Shown here: positions 1 through 64,000 of the stretch, piece after piece
Position numbering within the stretch: position 1 is the first letter of the stretch
Layout: each line of letters starts with the position of its first letter
Assembly: GCF_036588685.1 (NCBI RefSeq)
Contig: NC_086382.1
Coordinates: 77,996,001 to 78,060,000 of the forward strand
Length of the DNA stretch: 64,000 nucleotides
From: Mytilus trossulus
Lineage: Eukaryota
Direction of reading: 5' to 3'
Translations under genes and position numbers: made by a program
Notes under the pieces: generated by a model
What the model saw: only the letters and a program-made list of their open reading frames with translations
Told to the model about the DNA's origin: nothing
The model's database searches: none

Positions 1-269
1 GTGATGGGAAGATTTTAATAACCAGTGGTGTCAGTAAGTTTTGAAGACGCAGGCTGAAATTCTAAAATAGGCGGCTATCCAATGCGGACGGCGCATCCGT
101 TTGCGCCGACGAGCTTGCTTGTCGTGCTTACTGCCGGGTGTCTGGGGCCCGCTCAAGGTCCCCAATTTTTTTTTTTGAAAATGGTGCAAAATCCTGCATT
201 CTTGGGGTCTCCTAGACCCTTATTCAGACCCCTGAAAACATCACTTTTTAATGTAAAGGATTCATAATA

Positions 270-1841
270 ATTAAAAGGCTGGTGGTTTAATTTTATGTAA
301 ATTTGATAATTGAAATTCGTATTTGATCCAAACATAGAACTGCTGTTATGTTGGCAACTTGCATGATTAACTAAACTAAGAGGTGTTATCTGATTCTGAA
401 ATTGCACTAAGAGTTTGTACAACAGGAACTAGTTCCCCCCAGACAGCTTCAATTGAAGCATCAAAGCTATATATGCCAACGGGTTTTACAGGCTTTTTTC
501 AAAATTTTACAGCATTTTTTTTCTCAATAGAAGTGTTATTTATAAGGTTACGATAATTCTGCAAATGTTTCAAAAAAAAATGCAATTTTTTTTTGTGAAT
601 AGTGGAACAACTTTCAAAATTGTAACACGATTTGTTCCACATTGCCTATTGATTTAAGTTTAATATTGGTATCAGTCAAGCTAAAGCTAGTCTGTGGCAT
701 ATGCAATGAACTGCAATTAGAGAGGAGTTCTTTTTTTCCAATTTTGAGGCCAGTCCTTTTTACCCACCATTACAGAAGCCCCATCAGAACACAAAACAGA
801 CATCTTTTAACATTCATTTGTAAGTCCTTCAGTTTCATGCAAAGCACATCAACTAGTGTTTGTGAATTGGCAGAATCAGAATTTCAAATAAATTACAAAT
901 AAATAAAAAATCAGTGTTTACTTCATGAGAATCAGGTCAACATTTGGTACATAGAAAATCATTTGTTCCATTGGCGCAACATCAGACATATCATCAATGA
1001 GTAAACCGTTGCTAGTTTTTCAAGTAAGTTACTTTGTACTGTGTCAGATGATTTCAATAATATGTCTCGACGAGATTGTACAGATCTATGAGTAAAATAT
1101 TTCAGATCATTCAATCCAATATGCTCAATAAATTAAAAAAAAATGAACAATTTTGCAATTTGCTATTGATTCCTTTGCAAGAAAGAAGAAGTAACAAAAA
1201 TATTGATAAAAGGATTTCCTGATCATTGCTGATTGACAGATTCCTTATGTTCAATTTCCTTTTGAAAGACATATACTCTATTGAGAACTTCAGAAGATTT
1301 GGCGTCCTGATGTTTTTGACATTTTATATGATCATATAAAGTTGCCATTCTAAAACGTTTACTTGCTTCTTGTGAAAACACACTGGATTTATTTCTAGGA
1401 TTTTTCATATCATGTTTTTTTTACACAGAATACAGTATAAACCATCACCTTCAATAAAAGTGAAATTCCAAAGCCTAGTTGTTTCACAATATGATAGGTT
1501 ATTGCTATTTATCCAGGAATTATCATTTTTTTCTTTAAGTGTTGATTGTCTTCTATTTTTCCAATAGCTAAAAGAAGAACATCCACGGGAGTTGCACAAT
1601 GAATAATTGTGAATTTTAGTTCTGTTAGTAATTTGTGAGCCTCTGGCGATAAAGCATTTGAAGACAAATTTAAACTTGAAACATTATCACGAGCTGACAA
1701 TAACTTGCATGTACTCTGTCCAGTGGTACTGTTTGTCACATTAACAACATTTACATTATGTAATTCTTCTGTTACATCAGTTGATTGATCTACAAGAAAA
1801 GTTGAATTATCACAATTTAAGCCCGAATATCTTTTTATCAC
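270..1841 (-). pseudogene. Degenerate hAT-superfamily transposase (ZNF862/C17orf113-like)
   Basis: Manual minus-strand translation gives, in order, LYCILCKK...HIKCQKHQDA (N-terminal zinc finger), LLIDDMSD, SDGASVMVGKRTG, AVHCICHRLALA (hAT CxxH motif) and KACKTRW. Many stops and frameshifts. Confidence 0.75.
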
Positions 1842-3078
1842 ATTCTAAAACAAGACCTTGTAAATTTTCATTATTGAAGGAGTTTAAATGGCTTACATGG
1901 ATATGTACTGTACATTGTCATTCAATTTATATTAAATCTTGCTGTGAAAAATCAAAGAAGCAAATTCTAACCATGTTAGGGACGCAATCAAAAGATCGAT
2001 GTACGATAAAAAAAAAACTTAAATCAAATAGTATGGAGGTGGGGGAGGGGGATGTTAATATTCTTCAAGTTTTGTATACCTAAAATCGATTTGTACATAC
2101 ATCCCTATTGGTAAATCAATTTTCCCCAAATTAAATTAAGAGGGGCTGCGGGGGTCAGTGAAAAAACTATGTGAATTAAGTTTTTTTTTATCCTACATTG
2201 AACTTTTGATGTCGTCCCTTATGATATCATGACTGATATATATATACAAATTATTTAGAAGCACTCTTCCTAGCTGAACTATAAAGGCACTTTTAATTGG
2301 TAAAGTAGTTAACCCTAGATAAAAGAAATAACAGCAAGAAAAAAGACACCAGAAACTACATTTATTAAGCCATTACAGGTGCCATTTAAATAATAAATCA
2401 TAGAACTGTCATTGACTTAAATCATACAATCTGTCTTTGCAAACTGAAATTTGTCATAAATTATGTCAAGATAAAGGGAGCTAACAATTGATGTTTAGGG
2501 TGAGGGGTATTTCAAACAATATTGGGATAAAAACGTCTGGACATAAATCCCTGGGACTCTTTAAAAATCAAACGGTACCTCCCCAAGTTAATGCTATCAG
2601 AACACAAGATTAACCCTTGATAAAACAATGACTCTTGATAAGTATATACAAGGCATGTTTTTTTTGGAAAAGGTGGGCTACATCCAGTTAAATCCAGGCT
2701 GCTGTCACATTATTTGGATGTAATATACAAGTTTGGGTACCGCAGTCGCCTGTATATTTAATGAGTCAGTTTCAACCCGACCAAATTGTTTTAACTCATC
2801 CAAATGTAGATATAATCTAAGCAGGTGCACATTTCAACCCTTTAAAAAACCAACACATTTGCCTATGTCTACAGCAACCACACCTCAACAAATTAATATT
2901 CATAACCAAAAGTACCAACCAAAAACTTGAAAAGAAAGTGTACCTTTAAAAAATCAGCTTCAAATAATACGTTTATTCTCGTGCATGTTCACACTATACA
3001 CTTCATAAACTGGAGTGTACTCCTAACGCAGAAACTGCCCCTACAAAATTATGAGGAGGACGGATTAAAAATGATACT

Positions 3079-3380
3079 CCGTAAAGGACAAGGTACGATT
3101 AGGCCGGTTTTTTGTCCCCGATATTTTCTCATTTTTCAAAATTCTGTTTTTGTAAGCTACTTTTTATGTTAAAATATTCCCTAATGCTTGAAGTTTGTTA
3201 AGATAAACTTCAAAACCACCTATTTTAACAACTGGATGGGATGAGGGGGTGAACTTTCTGTAATATTTCAAATAGTATGTTCATTATTCAATTTTCATGT
3301 GTTGTGTACAACAAATTATTAGTTTTTAAGTGCCTGCGCAGACGTGACCAATGGTCTTTCCGTACCTTGTCTTTATACGG
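3079..3380. mobile_element. Short MITE-like element
   Basis: Imperfect terminal inverted repeats: ccgtaaaggacaaggtacg at 3079 and cgtaccttgtctttatacgg at 3361-3380; non-coding interior. Confidence 0.4.
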
Positions 3381-3744
3381 ACATCATCAAAAATAGGTTG
3401 ATCCATACGATTCATCTTTGTCCAAACTAACTAGGGACATTTTTACCACGTGTTAGATTGTGGTTTGTCATTACGTCGTCTGATCTTTTTATTACAGAAC
3501 TTGACTTATTCTGGAATGAGACTGTTTTGTTGAGTGTGAATTCGTACTGCTTTAAGACGTTGCACGGTACCTTTTCATCCCAAATAATTTGTTGGGTTTC
3601 GTGTTGTGTTTGCTGTTGTCATTGGATTTTGTCAAATATCTCAACGTTGCATTGACTATGACTAACAGGGCTGTGATTTTGTCATGTATTCGTTTTTATT
3701 CTATAGCTAGTCACCACTTAAGTTTAATCATGTATTTCTATTAA

Positions 3745-4324
3745 GGTGGCATGGGTGTCTTCCTCCATCTTTGATGTCAAAAACAGTGAACCAAAGGTCC
3801 AGATTTTCTATCAAGTTAGCAAAATGTGATGCAGAAATGCAGATATTTAATATGAATTTTCATTTAAAAGAACCAATTTATGAAAATATAAATTATAAAT
3901 ATTAATATTTTTAGAAATGTTGATTATTTTTGTTTATTTTTTATTTATTTTTTTAAATTGCCATTTTAAGGGGAGGTTACTCTAAAATAGTGCATTTTCT
4001 GAAGGATTCTACATGGAATTTTCCTAATTTGTATTTTAGCCGGAAAAACTCACGGTGACCCTATCTTTTCTTTTGAAATTCTTAAAGCTATCTTTTCCTT
4101 AAGCATTTATCAATTCTATCATTTTGTTTAGATTCTACCCACAAAAAGGTGTATTTTCCTGTATAATCCTTACAAAATGTTTCTTTTTGTCGCGTCCTGT
4201 AGCTTGAGAAAATGCGCTGTGAACTATCATTTTTATTATATATTTCAACATATATCAATAAATACTACGTTTTGGCAAAGTATGAACAAATTCTATCATT
4301 TTTATTTTAGATTCCCATACCACC
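3745..4324. mobile_element. Non-autonomous DNA transposon with TTAA target duplication (Kolobok-like termini)
   Basis: TTAA|ggtggcatgggtgtct ... agattcccataccacc|TTAA: about 16-bp imperfect TIR, GG...CC ends, TTAA at 3741-3744 and 4325-4328. Confidence 0.7.
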
Positions 4325-4699
4325 TTAAATAGTCATTTTATAAAAAAATATATTTTTTGAACGTTTGGTCCTCGACGATCAACTTTGTAGTTGTTAAGGC
4401 TTTCAAACTTTTTACATCTAAGCATAGTTTTGTGTGGACGTAGCGCGCGTCTGGCGTATACAAATATTTTTTAATCTGTCACCTTTTGCATTTTTTTATG
4501 GCTATTATTCGTTTGTTTCTCTGTCCTATTTTTCTCCCATTTATCTGTTTATTTATTGTAACCCTGTCGTGTAATGTTGATACTTTAATGTTATAATTAA
4601 CACTGCCATTAAAGGGTGAGGTTTGGCATGCCACAAAACTAGGTTCAACCAACCATTTTGTCATGAAATGTCCTGTACCAAGTCAGGAAAATGGAAATT

Positions 4700-4871
4700 G
4701 TTACATTATAGGTCGTATCTGTGCGTGTTACATTTCGGTGTTGAGTCTCTGTTGTGTCGTAGTTCTCTTATATTTGATACGTTTCCCTCAGTTTTAGTTT
4801 GTAACCCGGATTTGTTTTTTCTCTACCGATTTTTGAATTTTGAACAGCGGTATACTTCTGTTGTCTTTATT
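4700..4871 (-). repeat. Interspersed repeat, copy 1 (taaaggcaacagtagtataccgctgttc family)
   Basis: Reverse complement matches the copies at 18325-18543 and 45226-45520. Confidence 0.65.
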
Positions 4872-5117
4872 TCTGTGACATTTCCTTTTCATGACATTGT
4901 TTGTTGGCTGAGGCAAAATGTTATACTATCTGTGGTAACTCTACTGATAACATTTGTAGTTGCACAGAGGAAGACCAACCGATACCGTACGTAAGAAATT
5001 GACATTCGACCAGAACATTCTACATATTACACTTAATACAGACAATGCAAGGACTGTACCGATAATCTCATCTTCACTTTTGCAAGTTAAAAGATCCGTA
5101 GTTGAGGTAAAGAGGAC

Positions 5118-5181
5118 ATTATGAAGACGAAACGCGCGTCTGGCGTATAAAATTATAAACCTGGTACTTTTGATAACTATT
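5118..5181 (+). ncRNA. 3' remnant of a hammerhead-ribozyme retrozyme-like repeat (more degenerate copy at about 4400-4470)
   Basis: gacGAAACgcgcGTCtggcgtataaaattataa resembles the 3' half of a type I hammerhead (GAAA, stem III, GUC). The CUGAUGA half is missing. Confidence 0.45.
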
Positions 5182-6869
5182 AGTGGCAGTAACGATGATG
5201 TGCTAGCAGACAATCTACGTTGCATTGCGAAACTAAATGCATCGAATGAAGAGATAAAAAGGTTAATGAATAAAACATTGATACCGCCGGACCATTCTTT
5301 GGATAAAACATTGATATCGCCGGACAATTCTGTGAATAAAACATTCGAATCTCAAGACAAAAAATATTTGGAACTGCCGGACAATTTAAAAAAAAAATGG
5401 AACTCTAGGAAATTATTCGAATAACACATTGGATACCAAGTTCGTCATAGCTATTGGTGGTAATTTGAAAATGTTATGATCTGCTGTATTAATTTTATTT
5501 TCATAGTATAACATGTATAATTCATTATTATGTAACATATTTTTTATTACTAGTAAAACATTTCTATAGGGCTCCGTCCGGTATTTTCATTTATTGGAAC
5601 GGTATCTATAATATTTATATTCACCGCCCGGTACCCCATCTTTGGAACCGTCGAGGTACCGTCCCCATCTTTGTGACTGTCAGGCTTTCGCCCGGTAGAT
5701 CAGCTTTCGAGCCGTCAGGGTACGGCCTGGTATCTTAAGAACCGCCAGATACCCCGTCTTTGGAACCGTCGGGGTACCGCTTGTAATTATGTATATACGG
5801 GGATGCGAGAGAGATCAGAGTGTGGAGATTGTTAGTTTTAAACATTTTTGAAATGATATTGTGTTAGTGAATAAGGATTATTGTTCAGCTGATTTATTAT
5901 GTTGAACTGATAACGTATATTTGACAGATTGCATAGTGATATGAATTGACTTTTGTTGTGGTTTGTTTTCTTTTTGCCATTTAAACATAGAGTTTACGTT
6001 ATTTACGCTACCTCAAAATAACACATTGACAAACAAGAATCCATAAAAAAAAACGACCACGCTACCTACAAATAACGCAAATCACATGCAGTTTTAAAGT
6101 GTCATGGAATTAGTTTTCAGAATATTTAAAAAAAACTTTAACTCCGTCATAATATAAGATTTTTAGACATGTTAGATGGCATAATATTATTATGCATTAA
6201 GAATAATTTTCTGAAAGAAGGGAGGTAACTATAATAATTAACTTGATACAACTCTGAAAATGGATTGTATTTTGATTTTTGACACAGAACGAAGAACTTA
6301 AAAATGTACTCATTATACATGTTACAGAATAATAACCAAAATCTAGATACAAAGTTGGATTTAACATGATTATTAAAGAACAACCAAAGATTCTATTTTA
6401 TGAAATCGAACAAAGTTTAATTGTGTACCCATTGAACATTTATAATATGCTCCTTATCTCAAATTTTGTTAATGATGAGTTTAGAGCTAGAGATTGTTTT
6501 AACGTACTAACTTGAACAACCAGAGAAACACCGTGAATGTTGGTAACACAATGCAGAACTTGGTAGCAGAGTCATCGTTTTTGATTCTATGGATATCACT
6601 TTTCCTCTTTGATTTATCAGCAAGCTGGCCTTTTGATCCTTAATTCTATTCTCGGGAGTCGATTTTCCACTAGCACGGGATCAGGTCAAATTAAAAACCT
6701 TAAAAAAAATGAATGAAACACGAATGACTATTGGAGAAAGTAATAAGACGGTACAATCACATGGGATTTATATGCCTTACAAAATTTTAATTTGGTTTTT
6801 CTATGATTTTCTTTAATTATCAATTTATCAAATTATGAAACTTTAACATCACTTCAGTTTGCTTTATCG

Positions 6870-8330
6870 GCTGTTATATAACCGGCTGCCTTTGCTACAC
6901 ACTAACAAATATCTTACATTGACCGTTTTACCCTGGGCGGCCAGCACCTTGGCCCGGACCTTCAAGTACTTTACCAGCATGTCGTACACATAAGGTTCCA
7001 GTCCAATCTAGGCCGTATACTTCACGCTGGTTTTGTGCTCCGCCACCCGCACGACACGCCGTCTCAGGTTATGAAGCCTGCAGCTCGGTCACCTTCATGT
7101 TGACAATGACACCAGGTCGATGGCCATGTTTCAAGCAGACATACGCTATAAAAAAAGAATTAACAAAATTTAATTTAATAAAGTTGACAGCCTGCTCGGT
7201 CAACAGAGCATCAAGGTATAGTAAGGTGTTGGGTTTACCCTTTCTCAGGCCTTCGGTGAGCTGGTAGGGGTTGGTGGTGCATGTCCGTTCTGGGTCGGAA
7301 GCCTTCCTCTCCTGGACATCTACCCTATCTCGGCTGCTGGCCCCCGCCGTAGCATCTTTCGACGTCTTCAGAAGAGCTCGACACTTGTTTGCCGGCACTA
7401 GCTGCCTGCAATCGAGAAACTAAATGAAATGAGTTCACGACTGCATATACACTCGGATAATGGCATGTGCCAGCAGCAGGCTCTCCAAATAAATACTTAC
7501 GTCCTCGATGGCCTTACACGTCAGCAGAGACCAGTCTAACGTAGGCACAGCCTTGCCTGCATTCTGGTTAATCCACCACAGGACGATCTTGATTCTGGTC
7601 AACTCATCCTTTACCTGAGATTCACCCTTATTCTTGATGTCTGTGTGGTAGGACGTGTACTCGTCAAATATCGGAAAGAGCGTGTGGTCATAGTAGGGCT
7701 GGACATCATAAAGCCCAGCCTTTGAACAGGACTTCTTGACGGAATCGTTCTGGTCGTTCCGACTGGGTGGATCTGCAGCTGACGCAGCTGCAATAGCTAA
7801 AGGATAGACGGGAATTATCTTACCCATATTGATGAATAAACGTATGGGTAAGATCATTCCCCATACGTTTATTCATCACCCTGTCCCGCTTGGTGAACTG
7901 TCTAGATGCTACCCGTTTAGACAGGATGGCGTTATCAGCTGGCAATTTGGAGGGACTTCTTTGAACAGTACATGGTAGACAATCGACATCACGATCTGTA
8001 TCATTGAGAGAGTCCCCCTCTTTCACGACTTGAGCCTTGACCTTGGTACGCTTCGGTCGTAGCTCCGCACGCAGAGGAGATGTACCATTGCCATAATCAG
8101 ACGTCTACGGTACTTATCGGGGGTCACACGCTTGTTCGGCGCAGCACCCTTCTTCCTGCTAGACTCGGCTTGGCTGTCACACAACTGGAACAGGAATTCT
8201 AGGCCGGTAGCCACAGGACACGTATCTTGACGCAATGGTGCCTCTACGGAAACAATATGAGCAGCAGAGGCAGAGGATGCAGGAATAGCAGGGGCCGACG
8301 ACTAGACACACCAGCAGAAGGGGTAGGTGG
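6870..8330 (-). pseudogene. Degenerate tyrosine recombinase gene fragment (YR3)
   Basis: GC-richer patch. ORFs 7435-7857 and 7069-7398 plus manual extension give HGHRPGVIVNMKVTE (catalytic Arg box) and RVVRVAEHKTSVKY (catalytic Lys loop). Truncated before the HxxR and Tyr boxes. Confidence 0.65.
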
Positions 8331-8399
8331 ACGCACAAAAAACAGGACAAGTCTCAGGACATAAAGTCACAAATTTGGTCAAACAAAAATTCACAAATA

Positions 8400-11300
8400 A
8401 TTTGTTGACAATTGCTTCAATATATAAGAGAGACAATTGTTTCATTATAAGCCATGGGAAGATAGAGAACTAGCTGATGTAAAGAAAACTGTATCAAATC
8501 TAGCCAAATTATTACGAATAAATCCTTATAACCTCAATTTAAGAAATAATTTCCTAGGTCACTGTAAACTGTGTAAAAAATTAATAAAAAGAAAGAAAAA
8601 TCAATTTAAAAAAGGAAATATTTAGTCAGCTTTCAGCCCTTAGAGATACAGACCCTAAACAATATTGGAAATTATTAAATTCATTAAAATATGAGAACAC
8701 TAATAAAAAAATTAAGCTTCAAGCTGGTTTTCCAGAAATTAGTGATCATTTTAAGCATCAAGGAGAGTATGCAAACTATGATAAAGAATTTAAAACTAAA
8801 ATTGAAACCGATATATTAAATGAAACTGATGCACTTTTATTCAATGAGGTAACTGATAAACCTTTTACTATCAATGAAGTAAATAAATGTATACAAAAAT
8901 TAAAAACTGGGAAAAGCTCTGGTCCAGACCAAATTTGTAATGAAATTATTAAATATAGTGGTGTTGTTACTTGTAAAGCTATTACTAAGCTTTTTAATTA
9001 AATTCTTGATTCTGGTAAATATCCATCAAACTGGAGAAAATCTTTTACCATACTTATTCATTAAGCTGGAGACAAGCTAGATATTAATAACTATAGGGGA
9101 ATTTCCCTTCAAAATTGTATTGCTAAACTTTTCAGTGCTGGTATAAATTCTAGAGTTGTAACTTACTATGAAGACAAGTTTTCAGTTCATCAATTTGGAT
9201 TTAGAAATAATCATAGGACAGCAGATAGTATTTTTATTCTAAAAACTTTAATGATAAAATATTTGACAACTAGAGGCTCTAAAGAGCCTGTGTCGCTCAC
9301 CTTGGTCTATGTGCATATTAAAGGACACAAATGGATTCATGACAAAATTGTATTTTGGTGATGGTGATGTGTTGGAAGTTCTTACTTTTCTGAACGTTCT
9401 TGCTTCTTACAATTATATCTATAATGAACCTTGCCCATTAGTAACAGAGAAAAATATTTGGTAAAAATTTACATAAATTTACCGAATTAATGAAAATTGT
9501 TAAAAATTGACTATAAAGGGCAATAACTCCTTAAGGGGTCAATTGACCATTTAGGTCATGTTGACTTATTTGTAGATCTTACTTTGCTGAACATTATTGC
9601 TGTTTACAGTTTATCTCTATCTATAATAGTATTCAAGATAATAACCAAAAACTGCAAAATTTCTTTAAAAATTACCAATTGGAGGGCAGCAAGCCAACAA
9701 CCGATTGTCCAATTCATCTGAAAATTTCAGGGCAGATAGATATTGACCTGATAAACATTTTTATCCCATGTCAAATTTCCTCAAAATGCTTTGGTTTTTG
9801 AGTTATAAGCCAAAAACTGCATTTTACCACTATGTTCTATTTTTAGCCATGGCAGCCATCTTGGTTGGTTGACCGGGTCACGCCACACAATTTTTAAACT
9901 AGATACCCCAAAGATGATTGTGGCCAAGTTTGGATTAATTTGGCTCAGTAGTTTCAGAGGAGAAGATTTTTGTAAAAGATTACTTAGATTTATAAAAATG
10001 GTTAAAAATTGACTATAAAGGGCAATAACTCCTAAAGGGGTCAACTGACCATTTCGGTCATGTTGACTTATTTGTAAATCTAACTTTGCTGAACATTATT
10101 ACTGTTTACAGTTTATCTCTATCTATAATAATATTCAAGATAATAACCAAAAACAGCAAAATTTCCTCAAAATTACCAATTCAGGGGCAGCAACCCAACA
10201 ACAGGTTAACCGATTCATCTGAAAATTTCAGGGCAGATAGATCTTGACCTGATAAACATTTTTACCCCATGTCAGATTTCCTCTAAATGCTTTGGTTTTT
10301 GAGTTATAAGCCAAAAACTGCATTTTACCCCTATGTTCTATTTTTAGCCGTGGCGGCCATCTTGGTTGGATGACCGGGTCACGCCACACATTTTTTAAAC
10401 TAGATACCCCAATGATGATTGTGGCCAAGTTTGGTTTGGTTTGGCCCAGTAGTTTCAGAGGAGAAGATTTTTGTAAAAGTTAACGACGACGGACGACGAC
10501 GGACGACGACAGACGACGACAGACGACGGACGACGGACGACGGACGCAAAGTGATGGGAAAAGCTCACTTGGCCCTTCGGGCCAGGTGAGCTAAAAAAGA
10601 AGAATAAAATTTACTCTTGCTTTGTTGATTTGCGTCGTGCTTTTGACACTGTTGGGCATGCGGGTCTCTTATACAAATTAAAGAAGGATGATGTTGGAAA
10701 GAAAATATTTGAAGTAATTAAAGATATGTAGAAGTGTTGTGAATCTTCAGTTAAAATAGATAATAAACAATCTGAATTTTTTGAAATAGATAAAGGGGTC
10801 AAACAAGGGGACAGTTTGAGCCCCACTTTGTTTAATTGTTTTATTAATGATCTCCATTCAATTTTTGATGGGACATGTGATCCTATGTCCTTAGATAAAA
10901 CATCAATAAGTAGTCTTAGTTTTGCTGATTATCTTTTAATATTATCAGAATCACAAAACGGTTTACAATCTGCTTTGAATAAACTGGAAAAATATTGCTA
11001 CAAATGGCAGCTGACTGTAAATACAAATAAAACAAAAGTTATGATTTTTCATTCTAGAAATTCTTTTGAGTCAAATTTTGTTTATAAACAAAATCAGTTA
11101 ACTGAAGTTAAAGAGTATAATTTTCTTGGGAACATTATTGATAATAAAGGAAAATTTAAGAGATCTACACATGAACTATCCAAAAAAGCGCTTAAAGCGT
11201 TATTTTCACTAAAAAAAATAAATGTCTAATTTTCATCATGTCCCTGTTGATTTATCATGTAAATTATTTGATTCACTTATTAAACCCATAATTTTATATA

Positions 11301-12200
11301 ATAGCGAGATCTGGTTTATGGAAGATTATTACTCAATTTATAGAGCCATAAATAGAGCCACTTTGCATGGAACTAACTGTGATATTTTATCATTGACAGA
11401 TAGATTCAGCTTTGAGAAAGTGCATCATAAGTTTTGTAAAACTGTTCTTGGAATTAAAAAAAACTCATGTAATATAGCTGCAAAGTCTGAGTTAGGACGA
11501 TTTCCACTTGACTCTTTTATTAAAACTCAAGTTTTATTATATTTTTGTAGAATAAACTGCCATGAAATAAACCCTCTTGTTAAAGAAGCTTTTGCAGTAA
11601 ATAAGTCTATGTCTGAAGATGGAATATATACTTGGTACACTTTTGCCAAGCATATTTTTAAAGAATTTAATATTGATGAAGAACAATATGTTGATTCTGA
11701 TAAACCTTTTAAACTTATAAAAAATTCACTCAAAAAAACTTTTAAATGTGTAGTGAAGGAAAAGTGTAATAACATCACTCTTCAAAAACTTTCAAATATT
11801 GATAACAGTTCAAAACTTTATCTTTATAGTAAACTTAAAAATGAAATGAAATTTGAGGACTACCTGCACAATCTAACCAATTTTAATAGTCGTCAGCTTT
11901 TAACAAAATTACGTGTAAGTGATCATAATTTGGAAATTGAATTAGGACGTTGTAAAAAAATTCAAAGAGAACACAGACTGTGCAAAGTTTGTAAAATTTT
12001 AGATGATGAGGAACACTTTTTCCTTCATTGCCAAATTAACAGTAATGTCAGACATTCCCTTATAAATGCAATTAAACCCATTATCCTAATTTTAACCAGC
12101 TTGACTCAAACTCTAAACTTAAAACTATTCTAGATCCCAATAAAGATATTTTGTCTAGTGTTGTAGACTATATAAAGCAATCTATGGAATTGCGAAAATA
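8400..12200 (+). mobile_element. CR1-group non-LTR retrotransposon, 5'-truncated ORF2 (RT), disrupted
   Basis: Motifs GKSSGPD, NNYRGISL, QFGFR, CFVDLRRAFD, KGVKQGDSLSPTLFN, FADY (FADD equivalent), ELGRFPL and C-terminal CKVCKILDDEEHFFLHC. Several stops; split by the insertion at 9269-10594. Confidence 0.9.
9269..10594 (-). mobile_element. Helentron-associated non-autonomous element (HINE/DINE-1-like) inserted in the LINE RT
   Basis: Ends actagaggctctaaagagcctgtgtcgctcacc and gctcacttggcccttcgggccaggtgagctaaaa show hairpins and a short subterminal IR (gctcacc/ggtgagc). Also a (gac/ggac)n microsatellite at 10483-10546 and two internal units of about 500 bp. The LINE reads KYLT|KKKNKIYSCFVD once it is removed. 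Confidence 0.75.
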
Positions 12201-12634
12201 AGGTCCACATTGGTCAATTATTATATACATCTATATATAGATATATGTTATTAATATCAACTTCACTTTTTAAAAACATTTATCATGTATAGTTATGTTT
12301 CTTGTCACTTGTGTATACAATGTACTATGTTTGCATTTTAACCCGTCAGGGTTTCATGTTTTTTGCAATAAAGATTTTTATTATATAAAAGAAACATTTT
12401 GAAATATATACTTTTAAATACATATTTTAATAATAAGTATAGGAATTGTGTCCTTACACTTGAAACATCAAGAATTATTTAATTTTTATCATGCTAGAGA
12501 TATATTTCTTGACACTATGAAGCCACTTTGGCATTTTTCTTTTTAACAATTCTTTGATCATCTTTGATATTGTTTTGATCAATTTTGATGACAAAGTTGG
12601 TTTATATACAAAAGTCAAATGGAAATTTTTTTTA

Positions 12635-12772
12635 ACCTCGCAAATCGACTTTTTTAACTTACAACTCGACTTTCGTAACTCGCAACTTGCCATCGTTACT
12701 CGCAACTTGCCATTCGTAACTCGCAATTCAACTTTCTTAACTCGCAACCCGGCTTTCTCAACTCGCAATTCG
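12635..12772 (+). repeat. Degenerate tandem repeat with aactcgcaa core
   Basis: Recurring (a)actcgcaa motif at roughly 20-bp spacing. Confidence 0.55.
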
Positions 12773-14187
12773 ACGATAAAAAACACTCGTATATTATCCC
12801 ATTGACACTAGCAACGACAAATGTATTTACCTATGTGAAGCGCATTAAAGATTAATTGTGCAATTGAATTGCTTTATGATATTTAAGTGTCAATAGATTT
12901 GTTAAATATATCAATAAACATTTCTTTTAAAAATATATTTTATTTTGATTGGCTAATTATCTTAAAGACTGATCACCCCGTATAACCCCGATACAAATGA
13001 ATCCGGTTTTTGACGCGGTCGAAGCGATAATCAGGACAATATTTGGGATGACAACAATTTCGAATGCCTCTCTAGAACTTATTTGGGTATATATATATAT
13101 ATATAATAAATATGTCAACGTGCATGTTAGTTTATTTATTCAATTATACAGTTGTTGTAAGTTTTAGATATTGTATAAAACGTTTGATAAAACTGCTACA
13201 TGCAAAACGCACAGACATAGTGCAATTCCATATGGTTAATGATGTAAACAATGCTGAATATATCTGTTCGTGCATACACCTTTGCGTATTAATACCTGAA
13301 GCCATAATAAATAACTATACATTGAATAACTACGTGCCTTCAAATTTGCCCTAGAACTTAGAATAAACGCAATGTCATTCAAAATAATTTTTCTCTTACT
13401 GTATTGTTCGTTCCACCAAAAGAGTCGCGTTCGTTGTGAAATAATCACTGTACAGTTCGTTGACAAAAACCGTCACAAATCACTTTCTCTTTAAGGTTTT
13501 CGAGATGGTGTCGCCGACTGTTTTTTCTGTATTTTATTATAAATGTTTTTCGGTTAACTCAGTCAAAGTAGTTGAACTTAAAATATATGTCATACAAAGC
13601 CAAAATTGAAATATTTAACCAGCGTAAATCTGCTTTGAATGTTTCTATTGAAAATTGAGACTATTAATATTATTCCAAATGGAATTAACAGTTAATAAAT
13701 ATATTCCATAGGTAATAAAGTTTCAAAAAGTATAGTACAGTCATAAACACTTTAATGACTTCCTTTTCACAATTTGAGGCTCCTCCAAATGCCGATGTTG
13801 GTCCAAAATCGCCTAGACGAAAGCAGACATACATGCAGGAGCTCGTTGAACTTAATCTGCCGAATGCCATAGTTGTCATTCCAACTGCATTATTTTTTTT
13901 TACATATAAAGCTTTGTAGATGTTGTGTAATGGCCAGTGAGACGACTTTCCACCAAAGATGAAATGAAGTTAATATTGTAGTCCAATGTACAATAGTTAA
14001 CAATGAGGAAAACCTAGACCATACAGTCGGCTATGAAAGGCCCCGATATAAAAAAAAATATGTGAAAAATTAAAACGATAAAAATAATGTGCATATGTTA
14101 TAGTAATGTTAAGTGATGTTTTGATTAAAATGTCAAACAAAACTTTCAACATTGTGGCAATTTTTTTTTTTTATTGATGAAAGAATT

Positions 14188-14620
14188 TGGTGAAGGGTGA
14201 CTGGGAAATATACTATTAGATCTGATCACGTTGGTCTTTTTCCGACCGGCAGTAAAAACTGACCGAAGTTGGCCACCCGTTGAGTTGTGTGGGATGTAAA
14301 AGTACACAGTCACGTCCAGTCCGATTGGGAATATAAAATCCAATGTCTCGTGAAAAGAGAGTAACTCGCTAACTACAATGTACGAACCCCTGCAAAAACT
14401 TGAAGAGACGTCCATAAATAGCGTGTTGATAGACAACATTTGTGTCCTTATGCAATATACAATGTACATCATTTTATCCAGTGGCAGTTAAAACGTCCCT
14501 GACGTAATTCCGGAGGGCCTCCTTCCAGGACTTACATGTAGTATGTGTTGCTGCTTTGTGCTTATCCTGAACATGCATGACATATTTGCAATTTAACGTT
14601 AAGCAACCAACAATCAGCCA
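14188..14620 (+). mobile_element. SINE-like interspersed repeat (other copies about 17100-17400 +, 43360-43635 -, 46120-46470 -)
   Basis: Shared core ggtgactggg...ggtctt..ccgaccggcagt..aa...cagtcacgtcc..tc.gat.ggga; tail aacgttaagcaaccaacaatc in some copies. Confidence 0.6.
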
Positions 14621-15206
14621 TTACGTACGCGTGTCATAAACAAATAAAAGGGTCTATAAATTGTTCAGTACCAACATGAAAGAAGAAACACAGCAAATGT
14701 CTAAGGTTAGGTTGATGATTGATGCTTTGCTCAATCCATAGTTTACCAATGACGCCAATGGTAACGGGGGAATATAAATATGGTCCTTGTGGTCTTCTGC
14801 GAAATAAATCAAAATTTGAATGAAATGCATATAGTTGGGTATAGACTTTAAGGTGCTTATAATAACCAGAATGACTTGACCAATCATTTAGATTTTTTGC
14901 ATCACAGAAGAAAGACCTTAATGTTCGAGGAATTTAAGCATTATCTTTAAACCTTAATAATTAAACAAACACAAAAACATAATCGAAGAAAGCAAACCAG
15001 TTAATATTAAGATTGTCTCTTCATCTTTATATCTTCACATTAAAGTAACTGTATTACTATGTTATTTTTGTTTGTTGCTATTTTATGCTTACAGCATTCA
15101 TACAGCATGCAGCTATTGCTTTTAGTTTTGTTAATTTGCTTTCTTAAAGTTTGTGTTGACCGCTTTAGTTATTTTTCGTATAGTAGACTTGTTTATTTAA
15201 AACGAG

Positions 15207-16866
15207 TCGTTAAATGCATATGTACTAGACTTTGTCAGTTACGCTCAACAATATAAGCATATTGTTGTAAATACATGCAGTTTAATTTATATTTCTAATA
15301 GTAAAACATTTGTTTATCATAATACATGGATAGAAACCTATGTACCAGGATATTTGATAACGGTCAGAATCTTACTATTGTATTTATGTTGTAGGGTATT
15401 GTTTTTATATATATTTGTATTATCCTGAAAGTAGTCCAGAAATAAAAGGAACCACCTTCAACAAAAGTATTGTGTTTATTAAGCCCTAGAAAGTGCTACT
15501 ACACTATCATGTTTAACCCCGCTGCGCCTGTCTTTAGTCTGGAGCCCCTGGTCTTTGTTGGTCTTTTATGGAGACAAAGTTATATTTAGCTTGCAGACTT
15601 TGTGAAACGTCACCAGTGTCTGAGTAAAAAGTTGATGAACCAAGGGTATGTTAAAGAACGTCTCGTCTTTTTTCTAAAAAGATCATCGGAAGGTACCAAG
15701 ACCTTATTGATAAATATAGATTCTTACACTGCAACAAGTGTATTACGATATTTCTCCACTCGAGACAGTTAAATTTTATTATTTAGAGCGCGAGGCTTGC
15801 CGAGCCCTTTAAATAATAAAATTTAACTGTCGCGAGTGGAGAAATATCGTAATACACGAGTTATAGTGTCGGAATCTGTTTCTCTAATGCTTTTTATCGT
15901 TCTTTGTCAAAGATTTTCAGAAAATTGTGCTATTGATATGCGACGTCATCAGGCAAGGTCTCCTTTTTTCATGACGTCACAATAGGAAAATTGAGAAGAA
16001 AACACAAAACGTTTTGACGTCATAATCAAATTTCGTTAAATGCATATGTACTAGACTTTGTCAGTTACGCTCAACAATATAAGCATATTGTTGTAAATAC
16101 ATGCAGAACAGTTTAATTTATATTTCTAATAGTAAAACATTTGTTTATCATAATACATGGATAGAAACCTATGTACCAGGATATTTGATAACGGTCAGAA
16201 TCTTACTATTGTATTTATGTTGTAGGGTATTGTTTTTATATATATTTGTATTATCCTGAAAGTAGTCCAGAAATAAAAGGAACCACCTTCAACAAAAGTA
16301 TTGTGTTTATTAAGCCCTAGAAAGTGCTACTACACTATCATGTTTAACCCCGCTGCGCCTGTCTTTAGTCTGGAGCCCCTGGTCTTTGTTGGTCTTTTAT
16401 GGAGACAAAGTTATATTTAGCTTGCAGACTTTGTGAAACGTCACCAGTGTCTGAGTAAAAAGTTGATGAACCAAGGGTATGTTAAAGAACGTCTCGTCTT
16501 TTTTCTAAAAAGATCATCGGAAGGTACCAAGACCTTATTGATAAATATAGATTCTTACACTGCAACAAGTGTATTACGATATTTCTCCACTCGAGACAGT
16601 TAAATTTTATTATTTAGAGCGCGAGGCTTGCCGAGCCCTTTAAATAATAAAATTTAACTGTCGCGAGTGGAGAAATATCGTAATACACGAGTTATAGTGT
16701 CGGAATCTGTTTCTCTAATGCTTTTTATCGTTCTTTGTCAAAGATTTTCAGAAAATTGTGCTATTGATATGCGACGTCATCAGGCAAGGTCTCCTTTTTT
16801 CATGACGTCACAATAGGAAAATTGAGAAGAAAACACAAAACGTTTTGACGTCATAATCAAATTTCG
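15207..16866 (+). repeat. Recent local tandem duplication (units of about 826 and 831 bp)
   Basis: tcgttaaatgcatatgtactagac recurs at 15207 and 16033; copies are nearly identical apart from a 5-bp indel; tcg microhomology at the junction. Confidence 0.9.
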
Positions 16867-17000
16867 ACTTATCATTTGCCGAGAACAGATTTTTCACTAG
16901 TGAGGAGAAATATTTTTCTCACACCGGTCAGGAAATGTGAAAATAGCACAAAAATTAGAGAAATATTCCTTATCAACTTCTCAAATAATACACAATGGTC
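16400..17000 (+). pseudogene. C-terminal fragment of a Penelope-like RT, split by a palindromic insertion
   Basis: Reads KLMNQGYVKERLVFFLKKIIGRYQDLIDKY|SLSTSQIIHNG once 16547-16964 is removed; resembles the C-terminus of Penelope-like RTs. Confidence 0.45.
16547..16964. mobile_element. Non-coding palindromic element, possibly non-autonomous Crypton-type (partial copy 15717-16032)
   Basis: Hairpin of about 160 bp (gtgtattacgatatttctccactcg...cgagtggagaaatatcgtaatacac), internal tttctctaat versus terminal attagagaaa, and aaata direct repeats at the borders. Confidence 0.45.
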
Positions 17001-18324
17001 TTGATGTTGTTTATCATGTTAACAACGTATTTGATAGGTCTTTCATTTGCCTTTGTTCTATTGTTAATATTACTTTTTCTTTGAATGGTTGTGATTTCAC
17101 CCCAAGGGTAACTGGGGAATATAAACATGGTCACTTGGTCTTCTTCCGACCGGCAGTTAAACGCTTGCCGAAGTGAGGCGTCCGTTTGGCTGTGCTGGAT
17201 GTATCAATTTCGCAGTCACGTCCGGTCTGATTTGGGACGTTAAATCCGATGTCTCGTGTATAGAGGGGCACGCTCTTTATACGTTTAGAACCCTTGCAAC
17301 AACTCGTTCAGGGGCCCTTAGGTTGCCTGTTCCTGTTTTCATCAAATATACCCTCATTTTCCAGTGGCAGTCCAAATTTCCCCGACCATTATCCCAATAA
17401 AAGATCTGTTTGAAGCAAGATGTACATAAACTGTTACACAGTCTGATAACAATACACAAAGTATGATAGAAAAAGAGTCTAGAAATAGCATCCAAAAACA
17501 CAAGCATACACAAAGTGGATTTATAGGTCATAGGATCATCAATTGTGAAAGACCTTGGTGGTAAAAAAATGTACAAGAATAAACAAGTGAAAAACCCTTC
17601 TTTGAGAGATAAAACTGTAGAGGGAGCAACAAAATTTGTGAAATCGGGAACCGTACATGCTAAAAATGTTTGGCTACAAATAGGACCAAATGATTTGGAA
17701 CAAAAAACACCAGATGATGTACTACAAGAAGTTGAAGTAATTGTTCGTGAACTTAAATCTACTCTACCAGAATCTACAGTTGTGATCGGGGAAAGTTTTA
17801 CAAAGATATTATCTTGGTGACCGAAAAAAAGCTAATGCATATTTAAAAAAAAAGGTCTATACAATATTTTAGTTAACGACTATTGTGTTGATACTGGGTT
17901 GCACTATGTACTATTTGAAAATACGATTCATTCAGATTTCTATGGTGGTATTCATCCAAATTTTAAAGGTGTAAAGCTTTATGTCAGATGTATTAAGGAA
18001 ATTATAAACCCACTGTTATCAGTTAGATATGATAAAAATTATCCAAGGTCCTTCAACAATGGCTATCCAGAGAGGTCAAATTATGACCAGAATAGAAGTG
18101 GGTACAATAAAACAGATACAAATGGATATCAGGGTTACAGACATGACAAGCATAACTCTTATAATATATATACAGAGAATACAAACAATAGATACACAGA
18201 TAGTACAAACAACAGATTTACAGATAATACAAACAACAGATATACAGATAATAAAAATAAGATATACAGATAATACAAATACTAGTCACCTGCACATGCA
18301 CAATGATAGGGACCACATGTACAA

Positions 18325-18543
18325 ATAAAGGCAACAGTGGTATACCGCTGTTCATAACTCATAAATCCATGGACAAAAAACAAAATCAGGGTTACAAACA
18401 AAAACGAGGGAAACGCATTAAATATACGAGAAGAACAACGACACAACACTGAAATGTAACACACACAGAAACGGACCAAGCATCAGACAAAATCCCACGA
18501 GAATAACAAATATAACCTCAAAACCAAATACATGAATTTGGGA
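18325..18543 (+). repeat. Interspersed repeat, copy 2, inserted in the LINE
   Basis: ataaaggcaacagtggtataccgctgttc...; matches 45226-45520. Confidence 0.7.
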
Positions 18544-19803
18544 TATTACATTCCCCCTATAAATTCAAACTATTTTGAAAATGATTATAGCTTTTTAGAA
18601 AATGAGATCAGTACATTTGCAAGACGAGGAAAAATACTTTTAATGGGGGACATGAATGCAAGGACTGGAAAATATCCTGATTTTATCACAGGAGATTCTT
18701 GTCAAAAAAATAATTTTGATGCCAAAATCTAACACCAAATTATTATGAAGTTGACACGGAAATTTCTAGAAACAATCAAGATAATGTAACAAATGTACAA
18801 GGTAAATCCTTATTAGAACTATGAATTGCCTCAAGGTTACGCATATTAAATGACAGATTTATAGGGGACAGGCTAGGCTACTATACTTATACGTCAATAA
18901 ATGGATACAGTGCTGTAGTTTATGCATTAATAAGTGAAAGTCTCCTGTCCTCAGTGAAATACTTTAAAACTGATGATTTTACTAACTTGTCAGATCATGT
19001 ACAGATTCAGTTAACATTAAATTGTATTATAAAACAATTTTTTGACCTTAAAAGTCATACTAGTATAGAAAAAAAAAATGGAATTATTTGAAAAGATATA
19101 AATGGACAGAAAACTCACATAACTTGTTACTTAAAGCTCTTATGTCAGAGCATCAGGAAAATCAAAAAGGGGTTGATGGTGCAACTGAAAATTTAACTAA
19201 CATTTTTGAAAATATCTCTGATATTACTTTTAAAATTACAAAAATAATTAAAAGTAAGAGAAACAAATATAGACAGGTGTGGTCAGACAATTGTGTATAC
19301 GAGACCAAAAAAAGGAAATAAACTTAAAAAATGTCTAAATAATCAACTAAAAAAGAAATATTTTGAATTGTTAAAAAGTTTGAAAAAAATGGTAAAATTT
19401 AAAAAAAAGTACAATACAGAGAGAAAATATTTAACTCATTAACAGATAATTTTGATAAGAAACCTAAAGATTTGTGGTAAATATTCAAAGGAATGAATAA
19501 CCAAAAAAATACTGGTAATGAAGTGCCGGAAATTTTTAAAAATAAAGAAATTATTACGAAGCATATTCAGGACCCCACATTTGTAAATATAAAATGGAAA
19601 GAGGAAACAGAAAACAACTTGTTAATATTGAGAAGAACATAATATCTTATAGAGAAACAGATGCTCCAATAAAATACTCTGAAATAAAAAAATGTTATTG
19701 GTAAGCCGAAAAAAGAAAAAGCGCCGGGGCCAGATACCATTATCAATGAAATAGTAAAATTAAGTTAAAATGTATCTATCAAAGGTATTGTTAAATTACC
19801 TTA

Positions 19804-19806
19804 TTT

Positions 19807-19856
<50 letters not shown>

Positions 19857-20790
19857 CGTCCGTCCTGTTTCTTGTCATCGCAACTCCTCTCAAACCACTC
19901 AACAGAATTTCATGAAACCTTTTCAGTTAATGAGGACATACTATGTAGTTGTGCATATCGACGGGAAATTGCGATTCAAATTTTTTTCTAGGAGTTACGC
20001 CCCTTGAACTTATTTACTTTAATGTACTACTGACGCCACTTTGAACTTATTTACTTTAATGTACTACTGCAACAGTTTGTCATCGCAACTCCTCTGAAAC
20101 TACTCAACGGAATTTCACGAAACCTTTTCAGTTAATAAGGACATTCTATGTAGTTGTGCATATCGACGGGAAATTGCGATTCAATTTTTTTACTAGGAGT
20201 TGCGCCCCTTTGAACTTATTTACTCGAATGTACTACTGCAACAGTTTGTCATCGCAATTCCTCTCAAACTACTCAACGGAATTTCACGAAACCTTTTCAG
20301 ATAATAAGGACATACTATGTAGTTGTGCATGTTGACGGGAAATTGCGATTCAATTTTTTTTCTAGGAGTTACGCCCCTTTGAACTTATTTACTTTAATGT
20401 TCTACTGCAACAGTTTGTCATCGCAACTCCTCTGAAACTACTCGACAGAATTTCATGAAACCTTTTCAGATAATAAGGACATACTATGTAGATGTGCATA
20501 TCGACCGGAAATTGCGATTCAATTTTTTTTTCTAGGAGTTACACCTGTTTGAACTTATTTGCTTTACGGTACTACTTCAACAGTTTGTCATCTCAACTCC
20601 TCTCAAACCACACAACAGAATTTCATGAAATTTTGTAGATAATAAGGGCATTCTATGCATGTAGATGTGGATATTGACAGGAAATTATTATTCAATATTT
20701 TTTCTTATACAATTTTTTCCCTTACACTTATTTAATTTCTCCAATGACAATGTTGGGACGTGGGGTATGTGAGCGTGCTCACTAAGGTTT
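19804..20790 (+). mobile_element. Helentron-associated non-autonomous element with internal 169-170-bp tandem repeats
   Basis: 5' ttttaccccacgcaacgagttgc with a (gtcc)n microsatellite; about 5 units marked by gtcatcgcaactcctc (19874, 20079, 20248, 20417, 20587); 3' cgtggggta subterminal IR and gtgagcgtgctcac hairpin; T-rich insertion site in the LINE. Confidence 0.75.
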
Positions 20791-21488
20791 TTTAATTTTG
20801 AATACAGGTATTTACCAATCAAAATAGAAATATTCATACTAAATTTCATTGCATAAATCAGGAGTAAAAACTGATCCTGATAATTACAGGGGAATATCTC
20901 TGACAGGTTGCTTACCAAAGTTGTGTAATGCTGTGTTAAATGAAAGATTGATTAAAATGATGGAAAATACTACAAGTAATACACACTTTGGCTTTAGAAA
21001 AAATTACAGAACCTCTGATAGTATATTTGTGCTTAAGTCTTTAATAAACAAATACTTGCTCAAAAATACAATATATGCCTGCTTTGTTGATTTAAAAAAA
21101 GGCTTTTGATTCTGTCTGGAGAAAAGCTTTACTTTATGCACTGTATAAGGCAGGAGCAGGGAAAACATACTTAATATTATTACAGGACAGTATGAGGAAA
21201 CAAAATCTGCCTTCAAGCATCAAGAGTGGCACTCATAATATTTTGAGGATAAACCAGGGGGTTCATTGAGTCCTACTGTATTTAATTTATTTATTAATGA
21301 TTAAGATGCAGAGTTTTCAAATGAAAATAGCTGTCCATTAGAACTAATTGATACTAAAGTAGGATCTTTACAATTTGCTGATGACCTTTTAATATTATCT
21401 GAAAGTAAAAGAAGACCTGCAAAATAGTCAGAACAACTTAGAAAAATATTGTGAATAATGGTAATTGACTTTAAATATTAAACCCTAA

Positions 21489-21970
21489 CGCCTAGGCGTA
21501 GGTCGTGCCGGTCGGCAGCCCGAACCCGGATGGTAAGTCCGGTAGTGGTGACCGAAAGTTTACTTCTGCTTTATGTTTTTCGATGGTGGAAATACTTGCC
21601 TCTCTTCTATCTTTAGCCACATTTTCGACGTCGTCGAGGTGGAAAACACTACATTACTAGTAGTAGATAAATCTTTCAAATCCGCCTCGACCGTAGCGCC
21701 TAGGCGTAGGTCGTGCCGGTCGGTAGCCCGGACCCAGATGGGAAGTCCGGTAGTGGTGACCGAAAGTTTACTTCTGCTTTATGTTTTTCGATGGTGGAAA
21801 TATTTGCCTCTCTTTCTTTTCTTTAGCCACATCATCGACGTCGTCGAGGTGGATAGGACTAGTAGGGAAATCTTTAAGGCCCGCCTCGACACTAGCGTAG
21901 GTCGTGCCGGTCGGCAGCCCGGACACGGATGGTAAGCCGGTTAAGTGGTGACAGAAAGTTTCTCGATGGT
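21489..21970 (+). repeat. About 2.4 copies of a 208-bp structured repeat at the island's left edge
   Basis: gcgtaggtcgtgccggtcggcagcccg recurs at about 21496, 21704 and 21895; several short palindromes (cgcctaggcg, tcgacgtcgtcga, ccgga...tccgg). Confidence 0.85.
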
Positions 21971-22099
21971 AGACAGTTAGTAAAGACGACATAGTGGCTC
22001 TACGACCCTACGCCGTTGGCTACGGTTACTTTCTAAGCAGTCTAAGCACGTCTCGCAAACGTGACAGTGTAGAAATACCGTTAAGGATTAGGCAGGACC

Positions 22100-22626
22100 C
22101 TACGTGCCAAAAGCGATGACATGCCGGTGGCCCGTGTATAAAATTCCCCTTACAATTAAGTGGCTCTTAACTTTAAGATTAAGATTACCACCCGATACGG
22201 TCCTGTCGCTGGACCAAGGGAAGTATTCGTGGGTCATTAATCAGTTTTTCTATTTATTACAGAAATGAATAGTAAAGGTAGAAACGAAAGGAAGAAAAGG
22301 CAGAGGTAAGTCATCCAAGCAATTTGAACGCGAGGATACCTACTCCCCAGTACCAATACGGTCACTTTTTAAGCAGTCCGTGTGTACGGGTCCAGAGGAT
22401 TTTAGCGTTGGTCTCATCGCATCTGACACGTTCACAAACGTGACCCTTAAAGATTCGGCAGGATCCTAGTTCTTTCGATGCCATTCCGGTGGCCCATGTT
22501 TAAACTCCCCCTTACAATTAAGTGGCTCTTAACTTTAAGATTACCACCCCATACGGTCATGTCGCTGGACCGCAGGACCAGGGGAAGTATTCGTGAATCA
22601 TTAACCGGTTTTTCTATGTATTACAG
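22100..22626 (+). promoter_or_regulatory. Duplicated upstream/leader block ending in a splice acceptor (third copy 25915-26085)
   Basis: ccccttacaattaagtggctcttaactttaagatta...gtcgctggacc...gggaagtattcgtg...tttttctat..attacag occurs three times, each just before an ATG (22265, 22629, 26101). Confidence 0.55.
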
Positions 22627-22628
22627 AA

Positions 22629-25493
22629 ATGAATAGTAAAGGTAAAGAAATGAAAGGAAGAAAAGGCAGAGGCAAGTCGTCCAAGCAATTTGAACGCGAG
22701 GATACCGATTCCCCGGTACCAAGGCCGTTGAGAGTGCCCACCCTGTACAAAGAGTCTAAAGCGCGAGAAGAGGGTGAGAAAGCTAGCCAAGCGTTTGCCG
22801 GCTGAGGGGGGAGCCGAAGTTGGAAAGGCATCCGATGTCGCGAGACAGGCCAATGCCGAGACGGTGACAAAGGTAGTCACGAAGGCTGAGGTAACCCCTG
22901 GAGCTGAGGAGGCAACGTCGGAAACTTTGGAGCCCGCCTCCAAGAAGGCTAAGCTTGTCGCAGCCTGGGTTCTTGATCATTTTAATCACTACCCGACTGA
23001 AGCAGAAATGGCTTTACTTCTTCCCCGGCGGGAGTCAAAGAGTGCACGAGTCCCTTGGATCAAATGCACCAATGTGTGGATGTAGACCTGGAAGTAGCTT
23101 GATCGGGTGGTGACGAGGTTCGACTCTCCACCTAAGTCCGTCTCCAATTCCGCATCGAGAGTTCCTTCCGGCCCTGTTGTTCACCGGAGCTAGGGGTCAC
23201 TGCAAAGGCCGTCCTGCCGGTAAAGGTGCAAACTACAGATGCACGAGCAGCCACGTATTCAAAATCGGGCTCACGGGCTGTTAGACAGTCTCTATTCATT
23301 GCAGCATCCACAGCGGAAACTAGTAAAGGGAAAGATGATGGCAGGAACGGGAAAGATGTCAAGACAGTCGACAAAAGTCTGAGTGTGGCCCGGTTTTTTG
23401 GTGACGGGGCCGCTCGTAACAGTATGCCCCTGTGCCTGACAACACAAGAACAACGATCAGTTTATCAGGATGCACAGGCCGATGGAACGTCCTCCCCTGA
23501 AGCCAGCGTAGACAACGCAAACTGCCTCTCTAGCTTTGCCCGCTGCGGTAATGGCTAAAACACAGACAAAAAATGAATGGGCTGTCGAAATGGGACGAAG
23601 TACTGCTAGTACTCACAAAGTGGAAGATCAGGCGGTGCGGAGGTGCCATCTGTGTAATCAGGAGAAGTCCGGCCATATGCGGCGCCATTTGCAGCGTGCC
23701 CATCAACGCTGCAATGAAGAGATCGACGTACCCCTCATTCAGTGGAAGCAAATGACCGCCGGACCTACTAATAAAAAGGCTCTTAAATGCCCTTACTGCA
23801 AACAATCTCACACTAGACTTAAGCGGCAATTGAAAACCGTACACAAAATGACCGATCCACTATTAATTAAAGATCGCCTGGTCGCAGCGGAATATCACGC
23901 CAGCAGACGGTCGATGGATTTATACAATTCGGTCATGACAGGCTTTGAAGCTTTCCTGTCCAGTAGAGGTGGCTACGTGTACAAGGCGTGCATCGTGAAG
24001 GACTTGCTACAAAAGGTTAAATTTATCGTGTCCTTCGTTAATCCGAGTGCCTTCACTTATGGGTCGTTACGTGATCTGCAGAGATGTGGGAATAAAGACG
24101 GCATTCTAGAGCAGGTTGCCACATACGAGCACAGTTCGTCGGGCACGATGGTAAGACGTGAGAAGCCTCTAGGGGCTGGTACCAGGTCTAACTACGTGCT
24201 GGCACTGAAACGCTTCTGTGAGTTTATACACGGGAGGAAAGACCGGGTCCTATCCATCGTACCGGACCTACATTCCTGGGCTACGCTCACTCAGCATGTT
24301 AACCGTGTCTATACTACGTATAACATGGATAAGACCAGGGAGCAAGCCATGCGCCGCATTGACCAATCGCAGCTCCTTGATGGAGTGCAAGTCGGGCTAC
24401 ACTACATCCGTTTTAGCTGTAAGACTAAATGAGATACTATCAGCGGCTACGCCCTTGGATACATCTGTGGAGGCATACACTCTAGTCCGCGGCCACATTC
24501 TCATGCTATTGGAAATCATGAACGGTAAGACGGACGGCGAGTTCCCGAACTTGACCATGCAGGAGTGGCAAGAAGCCACACAAGTAGGAATTGATTACAT
24601 CGTCCGGGTTCGACGACATAAGGTAATCACTAAACCTTGTAACATCAACTTCCCGGGCCTAATCTATCGGTATATAAAACATTTCATTGAACACTTCAGG
24701 CCGATAGTGCTCAAAAAGGGTGTCGTTACGAGGAATGTGTTCCTCGGAACCACGGGCACACAGTTAACAAGTAGCCAAATCGTTGACGCCATGAATAAGT
24801 GCTGGCAAATATATGGTCGCGAGATTAACGTGAAACTGCCACGGTTTACCACAACCAGGCTGCGGAAGTTGATCGTTACGATCCATAGATCCACCACCCA
24901 GTCTAAGTCACAGGATGTCCTTGCCGCCCACATGGCTCATTCATCCGCGGTTGCAGACCGTTGGTATGACATGGGTCAGGGTACGTTTAAGTCCTCAAGG
25001 GCAGGCAACATCATTATTAATGGTGTATGGTCCTCGGTATTGAATAAAACAGCTGTCAAGGTAGAGACGACGGAGGAAGAACACATTGATGGGGATGTAG
25101 ACGATCCTAGTGACATCGATGAAGATGAGGAGGACGCCGAAGCACTGGCGGGAGAACTGGAGGGTCGGTCTGTTAGCGCTCACGACGGGATGGATCTGCA
25201 CGCCGTCCCGTTAGTCCAAGAAGTCCTCCGCTCAGCCCAAACCTCCTACAGTCACCGTGGCCGGCATCATTGCAGATTCAGACTCTACGCCTTTCGCACG
25301 AACCTTGACGACGATGCAGCGCTGCTTTCAGAGCTACATCAGCGAACACCGTGACAATCGGGATCTAAAAGTGTCAACTGCGGACATCAAATGAAAGCTG
25401 AAATCCGAACCGCCCCCTTTCTCTAGTTGACTTGATAACTACGGGGCAACAAAGATAGCGGAGCGTATCCTCTATCTTGTGCGTAAGCCATGA
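22629..25493 (+). pseudogene. YR1: K/A/E-rich N-terminus, two C2H2-like fingers, tyrosine recombinase, acidic tail (frameshifted)
   Basis: ORFs 22774, 23226, 23536 and 24218 join by frameshifts. Fingers CHLC...HLQRAH and CPYC...LKTVH. YR boxes NGKTDGEF (Arg replaced by Thr), VRRHKV, TTTRLRK, AHMAHS, ADRWYD (Tyr present). Confidence 0.8.
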
Positions 25494-26100
25494 ATTTTAT
25501 TTGGTGAGGCAGACGGGATGTGAACCAGAAGAAGAATGGCCTAATGCTAAAAGTGACGTTTTTCTTTTAATCTTTTTTATGCCCAAGAGGGTGACTTTTA
25601 TTTTTATATTTTTATACTGTTATTTTTACCCGTTGTCAAGCTGGTAGTTTTTTTTTGCCACCCCATCTTTTCAACGGGGGTTGACGGACAGATTAGTGGC
25701 CCCGCACTGCTGTCCAAAAGAACTATCGGGCAAGTCACGGGCAAAACCTTAACCATCGGGTAAGGCATGGGAAAACCAAAAAAATATTAAGTCCCGCTTA
25801 TGTCCGGTACGCCCGACACGAATCAAGGGAAATTATCGGGGAATAATGCATTCGCCTGCTTATGTCTGACACGGCCTAACCCATCGGGTCAAGACTTAAA
25901 GCTTCCGTTACCTGCGTGCCAAGGGCGATGCCATTCCGGTGACACGTGTATATACTCCCCCTTACAATTAAGTGGCTCTCTTAACTTTAAGATTAATATT
26001 TCCACCCCATACGGTCATGTCGCTGGACCGCAAAACCAGGGGAAGTATTCGTGGGTCATTAACCGGTTTTTCTATTTATTAGCAGCCCGAATTTACATGC

Positions 26101-27089
26101 ATGGCCTCCACGAGAAAATATCCCGCTACAGAGAGCGGCAGCGGACCGCAGGCTGAGTCACACTGCGTGTTCCATACTCCCAGCAGATATGGTAAGCACA
26201 GCCTGGAGAACATTCTAGCCGTGAAAATTATCATAGAGCGTATTCCAGCTGGTACCGCCTCGTGGCTGACAAAGAAAGAGACAGTGATGCAGCGGATGGC
26301 AAGCAAAATAACACTCGAGCCCGCTGCCGTCGTCGCAACGGCTCCGTCCGATTGCCGGGGTAACAAAGGTGTAGCACACCAGGATGAGGCCGATGATGCG
26401 GCTACTGTCGACGAGGCCAAGTCCATCAGTCGGGAGAGGAAAGCTCTTAAAAAAGAGGAAAGGAAAGCCAGAAAGCTAGCCAAGCGGTTGCTTGATGAAG
26501 GGGACGCAAAAGCTGTCGCGGGACAGGCCAAGGCCAAGAAGGCTAAGGTAACCCCTGAAGCCGACTCGGCGGTAGTCGTCGAGTCTAATCAAGTGGAGGC
26601 ACCGTGCAAGAAGACTAAGCTTGTTGTCGCCTCGGACAAAGATGAGACAAAGAAGAGAGCGAGAGACATATCCACGCGTTTGCCGGCTGATGGGGAAGCC
26701 GAAGTTGGAAAGGCCAAGGCCAATGCCGAGACGGTGACCAAGGTAGTCACGAAGGCTGAGGTAACCCCTAAAGCTGTAGAGGCAAAGTCGGAAAAAATGG
26801 AGCCCGCCTCCCATGGGTTCTTAAATATAGTGCTGAATTCCCGAATGAGGAAGAAATTGCAATGTGTGTTACTCATCCCCGGCCGGAGTATAAAGAGTGC
26901 GCGAGGCCCTTGGATTTAATGATCCCATGTGTGGATGTAGACCCAGAAGTAGAAGCGCCTGATCGGGTGGTGACGAGGGTCGACTCTCCACCTAAGTCCG
27001 TCTCCACTACCGCTATGCCTATGCAAGTTCCTTCCGGCCCTGTTGAACACTCTGATCCGGAGCTAGCGGTCCCTGCAAAGGCCGTGTAG
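26101..27089 (+). CDS. Lys/Ala/Glu-rich protein homologous to the YR1 N-terminus (repeated per unit; frameshifted in units 1-4, stops in unit 5)
   Basis: Shares RKLAKRL, AEVGKA and ANAETVTKVVTKAEVTP with ORF 22774; unit 5 restores the frame into WVLKYSAEFPNEEEIA, matching WVLDHFNHYPTEAEMA of YR1. Confidence 0.6.
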
Positions 27090-30000
27090 TCGGTTAAGGC
27101 GCTACCTTCCATTAATTGCTACTCATATTACATGTCACTGTAAATATTGTGAAATGCGCTACCTTCAATTAATTGCTACTTATATAACTTGTAAAGATAT
27201 CTCATAGCCAATGGGACAACTGTCGGTTGTTTGCTTGGGTCCTGACACCGCATAGGGTTAACCATGGGGTTTTTCCATATTATTGTTTCCTCTATTTTTC
27301 AGATATAAAGCAATGACGACGACGTACATTATCAAGTTTCGTGGAAGCAGGAAGGAATGGAATAGGCTGCTGGAAAGCAGTCATCCGTCAACAGAAGAAT
27401 ATAACTATTACAAACAAGAATTGAAGATCGCCACCTTCGAACGAACGAAAGAGATGGTGGAAATGATAGAGGGTCGGGGTGTTGAGTTCATCCTCATCCA
27501 CCCCGACCCCTATCCCTCTCCTGAAGAAGAGACTCGAAGGAGGGAGGAGGAGAAGACGAGGAAAAGTGAAGAAAAGAAAGAGAAGAATTTGCACCGCAAA
27601 AGAAGGGAGGCAGAGAGGCGGCTTCGAGGCAGGCCAGATCGCTCTGGCTCTGCGTGAACCTCATTGTATAGCATGTACCGGACATTTTACATGACTCTAC
27701 CAATTACTGTGATTTTGTTTTCTTTTTAAGTTTATATTTTTTTACCAGTGTAGGTTTCTTTGTTTATTATATGTATTTACATTATTTACACGCTGAGTCA
27801 CACTGCGTGTTCCATACTCCCAGCAGATATGGTAAGCACAGCCTGGAGAACATTCTAGCCGTGAAAATTATCATAGAGCGTATTCCAGCTGGTACCGCCT
27901 CGTGGCTGACAAAGAAAGAGACAGTGATGCAGCGGATGGCAAGCAAAATAACACTCGAGCCCGCTGCCGTCGTCGCAACGGCTCCGTCCGATTGCCGGGG
28001 TAACAAAGGTGTAGCACACCAGGATGAGGCCGATGATGCGGCTACTGTCGACGAGGCCAAGTCCATCAGTCGGGAGAGGAAAGCTCTTAAAAAAGAGGAA
28101 AGGAAAGCCAGAAAGCTAGCCAAGCGGTTGCTTGATGAAGGGGACGCAAAAGCTGTCGCGGGACAGGCCAAGGCCAAGAAGGCTAAGGTAACCCCTGAAG
28201 CCGACTCGGCGGTAGTCGTCGAGTCTAATCAAGTGGAGGCACCGTGCAAGAAGACTAAGCTTGTTGTCGCCTCGGACAAAGATGAGACAAAGAAGAGAGC
28301 GAGAGACATATCCACGCGTTTGCCGGCTGATGGGGAAGCCGAAGTTGGAAAGGCCAAGGACAATGCCGAGACGGTGACCAAGGTAGTCACGAAGGCTGAG
28401 GTAACCCCTAAAGCTGTAGAGGCAAAGTCGGAAAAAATGGAGCCCGCCTCCCATGGGTTCTTAAATATAGTGCTGAATTCCCGAATGAGGAAGAAATTGC
28501 AATGTGTGTTACTCATCCCCGGCCGGAGTATAAAGAGTGCGCGAGGCCCTTGGATTTAATGATCCCATGTGTGGATGTAAACCCAGAAGTAGAAGCGCCT
28601 GATCGGGTGGTGACGAGGGTCGACTCTCCACCTAAGTCCGTCTCCACTACCGCTATGCCTATGCAAGTTCCTTCCGGCCCTGTTGAACACTCTGATCCGG
28701 AGCTAGCGGTCCCTGCAAAGGCCGTGTAGTCGGTTAAGGCGCTACCTTCAATTAATTGCTACTCATATTACATGTCACTGTAAATATTGTGAAATGCGCT
28801 ACCTTCAATTAATTGCTACTTATATAACTTGTAAAGATATCTCATAGCCAATGGGACAACTGTCGGTTGTTTGCTTGGGTCCTGACACCGCATAGGGTTA
28901 ACCATGGGGTTTTTCCATATTATTGTTTCCTCTATTTTTCAGATATAAAGCAATGACGACGACGTACATTATCAAGTTTCGTGGAAGCAGGAAGGAATGG
29001 AATAGGCTGCTGGAAAGCAGTCATCCGTCAACAGAAGAATATAACTATTACAAACAAGAATTGAAGATCGCCACCTTCGAACGAACGAAAGAGATGGTGG
29101 AAATGATAGAGGGTCGGGGTGTTGAGTTCATCCTCATCCACCCCGACCCCTATCCCTCTCCTGAAGAAGAGACTCGAAGGAGGGAGGAGGAGAAGACGAG
29201 GAAAAGTGAAGAAAAGAAAGAGAAGAATTTGCACCGCAAAAGAAGGGAGGCAGAGAGGCGGCTTCGAGGCAGGCCAGATCGCTCTGGCTCTGCGTGAACC
29301 TCATTGTATAGCATGTACCGGACATTTTACATGACTTTACCAATTACTGTAATTTTGTTTTCTTTTTAAGTTTATATTTTTTTACCAGTGTAGGTTTCTT
29401 TGTTTATTATATGTATTTACATTATTTACACGCTGAGTCACACTGCGTGTTCCATACTCCCAGCCGATATGGTAAGCACAGCCTAGAGCACATTCTAGCC
29501 GTGAAAATTATCATAGAGCGTATTCCAGCTGGTACCGCCTCGTGGCTGACAAAGAAAGAGACAGTGATGCAGCGGATGGCAAGCAAAATAACACTCGAGC
29601 CCGCTGCCGTCGTCGCAACGGCTCCGTCCGATTGCCGGGGTAACAAAGGTGTAGCACACCAGGATGAGGCCGATGATGCGGCTACTGTCGACGAGGCCAA
29701 GTCCATCAGTCGGGAGAGGAAAGCTCTTAAAAAAGAGGAAAGGAAAGCCAGAAAGCTAGCCAAGCGGTTGCTTGATGAAGGGGACGCAAAAGCTGTCGCG
29801 GGACAGGCCAAGGCCAAGAAGGCTAAGGTAACCCCTGAAGCCGACTCGGCGGTAGTCGTCGAGTCTAATCAAGTGGAGGCACCGTGCAAGAAGACTAAGC
29901 TTGTTGTCGCCTCGGACAAAGATGAGACAAAGAAGAGAGCGAGAGACATATCCACGCGTTTGCCGGCTGATGGGGAAGCCGAAGTTGGAAAGGCCAAGGC

Positions 30001-33000
30001 CAATGCCGAGACGGTGACCAAGGTAGTCACGAAGGCTGAGGTAACCCCTAAAGCTGTAGAGGCAAAGTCGGAAAAAATGGAGCCCGCCTCCCATGGGTTC
30101 TTAAATATAGTGCTGAATTCCCGAATGAGGAAGAAATTGCAATGTGTGTTACTCATCCCCGGCCGGAGTATAAAGAGTGCGCGAGGCCCTTGGATTTAAT
30201 GATCCCATGTGTGGATGTAGACCCAGAAGTAGAAGCGCCTGATCGGGTGGTGACGAGGGTCGACTCTCCACCTAAGTCCGTCTCCACTACCGCTATGCCT
30301 ATGCAAGTTCCTTCCGGCCCTGTTGAACACTCTGATCCGGAGCTAGCGGTCCCTGCAAAGGCCGTGTAGTCGGTTAAGGCGCTACCTTCCATTAATTGCT
30401 ACTCATATTACATGTCACTGTAAATATTGTGAAATGCGCTACCTTCAATTAATTGCTACTTATATAACTTGTAAAGATATCTCATAGCCAATGGGACAAC
30501 TGTCGGTTGTTTGCTTGGGTCCTGACACCGCATAGGGTTAACCATGGGGTTTTTCCATATTATTGTTTCCTCTATTTTTCAGATATAAAGCAATGACGAC
30601 GACGTACATTATCAAGTTTCGTGGAAGCAGGAAGGAATGGAATAGGCTGCTGGAAAGCAGTCATCCGTCAACAGAAGAATATAACTATTACAAACAAGAA
30701 TTGAAGATCGCCACCTTCGAACGAACGAAAGAGATGGTGGAAATGATAGAGGGTCGGGGTGTTGAGTTCATCCTCATCCACCCCGACCCCTATCCCTCTC
30801 CTGAAGAAGAAACTCGAAGGAGGGAGGAGGAGAAGACGAGGAAAAGTGAAGAAAAGAAAGAGAAGAATTTGCACCGCAAAAGAAGGGAGGCAGAGAGGCG
30901 GCTTCGAGGCAGGCCAGATCGCTCTGGCTCTGCGTGAACCTCATTGTATAGCATGTACCGGACATTTTACATGACTCTACCAATTACTGTGATTTTGTTT
31001 TCTTTTTAAGTTTATATTTTTTTACCAGTGTAGGTTTCTTTGTTTATTATATGTATTTACATTATTTACACGCTGAGTCACACTGCGTGTTCCATACTCC
31101 CAGCAGATATGGTAAGCACAGCCTGGAGAACATTCTAGCCGTGAAAATTATCATAGAGCGTATTCCAGCTGGTACCGCCTCGTGGCTGACAAAGAAAGAG
31201 ACAGTGATGCAGCGGATGGCAAGCAAAATAACACTCGAGCCCGCTGCCGTCGTCGCAACGGCTCCGTCCGATTGCCGGGGTAACAAAGGTGTAGCACACC
31301 AGGATGAGGCCGATGATGCGGCTACTGTCGACGAGGCCAAGTCCATCAGTCGGGAGAGGAAAGCTCTTAAAAAAGAGGAAAGGAAAGCCAGAAAGCTAGC
31401 CAAGCGGTTGCTTGATGAAGGGGACGCAAAAGCTGTCGCGGGACAGGCCAAGGCCAAGAAGGCTAAGGTAACCCCTGAAGCCGACTCGGCGGTAGTCGTC
31501 GAGTCTAATCAAGTGGAGGCACCGTGCAAGAAGACTAAGCTTGTTGTCGCCTCGGACAAAGATGAGACAAAGAAGAGAGCGAGAGACATATCCACGCGTT
31601 TGCCGGCTGATGGGGAAGCCGAAGTTGGAAAGGCCAAGGACAATGCCGAGACGGTGACCAAGGTAGTCACGAAGGCTGAGGTAACCCCTAAAGCTGTAGA
31701 GGCAAAGTCGGAAAAAATGGAGCCCGCCTCCCATGGGTTCTTAAATATAGTGCTGAATTCCCGAATGAGGAAGAAATTGCAATGTGTGTTACTCATCCCC
31801 GGCCGGAGTATAAAGAGTGCGCGAGGCCCTTGGATTTAATGATCCCATGTGTGGATGTAAACCCAGAAGTAGAAGCGCCTGATCGGGTGGTGACGAGGGT
31901 CGACTCTCCACCTAAGTCCGTCTCCACTACCGCTATGCCTATGCAAGTTCCTTCCGGCCCTGTTGAACACTCTGATCCGGAGCTAGCGGTCCCTGCAAAG
32001 GCCGTGTAGTCGGTTAAGGCGCTACCTTCAATTAATTGCTACTCATATTACATGTCACTGTAAATATTGTGAAATGCGCTACCTTCAATTAATTGCTACT
32101 TATATACCTTGTAAAGATATCTCATAGCCAATGGGACAACTGTCGGTTGTTTGCTTGGGTCCTGACACCGCATAGGGTTAACCATGGGGTTTTTCCATAT
32201 TATTGTTTCCTCTATTTTTCAGATATAAAGCAATGACGACGACGTACATTATCAAGTTTCGTGGAAGCAGGAAGGAATGGAATAGGCTGCTGGAAAGCAG
32301 TCATCCGTCAACAGAAGAATATAACTATTACAAACAAGAATTGAAGATCGCCACCTTCGAACGAACGAAAGAGATGGTGGAAATGATAGAGGGTCGGGGT
32401 GTTGAGTTCATCCTCATCCACCCCGACCCCTATCCCTCTCCTGAAGAAGAGACTCGAAGGAGGGAGGAGGAGAAGACGAGGAAAAGTGAAGAAAAGAAAG
32501 AGAAGAATTTGCACCGCAAAAGAAGGGAGGCAGAGAGGCGGCTTCGAGGCAGGCCAGATCGCTCTGGCTCTGCGTGAACCTCATTGTATAGCATGTACCG
32601 GACATTTTACATGACTTTACCAATTACTGTAATTTTGTTTTCTTTTTAAGTTTATATTTTTTTACCAGTGTAGGTTTCTTTGTTTATTATATGTATTTAC
32701 ATTATTTACACGCTGAGTCACACTGCGTGTTCCATACTCCCAGCCGATATGGTAAGCACAGCCTAGAGCACATTCTAGCCGTGAAAATTATCATAGAGCG
32801 TATTCCAGCTGGTACCGCCTCGTGGCTGACAAAGAAAGAGACAGTGATGCAGCGGATGGCAAGCAAAATAACACTCGAGCCCGCTGCCGTCGTCGCAACG
32901 GCTCCGTCCGATTGCCGGGGTAACAAAGGTGTAGCACACCAGGATGAGGCCGATGATGCGGCTACTGTCGACGAGGCTTAGTCCATCAGTCGGGAGAGGA

Positions 33001-34356
33001 AAGCTCTTAAAAAAGAGAAAAAGAAAGCCAGAAAGCTAGCCAAGCGGTTGCTTGATGAAGGGGACGCCAAAGCTGTCGCGGGACAGGCCAAGGCCAAGAA
33101 GGCTAAGGTAACCCCTGAAGCCGACTAGGCGGTAGTCGTCGAGTCTAATCAAGTAGAGGCACCGTGCAAGAAGGCTAAGCTTGTTGTCGCCTCGGACAAA
33201 AGTGAGACAAAGAAGAGAGCGAGAGACATATCCACGCGTTTGCCGGCTGAGGGGGAAGCCGAAGTTGGAAAGGCCAAGGCCAATGCCGAGACGGTGACCA
33301 AGGTAGTCACGAAGGCTGAGGTAACCCCTAAAGCTGTAGAGGCAAAGTCGGAAAAAATGGAGCCCGCCTCCCATGATACGTTTGTCGCTAATTGGGTTCT
33401 TAAATATAGTGCTGAATTCCCGAATGAGGAAGAAATTGCAATGTGTGTTACTCATCCCCGTCCGGAGTATAAAGAGTGCGCGAGGCCCTTGGATTTAATG
33501 ATCCCATGTGTGGATGTAGACCCAGAAGTAGAAGCGCCTGCTCGGGTGGTGACGAGGGTCGACTCTCTACCTAAGTCCATCTCCACTACCGCTATGCAAG
33601 TTCCTTCCGGCCCTGTTGAACACTCTGATCCGGAGCTAGCGGTCCCTGCAAAGGCCGTCCAGTCGGTTAAGGCGCTACCTTCAATAAATTGCTACTCATA
33701 TTACATGTCACTGTAAATATTGTGAAATGCGCTACCTTCAATTAATTGCTACTTATATAACTAGTAAAGATATCTCATAGCCAATGGGACAACTGTCGGT
33801 TGTTTGCTTGGGTCCTGACACCGCATAGGGTTAACCATGGGGTTTTTCCATATTATTGTTTCCTCTATTTTTCAGATATAAAGCAATGACGACGACGTAC
33901 ATTATCAAGTTTCGTGGAAGCAGGAAGGAATGGAATAGGCTGCTGGAAAGCAGTCATCCGTCAACAGAAGAATATAACTATTACAAACAAGAATTGAAGA
34001 TCGCCACCTTCGAACGAACGAAAGAGATGGTGGAAATGATAGAGGGTCGGGGTGTTGAGTTCATCCTCATCCACCCCGACCCCTATCCCTCTCCTGAAGA
34101 AGAGACTCGAAGGAGGGAGGAGGAGAAGACGAGGAAAAGTGAAGAAAAGAAAGAGAAGAATTTGCACCGCAAAAGAAGGGAGGCAGAGAGGCGGCTTCGA
34201 GGCAGGCCAGATCGCTCTGGCTCTGCCTGAACCTCATTGTATAGCATGTACCGGACATTTTACATGACTCTGCCAATTACTGTGATTTTTTTTTTTTTTT
34301 AAGTTTATATTTTTTTACCAGTGTAGGTTTCTTTGTTTATTATATGTATTTACATT
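26152..34356 (+). repeat. Tandem array of five 1640-bp units (starts 26152, 27792, 29432, 31072, 32712)
   Basis: The ORF track repeats at an exact 1640-bp offset; unit 5 has a 19-bp insertion and a 6-bp deletion relative to units 1-4. Confidence 0.97.
27313..27657 (+). CDS. 114-aa orphan protein with charged basic C-terminus (copies 28953-29297, 30593-30937, 32233-32577, 33886-34230)
   Basis: ctatttttcag acceptor followed by ATG at 27313; protein identical in all five units; AT-rich 3' region, with aataaa near 34402 after the last copy. Confidence 0.6.
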   Translation: MTTTYIIKFRGSRKEWNRLLESSHPSTEEYNYYKQELKIATFERTKEMVEMIEGRGVEFILIHPDPYPSPEEETRRREEEKTRKSEEKKEKNLHRKRREAERRLRGRPDRSGSA

Positions 34357-34563
34357 TTTATTGTTGTGTTGTTTTATTTTATATATGATATTTTTTATTA
34401 TAAATAAAAAAAAAAATCCATTTTTTTTTTGTTACACATAACAAACAAAAGAGTTACAGGTATATATTATTTATTTCTATGTACAGGTATATATATTATT
34501 TATTTGAAATATACGTATAATACAACATGGTACAGATATATACAAGCAAAACCCCTGACCACC

Positions 34564-34917
34564 CTACCCGCCTCTAACAGGGATAGCGATAAGCTTATGC
34601 GTAGCATCACCGTGAAGTACCACCACAGCAGTGCGCTCTTGGACATGGCACTCGCTGCATGGTAGTACACGGTAACCCCCACTCATAGGCCTATCCCTTC
34701 CTCTATACACGCAGAATAAATAGGTAATACTATATACAGATATATACACAAGGCAACGACAATGTACAAGCAAAAGATACCCCGGTCCAGCCTGCCCGCC
34801 CGCCCTATCAGGGATAGCGATAAGCTTATGCGTAGCATCACCGTGAAGTACCACCACAGCAGTGCGCTCTTGGACATGGCACTCGCTGCATGGTAGTACA
34901 CGGTAACCCCCACTCAT
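34564..34917 (-). CDS. Duplicated small Cys-containing ORF (MSGGYRVLPCSECHVQERTAVVVLHGDATHKLIAIP...)
   Basis: Two near-identical 231-bp-spaced copies (ATG at about 34917 and 34686), each preceded by tttattctgcgtgtatag on the minus strand. Confidence 0.35.
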   Translation of the reverse strand: MSGGYRVLPCSECHVQERTAVVVLHGDATHKLIAIPDRAGGQAGPGYLLLVHCRCLVYISVYSITYLFCVYRGRDRPMSGGYRVLPCSECHVQERTAVVVLHGDATHKLIAIPVRGG

Positions 34918-35019
34918 AGACCACCCTAACTCTATACACGCAGAATAAATAAGTAATACTATATACAGATATATACACAAGGCAACGACAATGTACAATA
35001 TATATATACGAGGCCTCTG

Positions 35020-35660
35020 CCTTTCCCTTTCCGTTGGTACGAGGCGCGGGTATATATGGTTCGTCCCTGCTTCAAGCAGCGGCGGACAGTTTCATCGGTT
35101 GCGGCCTTTCCCTTTCTGCCTATACGAGGCACGGGTAGATATGGTCCGTCCCTGCTTCAAGCAGCGGCGGACAGTTTCGTCGGTCGCGGCCTTTCCCTTT
35201 CTGCCTGTACGAGGCGCGGGTAGATATGGTCCGTCCCCTACTACAAGCAGCGGTGGAAAGTTTCATTAATCGCGGCCTTTGGCTTTTAGCGGGCGACCGC
35301 GGGTCTTACTACTGGCAGGGGTAAAAAAAATATTTTTCATTGGGAAGAAATGTTCACGTCCGAGGATTTTTCTACGAAATACATCGCAAGATCTTTTAGC
35401 GGGCTACCGCGGCCTCTTGCGACGACCAGTGGAAAAAAAAAATTCATCGGGAAGAAATGTTCACGTCCGAGGATTTTTCTACGAGGTACATCGCAAGATG
35501 TTTTAGCGGGCTACCGCGGCCTCTTGCGACGACCAGGGGACAAAAAAAATTTCATCGGGAAAAAATGTTCACGTCCGAGGATTTTTCTACGAGGTACATC
35601 GCAAGATCTTATAGCGGGCTACCGCGGCCTCTTGCGACGACCAGGGAAAAAAATTTTCAT
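35020..35660 (+). repeat. Two adjacent GC-rich repeat blocks (about 85 bp x3; about 110 bp x3.5)
   Basis: gcggcctttccctttctgcct..acgaggc.cgggtagatatggtccgtccc and tttagcgggctaccgcggcctcttgcgacgacca...aaatgttcacgtccgaggatttttctacga; a related copy lies at 36060-36145. Confidence 0.85.
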
Positions 35661-35699
35661 CAGTGAATATTTCACATTTAAATGAATTATTCAGTGAAA

Positions 35700-36020
35700 A
35701 TGTTGCACATAACGCAGATAATAGAGGACCCCTCCACGGGACTGACGAGTGGGACAGGCCCGAAGCACATCATCTTTCAAGATGGTGTGCCGAAGGTAGT
35801 GGTGCGGGATGTATCCGTAACCAAGATCCAGAGGTCCGGATGGGAGTGGCGGCCGACGAAGATGCCGATGTCACAGATGAGGACCTGGGGGATCCCGACC
35901 ACGGAGAAGCCCACGGAGAAGCCGGAGCTGATAACTAGAAGGCTTATAAGTATCGATCTACACTGTTACTTGTTGAAATCGGTCCACACTTTTGAAAATC
36001 AGCGAAAATGTTACACATAA
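35700..36020 (+). CDS. Orphan ORF, weak paralog of 36205-36558
   Basis: IIEDPSTGLTSGTGPKHIIFQDGVPK aligns by eye with IIKDYHETSRATRTHTILRDGMWK; GC-rich coding-like patch. Confidence 0.35.
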   Translation: MLHITQIIEDPSTGLTSGTGPKHIIFQDGVPKVVVRDVSVTKIQRSGWEWRPTKMPMSQMRTWGIPTTEKPTEKPELITRRLISIDLHCYLLKSVHTFENQRKCYT

Positions 36021-36204
36021 CGTTTACATTTCATTTCATCGAGGATCCGCGGAAGACGTTTTAGCGGGAGGCCGCGGGTAGTACGATTAGAAGGGGGAAA
36101 ATAATTTCAGCGGGGAGAAATTTCTATGTCCGAGGATTTTTCATCGAGAGGCAGCGGGCGGATATTCCCCAATGTATCACATAACATTTACATTGCAGGT
36201 GTTA

Positions 36205-36558
36205 ATGAAAGAATCCAACAAGGTTATCATCAAGGATTACCATGAGACTAGTAGGGCGACTCGGACGCACACCATTCTTCGGGATGGTATGTGGAAGGAC
36301 CTGACGTGGAGTTCGCCAGATGTGAACATCCCACCGCCTAGTGAGCCTTGGTGGCTGGCCCGCGTCCAAGACGCCAGAAGGATGGACCAGCAGAGGATTG
36401 AGAGGAAGATTGGACAGGAGGCAGCGTGGTGGGCACGGGAGGACAGGACCCGCTGCATGTCAGGAATGCTAGCGGGTATGCCTAGCAGGTTTGTCCTAAA
36501 TACAAGTTTGGGACGGCCTGTTAGGAGCCTGTTTAAGGGGAAGAGGCAGATGCGGTAA
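36205..36558 (+). CDS. 117-aa Trp/Arg-rich orphan ORF
   Basis: tttacattgcag acceptor at 36198, ATG at 36205; GC-rich coding-like composition. Confidence 0.45.
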   Translation: MKESNKVIIKDYHETSRATRTHTILRDGMWKDLTWSSPDVNIPPPSEPWWLARVQDARRMDQQRIERKIGQEAAWWAREDRTRCMSGMLAGMPSRFVLNTSLGRPVRSLFKGKRQMR

Positions 36559-38083
36559 GGACTGGGACGGGCAAGCCTGAGAGTCGGCGGTGAGCCAACC
36601 GCGTCCAGGCTTGGACAGACAGTTACCTTTCTATAGGTGAGTACCTTTACCTCCTATGTTAAATCTTTACTTTCAACTCTTCATGGGGAACTATTGTGCT
36701 ATGTATTCACACATTATTTTTTTCTTCAGGTAATGCAAACTTCATAGAGAACTGTTGTGCAATGTATTCACACATTATATATTTCAGGTAACTACGCAGG
36801 CGCCAGCCCTAAGATGGAGGTCCCTAGTGACCTGAAGGTGGAGGTGGACGCTGGCACGGCCGACCCGATCTTGTACGAGGCGCAGATAGTGCCCACGACA
36901 GAGCCTGTCACCGGTGAGTACCTTGTATTTAGATATTGGCCAACACGGTCAATCATTATCACTGTTAAGTACGTGAACATGCCTTGCTAATCTTTCCTTT
37001 CATTTTTTACAGAGGAGGACGTGGTGGAGGAGGGTGCGCCCCACGCCCAGACAGCCCCTGTCACTGGTGAGTACCTTGTATTAAGACATCGACCAACACG
37101 GTTAATCATTATCACTCTTAAGTACGTGAACATGCCTTGCTAATCTTTCCTTTCATTTTTTACAGAGGAGGACGTGGTGGAGGAGACCAGGGCCACCAAG
37201 CTGAAGGACGTGGTGCAGGAGACCAGGGCCACCCAGCTGAAGGACGTGGTGCAGGAGACGTACATAAATACCTCTGACTCTGGTAGGTACATTGTATTTA
37301 GATATCGGCCAACACTGTTAATTTTTATCACTGTTTAGTACGATAACATGCACTGAAAAATTTACACTTATTCTTACAGGGAAAGGATTGCAGGACTTGG
37401 ACCTGGAGATGGCCAAGCTTGACGCAAAGGAAGAGAAGAAAGCCCCGAAGGTTGGCAAGTTCACGGGGAAGAGGAGTGCGTCCAGAAGGAAGTCTTTGCG
37501 GTTTCTGGACCAGCTCGTCCCAGAGGTCCCAGAGGCAGCTCACATCGAACAGGAGAAGCAGGGTATGTATTATGAGTATTATTTCTTTTCAAAACTGTTC
37601 TATATGATTGTTATAATGCTACGCGTAATTGTGATAATGCTACGCATAATGGTGAATACTGTAGATGTACATGGCAAATATTTTTTTTACAAAGTCAACA
37701 GACATGTCATCAGCGGAGGACTCCTGCGATCAATATGTCCTGCCACCCAGCGCTGATGACTATTCATCGGACGACAGCGGTAAGTTTATCATTAGACATC
37801 GAAGTGACGGGCATGAAAATGTATCAAATTGTGAAAATATATTTTTAGGTGTGAAAATGTTACCAAGTAATATTGAAAGTTGACTATTTCCTTTTACAGC
37901 GGTAGTAAGTCCTTCGGACGAGGAGGCACCTCCTGCCAAGAAGAGGAAGGAGGTTTCCAAGGAGGAGAAGGACCTGTTAGGTAAGTTTAACAATCGTTAA
38001 CTTGACTTACTGTGAACGCGGTTGTCACATTTGTAGGACGGATTAGATTTGAAAATGACTGTTACCTGAATGTGAAAAAAAAA

Positions 38084-38312
38084 TTAGCGAGAGCCGCGGG
38101 TTAACGGCTGGAGACAGAGGGAAGCCTCAGAAAAAAACAAGGCGGCCCGAGAGAAAAAAAAACTAGCGAGAGCCGCGGGTTTACGACTTGACAAGGGGAA
38201 GCTGCAGAAAAAAACAAGGCGGCCCGAGAGACAAAAAAAACTAGCGAGAGCCGCGGGTTTACGACTTGGCAAGGGGAGGCCGCAGACAAACAAGCGGCCC
38301 GAGAAAAAAACA
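38084..38312 (+). repeat. Three intronic repeats of about 78 bp
   Basis: tagcgagagccgcgggttta...caaggcggcccgaga x3; the core resembles the tagcgggctaccgcgg repeats at 35286-35660. Confidence 0.8.
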
Positions 38313-38752
38313 AATTTTGTGAATGTTACTTATAAATGTTCGCACTTTTCTTGCATATTCTTCGGCCAAGGGGTTTGTCGCCCGCACTATTGCGGAGTTC
38401 GAGGCCATTTCCGATGGAACTGATGTTCAAGCTGTTGCTGCTGACGTGCCAGCGGAGGAGTCAGGGTCTGACACTGATTCTGAAGCTGATGACCCAGAGC
38501 CAGCTGACGAGCCAGTTCGAGGAAGGAAGAGGAGAGCCGCTACGACACGGTGAGTTTTATGTTAATATATTTTTTATTATATACTATATATACCCTTAAG
38601 GGCTATCAGTGTAAAACATATCGAACCCTTCTAAGCAACTTTATTCGGTGGACGGACTTTTGTATTTTTCTGACAATTGCTACCCGTCCTGTGAAAATGT
38701 TACACATAAATGTGAAAAAGTTTCGGACAGGAAAGGTCCCAAGACAGTTGCT

Positions 38753-38955
38753 CAGGATGCACAGGACGACGAGGCGTCCTTCCCTGAAGTCAGCTTTAAC
38801 GTTCAGGATGCACAGGAAGACGAGGCGTCCTCTTCTGAGGCAAGCTCTAACGTTCAGGATGCACAGGACGACGAGGCGTCCTCCCCTGAAGCAAGCTCTA
38901 ACGTTCCGGATGCACAGGACGACGAGGCGTCCTCCCCTGAAGCAAGCTCTAACAG
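38753..38955 (+). repeat. Four 51-bp coding repeats (QDAQDDEASSPEASSNV)
   Basis: Visible in ORF 38648; a single related copy (QDAQADGTSSPEAS) occurs in YR1. Confidence 0.9.
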
Positions 38956-40800
38956 GTCAGGCGGTATTACTAACAAGGCAGCGGTAACAAAGCAAACTGC
39001 CTCTCTAGGTGTGCCCACTGCATTGGCTAGACAACAGACAAGACATGAATGGGCTGTCGAGATGGGGAAGAGTACTGCTTGCAAAAAAAGAGATTGTACT
39101 CATAAGGTGGAGGATCAGGCGCTCGTGACGTGCCATCTGTGCAATCAAGTGAAGTCGGGCCATATGCGGCGTCATTTGAAACTAGCCCACCAGCTCTGCA
39201 ATGAGGAGATCGATGCACTCCTCGTTCAGTGGACGGAAATGACGACCGGTGCTGATAATAAAAAGGCCCTGACATGTCCATACTGCAAACAGTCTCACAC
39301 TAGACTGAAAAGGCACTTGCAACTTGTACACAAATTGACTGATCCGCTATTGATTTAAGATCGCCTGGTCTCAGCGGCATTATCACGCCCGGAGACGGCC
39401 GATGGATTTATATAAATCGGTCATGACAGGCTTCGAGGCTTTCCTGTCCAGTAGAGGTGGTTACACGTACAAGCCCAGTATCGTAAAGGACTTACTACAA
39501 AAAGTTAAAACGATCTTGTCCTTTATCGTTAATGCAAGTGCCTTCACGTTTGGGTCGTTACGTGATCTGCAGAGATGTTGGGATAAAGACGGCATTCTAG
39601 AGCAGGTTGCCACTAACAAGCACGATCCGGCCCGCTGGAAAGACGTGAGAAGCCACTAGGGGCTGGTACCATGTCTAACTACGTGCTGGCATTGAAACGC
39701 TTCTGTGAGTTTCTCCACGGGAGGCAAGACCGGGTCCTAGCCATCGTACCGGACCTACATTCCTGGACTATTCTCACTATGCATGTGAACCGTGTTTATA
39801 CCACGTATAACATGGAAAAGACTAGGGACCAAGCCATGCGCCGCACAGACCAGACTCAGCTCCTGGATGGAGTGCATGTCTGGAACTACACTACGTCCGA
39901 TTTAGCTGTAAGACTAAATAAAGTTCTATCAGCTGGTACTAAGCCTACGGTTTTAACTGTGGAAGCATTCACTCTAGTCCGTGGTCACATTTTGATGCTA
40001 TTGGAAATTATGAACGGTAAGAGGGCCGGCGATTTCCGAAACCTGACCATGCAGGAATTGCAAGAAGGCACGCAAGTGGGAATTGACTACATCGTCCGGG
40101 TTCGACGACATAAGGTAATTACTAAACCTTGTAACATCAACTTCCCGGGCCTCGTCTATAATTATATGAAAACCTTTATCAAATACTATAGACCGATAGT
40201 CCTGAAAAAGGGCATCGCTACGGAGAATGTGTTTCTTGGAACCTCTGGCGCACCATTAACTAGCAGCCAAATCGTTGACGCTATGAATAAATGCTGGCAA
40301 ATATATGGATCGGAGATTAACGTGAACCTGCCACGGTTTACCACAACCAGGCTGCGTAAGTTGATCGTCACGATCCATAGATACACCACCCAGTCTAAAG
40401 AGTCCCAGGAGATCATTACCGCCTACATGGCTCATTCACCCGCGGTTGCAGACCGTTCAACCGATAACAAAATATAAAAATGTACCGGTAACGGTACGCC
40501 CAAAAATATTTAAAAATTGAAAAAGAACAAAAAACACATAAAAATATTTAAAAAAAGAAAAAAATGTTGGTTACTCCCTATCCACTCCAGCTATCTTGGG
40601 CCTGAAAATACAGCATGAGATGTGTGTATCGCCTTCTTTGTCCAGTCGTTACAGTTGAGAGGGGGTGTCTGCCTGGGAAAACCAAAAAATACCAAGTCCC
40701 GCTTATGTCCGGTACGCTTGACACGAATCAAGGGTAAAGTATCGGGGAATAATGCATTTGCCTGCTGGGCTGGCTACCACGGGTCTCTACCGCGGCTTAC

Positions 40801-40859
40801 GCTTACTAGCTTCGCCAAAGACGGTCCCAAGCCCGTTTGCAAAAGAAGTAGGGGTAGGT
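40801..40859 (+). ncRNA. Twister-ribozyme-like motif (type P1) with altered catalytic core
   Basis: GCTTAC-TAG-CTTC-GC-CAAAG-ACG-GTCCCAAGCC-CGT-TTGCAAAA-GAAG-TA-GGG-GTAGGT. P1, P2, P4 and both pseudoknots can pair as in the canonical twister; UAA is UAG and GA is UA. Confidence 0.65.
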
Positions 40860-40948
40860 CGCAAGTTTAACTTTGCTTGCATAACATGCTAGGTACCAAC
40901 ATTTTTGATACTAACCTTTTACTCCTGTTATTTCAGAACCAACTAACC

Positions 40949-41197
40949 ATGAACCAACTAACCATGCAAAGCAGATTTCTTATCCATGTTTACGACCACG
41001 GCATGCAGGGGACAATGGACCAGGTGTGGCTAGTGATCAGAGGTCCCCTTCGAACCAGGCTGGCGTATATAGTCGGGCATCACATCGTTGCGTTCTGCCC
41101 GGCTATATGCCAAGAGATTATGGAGCTGATACTGCGTCTGGGTATCTTCTGCCGTCTACATTACCTACATTACAGGAGTCCGCCAGACGGAGAATGA
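40949..41197 (+). CDS. 82-aa orphan ORF
   Basis: ctgttatttcag acceptor at 40936, ATG at 40949; followed by a T-rich region homologous to the YR1 3' region. Confidence 0.4.
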   Translation: MNQLTMQSRFLIHVYDHGMQGTMDQVWLVIRGPLRTRLAYIVGHHIVAFCPAICQEIMELILRLGIFCRLHYLHYRSPPDGE

Positions 41198-44179
41198 AGA
41201 AGGAATCATGATTAAAGTGACCGTTTTTTTTAATCTTTTTATAATTCTATTGTGATTTTTTTATGCCTAAGTAGGTGATTTTATTTGTATATTTTTATAC
41301 TCTGTTATTTTTATTTGTGATTAAAATTAAAACAGCAGTGTACGTGGGTTCGATTCCCAAACTAGGCTTTAACGGGTAACGCACGGCTGGTGCAAAGCGG
41401 GCAGATTAGCTTAGTGGCCCCGCATTGCTGTCCAAAAGAACTATCGGGCAAGACACGGGAAAAAACTTAACCATCGGGTAAAGCATGGGAAAACCAAAAT
41501 ATTAACAAGTCCCGCTTATGTCCTGTACGCCTGACACGAATCAAGGGTATTTGGGGAAAACAAAATTATAAGTCAGGCTTATGTCCTGACACGAAAGGGT
41601 TAGGCTTAGCACAAACTGTAACCCTAGCTTATGGCCTGACACCCCTAGTTCAAACCTTCGCGAAGGTGTCGGACATGAGCACACGGACGACCAAGAGACA
41701 GACAGGACTGCTCCCGGGGTGTTGTCGCATGCCCACATAAGGACTGATAACCATCCATGTACACTAGACTACACTAGGCAGCCACCGGACCGGATGTCAA
41801 AGTAAGGAAGGGTCTGAACCTACGGTATGTAAGTTCGGGTCTTGTGGGTCGATCAGGCGAAAGGGACATAAGCATCAACTTGGGACCTCTGATAAATATA
41901 TTTATCTTGGGAAGAAACAACATATATTTATCTTGGGAAGAAACAACAAAGTAAAGCTGAAAAATACTTGCCAGCATTGGTAGACAAGTTTCGTTAAGTT
42001 TTAACCGATAGTAAAAAAAGTCACTTTAAAGACCCATAACGGGTCAAAATGGCAAAGTGTCTACGTAGACGCCTGGACCTCCAAACTAACCGTCCGATCG
42101 ATGCGAAACCTATATGTTTGGAAAACCCGACCCTTTTTTAGTCGGTATACCATATGGGGGCTAAATCGATTGAGAGTTAAAGAAACGTCAGCCTCGGGAA
42201 AATAGCATACGCCACGGCTATCTGCATATCTGCTTTTTAAACCCAGCCGACCCCTAGGTTTTTGACCTGACGGTCGAACCACTAAGGCCTACAAATTTAC
42301 TGTTTAATCGTACGAGGCGATCTGTAGAAAAAACTTTCCGCCCCACGGTCATGGTTCTGCTTATGTCCTGACAGTCCCGTGAAATACTACAAATCGACAC
42401 CGGGACCGGCTATGGGCGCAACAATCTTCCCCGCGTCCATACCTTCCTATTGTATAATATTTGTTTGATTTGTTACGAGATTATGATAGGTGCAGTGTTT
42501 GCCAAAGTGCATCAAGACGTCGGGATGTAAAAGTACAGAGCCACATCATATACAGTATGTAACGAAGAAACAATAAAAAGCAAAAACTGTGAGACAGGAA
42601 ACAAACAAGTTAGCACGATACCTCGATTTACAAGCACGTCAGATGCATACGAGAAAATAATAAACTTGTTTGGTACATATTTGTTTGTTTTTTTAGTGAT
42701 CAAGATTATTAACAATGTTGACTACTGTGTATTTGACAGTTTAACCTAATAAAATCATGTCTTTTTTTGATCACGCATCGTTGTCAACTTACGCGATTGT
42801 AATACAATTGGGGGATCAAGCTAGCTTAAAACAAGGTTCAACCCACCATTTTCTACACTAGAAAAAACCTGCATCAAGTCAGAAATATGACAGTTATCCA
42901 TTCGTTTGCATCTTCGCTAGCAAAGGGTTACGATCCACTCCCGCTATCTGCACCCTTGGCGGAATGAGCCAACATTTGTGATAACAATGGTCCGCCATCT
43001 AACGGAAGATAAAAATCACGCCCATTCCGAATGCGTTATTCTTGACCAATGATAGCACTTGAACTGTCCAATTTGGAGGTAAAAACACGTTAGCATCTAG
43101 CTTCTACACACTTGGTAAAGCCGGAAATGAAAATATACATCAACATTCATGCATTTGTGCATGAAACAAACACAGGAACTTCTATTGGTTGATTAAAGAC
43201 GATTCGTTTGATGTGTTTGAGCTTTAAATTTTGCCATTTAATACGCGACTTTCTGCTTTGAATTTTTCTCGACGTTCAGTTTATTTTCTACTTTAGTGGG
43301 TTAGTGAGTGGAATATAATCATGATTTTGTACGTATCTTGTCGTAACGGAATATTCGTTTGATTGATTGTTGGTTGCTTAACGTTCAGTGGCAAATATTT
43401 CATGCATGTTCACCTACGGACCCCTCAAAGAGTTGTTGCAAGGGTTCTTAACGTGCAAAGAGCGTGGCACTCTCTTTACACGAGGCATCGGATTTAACGT
43501 CCCCATCTGACTGGACGTGATTGCGAACTTCATGCATCCGGCACAGCCAAACGGACGCCCCACTTCGGCAAGCGTTTCACTGCCGGTCGTGAGAAGACCA
43601 AGTGACCATATTTCTATACCCCAGTCACCCTTGTGGATCGGAATATTCGTGACTGGTTATAAGAATAATAACAACTGGATTTAATTGGCTTGACATTTTA
43701 CCTCTCAAGAAGTATACATTTTGGATTCATATTCTTCCATTAAAAGTAAATGTGAATATACACTATTAAAGTCATTTATCTCGAGAGAAAACAATTAAGT
43801 TTCTTAGGGCAAACACGGAAAGTGGAAAAATACCGGAGGGACATTCAAACTCGCTAGTTAAAAATAAACTGACCATATCATAAACAACAAACAAACGTCC
43901 AAAACACAATATTGACTACTAGACACTTAGCATAATATAATAATAATATTTTCTGTTCTATTCTATATACAGATTTCGAATTGAGTGTGTAAGTATTCGG
44001 ACTACATCAGCCTTATGTTATATACATACGGAGTTATTTCTTATAATATATAAACGTAAATAAACAGACAAACACGTTTTATTTTACCCGGATACCCTTA
44101 TACTTGGCTTAATAAGTGTCGGACTTGCGGGTTGTCAAGAGCAATGGGTTGTCAGACTAATGGCGTGTAACCGAAAATG

Positions 44180-45720
44180 CAACAGTATCCAAATAATGCA
44201 CATATGCGAAGTAATTTTCGTAGACTTCGCAAAGAATATAACAAATCTTTGAAATAAGCAAGACGAAAGTTTGTCAATGATTTAGTTACAAAAATGGACA
44301 CTCTACATAATATATAATACTGGACACTCTACATAATATATAATACTGGACACTCTACATAAGACACTCTACATAAATATAATACTGGACACTCTACATA
44401 AATATAATACTGGACACTCTACATAAATATAATACTGGACACTCTACATAAATATAATACTGGACACTCTACATAAATATAATACTGGACACTCTACATA
44501 AATAAAATACTGGACACTCTACATAAATATAATACTGGACACTCTACATAAAAATAATACTGGACACTCTACATAAAAATAATACTTGGGGACACTCTAC
44601 ATAAAAATAATACTGGGGGACACTCTACATAAAAATAATACTGGACACTACATAAAAATAATACTGGGGGACACTCTACATAAAAATAATCCGAAATAAA
44701 TTTGGGAGACTAACTGCCTAAAATAATCCGATTAGTATCTCTGATTGGCACAAATATATAAATGATTTATAAGAAAATAAAGATGAAGCCCCAAATTTTA
44801 TACCTACAGCTATAGATCTTTTAGATACAGACCCTCTAGATTTCCCTTTCCTTGTTATTTGTGGAGAGATCCGTTAAGGTATTCATCAGTTGAACAACAA
44901 TAAACAACCAGACATTGATATGATTCCTAACGAATTTATAAAATGTGGTAAAAATAAGTAATAACCTTCCTTCGTCAATTTATTTTATAGGATTTTGTCA
45001 TCGGGTGTATTTCCAGATTGCTGGAATGCCACATGTACCACATTTATACATAAGAATGGTGACATCAATTGTTGTGATAATTGCAGATGCCTATGTATTA
45101 CAAGCTGCTATTGAAAACATGTTTTACTTCTTTAATACAAACTAGACATAACGAATACCAAAATGAGCATAATATTTATAACAAATTTCAGGCCGGATTC
45201 AGACCAGATTACCGTACAACCGATCATAAAGGCAACAGTAGTATACCGCTGTTCAAAACTCATAAATCCATGGACAATAAAAAAAATCGGGGTAACAAAC
45301 TAAAACCGAGGGAAACGCATTAATTATAAGAGGAGAACAACGACACAACACCGAAACGCAACACACACAGAAACGGACCAAGCATCAGACAAAATACCAC
45401 GAGAATAACAAATATAACATCAAAACTGAATACATGGATTTGGGATAGACAAGTGCCGTGCCACGTCTTATCTTAATATCTCAAAAATAAAAGAAAACAA
45501 ACGACACAACGTTAAAATATTAAGGACATATTTTTCCAATTAATTTACCACATGTGTTACAATGCAATATTTGTTGTACAAAAAGACAACAGTAGAATTA
45601 AGCCATCTTAATTAGAAAAAGGTGTGAGACAAGGCGCAGGCTTAAGCCTCCTCCACTTTAATATATATATGTCAATTATATTGATTCAAAATTTGAATAT
45701 ACCTTATTAAAGACATTTGT
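44180..45720 (+). mobile_element. Highly decayed CR1-group LINE RT fragment
   Basis: Motifs KQPDIDMIPNEFIK, FQAGFRPDYRTTDH, KGVRQGAGLS; interrupted by a minisatellite and by the interspersed repeat at 45226-45520. Confidence 0.6.
44296..44690 (+). repeat. Minisatellite, 25-bp unit ggacactctacataaatataatact, about 15 copies
   Basis: Directly visible; unit variants change progressively along the array. Confidence 0.95.
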
Positions 45721-46652
45721 CTTCAGAGAAAACAATTTAGTCCAAAACACAATATTGACTACTAGACACTAAGCATCACGAACCCCGCAATATAACAGTG
45801 GTGATGCTAAAGATATGCACAAGTTTTGTTGTCGAGGAGGAACATTTGATCTTGCTATGCATTTGCTTGTCTACTTAATAAGTAGCGATTGGTATGACTC
45901 GATAAAATAGATAAATTGTGCGATCATATACAGATCGGAAGGCATGCTTTCAAACAAACATTTGTCAAAAACATTTTTTTTCTTTCAATTTTAGCATTAC
46001 ATGTAGTGGCAGCTGAGGGTGAAACAAACAAATTTTTTCTTAGAATCAAAACTTTTTTTCCAAAAGAAACCATAGCTCCTCCTTTCCCAGAAAATCAAAT
46101 GGTTGCTGCCCTAGGTCATCACGTCCAGTAGCAAATATGTCATTCTAGTTCAGGACGCGGGCAAGTTGTTTTCATTGTTTTCAACTACAATACTACGGTC
46201 TTGTCAGAGACCATCCGGGATGATGATCGGAGCAATTTAGACTTCCACTTTGAAATAAAGTTTTATTGATAGGGACAGAAATTTAGCCTTGCAACAGGCT
46301 AGCTACGGACCCAGAGTTGTTGAAAGGGTTCTTTACCTGCATTTTTAAACGAGGCATCGGATATAACGTCCCCATTCTGATCGGACGACCCACTTTGTCT
46401 ATGTTTTACTGCTGGTCAGAGGAATACAAGTGACCATACTTCTATTGCCCAGTCACCTTTAGGGGAGTTTTGTTCCTAACGATTCTAGGGCGTCAATAAT
46501 CGGCTTAGCGCGCGCTAGTTCCTGAAGATTGTCATTTTGGAAAAGTGCTTTAAACGCATGGAGTTAATAAAGTCTTGTTGTCATTAACTTTATTAATTAA
46601 TATTGTCTTGGATGAATTATTCGTTTCTCTGCACATAGTCAGCACCAAGTAT

Positions 46653-46899
46653 TGTGGTGCCGCTTATGTATACATAGAAGAACCAGTCCATATATTACAG
46701 TATGCCAAGCAATACCTCTGGACGACTGACGTCACGAGGATTCCCTTCGACTTCCGCTTACTATATTGAACACATGTATTATTGTATTATTGCTGTCTGC
46801 TGACTTATATATTCACCAGATTACAGAGATCAACAGATATTAAAGGTATTCTGTTTATCACACATACACTTTACTTATGTGTACCATATCGGCACAACA
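46653..46899 (+). repeat. 5' LTR (247 bp)
   Basis: tgtggtgccgc...ggcacaaca; 4 substitutions counted versus the 3' LTR. Confidence 0.97.
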
Positions 46900-47587
46900 T
46901 TGGCGTCGTACGACAAAGAACGAATTATTTTTAGCAAGTGAGGCGGACTCCACGAGGGCGCCTTTGCAGATTTGAAAACTTTTGATGCTTCATTTTTTTG
47001 TAAATTTATTACGTAAGCATTACCATAAATTTACTACAGATTGATAGTAGATTAAATTGCATCAATTTTTTACAGTTTATCACGTATGAAATCTTCATAT
47101 TTGATATTTTTAATCAGATAAGGTTAGGAACTTCCGGTTATCGCCATTAGGTCCTTCTTCACGGAAGTCATTTGTCTGCAATACTCCATTGCGCAGACGC
47201 AAACCGGAAACAGTCTCGATTTCTGTAACTTAGTTTCGTACATTATTTTTATACTGAATTTAGACTGATATTTTATATTAAAGAGGGTATATACTCATAA
47301 ATATTTTATGAGTAACATATTATACACCGTATAATAAAGTACAGTGTGTCAACTGAGTCTCTGTTCCAGTTCTATCCTATTTTGTTGCCTGCATTTTTGA
47401 AATTGTAAAAGTAGTAGCTTTTATAAAAAAGCTGCATTGTTTATGTCTTGAGTCGCACATAAAAGTTGTGATTTTGAGATTTATTTGCCTTGAGTAATTA
47501 CTCAGTGCAAATTATAATATTGTTTTGAGTTGCATAATATTGTAATTTGAAATATTTAAGAATATTGTAATTTGAAATAAAGACAAC

Positions 47588-49904
47588 ATGGCAGGAATTG
47601 GGGATGAGAATGAACTGAAGGAAAACATTGAAACAGAGGAGTTGATACAAGATGACATATTCACAAAAGAAAATATAGCTGATACTACTTTGACAGAACC
47701 AGCTGAAAATACCAAAATGTCATTGGAACAGCTATACCAAGAGTTTCAGGCGGATAGAAAAGCAAATGCAATAAGAGCTGTTGAGACTGAAAGCAGGGTG
47801 AAACAAAGTGAGGATCGCATTGAACAGATTTTCCATGGTTTGTTAAATATTCAAGCTGAACAAAAAGAAGCAACAAAAATCAGTACAGAAAACATAGTGG
47901 CAATATCCCAACAAGTGCAACGGTCAGAACAGAGAATTGACAAGAAGATTGATGCTAACGGTAAACGTTTAGAAGAGTTAACATCGGATAAGTTTAATGC
48001 CTTGGGAAGGCGGCTAGACAAAATGGCTGCTGCTAATGATGAGGCAAGTACCGTGCAATTCAAGAGTGCATTTGAACACACAGGTTCATTTCAGCAGATG
48101 GCATCAAGTGTTAGCGATTTGATTAACAAGAGAAGTCAAGCTCCCTTCTATGGATACTCCTGTTAAACAGAAATCTGAAGCTAGTCCATATATTGCCAGT
48201 ACTCCATTACTGCAAAATAAGCCTCCAGCATTTAGTCTCTCGCCAATTATGTCAATTGATGAGACTACACAGCCTGAATCTAAGGCAGGTACAACTCCAG
48301 TATCGAGTGACAAAGATAATGTGTTAGGGCCCCCGGCTCTGCACAATACATTGTTGTTTCAACAGATTCAGGGCAAAGGCATGCCAGAAAGTGTTGGTAG
48401 TGACCAGGAGATCTATCATATGCAAGGTTCGTTGCCACTACTGAGTGACAAGGGAAGCTTGCCAGGGCCCTCGGCTCTGCACGGGACAAACTCAGGTATG
48501 GTAACACAGCATCCATTCAAAGGCATAGAGGGAGTATCCACTGAATACAAACCCCATCATAACACAACTCCAGCAACGGCTACTTTTGCACCGTCCTATG
48601 TTGGTACACCATATGTATCTCAGGGTATCAATGTTAGTACACCTTTACACGTTGCACCAGCTACAAGTAGCGAATCATATGCAGCGTCCTTAGTACAGAG
48701 TAGACCAGCTCTGTACCCTCATATAGGATCAATGATACAACAGCCTCCGCCTGCGTTTATGACCCCTGTGATGACAACAGTAGCATCCACAGGCCCGTCA
48801 CCAATGCAAATTGACACTAGCAGGTCTTCAAGATCACGCACTAAAAAGAAAAAGGAACGAAGCCACAGCTCTTCGTCAGACTCCTCTCTTGATAGGGAGT
48901 GCTCTAGGTGGCAGGACAACTCTGGGGCGAGAGACAGGAGTAGAAGTCCCCAGCTTCCTAAAATGCAAGTTTTCACAGGAAGAGGTTTTCTTACGTGGGA
49001 AGCCTTTATCTATCAGTTTGAAAGAACAGCAGGAAGGAGACAATGGGAAAATAGGAAGAAAGTTTGCCGACTATTGGACTGTCTAGCTGATGTGGCGTTA
49101 GAATATGCAAGAAAGGTCAACATCGATGATGACTATAAGACTTTAAGGAAAGCACTGAAACAGCGTTTCAACAAAAAGGACGAACCTGTATCAGCAAGAC
49201 GCCAGTTGCAGTATGTGAGGCAGCAAGACAGTGAAACACTGGAGGAGTTTGCTGAACGGGTCCATTTTGTTGCAATAGATGGGTATGATAAATGTGACAA
49301 TTCTGTCATTGATCAAATTGGCACAGAGGCATTCCTCAGAGGTTGCAAGGACAAAGAGGCTGCCCGTCACGTGATTGAAAGGAACCCAGAGTCCATCAAT
49401 AAGGGGTTGAAAATCATGAAAACGTCCATAGCGAATCAGAAGGCTATTTATGGATCTAGAAGTCCAAATTTTGCTCACAGACAGTTCTCATTTGCTGATA
49501 GCGCTGGTAAATCACAGGACAAAGAAAGTGCTAGTACTGTTAATAGTCCATTGGAAAAGGAAGTAAGGAACTTGACTCAACTTGTGACCAAATTGACAGA
49601 GGTGATGCTTTCTTCTGATCAACATACACGTGGTAGGTCTCCCGAAAGATATACACCACCTAAGTACAATGCGTATCGATCACCTACACCACCTCCTAAT
49701 CAAAGTTCATATAGTCCTCAACAAAGGTCATATAGTCCCCAACAGAGGTCATGTAGTCCTCAACGTCAACGTTCGCCATCACCACGACCAAATTCTAGAA
49801 ATCAAGGCTACTTTAAACAACGGTCCACTTCACCTGGCGACAGAGCTTATCCAAACTCTACTCCAACAACTGAGTCTTCAAATGCCAACGGGTCGAGCCG
49901 GTAG
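47588..49904 (+). CDS. gag: Gag-like protein (one frameshift near 48150)
   Basis: Coiled-coil-like N-terminus (ORF 47588), then ORF 48150 with a capsid-like core (FTGRGFLTWEAFIYQFE...RQQDSETLEEFAERV) and an Ser/Pro/Arg-rich tail. Confidence 0.85.
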
Positions 49905-52900
49905 GCCAACACTCGACTCTAAAATCACATGGCCAAGGGAAAATACCACACGACAAATCAGAACCGAGGCCCACGGCTTCGTCTGATATTTTTATAAGAC
50001 GTACAATTGGGAAAAGTTTGGCAGTACGGGGAACAGTATTTCAACAAAATGCAAGTATGATTGTTGATACAGCAGCTATGATTACACTCGTCAACGAGAA
50101 ATTAATACCGGAGAATATAGAATGTTCCGAAACAGTGACGCTACGTGGTTTGGGCGAGCAACTGGTCATTGGCAAGATTATTAGGAACACACTCCTGAAT
50201 ATAGATGGATTAGAAATAAAGTGGGACGTGTGTAGAGCACCACTTACAGATGATGTGATTCTAGGTCTAGATATTCTGGATACGCTTGGTGCAGTCATCA
50301 ACCTCAGCACTCCATCACTTACAGTTAACAACAGAGTTATACCTGCCTCATTCGTTACTGGATCTGATGATAGTGCTTATCAACAAGTCTGCATTAAACG
50401 TACAATTACAGTCCCGCCAAATTCAACGATGATCTTAAGCATAGATACACACAGAGGATCCGAACAAGAGTTTATTTTGGAACCATGCTCTCTTGCCAGT
50501 GGAGTTTTAGTTTCGCATGTTGTCGGAAAAGGCAAATCTTGCCCTGTAACTATTTTAAATGATGGGAATCGTTACATACGTATTAAAAAGGGTACACCGA
50601 TAGGTCATTATAAGAGATTGACAGTATAATGGAGGAGACTTCGGAAGAAAGTGAAAATCGAACTCCAGATGTCCGTCGTGGCATCGTAGAAACACAAACC
50701 CAGGTGCCCACGGCACCAGGTTTAAGCCAAGAAGAATTGTCTACGTTGCCATCCCATTTAACAGACCTGTATGAACGTTCTATAAAGCATGTAATTAGTC
50801 AAGATGATAAGTTAAAACTCAAGAAGTTATTAATCGAATACCAGGATGTATTTGCACAGCACGACCTAGATCTCGGATGCCTTACAGCTGTCCGGCATAA
50901 AATAGATACCAAAGACCACGCTCCAGTTAAACACCGGATGCGAAGAACACCTCTTGGATTCCAAGATCTTGAACAGCAGCACCTTGACAAGATGTTACAA
51001 GCAGGTGTCATTGAGCCATCATCTTCTGAATGGGCCTCAGCTCCAGTGCTGGTAAGAAAGAAAGATGGAACCGTGCGCTGGTGCATTGACTACAGAGCTT
51101 TAAATGACAGAACAATAAAAGATTGCTTCCCTATTCCTATTATTGAGGATTGCTTGGACTCACTCCAAGGCACCACCACGTTCTGTACATTGAACCTTGC
51201 CAGTGGCTATTATCAGATTGAGCTTGAGCCAGAAGACCGAAAGAAAACGGCGTTCATTACAAGATATGGGTTGTTCGAGCACACCAGAATGGGAATGGGC
51301 CTTTGTAACGCCCCAGCAACATTTCATCGGGCCATGCAACTCGTTTTGAGAGGACTTACTTGGACACAGGTGTTAGTTTATCTTGATGATGTCGTGGTTC
51401 TCGGTCGCAACTTCGAGGATGGTCTCATTAATTTGAGGGCTGCATTTGAAAGATTTAGACAGTATACCCTGAAGCTGAAACCAAAGAAGTGTCAACTGTT
51501 TCAGCCTGAAGTTGAGTTTTTAGGAAAACTGGTGAGTGCTAATGGCATCTCCGTTTCTCCATCTAAGATAGAAGCAGTGAAAAAGTGGCCAACTCCCAAG
51601 TCAAAGAAAGAACTCATGTCATACCTAGGGTTTGTCAATTACCACCGGGATCACCTGCACAACTATGCAGAAATGACTGCATGTCTATACGACCTTGCTC
51701 ACCAGACAGGAGAAGCTGAATGGCAACAGTGTCACGAAAAGGCGTTCCAACAGTCACAAACGGCGTTAATAAGTGCACCTTGCCTGACATATCCTAATGC
51801 CAATGATAAATTCATATTAGATACAGATGCATCTGACACCACCATAGGTGCAGTTTTATCACAATTACAAAATGGTGAAGAAAGGGTTATATGCTTTGCA
51901 AGCCACGTTCTATTGAAGCCTCAGCGTCGTTATTGTACAACAAGGAAAGAGTTACTGGCCGTTGTTAAGTTTTGTCGGCATTTCCGTCACTACTTACTTG
52001 GTAGACGTTTTATTTTACGCACTGATCATAACAGTTTGGTATGGCTAATGCGTTTCAATCATATTGAAGGACAACTAGCGCGATGGTTGGAAGAATTGTC
52101 ATCATTTGACATGGAGATCATCCATCGTCCAGGAAAGAAGCATTGTAACGCTGATGGTCTAAGTTGCATCCCAGACGATGTTCCTGAATGTGACTGCTAT
52201 AGGGCAGGACTTGATCCTACAACACTGCCATGTCATGGTTGCAAATATTGCCTACGAGCTCACGAACAGTGGAGCAGATTCGGAAATGACGTAGACGACG
52301 TGATTCCATTGGCTACTAAGTCAGTGATAGCATCAGTACGCACGGTTTCAGTAGTGGCCGAAAATGATAAGGACATGTCCACTGACCAAGAGCCCACGGC
52401 TCTGGCAGGGGATTGTCACTCAGATCCATCACCAAGTTTAGACGATACTCTACCATATGCTGATGGCAATCCATGTAGCAACTGGGCACCTGAATACCCA
52501 CCTGAACAGTTAAAGATATTTCAGCAAGAAGACCCTGATTTGGCTCCAATATTACAATGGATGGAGGAAGACGTCGAGCCAACACAGGCTGAACTACGTT
52601 TGCAAAGTAGGGCAACTAGGTCGCTTTGGTTGTGTAGACCTTGCTTTGTCATGTTTAACCATGTTTTATACTACAAATTCATAGGTTGTCTAGCACGCCA
52701 AGGTCTTTGTTTAGTTGTTCCATCAGAGTTAAAAGGAGAGGTGCTTAAAAATTGTCATGACACCAAAACATCAGGACACTTGGGTCAGAAAAAGACGCTC
52801 GATAAGTTAAAGCAGGCTTTTCTGTGGTATAACATGCGCAAAGATTGTGACGAATATGTTAGTACCTGCGCCACCTGTAGTCAAAATAAAAAGGCGCATG

Positions 52901-54243
52901 TGCAACCTAGAGCACCACTTGGGCAGTTCCATGCTGGGTATCCGATGGAGAGAGTACATCTCGATATTCTTGGACCTTTTAATACAAGTAATAGCGGCAA
53001 TAATTATGTCTTGATGATGGTGGATCAGTTCACAAAATGGGTAGAGATGGCTGCATTACCTGAACAGACTGCAAAGATGATTGCTGAGAAATTTATTGTG
53101 CATTTTGTGGTGACATTTGGGTGTCCCTTGGAAATCCACACTGACCAAGGACGAAACTTCGACAGTGACTTATTCAAAACACTATGTGATGCCTTGGAAA
53201 TTGCCAAAACCAGGACAACCCCGTATCATCCCTCATCAAATGGCCAGGTAGAGAGGTACAATACCATTGTATTGGCAATGATAAGATGTTTTATTGAGAA
53301 AAATTGTCGTAACTGGGACAGAGACTTGCCTTTCTTGTCTATGGCAATGCACTCAATGGTGAATAGGCAAACTGGATTTACGCCGAATCAAATGATGTTG
53401 GGTAGAGAGACTATCCAACCTGTTCATCTTCTCCTTGGCATGCCACAGTACGGTCAGAACAGAATGACCCCCAACGTTTGGGTACAACATTTAGTCGGAA
53501 GGATGCAAAAGATTCACGAATTTGCAAGGCACAGTCTGCAAACCTCGCAACTAAGACAAAAGCGGGATTATGACCTCAGAGTTGTTGAACATAAATATCA
53601 ACCAGGCGATTTGGTGTATAAGGCGGACTCAACTACAAAAGTAGGACAGAGCAAGAAGCTCAAATCACCATGGTGTGGACCTTTTCTTGTCGTGGCTAGT
53701 AGACCCCCATTGTACACTATCCGAGGAAGAAAAGGAGATTCAGTGCACCATGCATATGACAAATTGAAACTTTGCAACGACAGGGATATCCCGACCTGGA
53801 TCAAAAGACTTAGGCATGCGTTATTTCAAGCTGAAAGTGAAATGGATGAGAGCTGGGATGATCTTGATGATACAATACCCTATGGTGTTGACTTTAATGT
53901 TCAGGGCATGTTTGATGCAAATCAGCCCACTTTTGATAGAATTGTTTTACCCCAGTCATTAGGTGACCCGTCCTATACCCATACTCCATTGACACAAGAA
54001 CTGGAACAGGGGCCCCAGTTCGATACAGTTGCAGCTTTAGATGCTACTAGTAATAGCATTGATGAACCTCCAAATTTAGACTTGGGGGAAATTTCAAAAT
54101 CGGATAATAGTTTCAGTGGGGACTCTGTAAATGTCAAAGATAGCAGCACAGATGACGAGAAGAGGCCCTCGGCCTCTCTGTCTTCTGATCACACCTCAAG
54201 GTATGGTAGGCCAATCAGATGCCCACTACGATACCAAACGTAA
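49886..54243 (+). CDS. pol: Pol: protease, RT, RNase H, integrase (frameshift near 50608)
   Basis: PR IVDTAAMIT; RT LNLASGYYQI (usual Asp is Asn) and YLDD; RH DTDASD, ELLAV, TDH, NADGLS; IN HHCC, HLDILGP, HTDQGRNF, NGQVERYN, GPF. The pol frame overlaps the gag end in the -1 frame. Confidence 0.95.
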
Positions 54244-54381
54244 TAGATATTGTGTGGGATAATTTCATATGTATATAATGTATATATTTACTTTAGCATG
54301 TTCGTACTTAGTAATAAATGTGCATCATTTTCGCTATTGTGTTTTTAATCATGTTATGTTTTGATTTCCTCTCGTTCTAGG

Positions 54382-56179
54382 ATGGAAGAGGGGTCTCGTT
54401 CAGACCAAGATGTGTTGTCACTGAGTCCACACAGCGAGTGGCAGGAAAGTAAATCTGATTGTACCGATCTTGACGTGGCAGATCTAATGGTTATAGATGA
54501 AGTAGGTCCAGATGAAGACATATGTCCAGATGAAGGAGAAGGTCCAGCTGAAGAAGTAGGCCCAGCTGAAGAAGTAGGTCCAGATTACCAGGCTGCTGGT
54601 GTAGCTTCTGGGGCCCTTGGCCCTGTTGAGACACACAGCAGTGTGGTTGAAGATACTAGTATTGGTATATACCATAGTGAGATCGATGAAGAGAGAAGCG
54701 GCGCGGTAGCAGTTTCGAAAAACAGATTACGGCAGTGTCCAATATGTGGGATGGCGTCCAGGGAAAAGACACGCCGTCATGTCCTCAAAAGACACCTTCC
54801 ATGGTTTTGGTCGGGTTCTACTGCCTGTTGGGATTGCTGTGAGCAGGAAATCCAGGCATCTTCTCTAGCCAGGAGACACACAGAGGAACATAGGATTGGT
54901 TGTTTCTTTGATGAAGAACACCTTCATTTGTGGTGCCAGTTGGTGAGTGGCTCTCTTCACCTTGTTAAATCGTGGTTTGGCTTAACAGATCTTGAAGGCT
55001 TGTTACAGTATGTACTTGACCGGCAATTACATGAAACCGTCACCAGTGGTTTTAGTGACCAAGAACAACAGCTACTGGTGTTCTATGCACAGAACTATAG
55101 TCCTGACCGCCTGTCGCACATCAGTGCTAACCCTCCCAACCATGTCATTATTGACCAACTGGGAGATTATGACTAGCCTATTACGCAGAGTGGGACCTGC
55201 TCAACAACAGTCTCTTTTGTCCTGTGACAAATTCGTAACTTACGAGGGTGCATGGATTGTGGACACGGTACCAGTACTTCAAGAGCCATTTGTGTTTGTA
55301 GACAGTCATTTCCATTTAGATCTCATCCTCAAGAGACTACATTTCAACACATTTTTGCATATGAGCTCACGTATCTCTCCGGCTGAGCACAACAACACCT
55401 TTTACTACGGAGTTGCCAATTATGTCTTCACAGAACATTGGGACAGCTGGTCAGTACAAGTTGGAGCTGCAAAGTCGGTGTATGTATCATTCGGAATATA
55501 TCCCCATATTGCTGCCAGAGGAGTCAGTCACAAGCAACTTGAGGACTTGGACCACCTGTTGGGAAACTACAAGTGCGTATACGTAGCAGTCGGCGAAATA
55601 GGCCTTGACTTCACAACCAGGTGCGGATGCAAGCGATGTCACACTCCACAGCAATGTCAGCAGCGAATGCGGGACTGCCAGGAAAAGGCCTTGTTGGAGA
55701 TGCTGCATATAGCACAGCGCCGACAGTTGCCTGTCATCTTGCACTGTCGTGATAGAGGTTATGGTGATGCTGCAGCCCGTGTATTGGCCATCATTCGCAA
55801 TGGGTTTGCTGAATTGCACTACCATCGCCATTGCTTTGATGGTAGTATAGAGGAATTGAGGGAATGGCAAAGCCTTCCAAATGTTGTGTTTGGAATCACG
55901 GGAAAGTTTTTAAAGGACACGAACGCCAACAGTGATGCGATCTCAAGGATCTTACCACATCAGTTAATCCTTGAGTCTGATGCCCCGTTTCTTTCGCCAA
56001 GGTCATGTTGTGAGGTGAACCATCCCTGGAATTTAATAGATGTTGCTTTGGCAGTGAGTCAGCGCAGAAACATTCCGTTGAACATTCTAAACTGGATGGC
56101 TAATGATAATGCCCTCCGATTCTACAGTATCCCAAAGTTGAGACAAGAGCCAGCTAACTGGGGCCCTAGGCCTCGTTAG
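54382..56179 (+). CDS. tatD: Third ORF: acidic repeats, two C2H2-like fingers, TatD-family metallo-nuclease (frameshift near 55150)
   Basis: TatD motifs DSHFHLD, GIYP (usually GxHP), AVGEIGLD, ILHCR, HCF, LESDAPFL; fingers CPIC...HVLKRH and CWDC...RHTEEH; lies between IN and the PPT. Confidence 0.9.
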
Positions 56180-56479
56180 CAATCTTTCAATAATAGAGTT
56201 TTTGATGGATTCTGTAAATAGTTTTATCAGTATCAGGAAGGTTCCGATATATGTATATGCGTTTCTTTTGATACATGGATGACTTTGTGTTTCTTCAACT
56301 AAAGATTTTATACAGAAATTGAATATTTTATACAGAGTGTTTTAATTAGCATCTCTAACTATTACCCGCAACATCAGAGAGTTATGAACTAGCGTTACAT
56401 TCTTTGCTGTATTTTATCTTGTTTTTAAGTTTATTTTTTTAGTTTAAATATGTGACTGATTCTACACGAAGGGGACGGA

Positions 56480-56726
56480 TGTGGTGCCGCTTATGTATGC
56501 ATAGAAGAACCAGTCCATATATTACAGTATGCCAAGCAATACCTCTGGACGACTGACGTCACGAGGATTCCCTTCGACTTCCGCTTACTATATTGAACAC
56601 ATGTATTATTGTATTATTGCTGTCTGCTGACTTATATATTCACCAGATTACAGAGATCAACCGATATTAAAGGTATTCTGTTTATCACGCATACACTTTA
56701 CTTATTTGTACCATATCGGCACAACA
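56480..56726 (+). repeat. 3' LTR (247 bp)
   Basis: Matches the 5' LTR; preceded by the PPT and followed by GTAT. Confidence 0.97.
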
Positions 56727-57879
56727 GTATGTAGGATTGAACACGTGTTATAATATGGAGCGACACATTTTGGAATATAATACTAATTGGAAGGGTCATG
56801 TATTACACATGTTCTTGTCGACGCCTTCCCATAATGTCTGTATATAATTATTATCACAACAGACATGTAAATCCATGTAAATCTAAGCAAGATTTAGTTT
56901 TCTGATCAGTAAAAGGTTCTGGTCATGCAATAATAATCATCACGGCAGATTAACAATTGTCTCAAGTTCTGTGCTCCCTGCCACGTGTTCTAGTCTATAC
57001 TTCAATCAGAATTCTCCTACCAATCAAAATAGAGCATTTTGTTTACATTAATCTTGTATAATATACAATTATTGAAGCTAGTTCATCAAACTTTTGCATT
57101 ATCGAACAAATATTGAATTTGTGCTTACAAACGACAAAATGAACAAGTGAAATGTCTTTTATGTACATTCTGGACGAGAAATTTTAAAAGTAAAATCACA
57201 AAAATGCTGAACTCTGAGGAAAATTCAAAACGGAAAGTTCTTTTTAATTAATGGCAAAATTAAATAATATTACACATTAACTGAATGGACAACAACTGTC
57301 CTTACTAGGTACATGTATTTAAAAGTAGATAGTGGCGAATTGAACCCGATTTTATTACGCTTAGATGTAAATCTAATAGGTAGATCCTGCAACAGATGTC
57401 ATACCGTACAACGATCCTGTAAACATCCACGTACACGGGTAAATGAGAGTGTATTGGATAGAGATAAAAACGTATTCTTGCAACGAGCTACCTATGGACC
57501 CTTCAACGTTTGTTGCAAGGGTTTCAAAAAGGTAGATTTATTACTGAGTTTCCATTATAAACGGCCGTGGCTCCGTATTTGTCCATCACGCACAGCAAAA
57601 CGGAGAACCACTATGCCGCGCGGAGGAAACCAATTGTGTCACTCTCAAACGTATTTAATTTGTGATTCGCCTCGCATTTTAAAGTAGTAGGATAGCAGAT
57701 TTAGCTTCGAAAAAAATATGATAAATTCTCTGAAGTAGCCGTGTATTTAAAACTTCCTTTAATCATTTGAAATATTAATAGTACGCCTGTAACCACTGCC
57801 AAAGTGGGCGGTATACTCCTTTCTAAATGAGATGCTCATAAATATTCATAACATGTTCAGAACGAGGCTATATTCGGTC

Positions 57880-58270
57880 ACTAAAATAAACAATATGTAG
57901 AATGCTACTTGGAGTATACACATTACAAGCAAACAGACATCGTTTTAACGAATTCGAGGTAGACCCATCCTGTCCACTGTGTAAACAAGGACCAGAGGAC
58001 AGAACTCACTTTCTGGTCCTATGTCAACATCTTGCCACAATCAGACAACCATTTATGGAATTTCTGAAAATTGTTATGCGGGAAATGTTACCAGATCTAC
58101 ATCAACAGATAACATCTGATCCACTACTGCTTACGCAAGTAACACTTGACTGCTCGTCTAGCCCGTTTGTGTAACCTCAATATTACAACAGACTTGAATG
58201 TTAGTCGAGGACTTTGCTATGCCCTACATATAGCACGAAGTAAAGCTCTAGAATATCATTACAAGTAACC
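57880..58270 (+). mobile_element. 3' end fragment of a non-LTR retrotransposon ORF2
   Basis: CPLCKQGPEDRTHFLVLC is the CCHC-type C-terminal motif typical of LINE ORF2. Confidence 0.65.
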
Positions 58271-58485
58271 AGCTAAATAGTGTGCAAGATTTCATTTGAC
58301 ATTTATCATACTATCACGATTGAGTGATTGGAACATAGTAGGGACCACCCCGCTCTTAATGTGTACATAGACTTTAATTTAGTATTGTAATAAAAGTGGG
58401 ACAGTGCATATATAGATATTTTATGAAGTGCTGGGTAACCATACCCATCACTACAGTGGAGGAAGATACAGAACAACAACAACAT

Positions 58486-58669
58486 ATGGCGGCAAATGAC
58501 AACGAAAAACTAACAGAGCATACATCTACGAAGGATTTGACTTGTTTACCGGCCATCAATTTTAGTTTTGTTGAGTCTATTGTTAAAGCAGGAAGTAGGA
58601 GTCGGGGAGACAAAGAAATATCAAAGGGATACAAGTATTTCAGCGAGAAATACATATATAATATTTCAG
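58486..58669 (+). other. Possible first exon of a DNA-transposon accessory gene (SWIM/YqaJ-associated type)
   Basis: MAANDNEK...LPAINF...SKGYKYFSEKYI followed by a cag|gtattt donor; resemblance by eye only; no downstream exons found. Confidence 0.3.
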
Positions 58670-60149
58670 GTATTTGTCCTTCATTCGGCGCCGATTCCTC
58701 ATTTCTAACCCGTCTTAATTTCATGTTGTTTCAAAATGGTACACAATAAATTTCTAAAATAATGAACTATCTGGTTGTCTACGTAGGCACGTTGGGTCGC
58801 TGTTATTCTGTTTTAGTGAACTAACTATCTATAAAGTGTCCTCGTTAAAATCCACTGTGATGTTCTCAAATGCGACACGATGTACCAGAGTAAAGTGGGG
58901 ACAATACATGCATGTTTTAGCATGAATTATCAATATGTTGACTCAAATTTCACTAGATTTATAAATAATCTCTTTCATATATTATTGTCTCCAAATATAT
59001 ATAGTGCGGTGACATAAGGAGATTTTTTTAAATTTAATCTCCCCACCGAACACACACCTATATAATATATCATTGGAAAGAGGAAATCGTGTACTATAAT
59101 AATATGCCTGTCGTCAGGACTTAGTATGGTCACAATTTTTTTAAATTGAGGTCAAAGGTCATATGTGAAAATTTGGGAGGGTTTCAATTTTGACATTTTT
59201 TTCTATTTCTAAACTCTACATAAATACAAACGATACTGTTTTGACTTTATTAATGTTTGTTATTATACATAAACCTTAATCATTAAGATTTATTTTATCA
59301 AAAAAAACCTAAAACGACGTTTTATAAACAAAACTTCAAAAATTAAGTTTTTAACCTATAAAATGTTTAGAGCACCTTAACCTTTTGAAAAATTTCAATT
59401 TCAGGTAAAAATCCAGTGTCATGCAGGACAATACTTTAAAATTATTTTTTCAACTATCATGTTGGGTGAGGTATCAAATCAAAGCAATAGAACACTACAG
59501 TCAAATATGACCTCAAATTGAATTGCGAATACTTCAGGTTTTATTGTAGACTATTCGTTGCTTTTGGGTTTTTTTCACAATTATTACTGCTTTCATATAG
59601 TATTATCTGTTGTTGCGTATTTTACTCTGGTTAATATCTATTACATTATAAGTTTTCTTACCTATATCCCCCCTTTTTGTCCTTGCAACGTACCACAAAC
59701 TTCAAAAGTATTCTATATAAAAAAAGAAAATGTGATATGATTGCAAATGAGGCAACCCTCCAGATGAGACATAAATTACCAATACGTCCCGTACGGGCTT
59801 CAACAATGAGTAAAATTTATACTGCATAGTCTTCAATTCACGAAATTAATATTGTAAAACAAACGAAAAATCTCTCGACCTGATTAATGTACAAAATGAA
59901 TAAGAAATAAAAAAATATAGTATATAGAAACATACGACAAACACTGCATTACCGTCTCGTGACTTGAAACAGACACAAACAGAATGTGTGTGTGTGTGTG
60001 TGTGTGTGGGGGGTGACTTTTTTAAGGGCACGCCATCACTTTCCAAACCCGGGGGCTGGGACCGTGTATATCAGTTCAACAAGCTATATACCTAATCAAC
60101 CGTTATCTTCATCATCTTCATTTTCACCAACCGTCACAAGACATGTTTT

Positions 60150-63100
60150 TAATATTTCTATACATTTTACTCATGGCCACAGTTATGCACATGAAAGGTT
60201 CTGCTCAAAGCAAACACGTTATTTTGAGTTTTTCTTTACAAGTACAGACAAGGTATTGTAGGAAGTCCGAAGACATTTGTTCCCAAAGAAATACCAGCTT
60301 CAAACCATCCCTTTCAATTCATCCAAGATTTAACAGAGATCTAAAATGGGGTTAAGATGACATCCAAATGCTTGTCTGCAAAGATGATGAGGAAACATTA
60401 TGCATGAGACGTACACACTATCTTGATTACGCTAAATTTCATGGTTGGCAACACATTAGATAGCGTCGCACTCTTCTTTAAGAGGCATAACATCCATTGG
60501 CATTCAATATTTCAACAAGGTGTTTCGAACCAAACTCATGGTACATTTGTAAAGCCAATCCTAAATAAAAAGGAGTTAAAAAAAATGGCCTCACAAACGG
60601 TTGACGCAATTACGCAATTTATGTGATGCCATTTCCTGAGAATAGTCTTGGCTATGCAGTTTCATCGAGTTACCATAAAATGAATTGCAATAAAGACGAA
60701 GGCATTGACTGAATTAAAGAAGAAAGAGACAATTCTTCCGAAGTTGGGTATACTTCTGTAGAGTTTGTAGAGATGTCTTTTCTATTGTATCGGCGTTTTT
60801 CAATAAAAACGTACTTTCTTGTCCTAGCCACTTTAAAAAAAAATGTGTTTGATCTTTGCAAGTAATTTTTTGTGCAGTCAGTACATTGAATTAGATTTAA
60901 CATTTTAAAGCAAAGAAACAGTTTATTTTTTAGAGAGATTGATAAGATATTGATTCCTGAATGGTCCAAAACAACCAAAATGGCATGTCCCTAGACCGCC
61001 TGTTCAACATTCATACTCCGTCAAAAATATCATAAAAAAGTGTAGAAATAAATATTATTTTTACTTAATATAACTTCTTTAATAATTCAAAAGTATGTTT
61101 AGAGCCAACATATTTTAATAAACAGCTTTTAACATGGGATTTTTAATTTCAGAAGGTGTGTCCCTAACAAAATGTCCACTACGAAACGAAGTCATTACAA
61201 TTTGCTAATAAACAGTTTTGTAAAATCAGTGTAATTTTTGTTTGCAAGAGATATAAACATTAGGGTCTTACAAAAGAAGTGATGCTTTTATAACGGCAAT
61301 AAAATTGTTGGTAAGAAAAATTGAGCACATTAAATGCACCAGAGTGATACCGTATTTTTGTAAATGTCCACTACGAAACGGGTCAAATTTCCTTCAGTAT
61401 CTGGTTTTAAAATTATGAAAAAAATATCAGTGTACAGCTTAATACATGCTTTGATGAATACAGTCAATCTTTATACTATTGCAATATAGGGATTGTGGGG
61501 AAAAAATAAAACATGCGAATACGTCCCCTACGAAACGATCCCCTACGAAACAAGTATGGGAGAAAAACGTTTCGTAGTGGACACTACCACTACCATGCAG
61601 TCTTTTTTTTAATCTTTTTTCAATTATATTCGTGCAAAACAAATAACAAGGGTTAGTTTCAAGTAATTTTTATTATGTTTTTATTAACATATAATAGGGT
61701 TGATGTCAACTACGAAACTTTTTGTACACTACGAAACGGTTTTGTCTACTACAAAACGCATCAAAATGTCCACTACGTAACATGAGATGAACCTTCATAT
61801 GTGAAGTACTGTCTACTCTTTATCGATAAAAATGGTGTTCCAATTCAGAAAAAAGATGAGATTTTTCTAGTTTTAAAGTAAACAAACTGGAATGTCTATA
61901 GGAAACATTTTTAAAATTGCAAATAAATATGTGTGTAAAGAAGAAGTTTCGTAGGGGACACAAGTCCCCTACGAAACAGTACTCAAATTATGAAAATTAT
62001 ATCATTTTAAAGAATATTTAAGATTGCAATTTTTGTTTACAAACATGTCTATAATAGAGGTATTCAAAATAACTCTTGCAATTAAATTTTAGACAAGTTG
62101 ATTTTCCACCTTTTTTTTAGGTCTGAAAGTTACGCTTTTATTGAAAAACGCCCGTATACTTGCAGCGGAATGACATATCTGTCCGTTATTTGTGTCTATT
62201 ACATTTGACATTAAAATTTTGAGTTCAGTTTTCAATTGACTAGCAGCTGATATGGCATCTCAAATAGTTATTTTGCTACCAAATATTGTTATGTTTGCCT
62301 TGAACTTGTTGAAGTTGTTTGACAACTGAATTGCTATAGAAATCAATAAGTTTAAACTGCATTAATTTTACAAGTAGACTATTTTAAATTAGAATCAGCT
62401 GGAAGAAAAGATCCATTTCTAAGTAGTATATTTATCTAGTAACGGTGTCACGAGGAATGACCATTACATCGTTGTCAAAAGCCAAAATAAAATTAGTAAA
62501 AGCAGTGTCGTGATCTAAGATATCTGCTTTTTTTTTCGTTTTTACCAAATAATTTGTAATGCAACCAAAATGACAGAGTGCTTGAAGTTTAAAAGATGGA
62601 CGGGAAACTATTTCAACTTTAACTTTATCTGACACGGTTAAAACATTCTTAATACGCTCATCTGATTCAAACTTGAGTAGTTTTTGATCTTTCTATAATG
62701 TTTTGTTGAAACAAAATATACAAATGCTCCAGCTGAACGACTGCATTCTAGAACGCGTACACATACCCGAAACAGAGGGACAACAGTCTGATAATTGTAT
62801 GTCGTCATTAAATATCAGATAAAAAGCTTCCTCGCTCTAAAAGGGGGAACAAATATGTTTACTTGTGTAACTTTTGTAGCATGAACAATGACAAACAGCC
62901 TGAACGAACTTCTGTAAATTAACTGCTTTCGCATGAAACATCTTGATGTTCACCTCATCTAATCTTTAATTTAATGCAGATACAAAAATCGACTTTTCTA
63001 TACTGTCTGGTAAATTGACTCAAAATTTCAGTCCATTTTTCTTTTCTTTGCATACTAAGCACTGCATAAAATTTAACAACTTTTGACTTTTCTTCGGACT

Positions 63101-63150
63101 TAATGGAGCAAATTGCAACGGACTTGACATATCACGGAATATTTACTGAA
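60150..63150 (-). pseudogene. Internally deleted, decayed Academ-like transposase
   Basis: Minus-strand remnants FSWSICIFC, CHFGCITNY, TPFYLGLALQMYHEFGSKHLVEILNANGCYAS and a Cys-rich end (QTSIW...LVCTCK...NLSC); split by a MITE. Confidence 0.5.
60790..62154. mobile_element. TA-flanked MITE with internal ctacgaaac repeats
   Basis: TIR ggcgtttttcaataaaa.cgta.ctttc at both ends, TA on both sides; about 10 copies of gtcc(a/c)ctacgaaac in both orientations. Confidence 0.7.
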
Positions 63151-63294
63151 ACTATCCGTCAATTATTTTGATTTTACAATTACAGATGGGTGCGGTCCTA
63201 ACCTTGACAAAAGTTAACTTAGAGTTAACTTGTTGACTGCTTTCTAAGTTAACTTGAGAATTTTTAAGCAGTCAAGCAAGTTAACTTCGTCGTT

Positions 63295-63620
63295 GGTGGA
63301 CCAGACCTACGGTCTGCTTTTTTAGGACTGCTGCAGACCTATCGATAAGCCTGCTCCAGACCAGACCTGTGGACAAGTCATCTTTTGATCAGTCCTGAGG
63401 ACAGGTCTGCCCCAGACCAGACCTGTGGACAAGTCTGCTTTTGACCAGTCCTGAGGACAGGTCTGCCTCAGACCAGACCTGTTGACAGGTCTGCTCCTGA
63501 CCAGACCTGAGGACAGGTCTGCTTTTGACCAGACCTGTGGACAAGTCTGCTATTGACCAGACCTGAGGACAGGTCTGCTTATGACAGATTATCGTTATAA
63601 GAGTTTTCATATCAGACCTG
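63295..63620. repeat. Minisatellite of about 28 bp with internal palindrome (cagacctgaggacaggtctg)
   Basis: Directly visible, about 10 copies. Confidence 0.85.
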
Positions 63621-64000
63621 AGCTTTCATTAAAATACGTAAACAACATTCGCATTGTTTTTCCACAGATATCATTTATTATTTACTCGCTAGACTCTATT
63701 AGATATTATACAAATGCTCTCTTTTATTTTCTTATATAAATAAAAAATGGCTATACGATCACACAGAGTTTTTTTATTAGAAGGCGGATAGAAAGGTTAT
63801 TCGACGCATTGGAACAATATTCTTATATCACGGGATATCGGCAACATTTGTGGAGAACTACTTGATACATATTTTAGACATTTTAGATAGAAATGACTCT
63901 TTTAGTGACATAAATGAGCAGATCCGTGAATACTGTAAACAATTCCTTAATAAGTCGGGTCAGGCAGCAGAAAATTGTCAAGAGATTGAAACAGCATCTA

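Follow-up and report, generated by a model that had tools for sequence, protein, structure and literature searches.

The interval at 21481..42450 of the window, the whole 64,000-nucleotide stretch of the Mytilus trossulus genome analysed here, is a composite and not a single gene-rich element. We consider it very probable that two broken copies of one transposon (A), one nested in the other, are combined here with pieces of a second element (B) and an array of five tandem units inside a segmental duplication near a chromosome end, and that A is a mobile tyrosine recombinase (YR) DNA transposon. A giant cargo-bearing element or a virus does not hold as the identity of this finding. A large group of animal YRs, barely recognised by Pfam, thereby gains known ends and targets as well as a predicted core site, which makes eukaryotic YR transposition testable on a defined substrate.

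A composite near a chromosome end

Features given below lie on the forward (+) strand of the window unless stated otherwise. The 20,970 bp of the interval divide into 12,199 bp of A-type, 7,810 bp of B-type, no sequence of both types and 961 bp of neither. The A-type sequence represents two copies of a transposon of 6.85 kb, both broken and one nested in the other, and the B-type sequence to fragments of a second YR element, rich in introns. Copy 1 of A (21481..25893), which blastn aligned to the A unit of locus L006 and to L007, has lost both termini, and its ORF-A is internally deleted; direct repeats of about 208 bp near its left end (21482..21961) are also present at L006, L007 and L014. 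The left terminus of copy 2 (25894..25912), with the same motif as the left ends at these three loci, sits in the 3' region of copy 1, and the sequence of its insertion site is intact in L006 (twice) and L007. The right subterminal region of A (42302..42450) carries the GCTTATGTCC motif. The earlier note had given 21481 and 42450 as the bounds of its candidate element, but neither is a terminus; compared with other copies, about 270 bp on the left and about 115 bp on the right are missing, and a true left terminus sits inside, at 25,894.

Five tandem units of 1,640 bp (26149..34359, spanning 8,211 bp), among which copies 1-4 differ by 1-10 nt, each combine the middle of ORF-A with an exon of B type that encodes a 114-aa protein. 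This array is the source of most of the orphan ORFs, at least six of which had been counted in an interval called gene-rich, the ORFs that recur being parts of ORF-A together with a single 114-aa ORF. Other early descriptions stand. The block is compositionally distinct (GC per kb of 0.41-0.53 over 21-42 kb vs about 0.27-0.37 over the greater part of the left flank), it holds repeat blocks and spliceosomal GT-AG introns at 36.7-38.6 kb, and among its scanned ORFs no match to a reverse transcriptase (RT), DDE transposase, polymerase or capsid was obtained with Pfam, PHROGs and NCBIfam. GC is also raised at 7-8 kb and at 48-56 kb, where a Gypsy element lies; this element, which is missing from two paralogous blocks, includes the RT at 50.6-54.2 kb.

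The closest copy of the interval is part of a segmental duplication of at least 52 kb, shared between 11374..63124 (strand not assigned) and C14:557-626 kb, mostly at 95-99% identity and with both flanks included. The composite has been copied to another chromosome end inside this duplication. No A block is more than 0.8 Mb away from a contig end.

That the whole 21 kb could be one cargo-carrying YR element, comparable to the Starships of fungi, appears highly improbable on these data and is largely refuted already. The GC shift is indeed continuous, and the ESM Atlas gave, as a lead only, a feature similarity of 0.90 to DUF3435 captain clusters (137-138 of 256 features). Against this, the only near-identical composite elsewhere has both flanks in common with the window, other YR blocks differ in the order and contents of their elements, a true terminus lies in mid-interval and DUF3435 matches none of 72 aligned relatives of the recombinase. 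The composite moved only together with its flanks. A resembles Starships as YR-mobilised DNA and in a weak language-model similarity, and differs from them by the absence of DUF3435, by having no cargo within its defined ends and by its much smaller size. The proposal of an undescribed large cargo element was correct for YR-driven mobile DNA devoid of RT and belonging to neither DIRS nor CryptonA, and wrong for size and cargo.

Ends, targets and mobility of element A

Aligning copies to define the ends, as had been advised, yielded both termini of A and a 6.85-kb unit with one or two ORFs and no cargo between them. This end-to-end unit lies on the same chromosome, in a paralogous block (C10:247.4-254.3 kb; L006 2441-9294). 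Among the ORFs of this unit and of the window, the YR is the sole recognisable enzyme of A, with no RT; the structure model of ORF-A reached a pLDDT of 33, and the ESM Atlas gave no usable match for it. Searches of the M. trossulus genome, in which copy counts are lower bounds, returned no fully intact A copy. A subterminal motif, GGACATAAGC at the left end and its complement at the right, occurs five times in the first 200 bp of the end-to-end unit and six times, as the complement, over the final 1.45 kb; the 3' part also contains two motifs in the 'left' orientation.

The search for empty sites, likewise suggested beforehand, identified a host target filled by A in one paralogous block and empty in the window (43709..43716, at 43,712). 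Both flanks of the end-to-end unit rejoin into this site, which is empty in three paralogues (the window, L002 and L013). Sequencing run X1 contains a contig with the joint 2190->9295, the empty-site form, the source of which may be paralogous duplications instead of polymorphism; in run X2 the right junction is that of L006, without the MITE present there in the assembled genome. A second target, at 41704..41706 within A itself, is empty in the window, and both junctions of the self-insertion at the equivalent of 41,705 were seen, the right one at L013 and the left one in X5 and X17 contigs. Four distinct targets were mapped, three of them inside A. The left terminus motif occurs in five places with four distinct upstream contexts and the right terminus in four places; the left junction at L007 is degraded, and a target within the YR coding sequence is represented by its left junction only. 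At four sites the target has 1-3 bases in common with the right end of A, and none of the four mapped targets is a microsatellite, a telomere-repeat or a 28S junction. The filled and empty sites show the mobility of A, whose copies are rearranged and nested.

A likely moved by means of a Cre-like cut-and-rejoin enzyme, being excised in circular form and then reinserted by the recombinase. The large zinc finger (ZnF)-SAM-YR protein would bind the repeated subterminal motif, in one orientation on the left and in complement on the right, and the YR would join the ends of A into a core site made of 9-bp inverted arms around a 7-bp spacer. Brought together, the two ends would provide such arms, matching at 7 of 9 bases, and the right-end spacer is identical in three copies and differs by one base in a fourth. 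Insertion is predicted at sites having 1-3 bases in common with this spacer. Today's clusters would stem from repeated insertion into older copies, followed by deletion, amplification in tandem and exchanges among chromosome ends. In Tn916/Tn1549 and phage lambda, inverted core arms surround a spacer of about 7 bp, subterminal sites are repeated and little target homology is needed; the coupling sequences of Tn916 are variable. A resembles these prokaryotic circle-forming elements in its predicted inverted arms around a 7-bp spacer, its repeated subterminal sites and the little homology at its targets, and departs from Tn916 by its eukaryotic zinc-finger protein and by a right-end spacer that is nearly constant, in contrast to the variable coupling sequences. 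The predicted arms (9 bp) are shorter than the textbook 11-13 bp, YR core sites being described as two inverted repeats of 11-13 bp around 6-8 bp (PMC3212892). No right-to-left (circle) junction was present among the listed contigs of four runs at the right terminus, eight loose ends lying outside them, and contigs drop rare forms. A 1.2-kb high-depth derivative in run X2, which has the left terminus, was not read as a circle because no contig of such depth was found on the right terminus.

The recombinase family and its relatives

The two ZnF-YR genes of the earlier note are both present, with a fold matching Cre, Xer and lambda Int, and both are broken. YR1 (23550..25354) comprises two C2H2 fingers, a SAM-like core-binding domain and a catalytic domain, with a frameshift near 24,400 and Thr in place of the catalytic Arg. 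YR2 (38745..40477), belonging to copy 2 of A, is spread over three frames and ends immediately ahead of the catalytic Tyr. The recommended fold search, carried out with an AlphaFold model (pLDDT 87), returned lambda Int, XerH, XerA and Cre as the top PDB folds. The catalytic columns R, K, R, H and Y are at least 90% conserved among 72 relatives, of which 29 match Phage_integrase and 5 Phage_int_SAM_1 at E<=0.01, and none DUF3504, GCR1_C or DUF3435 at the same threshold. Judged from its sequences (dN/dS = 0.21-0.29), the YR is under purifying selection. The family amounts to 310 clusters at 50% identity, with named members in mussel, scallop, periwinkle, ribbon worm and a hydrozoan (Clytia); as far as sequence comparison goes, it is widespread in marine animals and of neither the CryptonA nor the Starship type. 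Word-based protein searches returned Mytilus or close relatives only. The JGI metagenomes, scanned by protein and terminus motif within a reach limited to close relatives, yielded nothing, and literature searches, with Repbase, Dfam and the 2020 Kojima review outside their coverage, found no description of the family.

Cryptons are described as DNA elements of a few kb with a proposed circle intermediate, 4-6-bp direct repeats at their termini and no terminal inverted repeats (Kojima and Jurka 2011, PMC3212892). A is akin to them as a DNA element of a few kb, with the YR as sole recognisable enzyme, no RT, a proposed circle and a short sequence common to both junctions. It differs in its protein, which has a C-terminal helical domain and a long N-terminal region in addition to two C2H2 fingers, and in its ends, with repeated inverted subterminal motifs and 1-3 shared bases vs 4-6-bp direct repeats. 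The lack of DUF3504 and GCR1_C among the 72 relatives further separates A from CryptonA and CryptonF. CryptonV elements are target-selective animal YR DNA transposons first reported from cnidarians (Kapitonov and Jurka 2012, cited in PMC8869645; listed in PMC4455052). At the level of description, the A family, which may or may not belong to CryptonV by sequence, has a cnidarian member (Clytia) as CryptonV does, and differs in its targets, none of the four being a microsatellite as reported for some CryptonV families. Both A and B depart from the DIRS order by the absence of RT and RNase H beside the YR.

The fragment of B in the window (33673..38734) contains small spliced genes on both strands, the TGTGAAAATGTTAC motif and the front exons of a multi-exon ZnF-YR gene. 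Its spliced low-complexity exons (36730..38560), the front part of the B recombinase gene to which the GT-AG introns belong, continue into ZnF and YR exons at L008 and L056 and have been fused to YR2 by a deletion in the window. The small spliced genes are under purifying selection. The 114-aa ORF (first of five copies at 27262..27657), behind a splice acceptor and with paralogues in a tandem array on C9, has a dN/dS of 0.09-0.22. The repeated motif of B also makes a satellite of at least 65 kb, no ends could be defined for B, and a region of 150 kb around the B-motif satellites contained neither a longer B element nor another rDNA-spacer match at E<=1e-6. With several small spliced genes and no definable ends, a larger or viral origin is therefore conceivable for B alone.

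We consider it unlikely that B, and perhaps the entire lineage with it, derives from a large DNA virus that had integrated by means of a C2H2-SAM-YR integrase, as in endogenous nimaviruses. Besides the spliced genes, the repeated motif with its satellite and the undefined ends of B, this idea draws on the description of telomere-type nimaviral YRs as combining C2H2, SAM-like and YR domains, of multi-exon YR genes in 28S-targeting whispoviruses and of some intron-containing genes in majaniviruses (Kawato et al. 2023, PMC10871703). The association of nimaviral YRs with telomeres and rDNA and the existence of related non-viral YRs in decapods are noted as well (PMC10871703). Compared by description, the YRs of A and B share with them this domain plan, multi-exon versions and the telomere/rDNA association, and the family may be the source of the nimaviral integrases. 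However, the unit of A measures 7 kb vs about 300 kb, it has no viral genes, and telomere repeats or 28S junctions occur at none of the mapped targets. The fragment of an integrated DNA virus proposed earlier was not borne out: viral genes were found neither among the scanned ORFs nor among the long ORFs of B neighbourhoods, with libraries poor in animal viruses. Three YR protein queries of IMG/VR, reaching close relatives only, retrieved no relative, fold matches in BFVD were generic integrases at 8-14% identity, and none of 30 YR family clusters looked up was a nimaviral YR.

Segments resembling rDNA spacer

Both A and B carry short stretches resembling rDNA spacer. In A, a first 5'ETS-like segment (21974..22029) is 84% identical over 56 bp to rDNA about 540-490 bp before the 18S, a second (22403..22446; 87% over 45 bp) is collinear with it, and a 3'-spacer-like segment (41340..41423) matches rDNA located about 345-436 bp beyond the end of the 28S (83% over 93 columns, E 1e-19), all in the order and sense of the rRNA. 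In B, a 108-bp tandem repeat (35283..35661) is about 60% similar to the 107-bp rDNA intergenic repeat; in its place, the B copy at C10:149.4-149.9 kb has true rDNA repeats (5.2 units, up to 91.7%). Within 714 kb of non-rDNA sequence, all 16 rDNA-spacer matches lie in or beside YR blocks, which are located near chromosome ends, several of them bearing rDNA. The pieces would most likely have been acquired by exchange with nearby subterminal rDNA arrays, and any use of them is putative.

It is a tentative possibility, which we hold with considerable doubt, that A and B belong to an unnamed animal YR transposon lineage of the rDNA and chromosome-end compartment that mimics the rRNA transcription unit, is transcribed by the nucleolar machinery or tethered to it, and reinserts there. 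If functional, the spacer pieces would amount to a novel mode of nucleolus use by DNA transposons. The arrangement that such mimicry evokes is that of A, with a 5'ETS-like segment before the gene and a 3'-spacer-like one after it, and of B, swapping its own tandem repeat for the intergenic repeat of rDNA.

The same location of the YR blocks at chromosome ends, several with rDNA, and the 16 of 16 matches could also be read as the signs of domesticated host genes acting on rDNA or chromosome ends, with the rDNA-like pieces as their binding or regulatory sites. Such a host function is very hard to reconcile with A copies that were broken in every case examined, that are rearranged and nested and whose filled and empty sites reveal mobility. 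A 5'ETS piece beside a third YR type also argues against it: this piece looks like debris, since it is antisense and absent from the C4 copy. GC-rich telomeric units of 17 kb, at first considered as a related element, proved to be 45S rDNA, and matches in run X17 were not retained as expression, rDNA reads being among them.

Composition and setting of the block

Over window 21.5-42.4 kb the GC content rises from about 0.34 to 0.47-0.50, a stretch that the earlier note had read as one gene-rich, cargo-carrying tyrosine recombinase (YR) element or integrated-virus fragment of about 21 kb. Mapping on other blocks of the genome showed that the 21 kb is a composite and not a single element. It assigned 12,199 bp to A, a 6.85-kb ZnF-YR transposon present in two broken copies, and 7,810 bp to fragments of B, a second, intron-rich YR element, with 0 bp common to both and 961 bp to neither. 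Five tandem units of 1,640 bp, making up 8,211 bp, contain the middle of ORF-A (the other ORF of A) and one 114-aa ORF. The outer ends of the block are truncation points, not termini. The block consists of genuine YR mobile DNA, whose ends and targets could be mapped, but it is compact and decayed, not giant.

On contig C10 (78,455,819 bp; assembly 1.3 Gb), where the window covers 77,996,001-78,060,000, some 0.42 Mb separates the block from the contig end. The nearest named homologues of its YR and ORF-A come from Mytilus spp., and the host is accordingly taken as a mussel. Contamination or misassembly is unlikely, since parts of the stretch are present in DNA runs from nine studies and all 30 bins of a sister unit are covered by contigs of three DNA runs. 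A broken LINE reverse-transcriptase fragment, identified by eye from its translation, adjoins the truncated left end (20,830-21,480), and a GC-rich (0.485) stretch at 6,900-8,350 (minus strand) is what remains of a YR more distantly related within the superfamily, with weak blastp matches to members of the family (E ~5e-4). At 47,576-56,179 (plus strand), a Gypsy element with gag, protease and a 1,209-aa pol carries an additional TatD DNase ORF (E 4e-37); two paralogous blocks lack it between 46,652 and 56,712, leaving an empty site.

Recombinase genes and their companions

The two ZnF-YR genes already recognised in the block, YR1 and YR2, both A-type, were confirmed by family alignment and fold match, and neither reaches the Pfam cut-off. 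YR2 is matched by 310 protein clusters (E<=0.001); among 30 looked up, those named by organism came from Mytilus, Lineus, Mizuhopecten, Littorina and Clytia, and the Atlas added clusters from chordates, arthropods and cnidarians. When 72 of the 310 clusters are aligned, conservation reaches at least 90% in each catalytic column (R, K, R, H and Y); a Phage_integrase match was found in 29 of the 72 and a SAM-like domain in 5. A confident YR structure model (pLDDT 87) matches lambda Int, XerH, XerA and Cre. Judging from their sequences, both genes of the block are dead: YR1 has a frameshift and Thr at the catalytic Arg position, while YR2 is spread over three frames and stops one motif before the Tyr. 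The dN/dS of 0.21-0.29 among the YR copies of the genome indicates that purifying selection acted during their divergence.

Elsewhere on C14 (81,022,331-81,027,444), YR-A is interrupted by a 5-kb insertion, which codes for a His-Me finger endonuclease (PF05551, E 5e-13) and may be a KolobokP-type element. A third, multi-exon ZnF-YR gene type (for example L016, 4,970-9,280; also L018, L019, L060 and L071, all stretches of this genome) is duplicated at the C4, C10 and C14 ends, and its catalytic exon is 55% identical to that of gene B.

Counted from its ATG, ORF-A of the copy at C10:252-253 kb is 637 aa long. ORF-A is weakly constrained (dN/dS 0.69-0.80), and neither Atlas comparison nor a structure model gave it a recognisable fold. 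Since the public protein P0170 joins an ORF-A tail in frame to a ZnF-YR, the two may formerly have been one long gene. Inside ORF-A of the duplicated copy, a 22-kb array of 2.2-kb units with >99% identity has grown (C14:592-614.5 kb).

The spliced exons at window 36.7-38.6 kb are the front of B's own recombinase gene, which has several exons: in L008 and L056 they lead into C2H2 and YR exons. Their fusion to YR2 in the window is the result of a deletion. The 114-aa ORF family (dN/dS 0.09-0.22; tandem array at C9:63.0 Mb) is a genuine coding family, so B carries some small genes. No definable ends and no longer copy were found among the B copies and B-motif neighbourhoods examined. In an interstitial B fragment at C9:62.999-63.006 Mb the 114-aa ORF has six paralogues in tandem, with no YR match in 50 kb at this locus. 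An AT-rich satellite of at least 65 kb, built on the B motif TGTGAAAATGTTAC (L076-L081, C14:80.885-80.953 Mb; L074; L085-L086), apparently arose from a transposon repeat.

Ends, targets and spread of element A

The 6,854-bp unit of A at C10:247,441-254,294 starts with AATTAAAGC and ends with GCTTTCAGT, followed by AGTCAAG. The host sequence obtained by joining its flanks runs through without a break at window 43,712, as it does in two more paralogues. In this genome the right junction also holds a MITE with a TA duplication, which is missing from the junction in sequencing run X2. Apart from two internal look-alikes and three matches elsewhere that resemble chance, there are five places with the left motif, in four upstream contexts, and four with the right motif. 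Four targets are readable from empty copies: the host site at 43,712; a YR coding sequence at 39,326; and two in A's own 3' region, namely 25,893, which is occupied in the window, and 41,705 (right junction in L013; left junction in X5 and X17 contigs). Each target has 1-3 bases, ending in G, in common with the right end of A, and runs X5 and X7 show another flank at the identical right-end position.

The first 200 bp of the unit contain five GGACATAAGC-type motifs, and six complementary ones are found in its last 1.45 kb. If joined, the ends would form 9-bp arms (7/9 complementary) around a 7-bp spacer, a predicted core site close to the YR site plan outlined in PMC3212892. No joined ends were seen among the contigs listed for four runs at the right terminus, so a circle intermediate is inferred. 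By analogy, A would work like a Crypton, and circle-forming prokaryotic YR elements offer a parallel mechanism. Feature tests set A apart from CryptonA, CryptonF, DIRS and Starship. A's YR may be related to those of CryptonV (cited in PMC8869645, listed in PMC4455052) or of nimaviruses, the latter sharing its domain plan as described in PMC10871703. In run X2, a 1.2-kb derivative with the left terminus (L006, 8,107-9,292) reaches a depth of 412, compared with about 20-70 in YR-body contigs, which suggests local amplification in that animal.

A genome search with YR-A gave at least 18 matches. Fifteen of them are close and make up four blocks plus a single fragment; these are found at either end of C10 and of C14, never more than 0.76 Mb from where the contig stops. 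One more terminal fragment of A, 224 bp long, is 1.4 Mb away from the C10 end. The closest block matches window 11,374-63,124, including both flanks and the Gypsy element, mostly at 95-99%, and the remaining two have about 20 kb of right flank in common with the window. As the blocks share flanks, recent spread has proceeded by segmental duplication. Transposition is older, since the self-insertion junctions are present also in runs labelled as other organisms.

Association with ribosomal DNA spacers

The most interesting trait of A and B is their association with rDNA spacer sequence. Ahead of its gene A has 5'ETS-like segments, and behind the gene a 3'-spacer-like segment, arranged in the order and sense of the rRNA. 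Local alignments of these scored 69-122, with shuffle maxima at 35-40; of the four strand or swap controls, which scored 27-50, two slightly exceeded their own shuffle maxima (46 v 45, 50 v 37). The 108-bp repeat of B is about 60% like the 107-bp rDNA intergenic repeat, and one B copy has 5.2 true rDNA repeats in its place. All 16 spacer matches in the 66 non-rDNA records (714 kb) lie in or beside YR blocks; they amount to about three associations, given that the records were selected for proximity to YR loci and that duplicated copies do not count independently.

A 175-bp 5'ETS piece adjoins three copies of the third YR type, antisense to the gene, and is absent from the C4 copy. YR searches of the assembly gave no match in unplaced contigs, and none of the four mapped A targets lies in rDNA. 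These observations argue against a function of the rDNA pieces.

At the ends of C14 and C4, 45S rDNA is intermixed with telomere repeats, and additional arrays lie at C14:237-339 kb. Subterminal nucleolar organisers are known in Mytilus (PMC4106214). The 45S units, about 17 kb each (C14:81.717-81.773 Mb and the C4 end, L049), have a TTAGGG tract within every intergenic spacer and run into the terminal telomere tract.

Follow-up and report, generated by a model that had tools for sequence, protein, structure and literature searches.

The element in the window

The window analysed here, a stretch of 64,000 nucleotides from the mussel Mytilus trossulus, contains an LTR retrotransposon at positions 46653–56726. 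The element is bounded by 247-bp LTRs that both begin with TG and end with CA and that differ by 4 mismatches, and it is flanked by the 4-bp target duplication GTAT (Table 1). Pfam matches confirm the Gypsy order, with gag followed by protease, reverse transcriptase (RT), RNase H and integrase, and the paired LTRs, target duplication, primer site, polypurine tract and domain order are together those of a Ty3/Gypsy element. A reading made earlier from the sequence alone had described a complete element with a TatD gene between integrase and the polypurine tract. The LTRs, target duplication, primer site and purine tract bear this out for the ends of the element, but not for its coding capacity: gag, pol and ORF3 all carry frameshifts, and the window copy is dead or non-autonomous. 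In sister copies gag is a single frame of 778 codons, and pol is likewise a single frame.

Table 1. Features of the Gypsy element in the window.
Feature	Position	Strand	Remarks
5′ LTR, TG...CA	46653..46899	+	4-bp target duplication just before
ATTAAA signal overlapping likely splice donor	46839..46847	+	exon end 46845, GT at 46846; LTR-like loose end in run X6 stops here
Primer-binding-site-like sequence, TGG start	46900..46921	+	position after 5′ LTR
gag	47588..49904	+	Pfam; frameshift near 48150
pol: protease, RT, RNase H, integrase	49874..54243	+	Pfam; frameshift near 50610 (between protease and RT)
Pyrimidine tract and AG, splice acceptor	54360..54380	+	one base before ORF3 ATG; X5 and X6 contigs begin at 54379
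ORF3, acidic N-terminal tail, predicted disordered	54382..54735	+	pLDDT <50 for residues 1–96, sister copy
ORF3, two C2H2-like zinc fingers	54736..54891	+	finger cysteines at 54736, 54826; profile match to CTCF fingers
ORF3, conserved helical domain, no Pfam family	54892..55290	+	contains frameshift near 55150
ORF3, class II TatD TIM-barrel nuclease domain	55301..56140	+	HxH, E, H, H, E-x-D; Pfam, fold match
Four-Cys insert after GEIG motif	55619..55657	+	restricted to sub-lineage
Polypurine tract	56466..56479	+	precedes 3′ LTR
3′ LTR	56480..56726	+	4-bp target duplication just after

Comparison with the sister copy L027 reveals a recombination point between 51500 and 52000. Identity is ∼98–100% from gag through RT and ∼80% from RNase H onward, dS rises from <0.01 before the breakpoint to between 1.35 and saturation after it, and the LTRs of the two copies are 85% identical. 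This pattern looks like a template switch that would have exchanged the 3′ half of the element, including ORF3.

Elsewhere in the window, positions 10732–12133 hold the RT remnant of a non-LTR retrotransposon (Pfam RVT_1, E 4e-17), and a GC-richer block at 21000–43000 includes 1640-bp tandem units (26083–33716). Two ORFs within this block, at 24209–25354 and 39617–40477, lack a Pfam match and resemble tyrosine recombinases by eye, on the basis of a motif; each is preceded by zinc-finger-like ORFs.

ORF3 and its domains

ORF3 extends from an ATG at 54382 to a stop at 56179, about 599 codons, and is read in two overlapping frames (54349–55176 and 54986–56179), which places one frameshift near 55150 in the window copy, a break at which the sequence-only reading merely hinted; a frame of 596 codons is intact in six sister copies. 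The second frame matches TatD (Pfam PF01026, E 4e-37), with the motifs DSHFH at 55301, GEIG at 55592, LHCR at 55739, RHCF at 55826 and ESDAP at 55973. These motifs and the located finger cysteines confirm what had been read from the sequence, namely a gene of ∼600 codons with TatD motifs behind N-terminal C2H2-like fingers. The Cys-rich insert reported at the same time is present at 55619–55657 but is not a general feature, as it occurs in only 31 of 123 ORF3 proteins.

A structure predicted for a naturally open sister ORF3 (mean pLDDT 80) has a disordered acidic tail at residues 1–96, followed by a confidently modelled finger-helical region and a barrel. Compared over residues 288–581, the barrel matches known TatD structures with a Z score of 32 and an rmsd of 2.2 over 259 aligned residues. 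Among the best 150 clusters (at 50% identity) of a profile search, 124 of the 150 proteins combine the N-terminal domain with TatD, and all seven catalytic positions are kept in 129 of the 138 database proteins that cover them. The TatD domain is probably an active nuclease. The finger cysteines and the first two histidines are almost invariant, with variation at the histidines of the second finger, and the finger profile matches the tandem fingers of CTCF (E 7e-4). An Atlas search with the N-terminal domain returned only zinc-finger leads, with scores <0.9.

The description of ORF3 as occupying the env position holds for its slot after pol; a hydropathy scan of 11 families detected no signal peptide, hydrophobic N-terminus or clear membrane anchor (highest 19-residue values 0.92–1.74). 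The notion of an env-like gene that aids cell-to-cell spread would fit this position and the likely env-type splicing described below, but the hydropathy profile and the nuclease-barrel fold speak so strongly against it that we give it almost no credence. Pfam and fold comparison identify TatD as the only enzyme in ORF3, with no DEDDy (RNase D-like) domain.

Two kinds of related protein show other combinations of these parts. In three of 12 long relatives scanned (P0331, P0365 and P0373), an ORF3-like TatD protein carries a NADAR domain at its N-terminus. The finger-helical domain also occurs in five copies in an ankyrin protein and in three in a B-box protein (P0355 and P0382), possibly through domestication.

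Copies in the genome and beyond

The TatD part of ORF3 matches 98 places in the genome, 97 of them besides the window copy. Fifty of these 97, mostly full-length matches, were fetched with their surroundings, and in 48 of the 50 gag or pol fragments immediately precede the TatD part in the same orientation; the TatD ORF3 is thus not a one-off capture, and other members of the family carry it too. Of the two exceptions, L056 is a small TatD gene of another kind, and L069 shows no pol within 10 kb but is close to one of the Gypsy families. Where 14 kb of sequence was fetched, every locus (10 of 10) has an LTR pair, and at 7 of them the two LTRs are 100% identical. The RTs of distant TatD families are 55–61% identical to that of the window.

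Beyond this genome, the nearest named ORF3 proteins come from Mytilus species, followed by Saccostrea and Crassostrea. Integrase is fused to parts of ORF3 in three gene models (P0002 and P0022 from Mytilus coruscus, and P0283), so the linkage to the element also holds outside the genome examined. Scans of metagenome and viral contigs with the ORF3 alignment yielded 90 loci that match the TatD part only, with gag, pol or finger matches at 0 of 90.

Several loci carry other arrangements. L056 (7672–8595), L083 (7882–8850) and L084 are separate small intronless genes of the TATDN2 lineage with a Cys-rich start; the first adjoins an OTU protease ORF and may mark another mobile element. L081, L082 and L088 are, judging from tree placement and motifs, likely host genes of TATDN3-like, multi-exon TATDN2-like and TATDN1-like type, respectively. 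Two short derivatives, L216 and L217, have the LTRs of the family and a gag region ∼77% identical, lack pol and ORF3, and are likely non-autonomous elements.

Phylogeny, selection and loss

In a pol tree of 28 rows, 16 rows with TatD and 4 without form a single clade (support 100/100). The TatD-less rows are nested inside it, so that one gain followed by later losses is the simplest reading. The comparison of RT and TatD histories proposed from the sequence alone gave agreement: pol and TatD distances from 13 families are correlated, with a rho of 0.83 (p 1e-4). TatD evolves ∼2.9 times faster than pol, and the pol tree and a 40-row TatD tree have only 6 of 10 splits in common.

The element TatDs form one clade (100/99) that falls within the TATDN2 lineage (100/99), but not among animal TATDN2 sequences, in a 72-row tree, from which 21 of 93 rows were left out for redundancy or run time. 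A 228-row FastTree makes them paraphyletic. A mixture-model tree of 52 rows that retains the stray rows (176 of 228 left out) again unites 28 of 30 element TatDs (95/93) in the TATDN2 lineage (97/99). In topology tests, which like the 40-row tree left out 53 of 93 rows, grouping with TATDN3 and grouping with the examined genome's own TATDN2 alone are each rejected weakly (p 0.024 and 0.044). The AU test does not reject descent from mollusc TATDN2 (p 0.18); the best trees place the element TatD outside animal TATDN2. Judged by these trees, the source of the element TatD is the TATDN2 lineage, and its capture likely happened once, long ago.

Between subfamilies the domain is under purifying selection, with dN/dS values of 0.125 (L037/L055) and 0.133 (L037/L051); the RTs of the same pairs give 0.137 and 0.189. 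Between the window and its sister L027, synonymous sites in TatD are saturated (0.81) and dN is 0.18. Among near-identical copies the ratios are noisy and lie close to 1, as is expected after insertion; for one pair, L053/L096, the value of 0.81 spans a broken frame and is unusable.

These data bear on the prospect that a host TATDN retrocopy was captured on a single occasion and has since drifted neutrally. Such a history could be read into the frameshifts of the window copy and the ratios near 1 among near-identical copies; it is set against the presence of ORF3 throughout the clade, the purifying selection between subfamilies and the rejected groupings with the genome's TATDN2 and TATDN3, and its probability is negligible. 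With dN/dS at ∼0.13, and tight grouping with the genome's own TATDN2 or TATDN3 absent, the domain is neither a neutral passenger nor a close copy of these host genes. The dedicated accessory nuclease proposed in the sequence-only reading gains support from the same evidence, and we are confident that the TatD ORF3 is an ancient, selected accessory gene.

The losses are informative in their own right. The TatD-less sister lineage still has young copies, with LTRs 99.4–100% identical in 5 of 5 tested, and because this lineage remains mobile without TatD, the domain is accessory. Members of a sister Gypsy lineage (L101–L105, L107, L108 and L110) have a gag-pol frame of up to ∼2,500 codons that ends in a PHD finger, and their ORF3 keeps the finger-helical part, with a different small domain in place of TatD at its end. 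A short third ORF is also present in more distant Gypsy elements (L109, L113, L115, L116 and L117); its zinc-finger-like motifs are recognized by Pfam as C2H2 only in L113 and were identified by eye in the others.

The catalytic residues of the element's own enzymes, D-E-D in RNase H and D-D-E in integrase, are conserved in almost every TatD family. The idea that TatD replaces RNase H was considered and rejected: the alignment shows 3 of the 4 catalytic positions of RNase H to be conserved, and the fourth is present in the window.

Work on the element's cDNA, whether by 3′ trimming, repair of abasic sites or gap processing at integration, would make ORF3 a replication helper. A class II relative, TATDN3, has 3′-exonuclease and AP-endonuclease activity on DNA (PMC10085689), and in the elements the catalytic residues of TatD are kept and the domain is co-inherited with pol. 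A core role of this kind, also suggested by the sequence-only reading, is weakened because ORF3 lies outside Gag-Pol, because RNase H and integrase retain their active-site residues and because the lineage without TatD has young copies; the faster evolution of TatD relative to pol counts against it as well. We regard the cDNA role as unlikely.

Expression of ORF3

A pyrimidine tract and AG are located 0–15 bases 5′ of the ORF3 ATG in distant families. All 12 ORF3 starts have an acceptor score of at least 7, compared with 74 of 369 non-coding ATGs; a score of at least 9 is reached by 7 of the 12, but by only 77 of the 2472 other ATGs and 7 of the 369 in non-coding sequence. One of the 12 starts (L031) was chosen with the acceptor in view. 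Contigs from two studies (runs X5 and X6) start at 54379. In one X6 contig this position is preceded by 27 LTR-like bases, which align to 46818–46843 (score 40, the best of 200 shuffles being 32), a junction that rests on a single contig of a single run among seven, X6 being a probable RNA run whose RNA label is a guess. The alignment stops just before an AG-GT donor and overlaps an LTR variant from the same run. A further run, X7, contains one unspliced contig of 9.2 kb that crosses the acceptor. The LTR-to-ORF3 junction appears in no joint table of the runs examined, and no joint of the LTR to the ORF3 start is present in DNA among three short or rearranged derivatives (L216–L218). Overlap of the poly(A) signal with the donor is common only to the window's own subfamily pair and is absent from 10 other LTRs. 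Contig depth cannot rank expression in these data.

We think it probable that ORF3 is expressed from a spliced message. Since a joint between the LTR donor and the ORF3 acceptor would remove the primer site, the spliced RNA would not serve as a template for copying primed in the normal way.

Proposed role of ORF3

The reading that we favour, to which we assign a probability of roughly one half, is that a third gene captured once and carried across the clade is translated from a spliced message into a metal-dependent 3′–5′ nuclease that would clear the element's own RNA-DNA hybrids. In the full-length transcript, splicing would join the 5′ LTR donor to the acceptor just ahead of ORF3, giving a message that makes protein and cannot be copied. 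The free protein would act in trans, outside the Gag-Pol particle, with its fingers and helical domain serving as an anchor on the element's nucleic acid or on chromatin. The TatD domain would then, like human TATDN2 on R-loops, degrade the RNA strand of R-loops or of leftover hybrids, and single strands as well. Removal of hybrids may ease transcription of the element and lower its sensing or silencing by the host. A trans-acting, finger-guided nuclease of this kind is favoured because TatD is accessory. The substrate and purpose are held more tentatively than the rest and at somewhat less than even odds. TATDN2 acts on R-loops and is only weakly active on plain RNA-DNA duplexes (PMC10711561), and the class II enzyme TATDN3 acts on DNA (PMC10085689); a preference for RNA is for these reasons not assured.

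Other roles give more weight to the N-terminal part of the protein or to a target outside the element. ORF3 might be mainly a zinc-finger regulator or host-binding protein in which TatD is a swappable effector against host defence RNAs or factors. The retention of the finger-helical part without TatD in the sister lineage, the short zinc-finger ORF3s of outgroup Gypsy elements and the addition of NADAR in some long relatives would all accord with such a protein, but no host target is identified and TatD is kept across most of the clade with strictly conserved catalytic residues, and we find this rather doubtful. A trans-acting nuclease could instead restrict competing elements or viruses, or act as a toxin that favours its carriers, in a genome where many families coexist and one exchange of a 3′ half between families is seen; no antidote or self-protection feature was seen, and this role seems quite improbable. 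A broader form of the hybrid-clearing reading, which we hold to be less likely than not, is that ORF3 is a retrovirus-style accessory gene of an old and widespread Gypsy lineage; it would encode a spliced, trans-acting zinc-finger platform with plug-in enzymes (a TatD R-loop nuclease and, in some relatives, NADAR) that erase the RNA-DNA signals by which animal hosts detect and silence elements.

Relation to known systems

The nearest described case is found in bdelloid rotifers, whose LTR retrotransposons Juno and Vesta encode a DEDDy 3′–5′ exonuclease as ORF3, with function not shown (PMC5408684). The mussel gene resembles it as a predicted 3′–5′ exonuclease with intact catalytic residues that takes the place of env in a Gypsy-like element. 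The slot and the broad chemistry are the same, but the enzyme is different: that of Juno and Vesta belongs to the DEDDy superfamily, whereas the mussel ORF3 is a TatD TIM barrel fused to a zinc-finger and helical domain. In addition, rotifer elements acquired their ORF on two or more occasions, on recent branches (PMC5408684), and the mussel TatD forms one old, co-inherited clade.

Among cellular proteins, the closest parallel is human TATDN2, which has the HxH motif of class II, acidic residues (E593, E705 and D707) that are matched in ORF3 and a long N-terminal extension (PMC10711561). ORF3 differs in being intronless, element-borne and long-branched, in having its own finger-helical domain and in falling outside TATDN2 from sponges to molluscs in the best trees, and its activity is only predicted.

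The env genes of retroviruses and errantiviruses are expressed from subgenomic mRNA. ORF3 resembles them as a third ORF after pol with a likely spliced RNA and differs in having no envelope features. Captured nucleic-acid-processing enzymes are also represented by the NADAR domains of Ectocarpus Gypsy and oyster Tx1 elements, which lie within Pol or ORF1 (PMC12477816); some ORF3 relatives contain NADAR too, but the domains of those elements are not in a TatD ORF3. MolGy and C-clade are named mollusc Gypsy clades (PMC6238403). No description of TatD in an LTR element was found in the accessible literature, including PMC6238403, PMC6962438, PMC10778899, PMC12477816 and PMC12709183; supplements, Repbase and subscription journals lay outside this scope and may hold an earlier mention. 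The main text of an env survey (PMC13524379) contains no mention of TatD or a nuclease, and that of the rotifer study (PMC5408684) none of TatD.

Enzymatic third genes of LTR retrotransposons have been known mainly from rotifers, without an assigned function. The clade that the TatD nuclease defines is large, old and still mobile; it includes >120 protein clusters at 50% identity that have the same two-part layout, and natural variants in which the domain has been lost or swapped make the role of TatD in ORF3 testable. In bivalves, many of the annotations ‘tatD’ or ‘TATDN2’ likely refer to genes of these elements and can thereby mislead gene-family and association studies.
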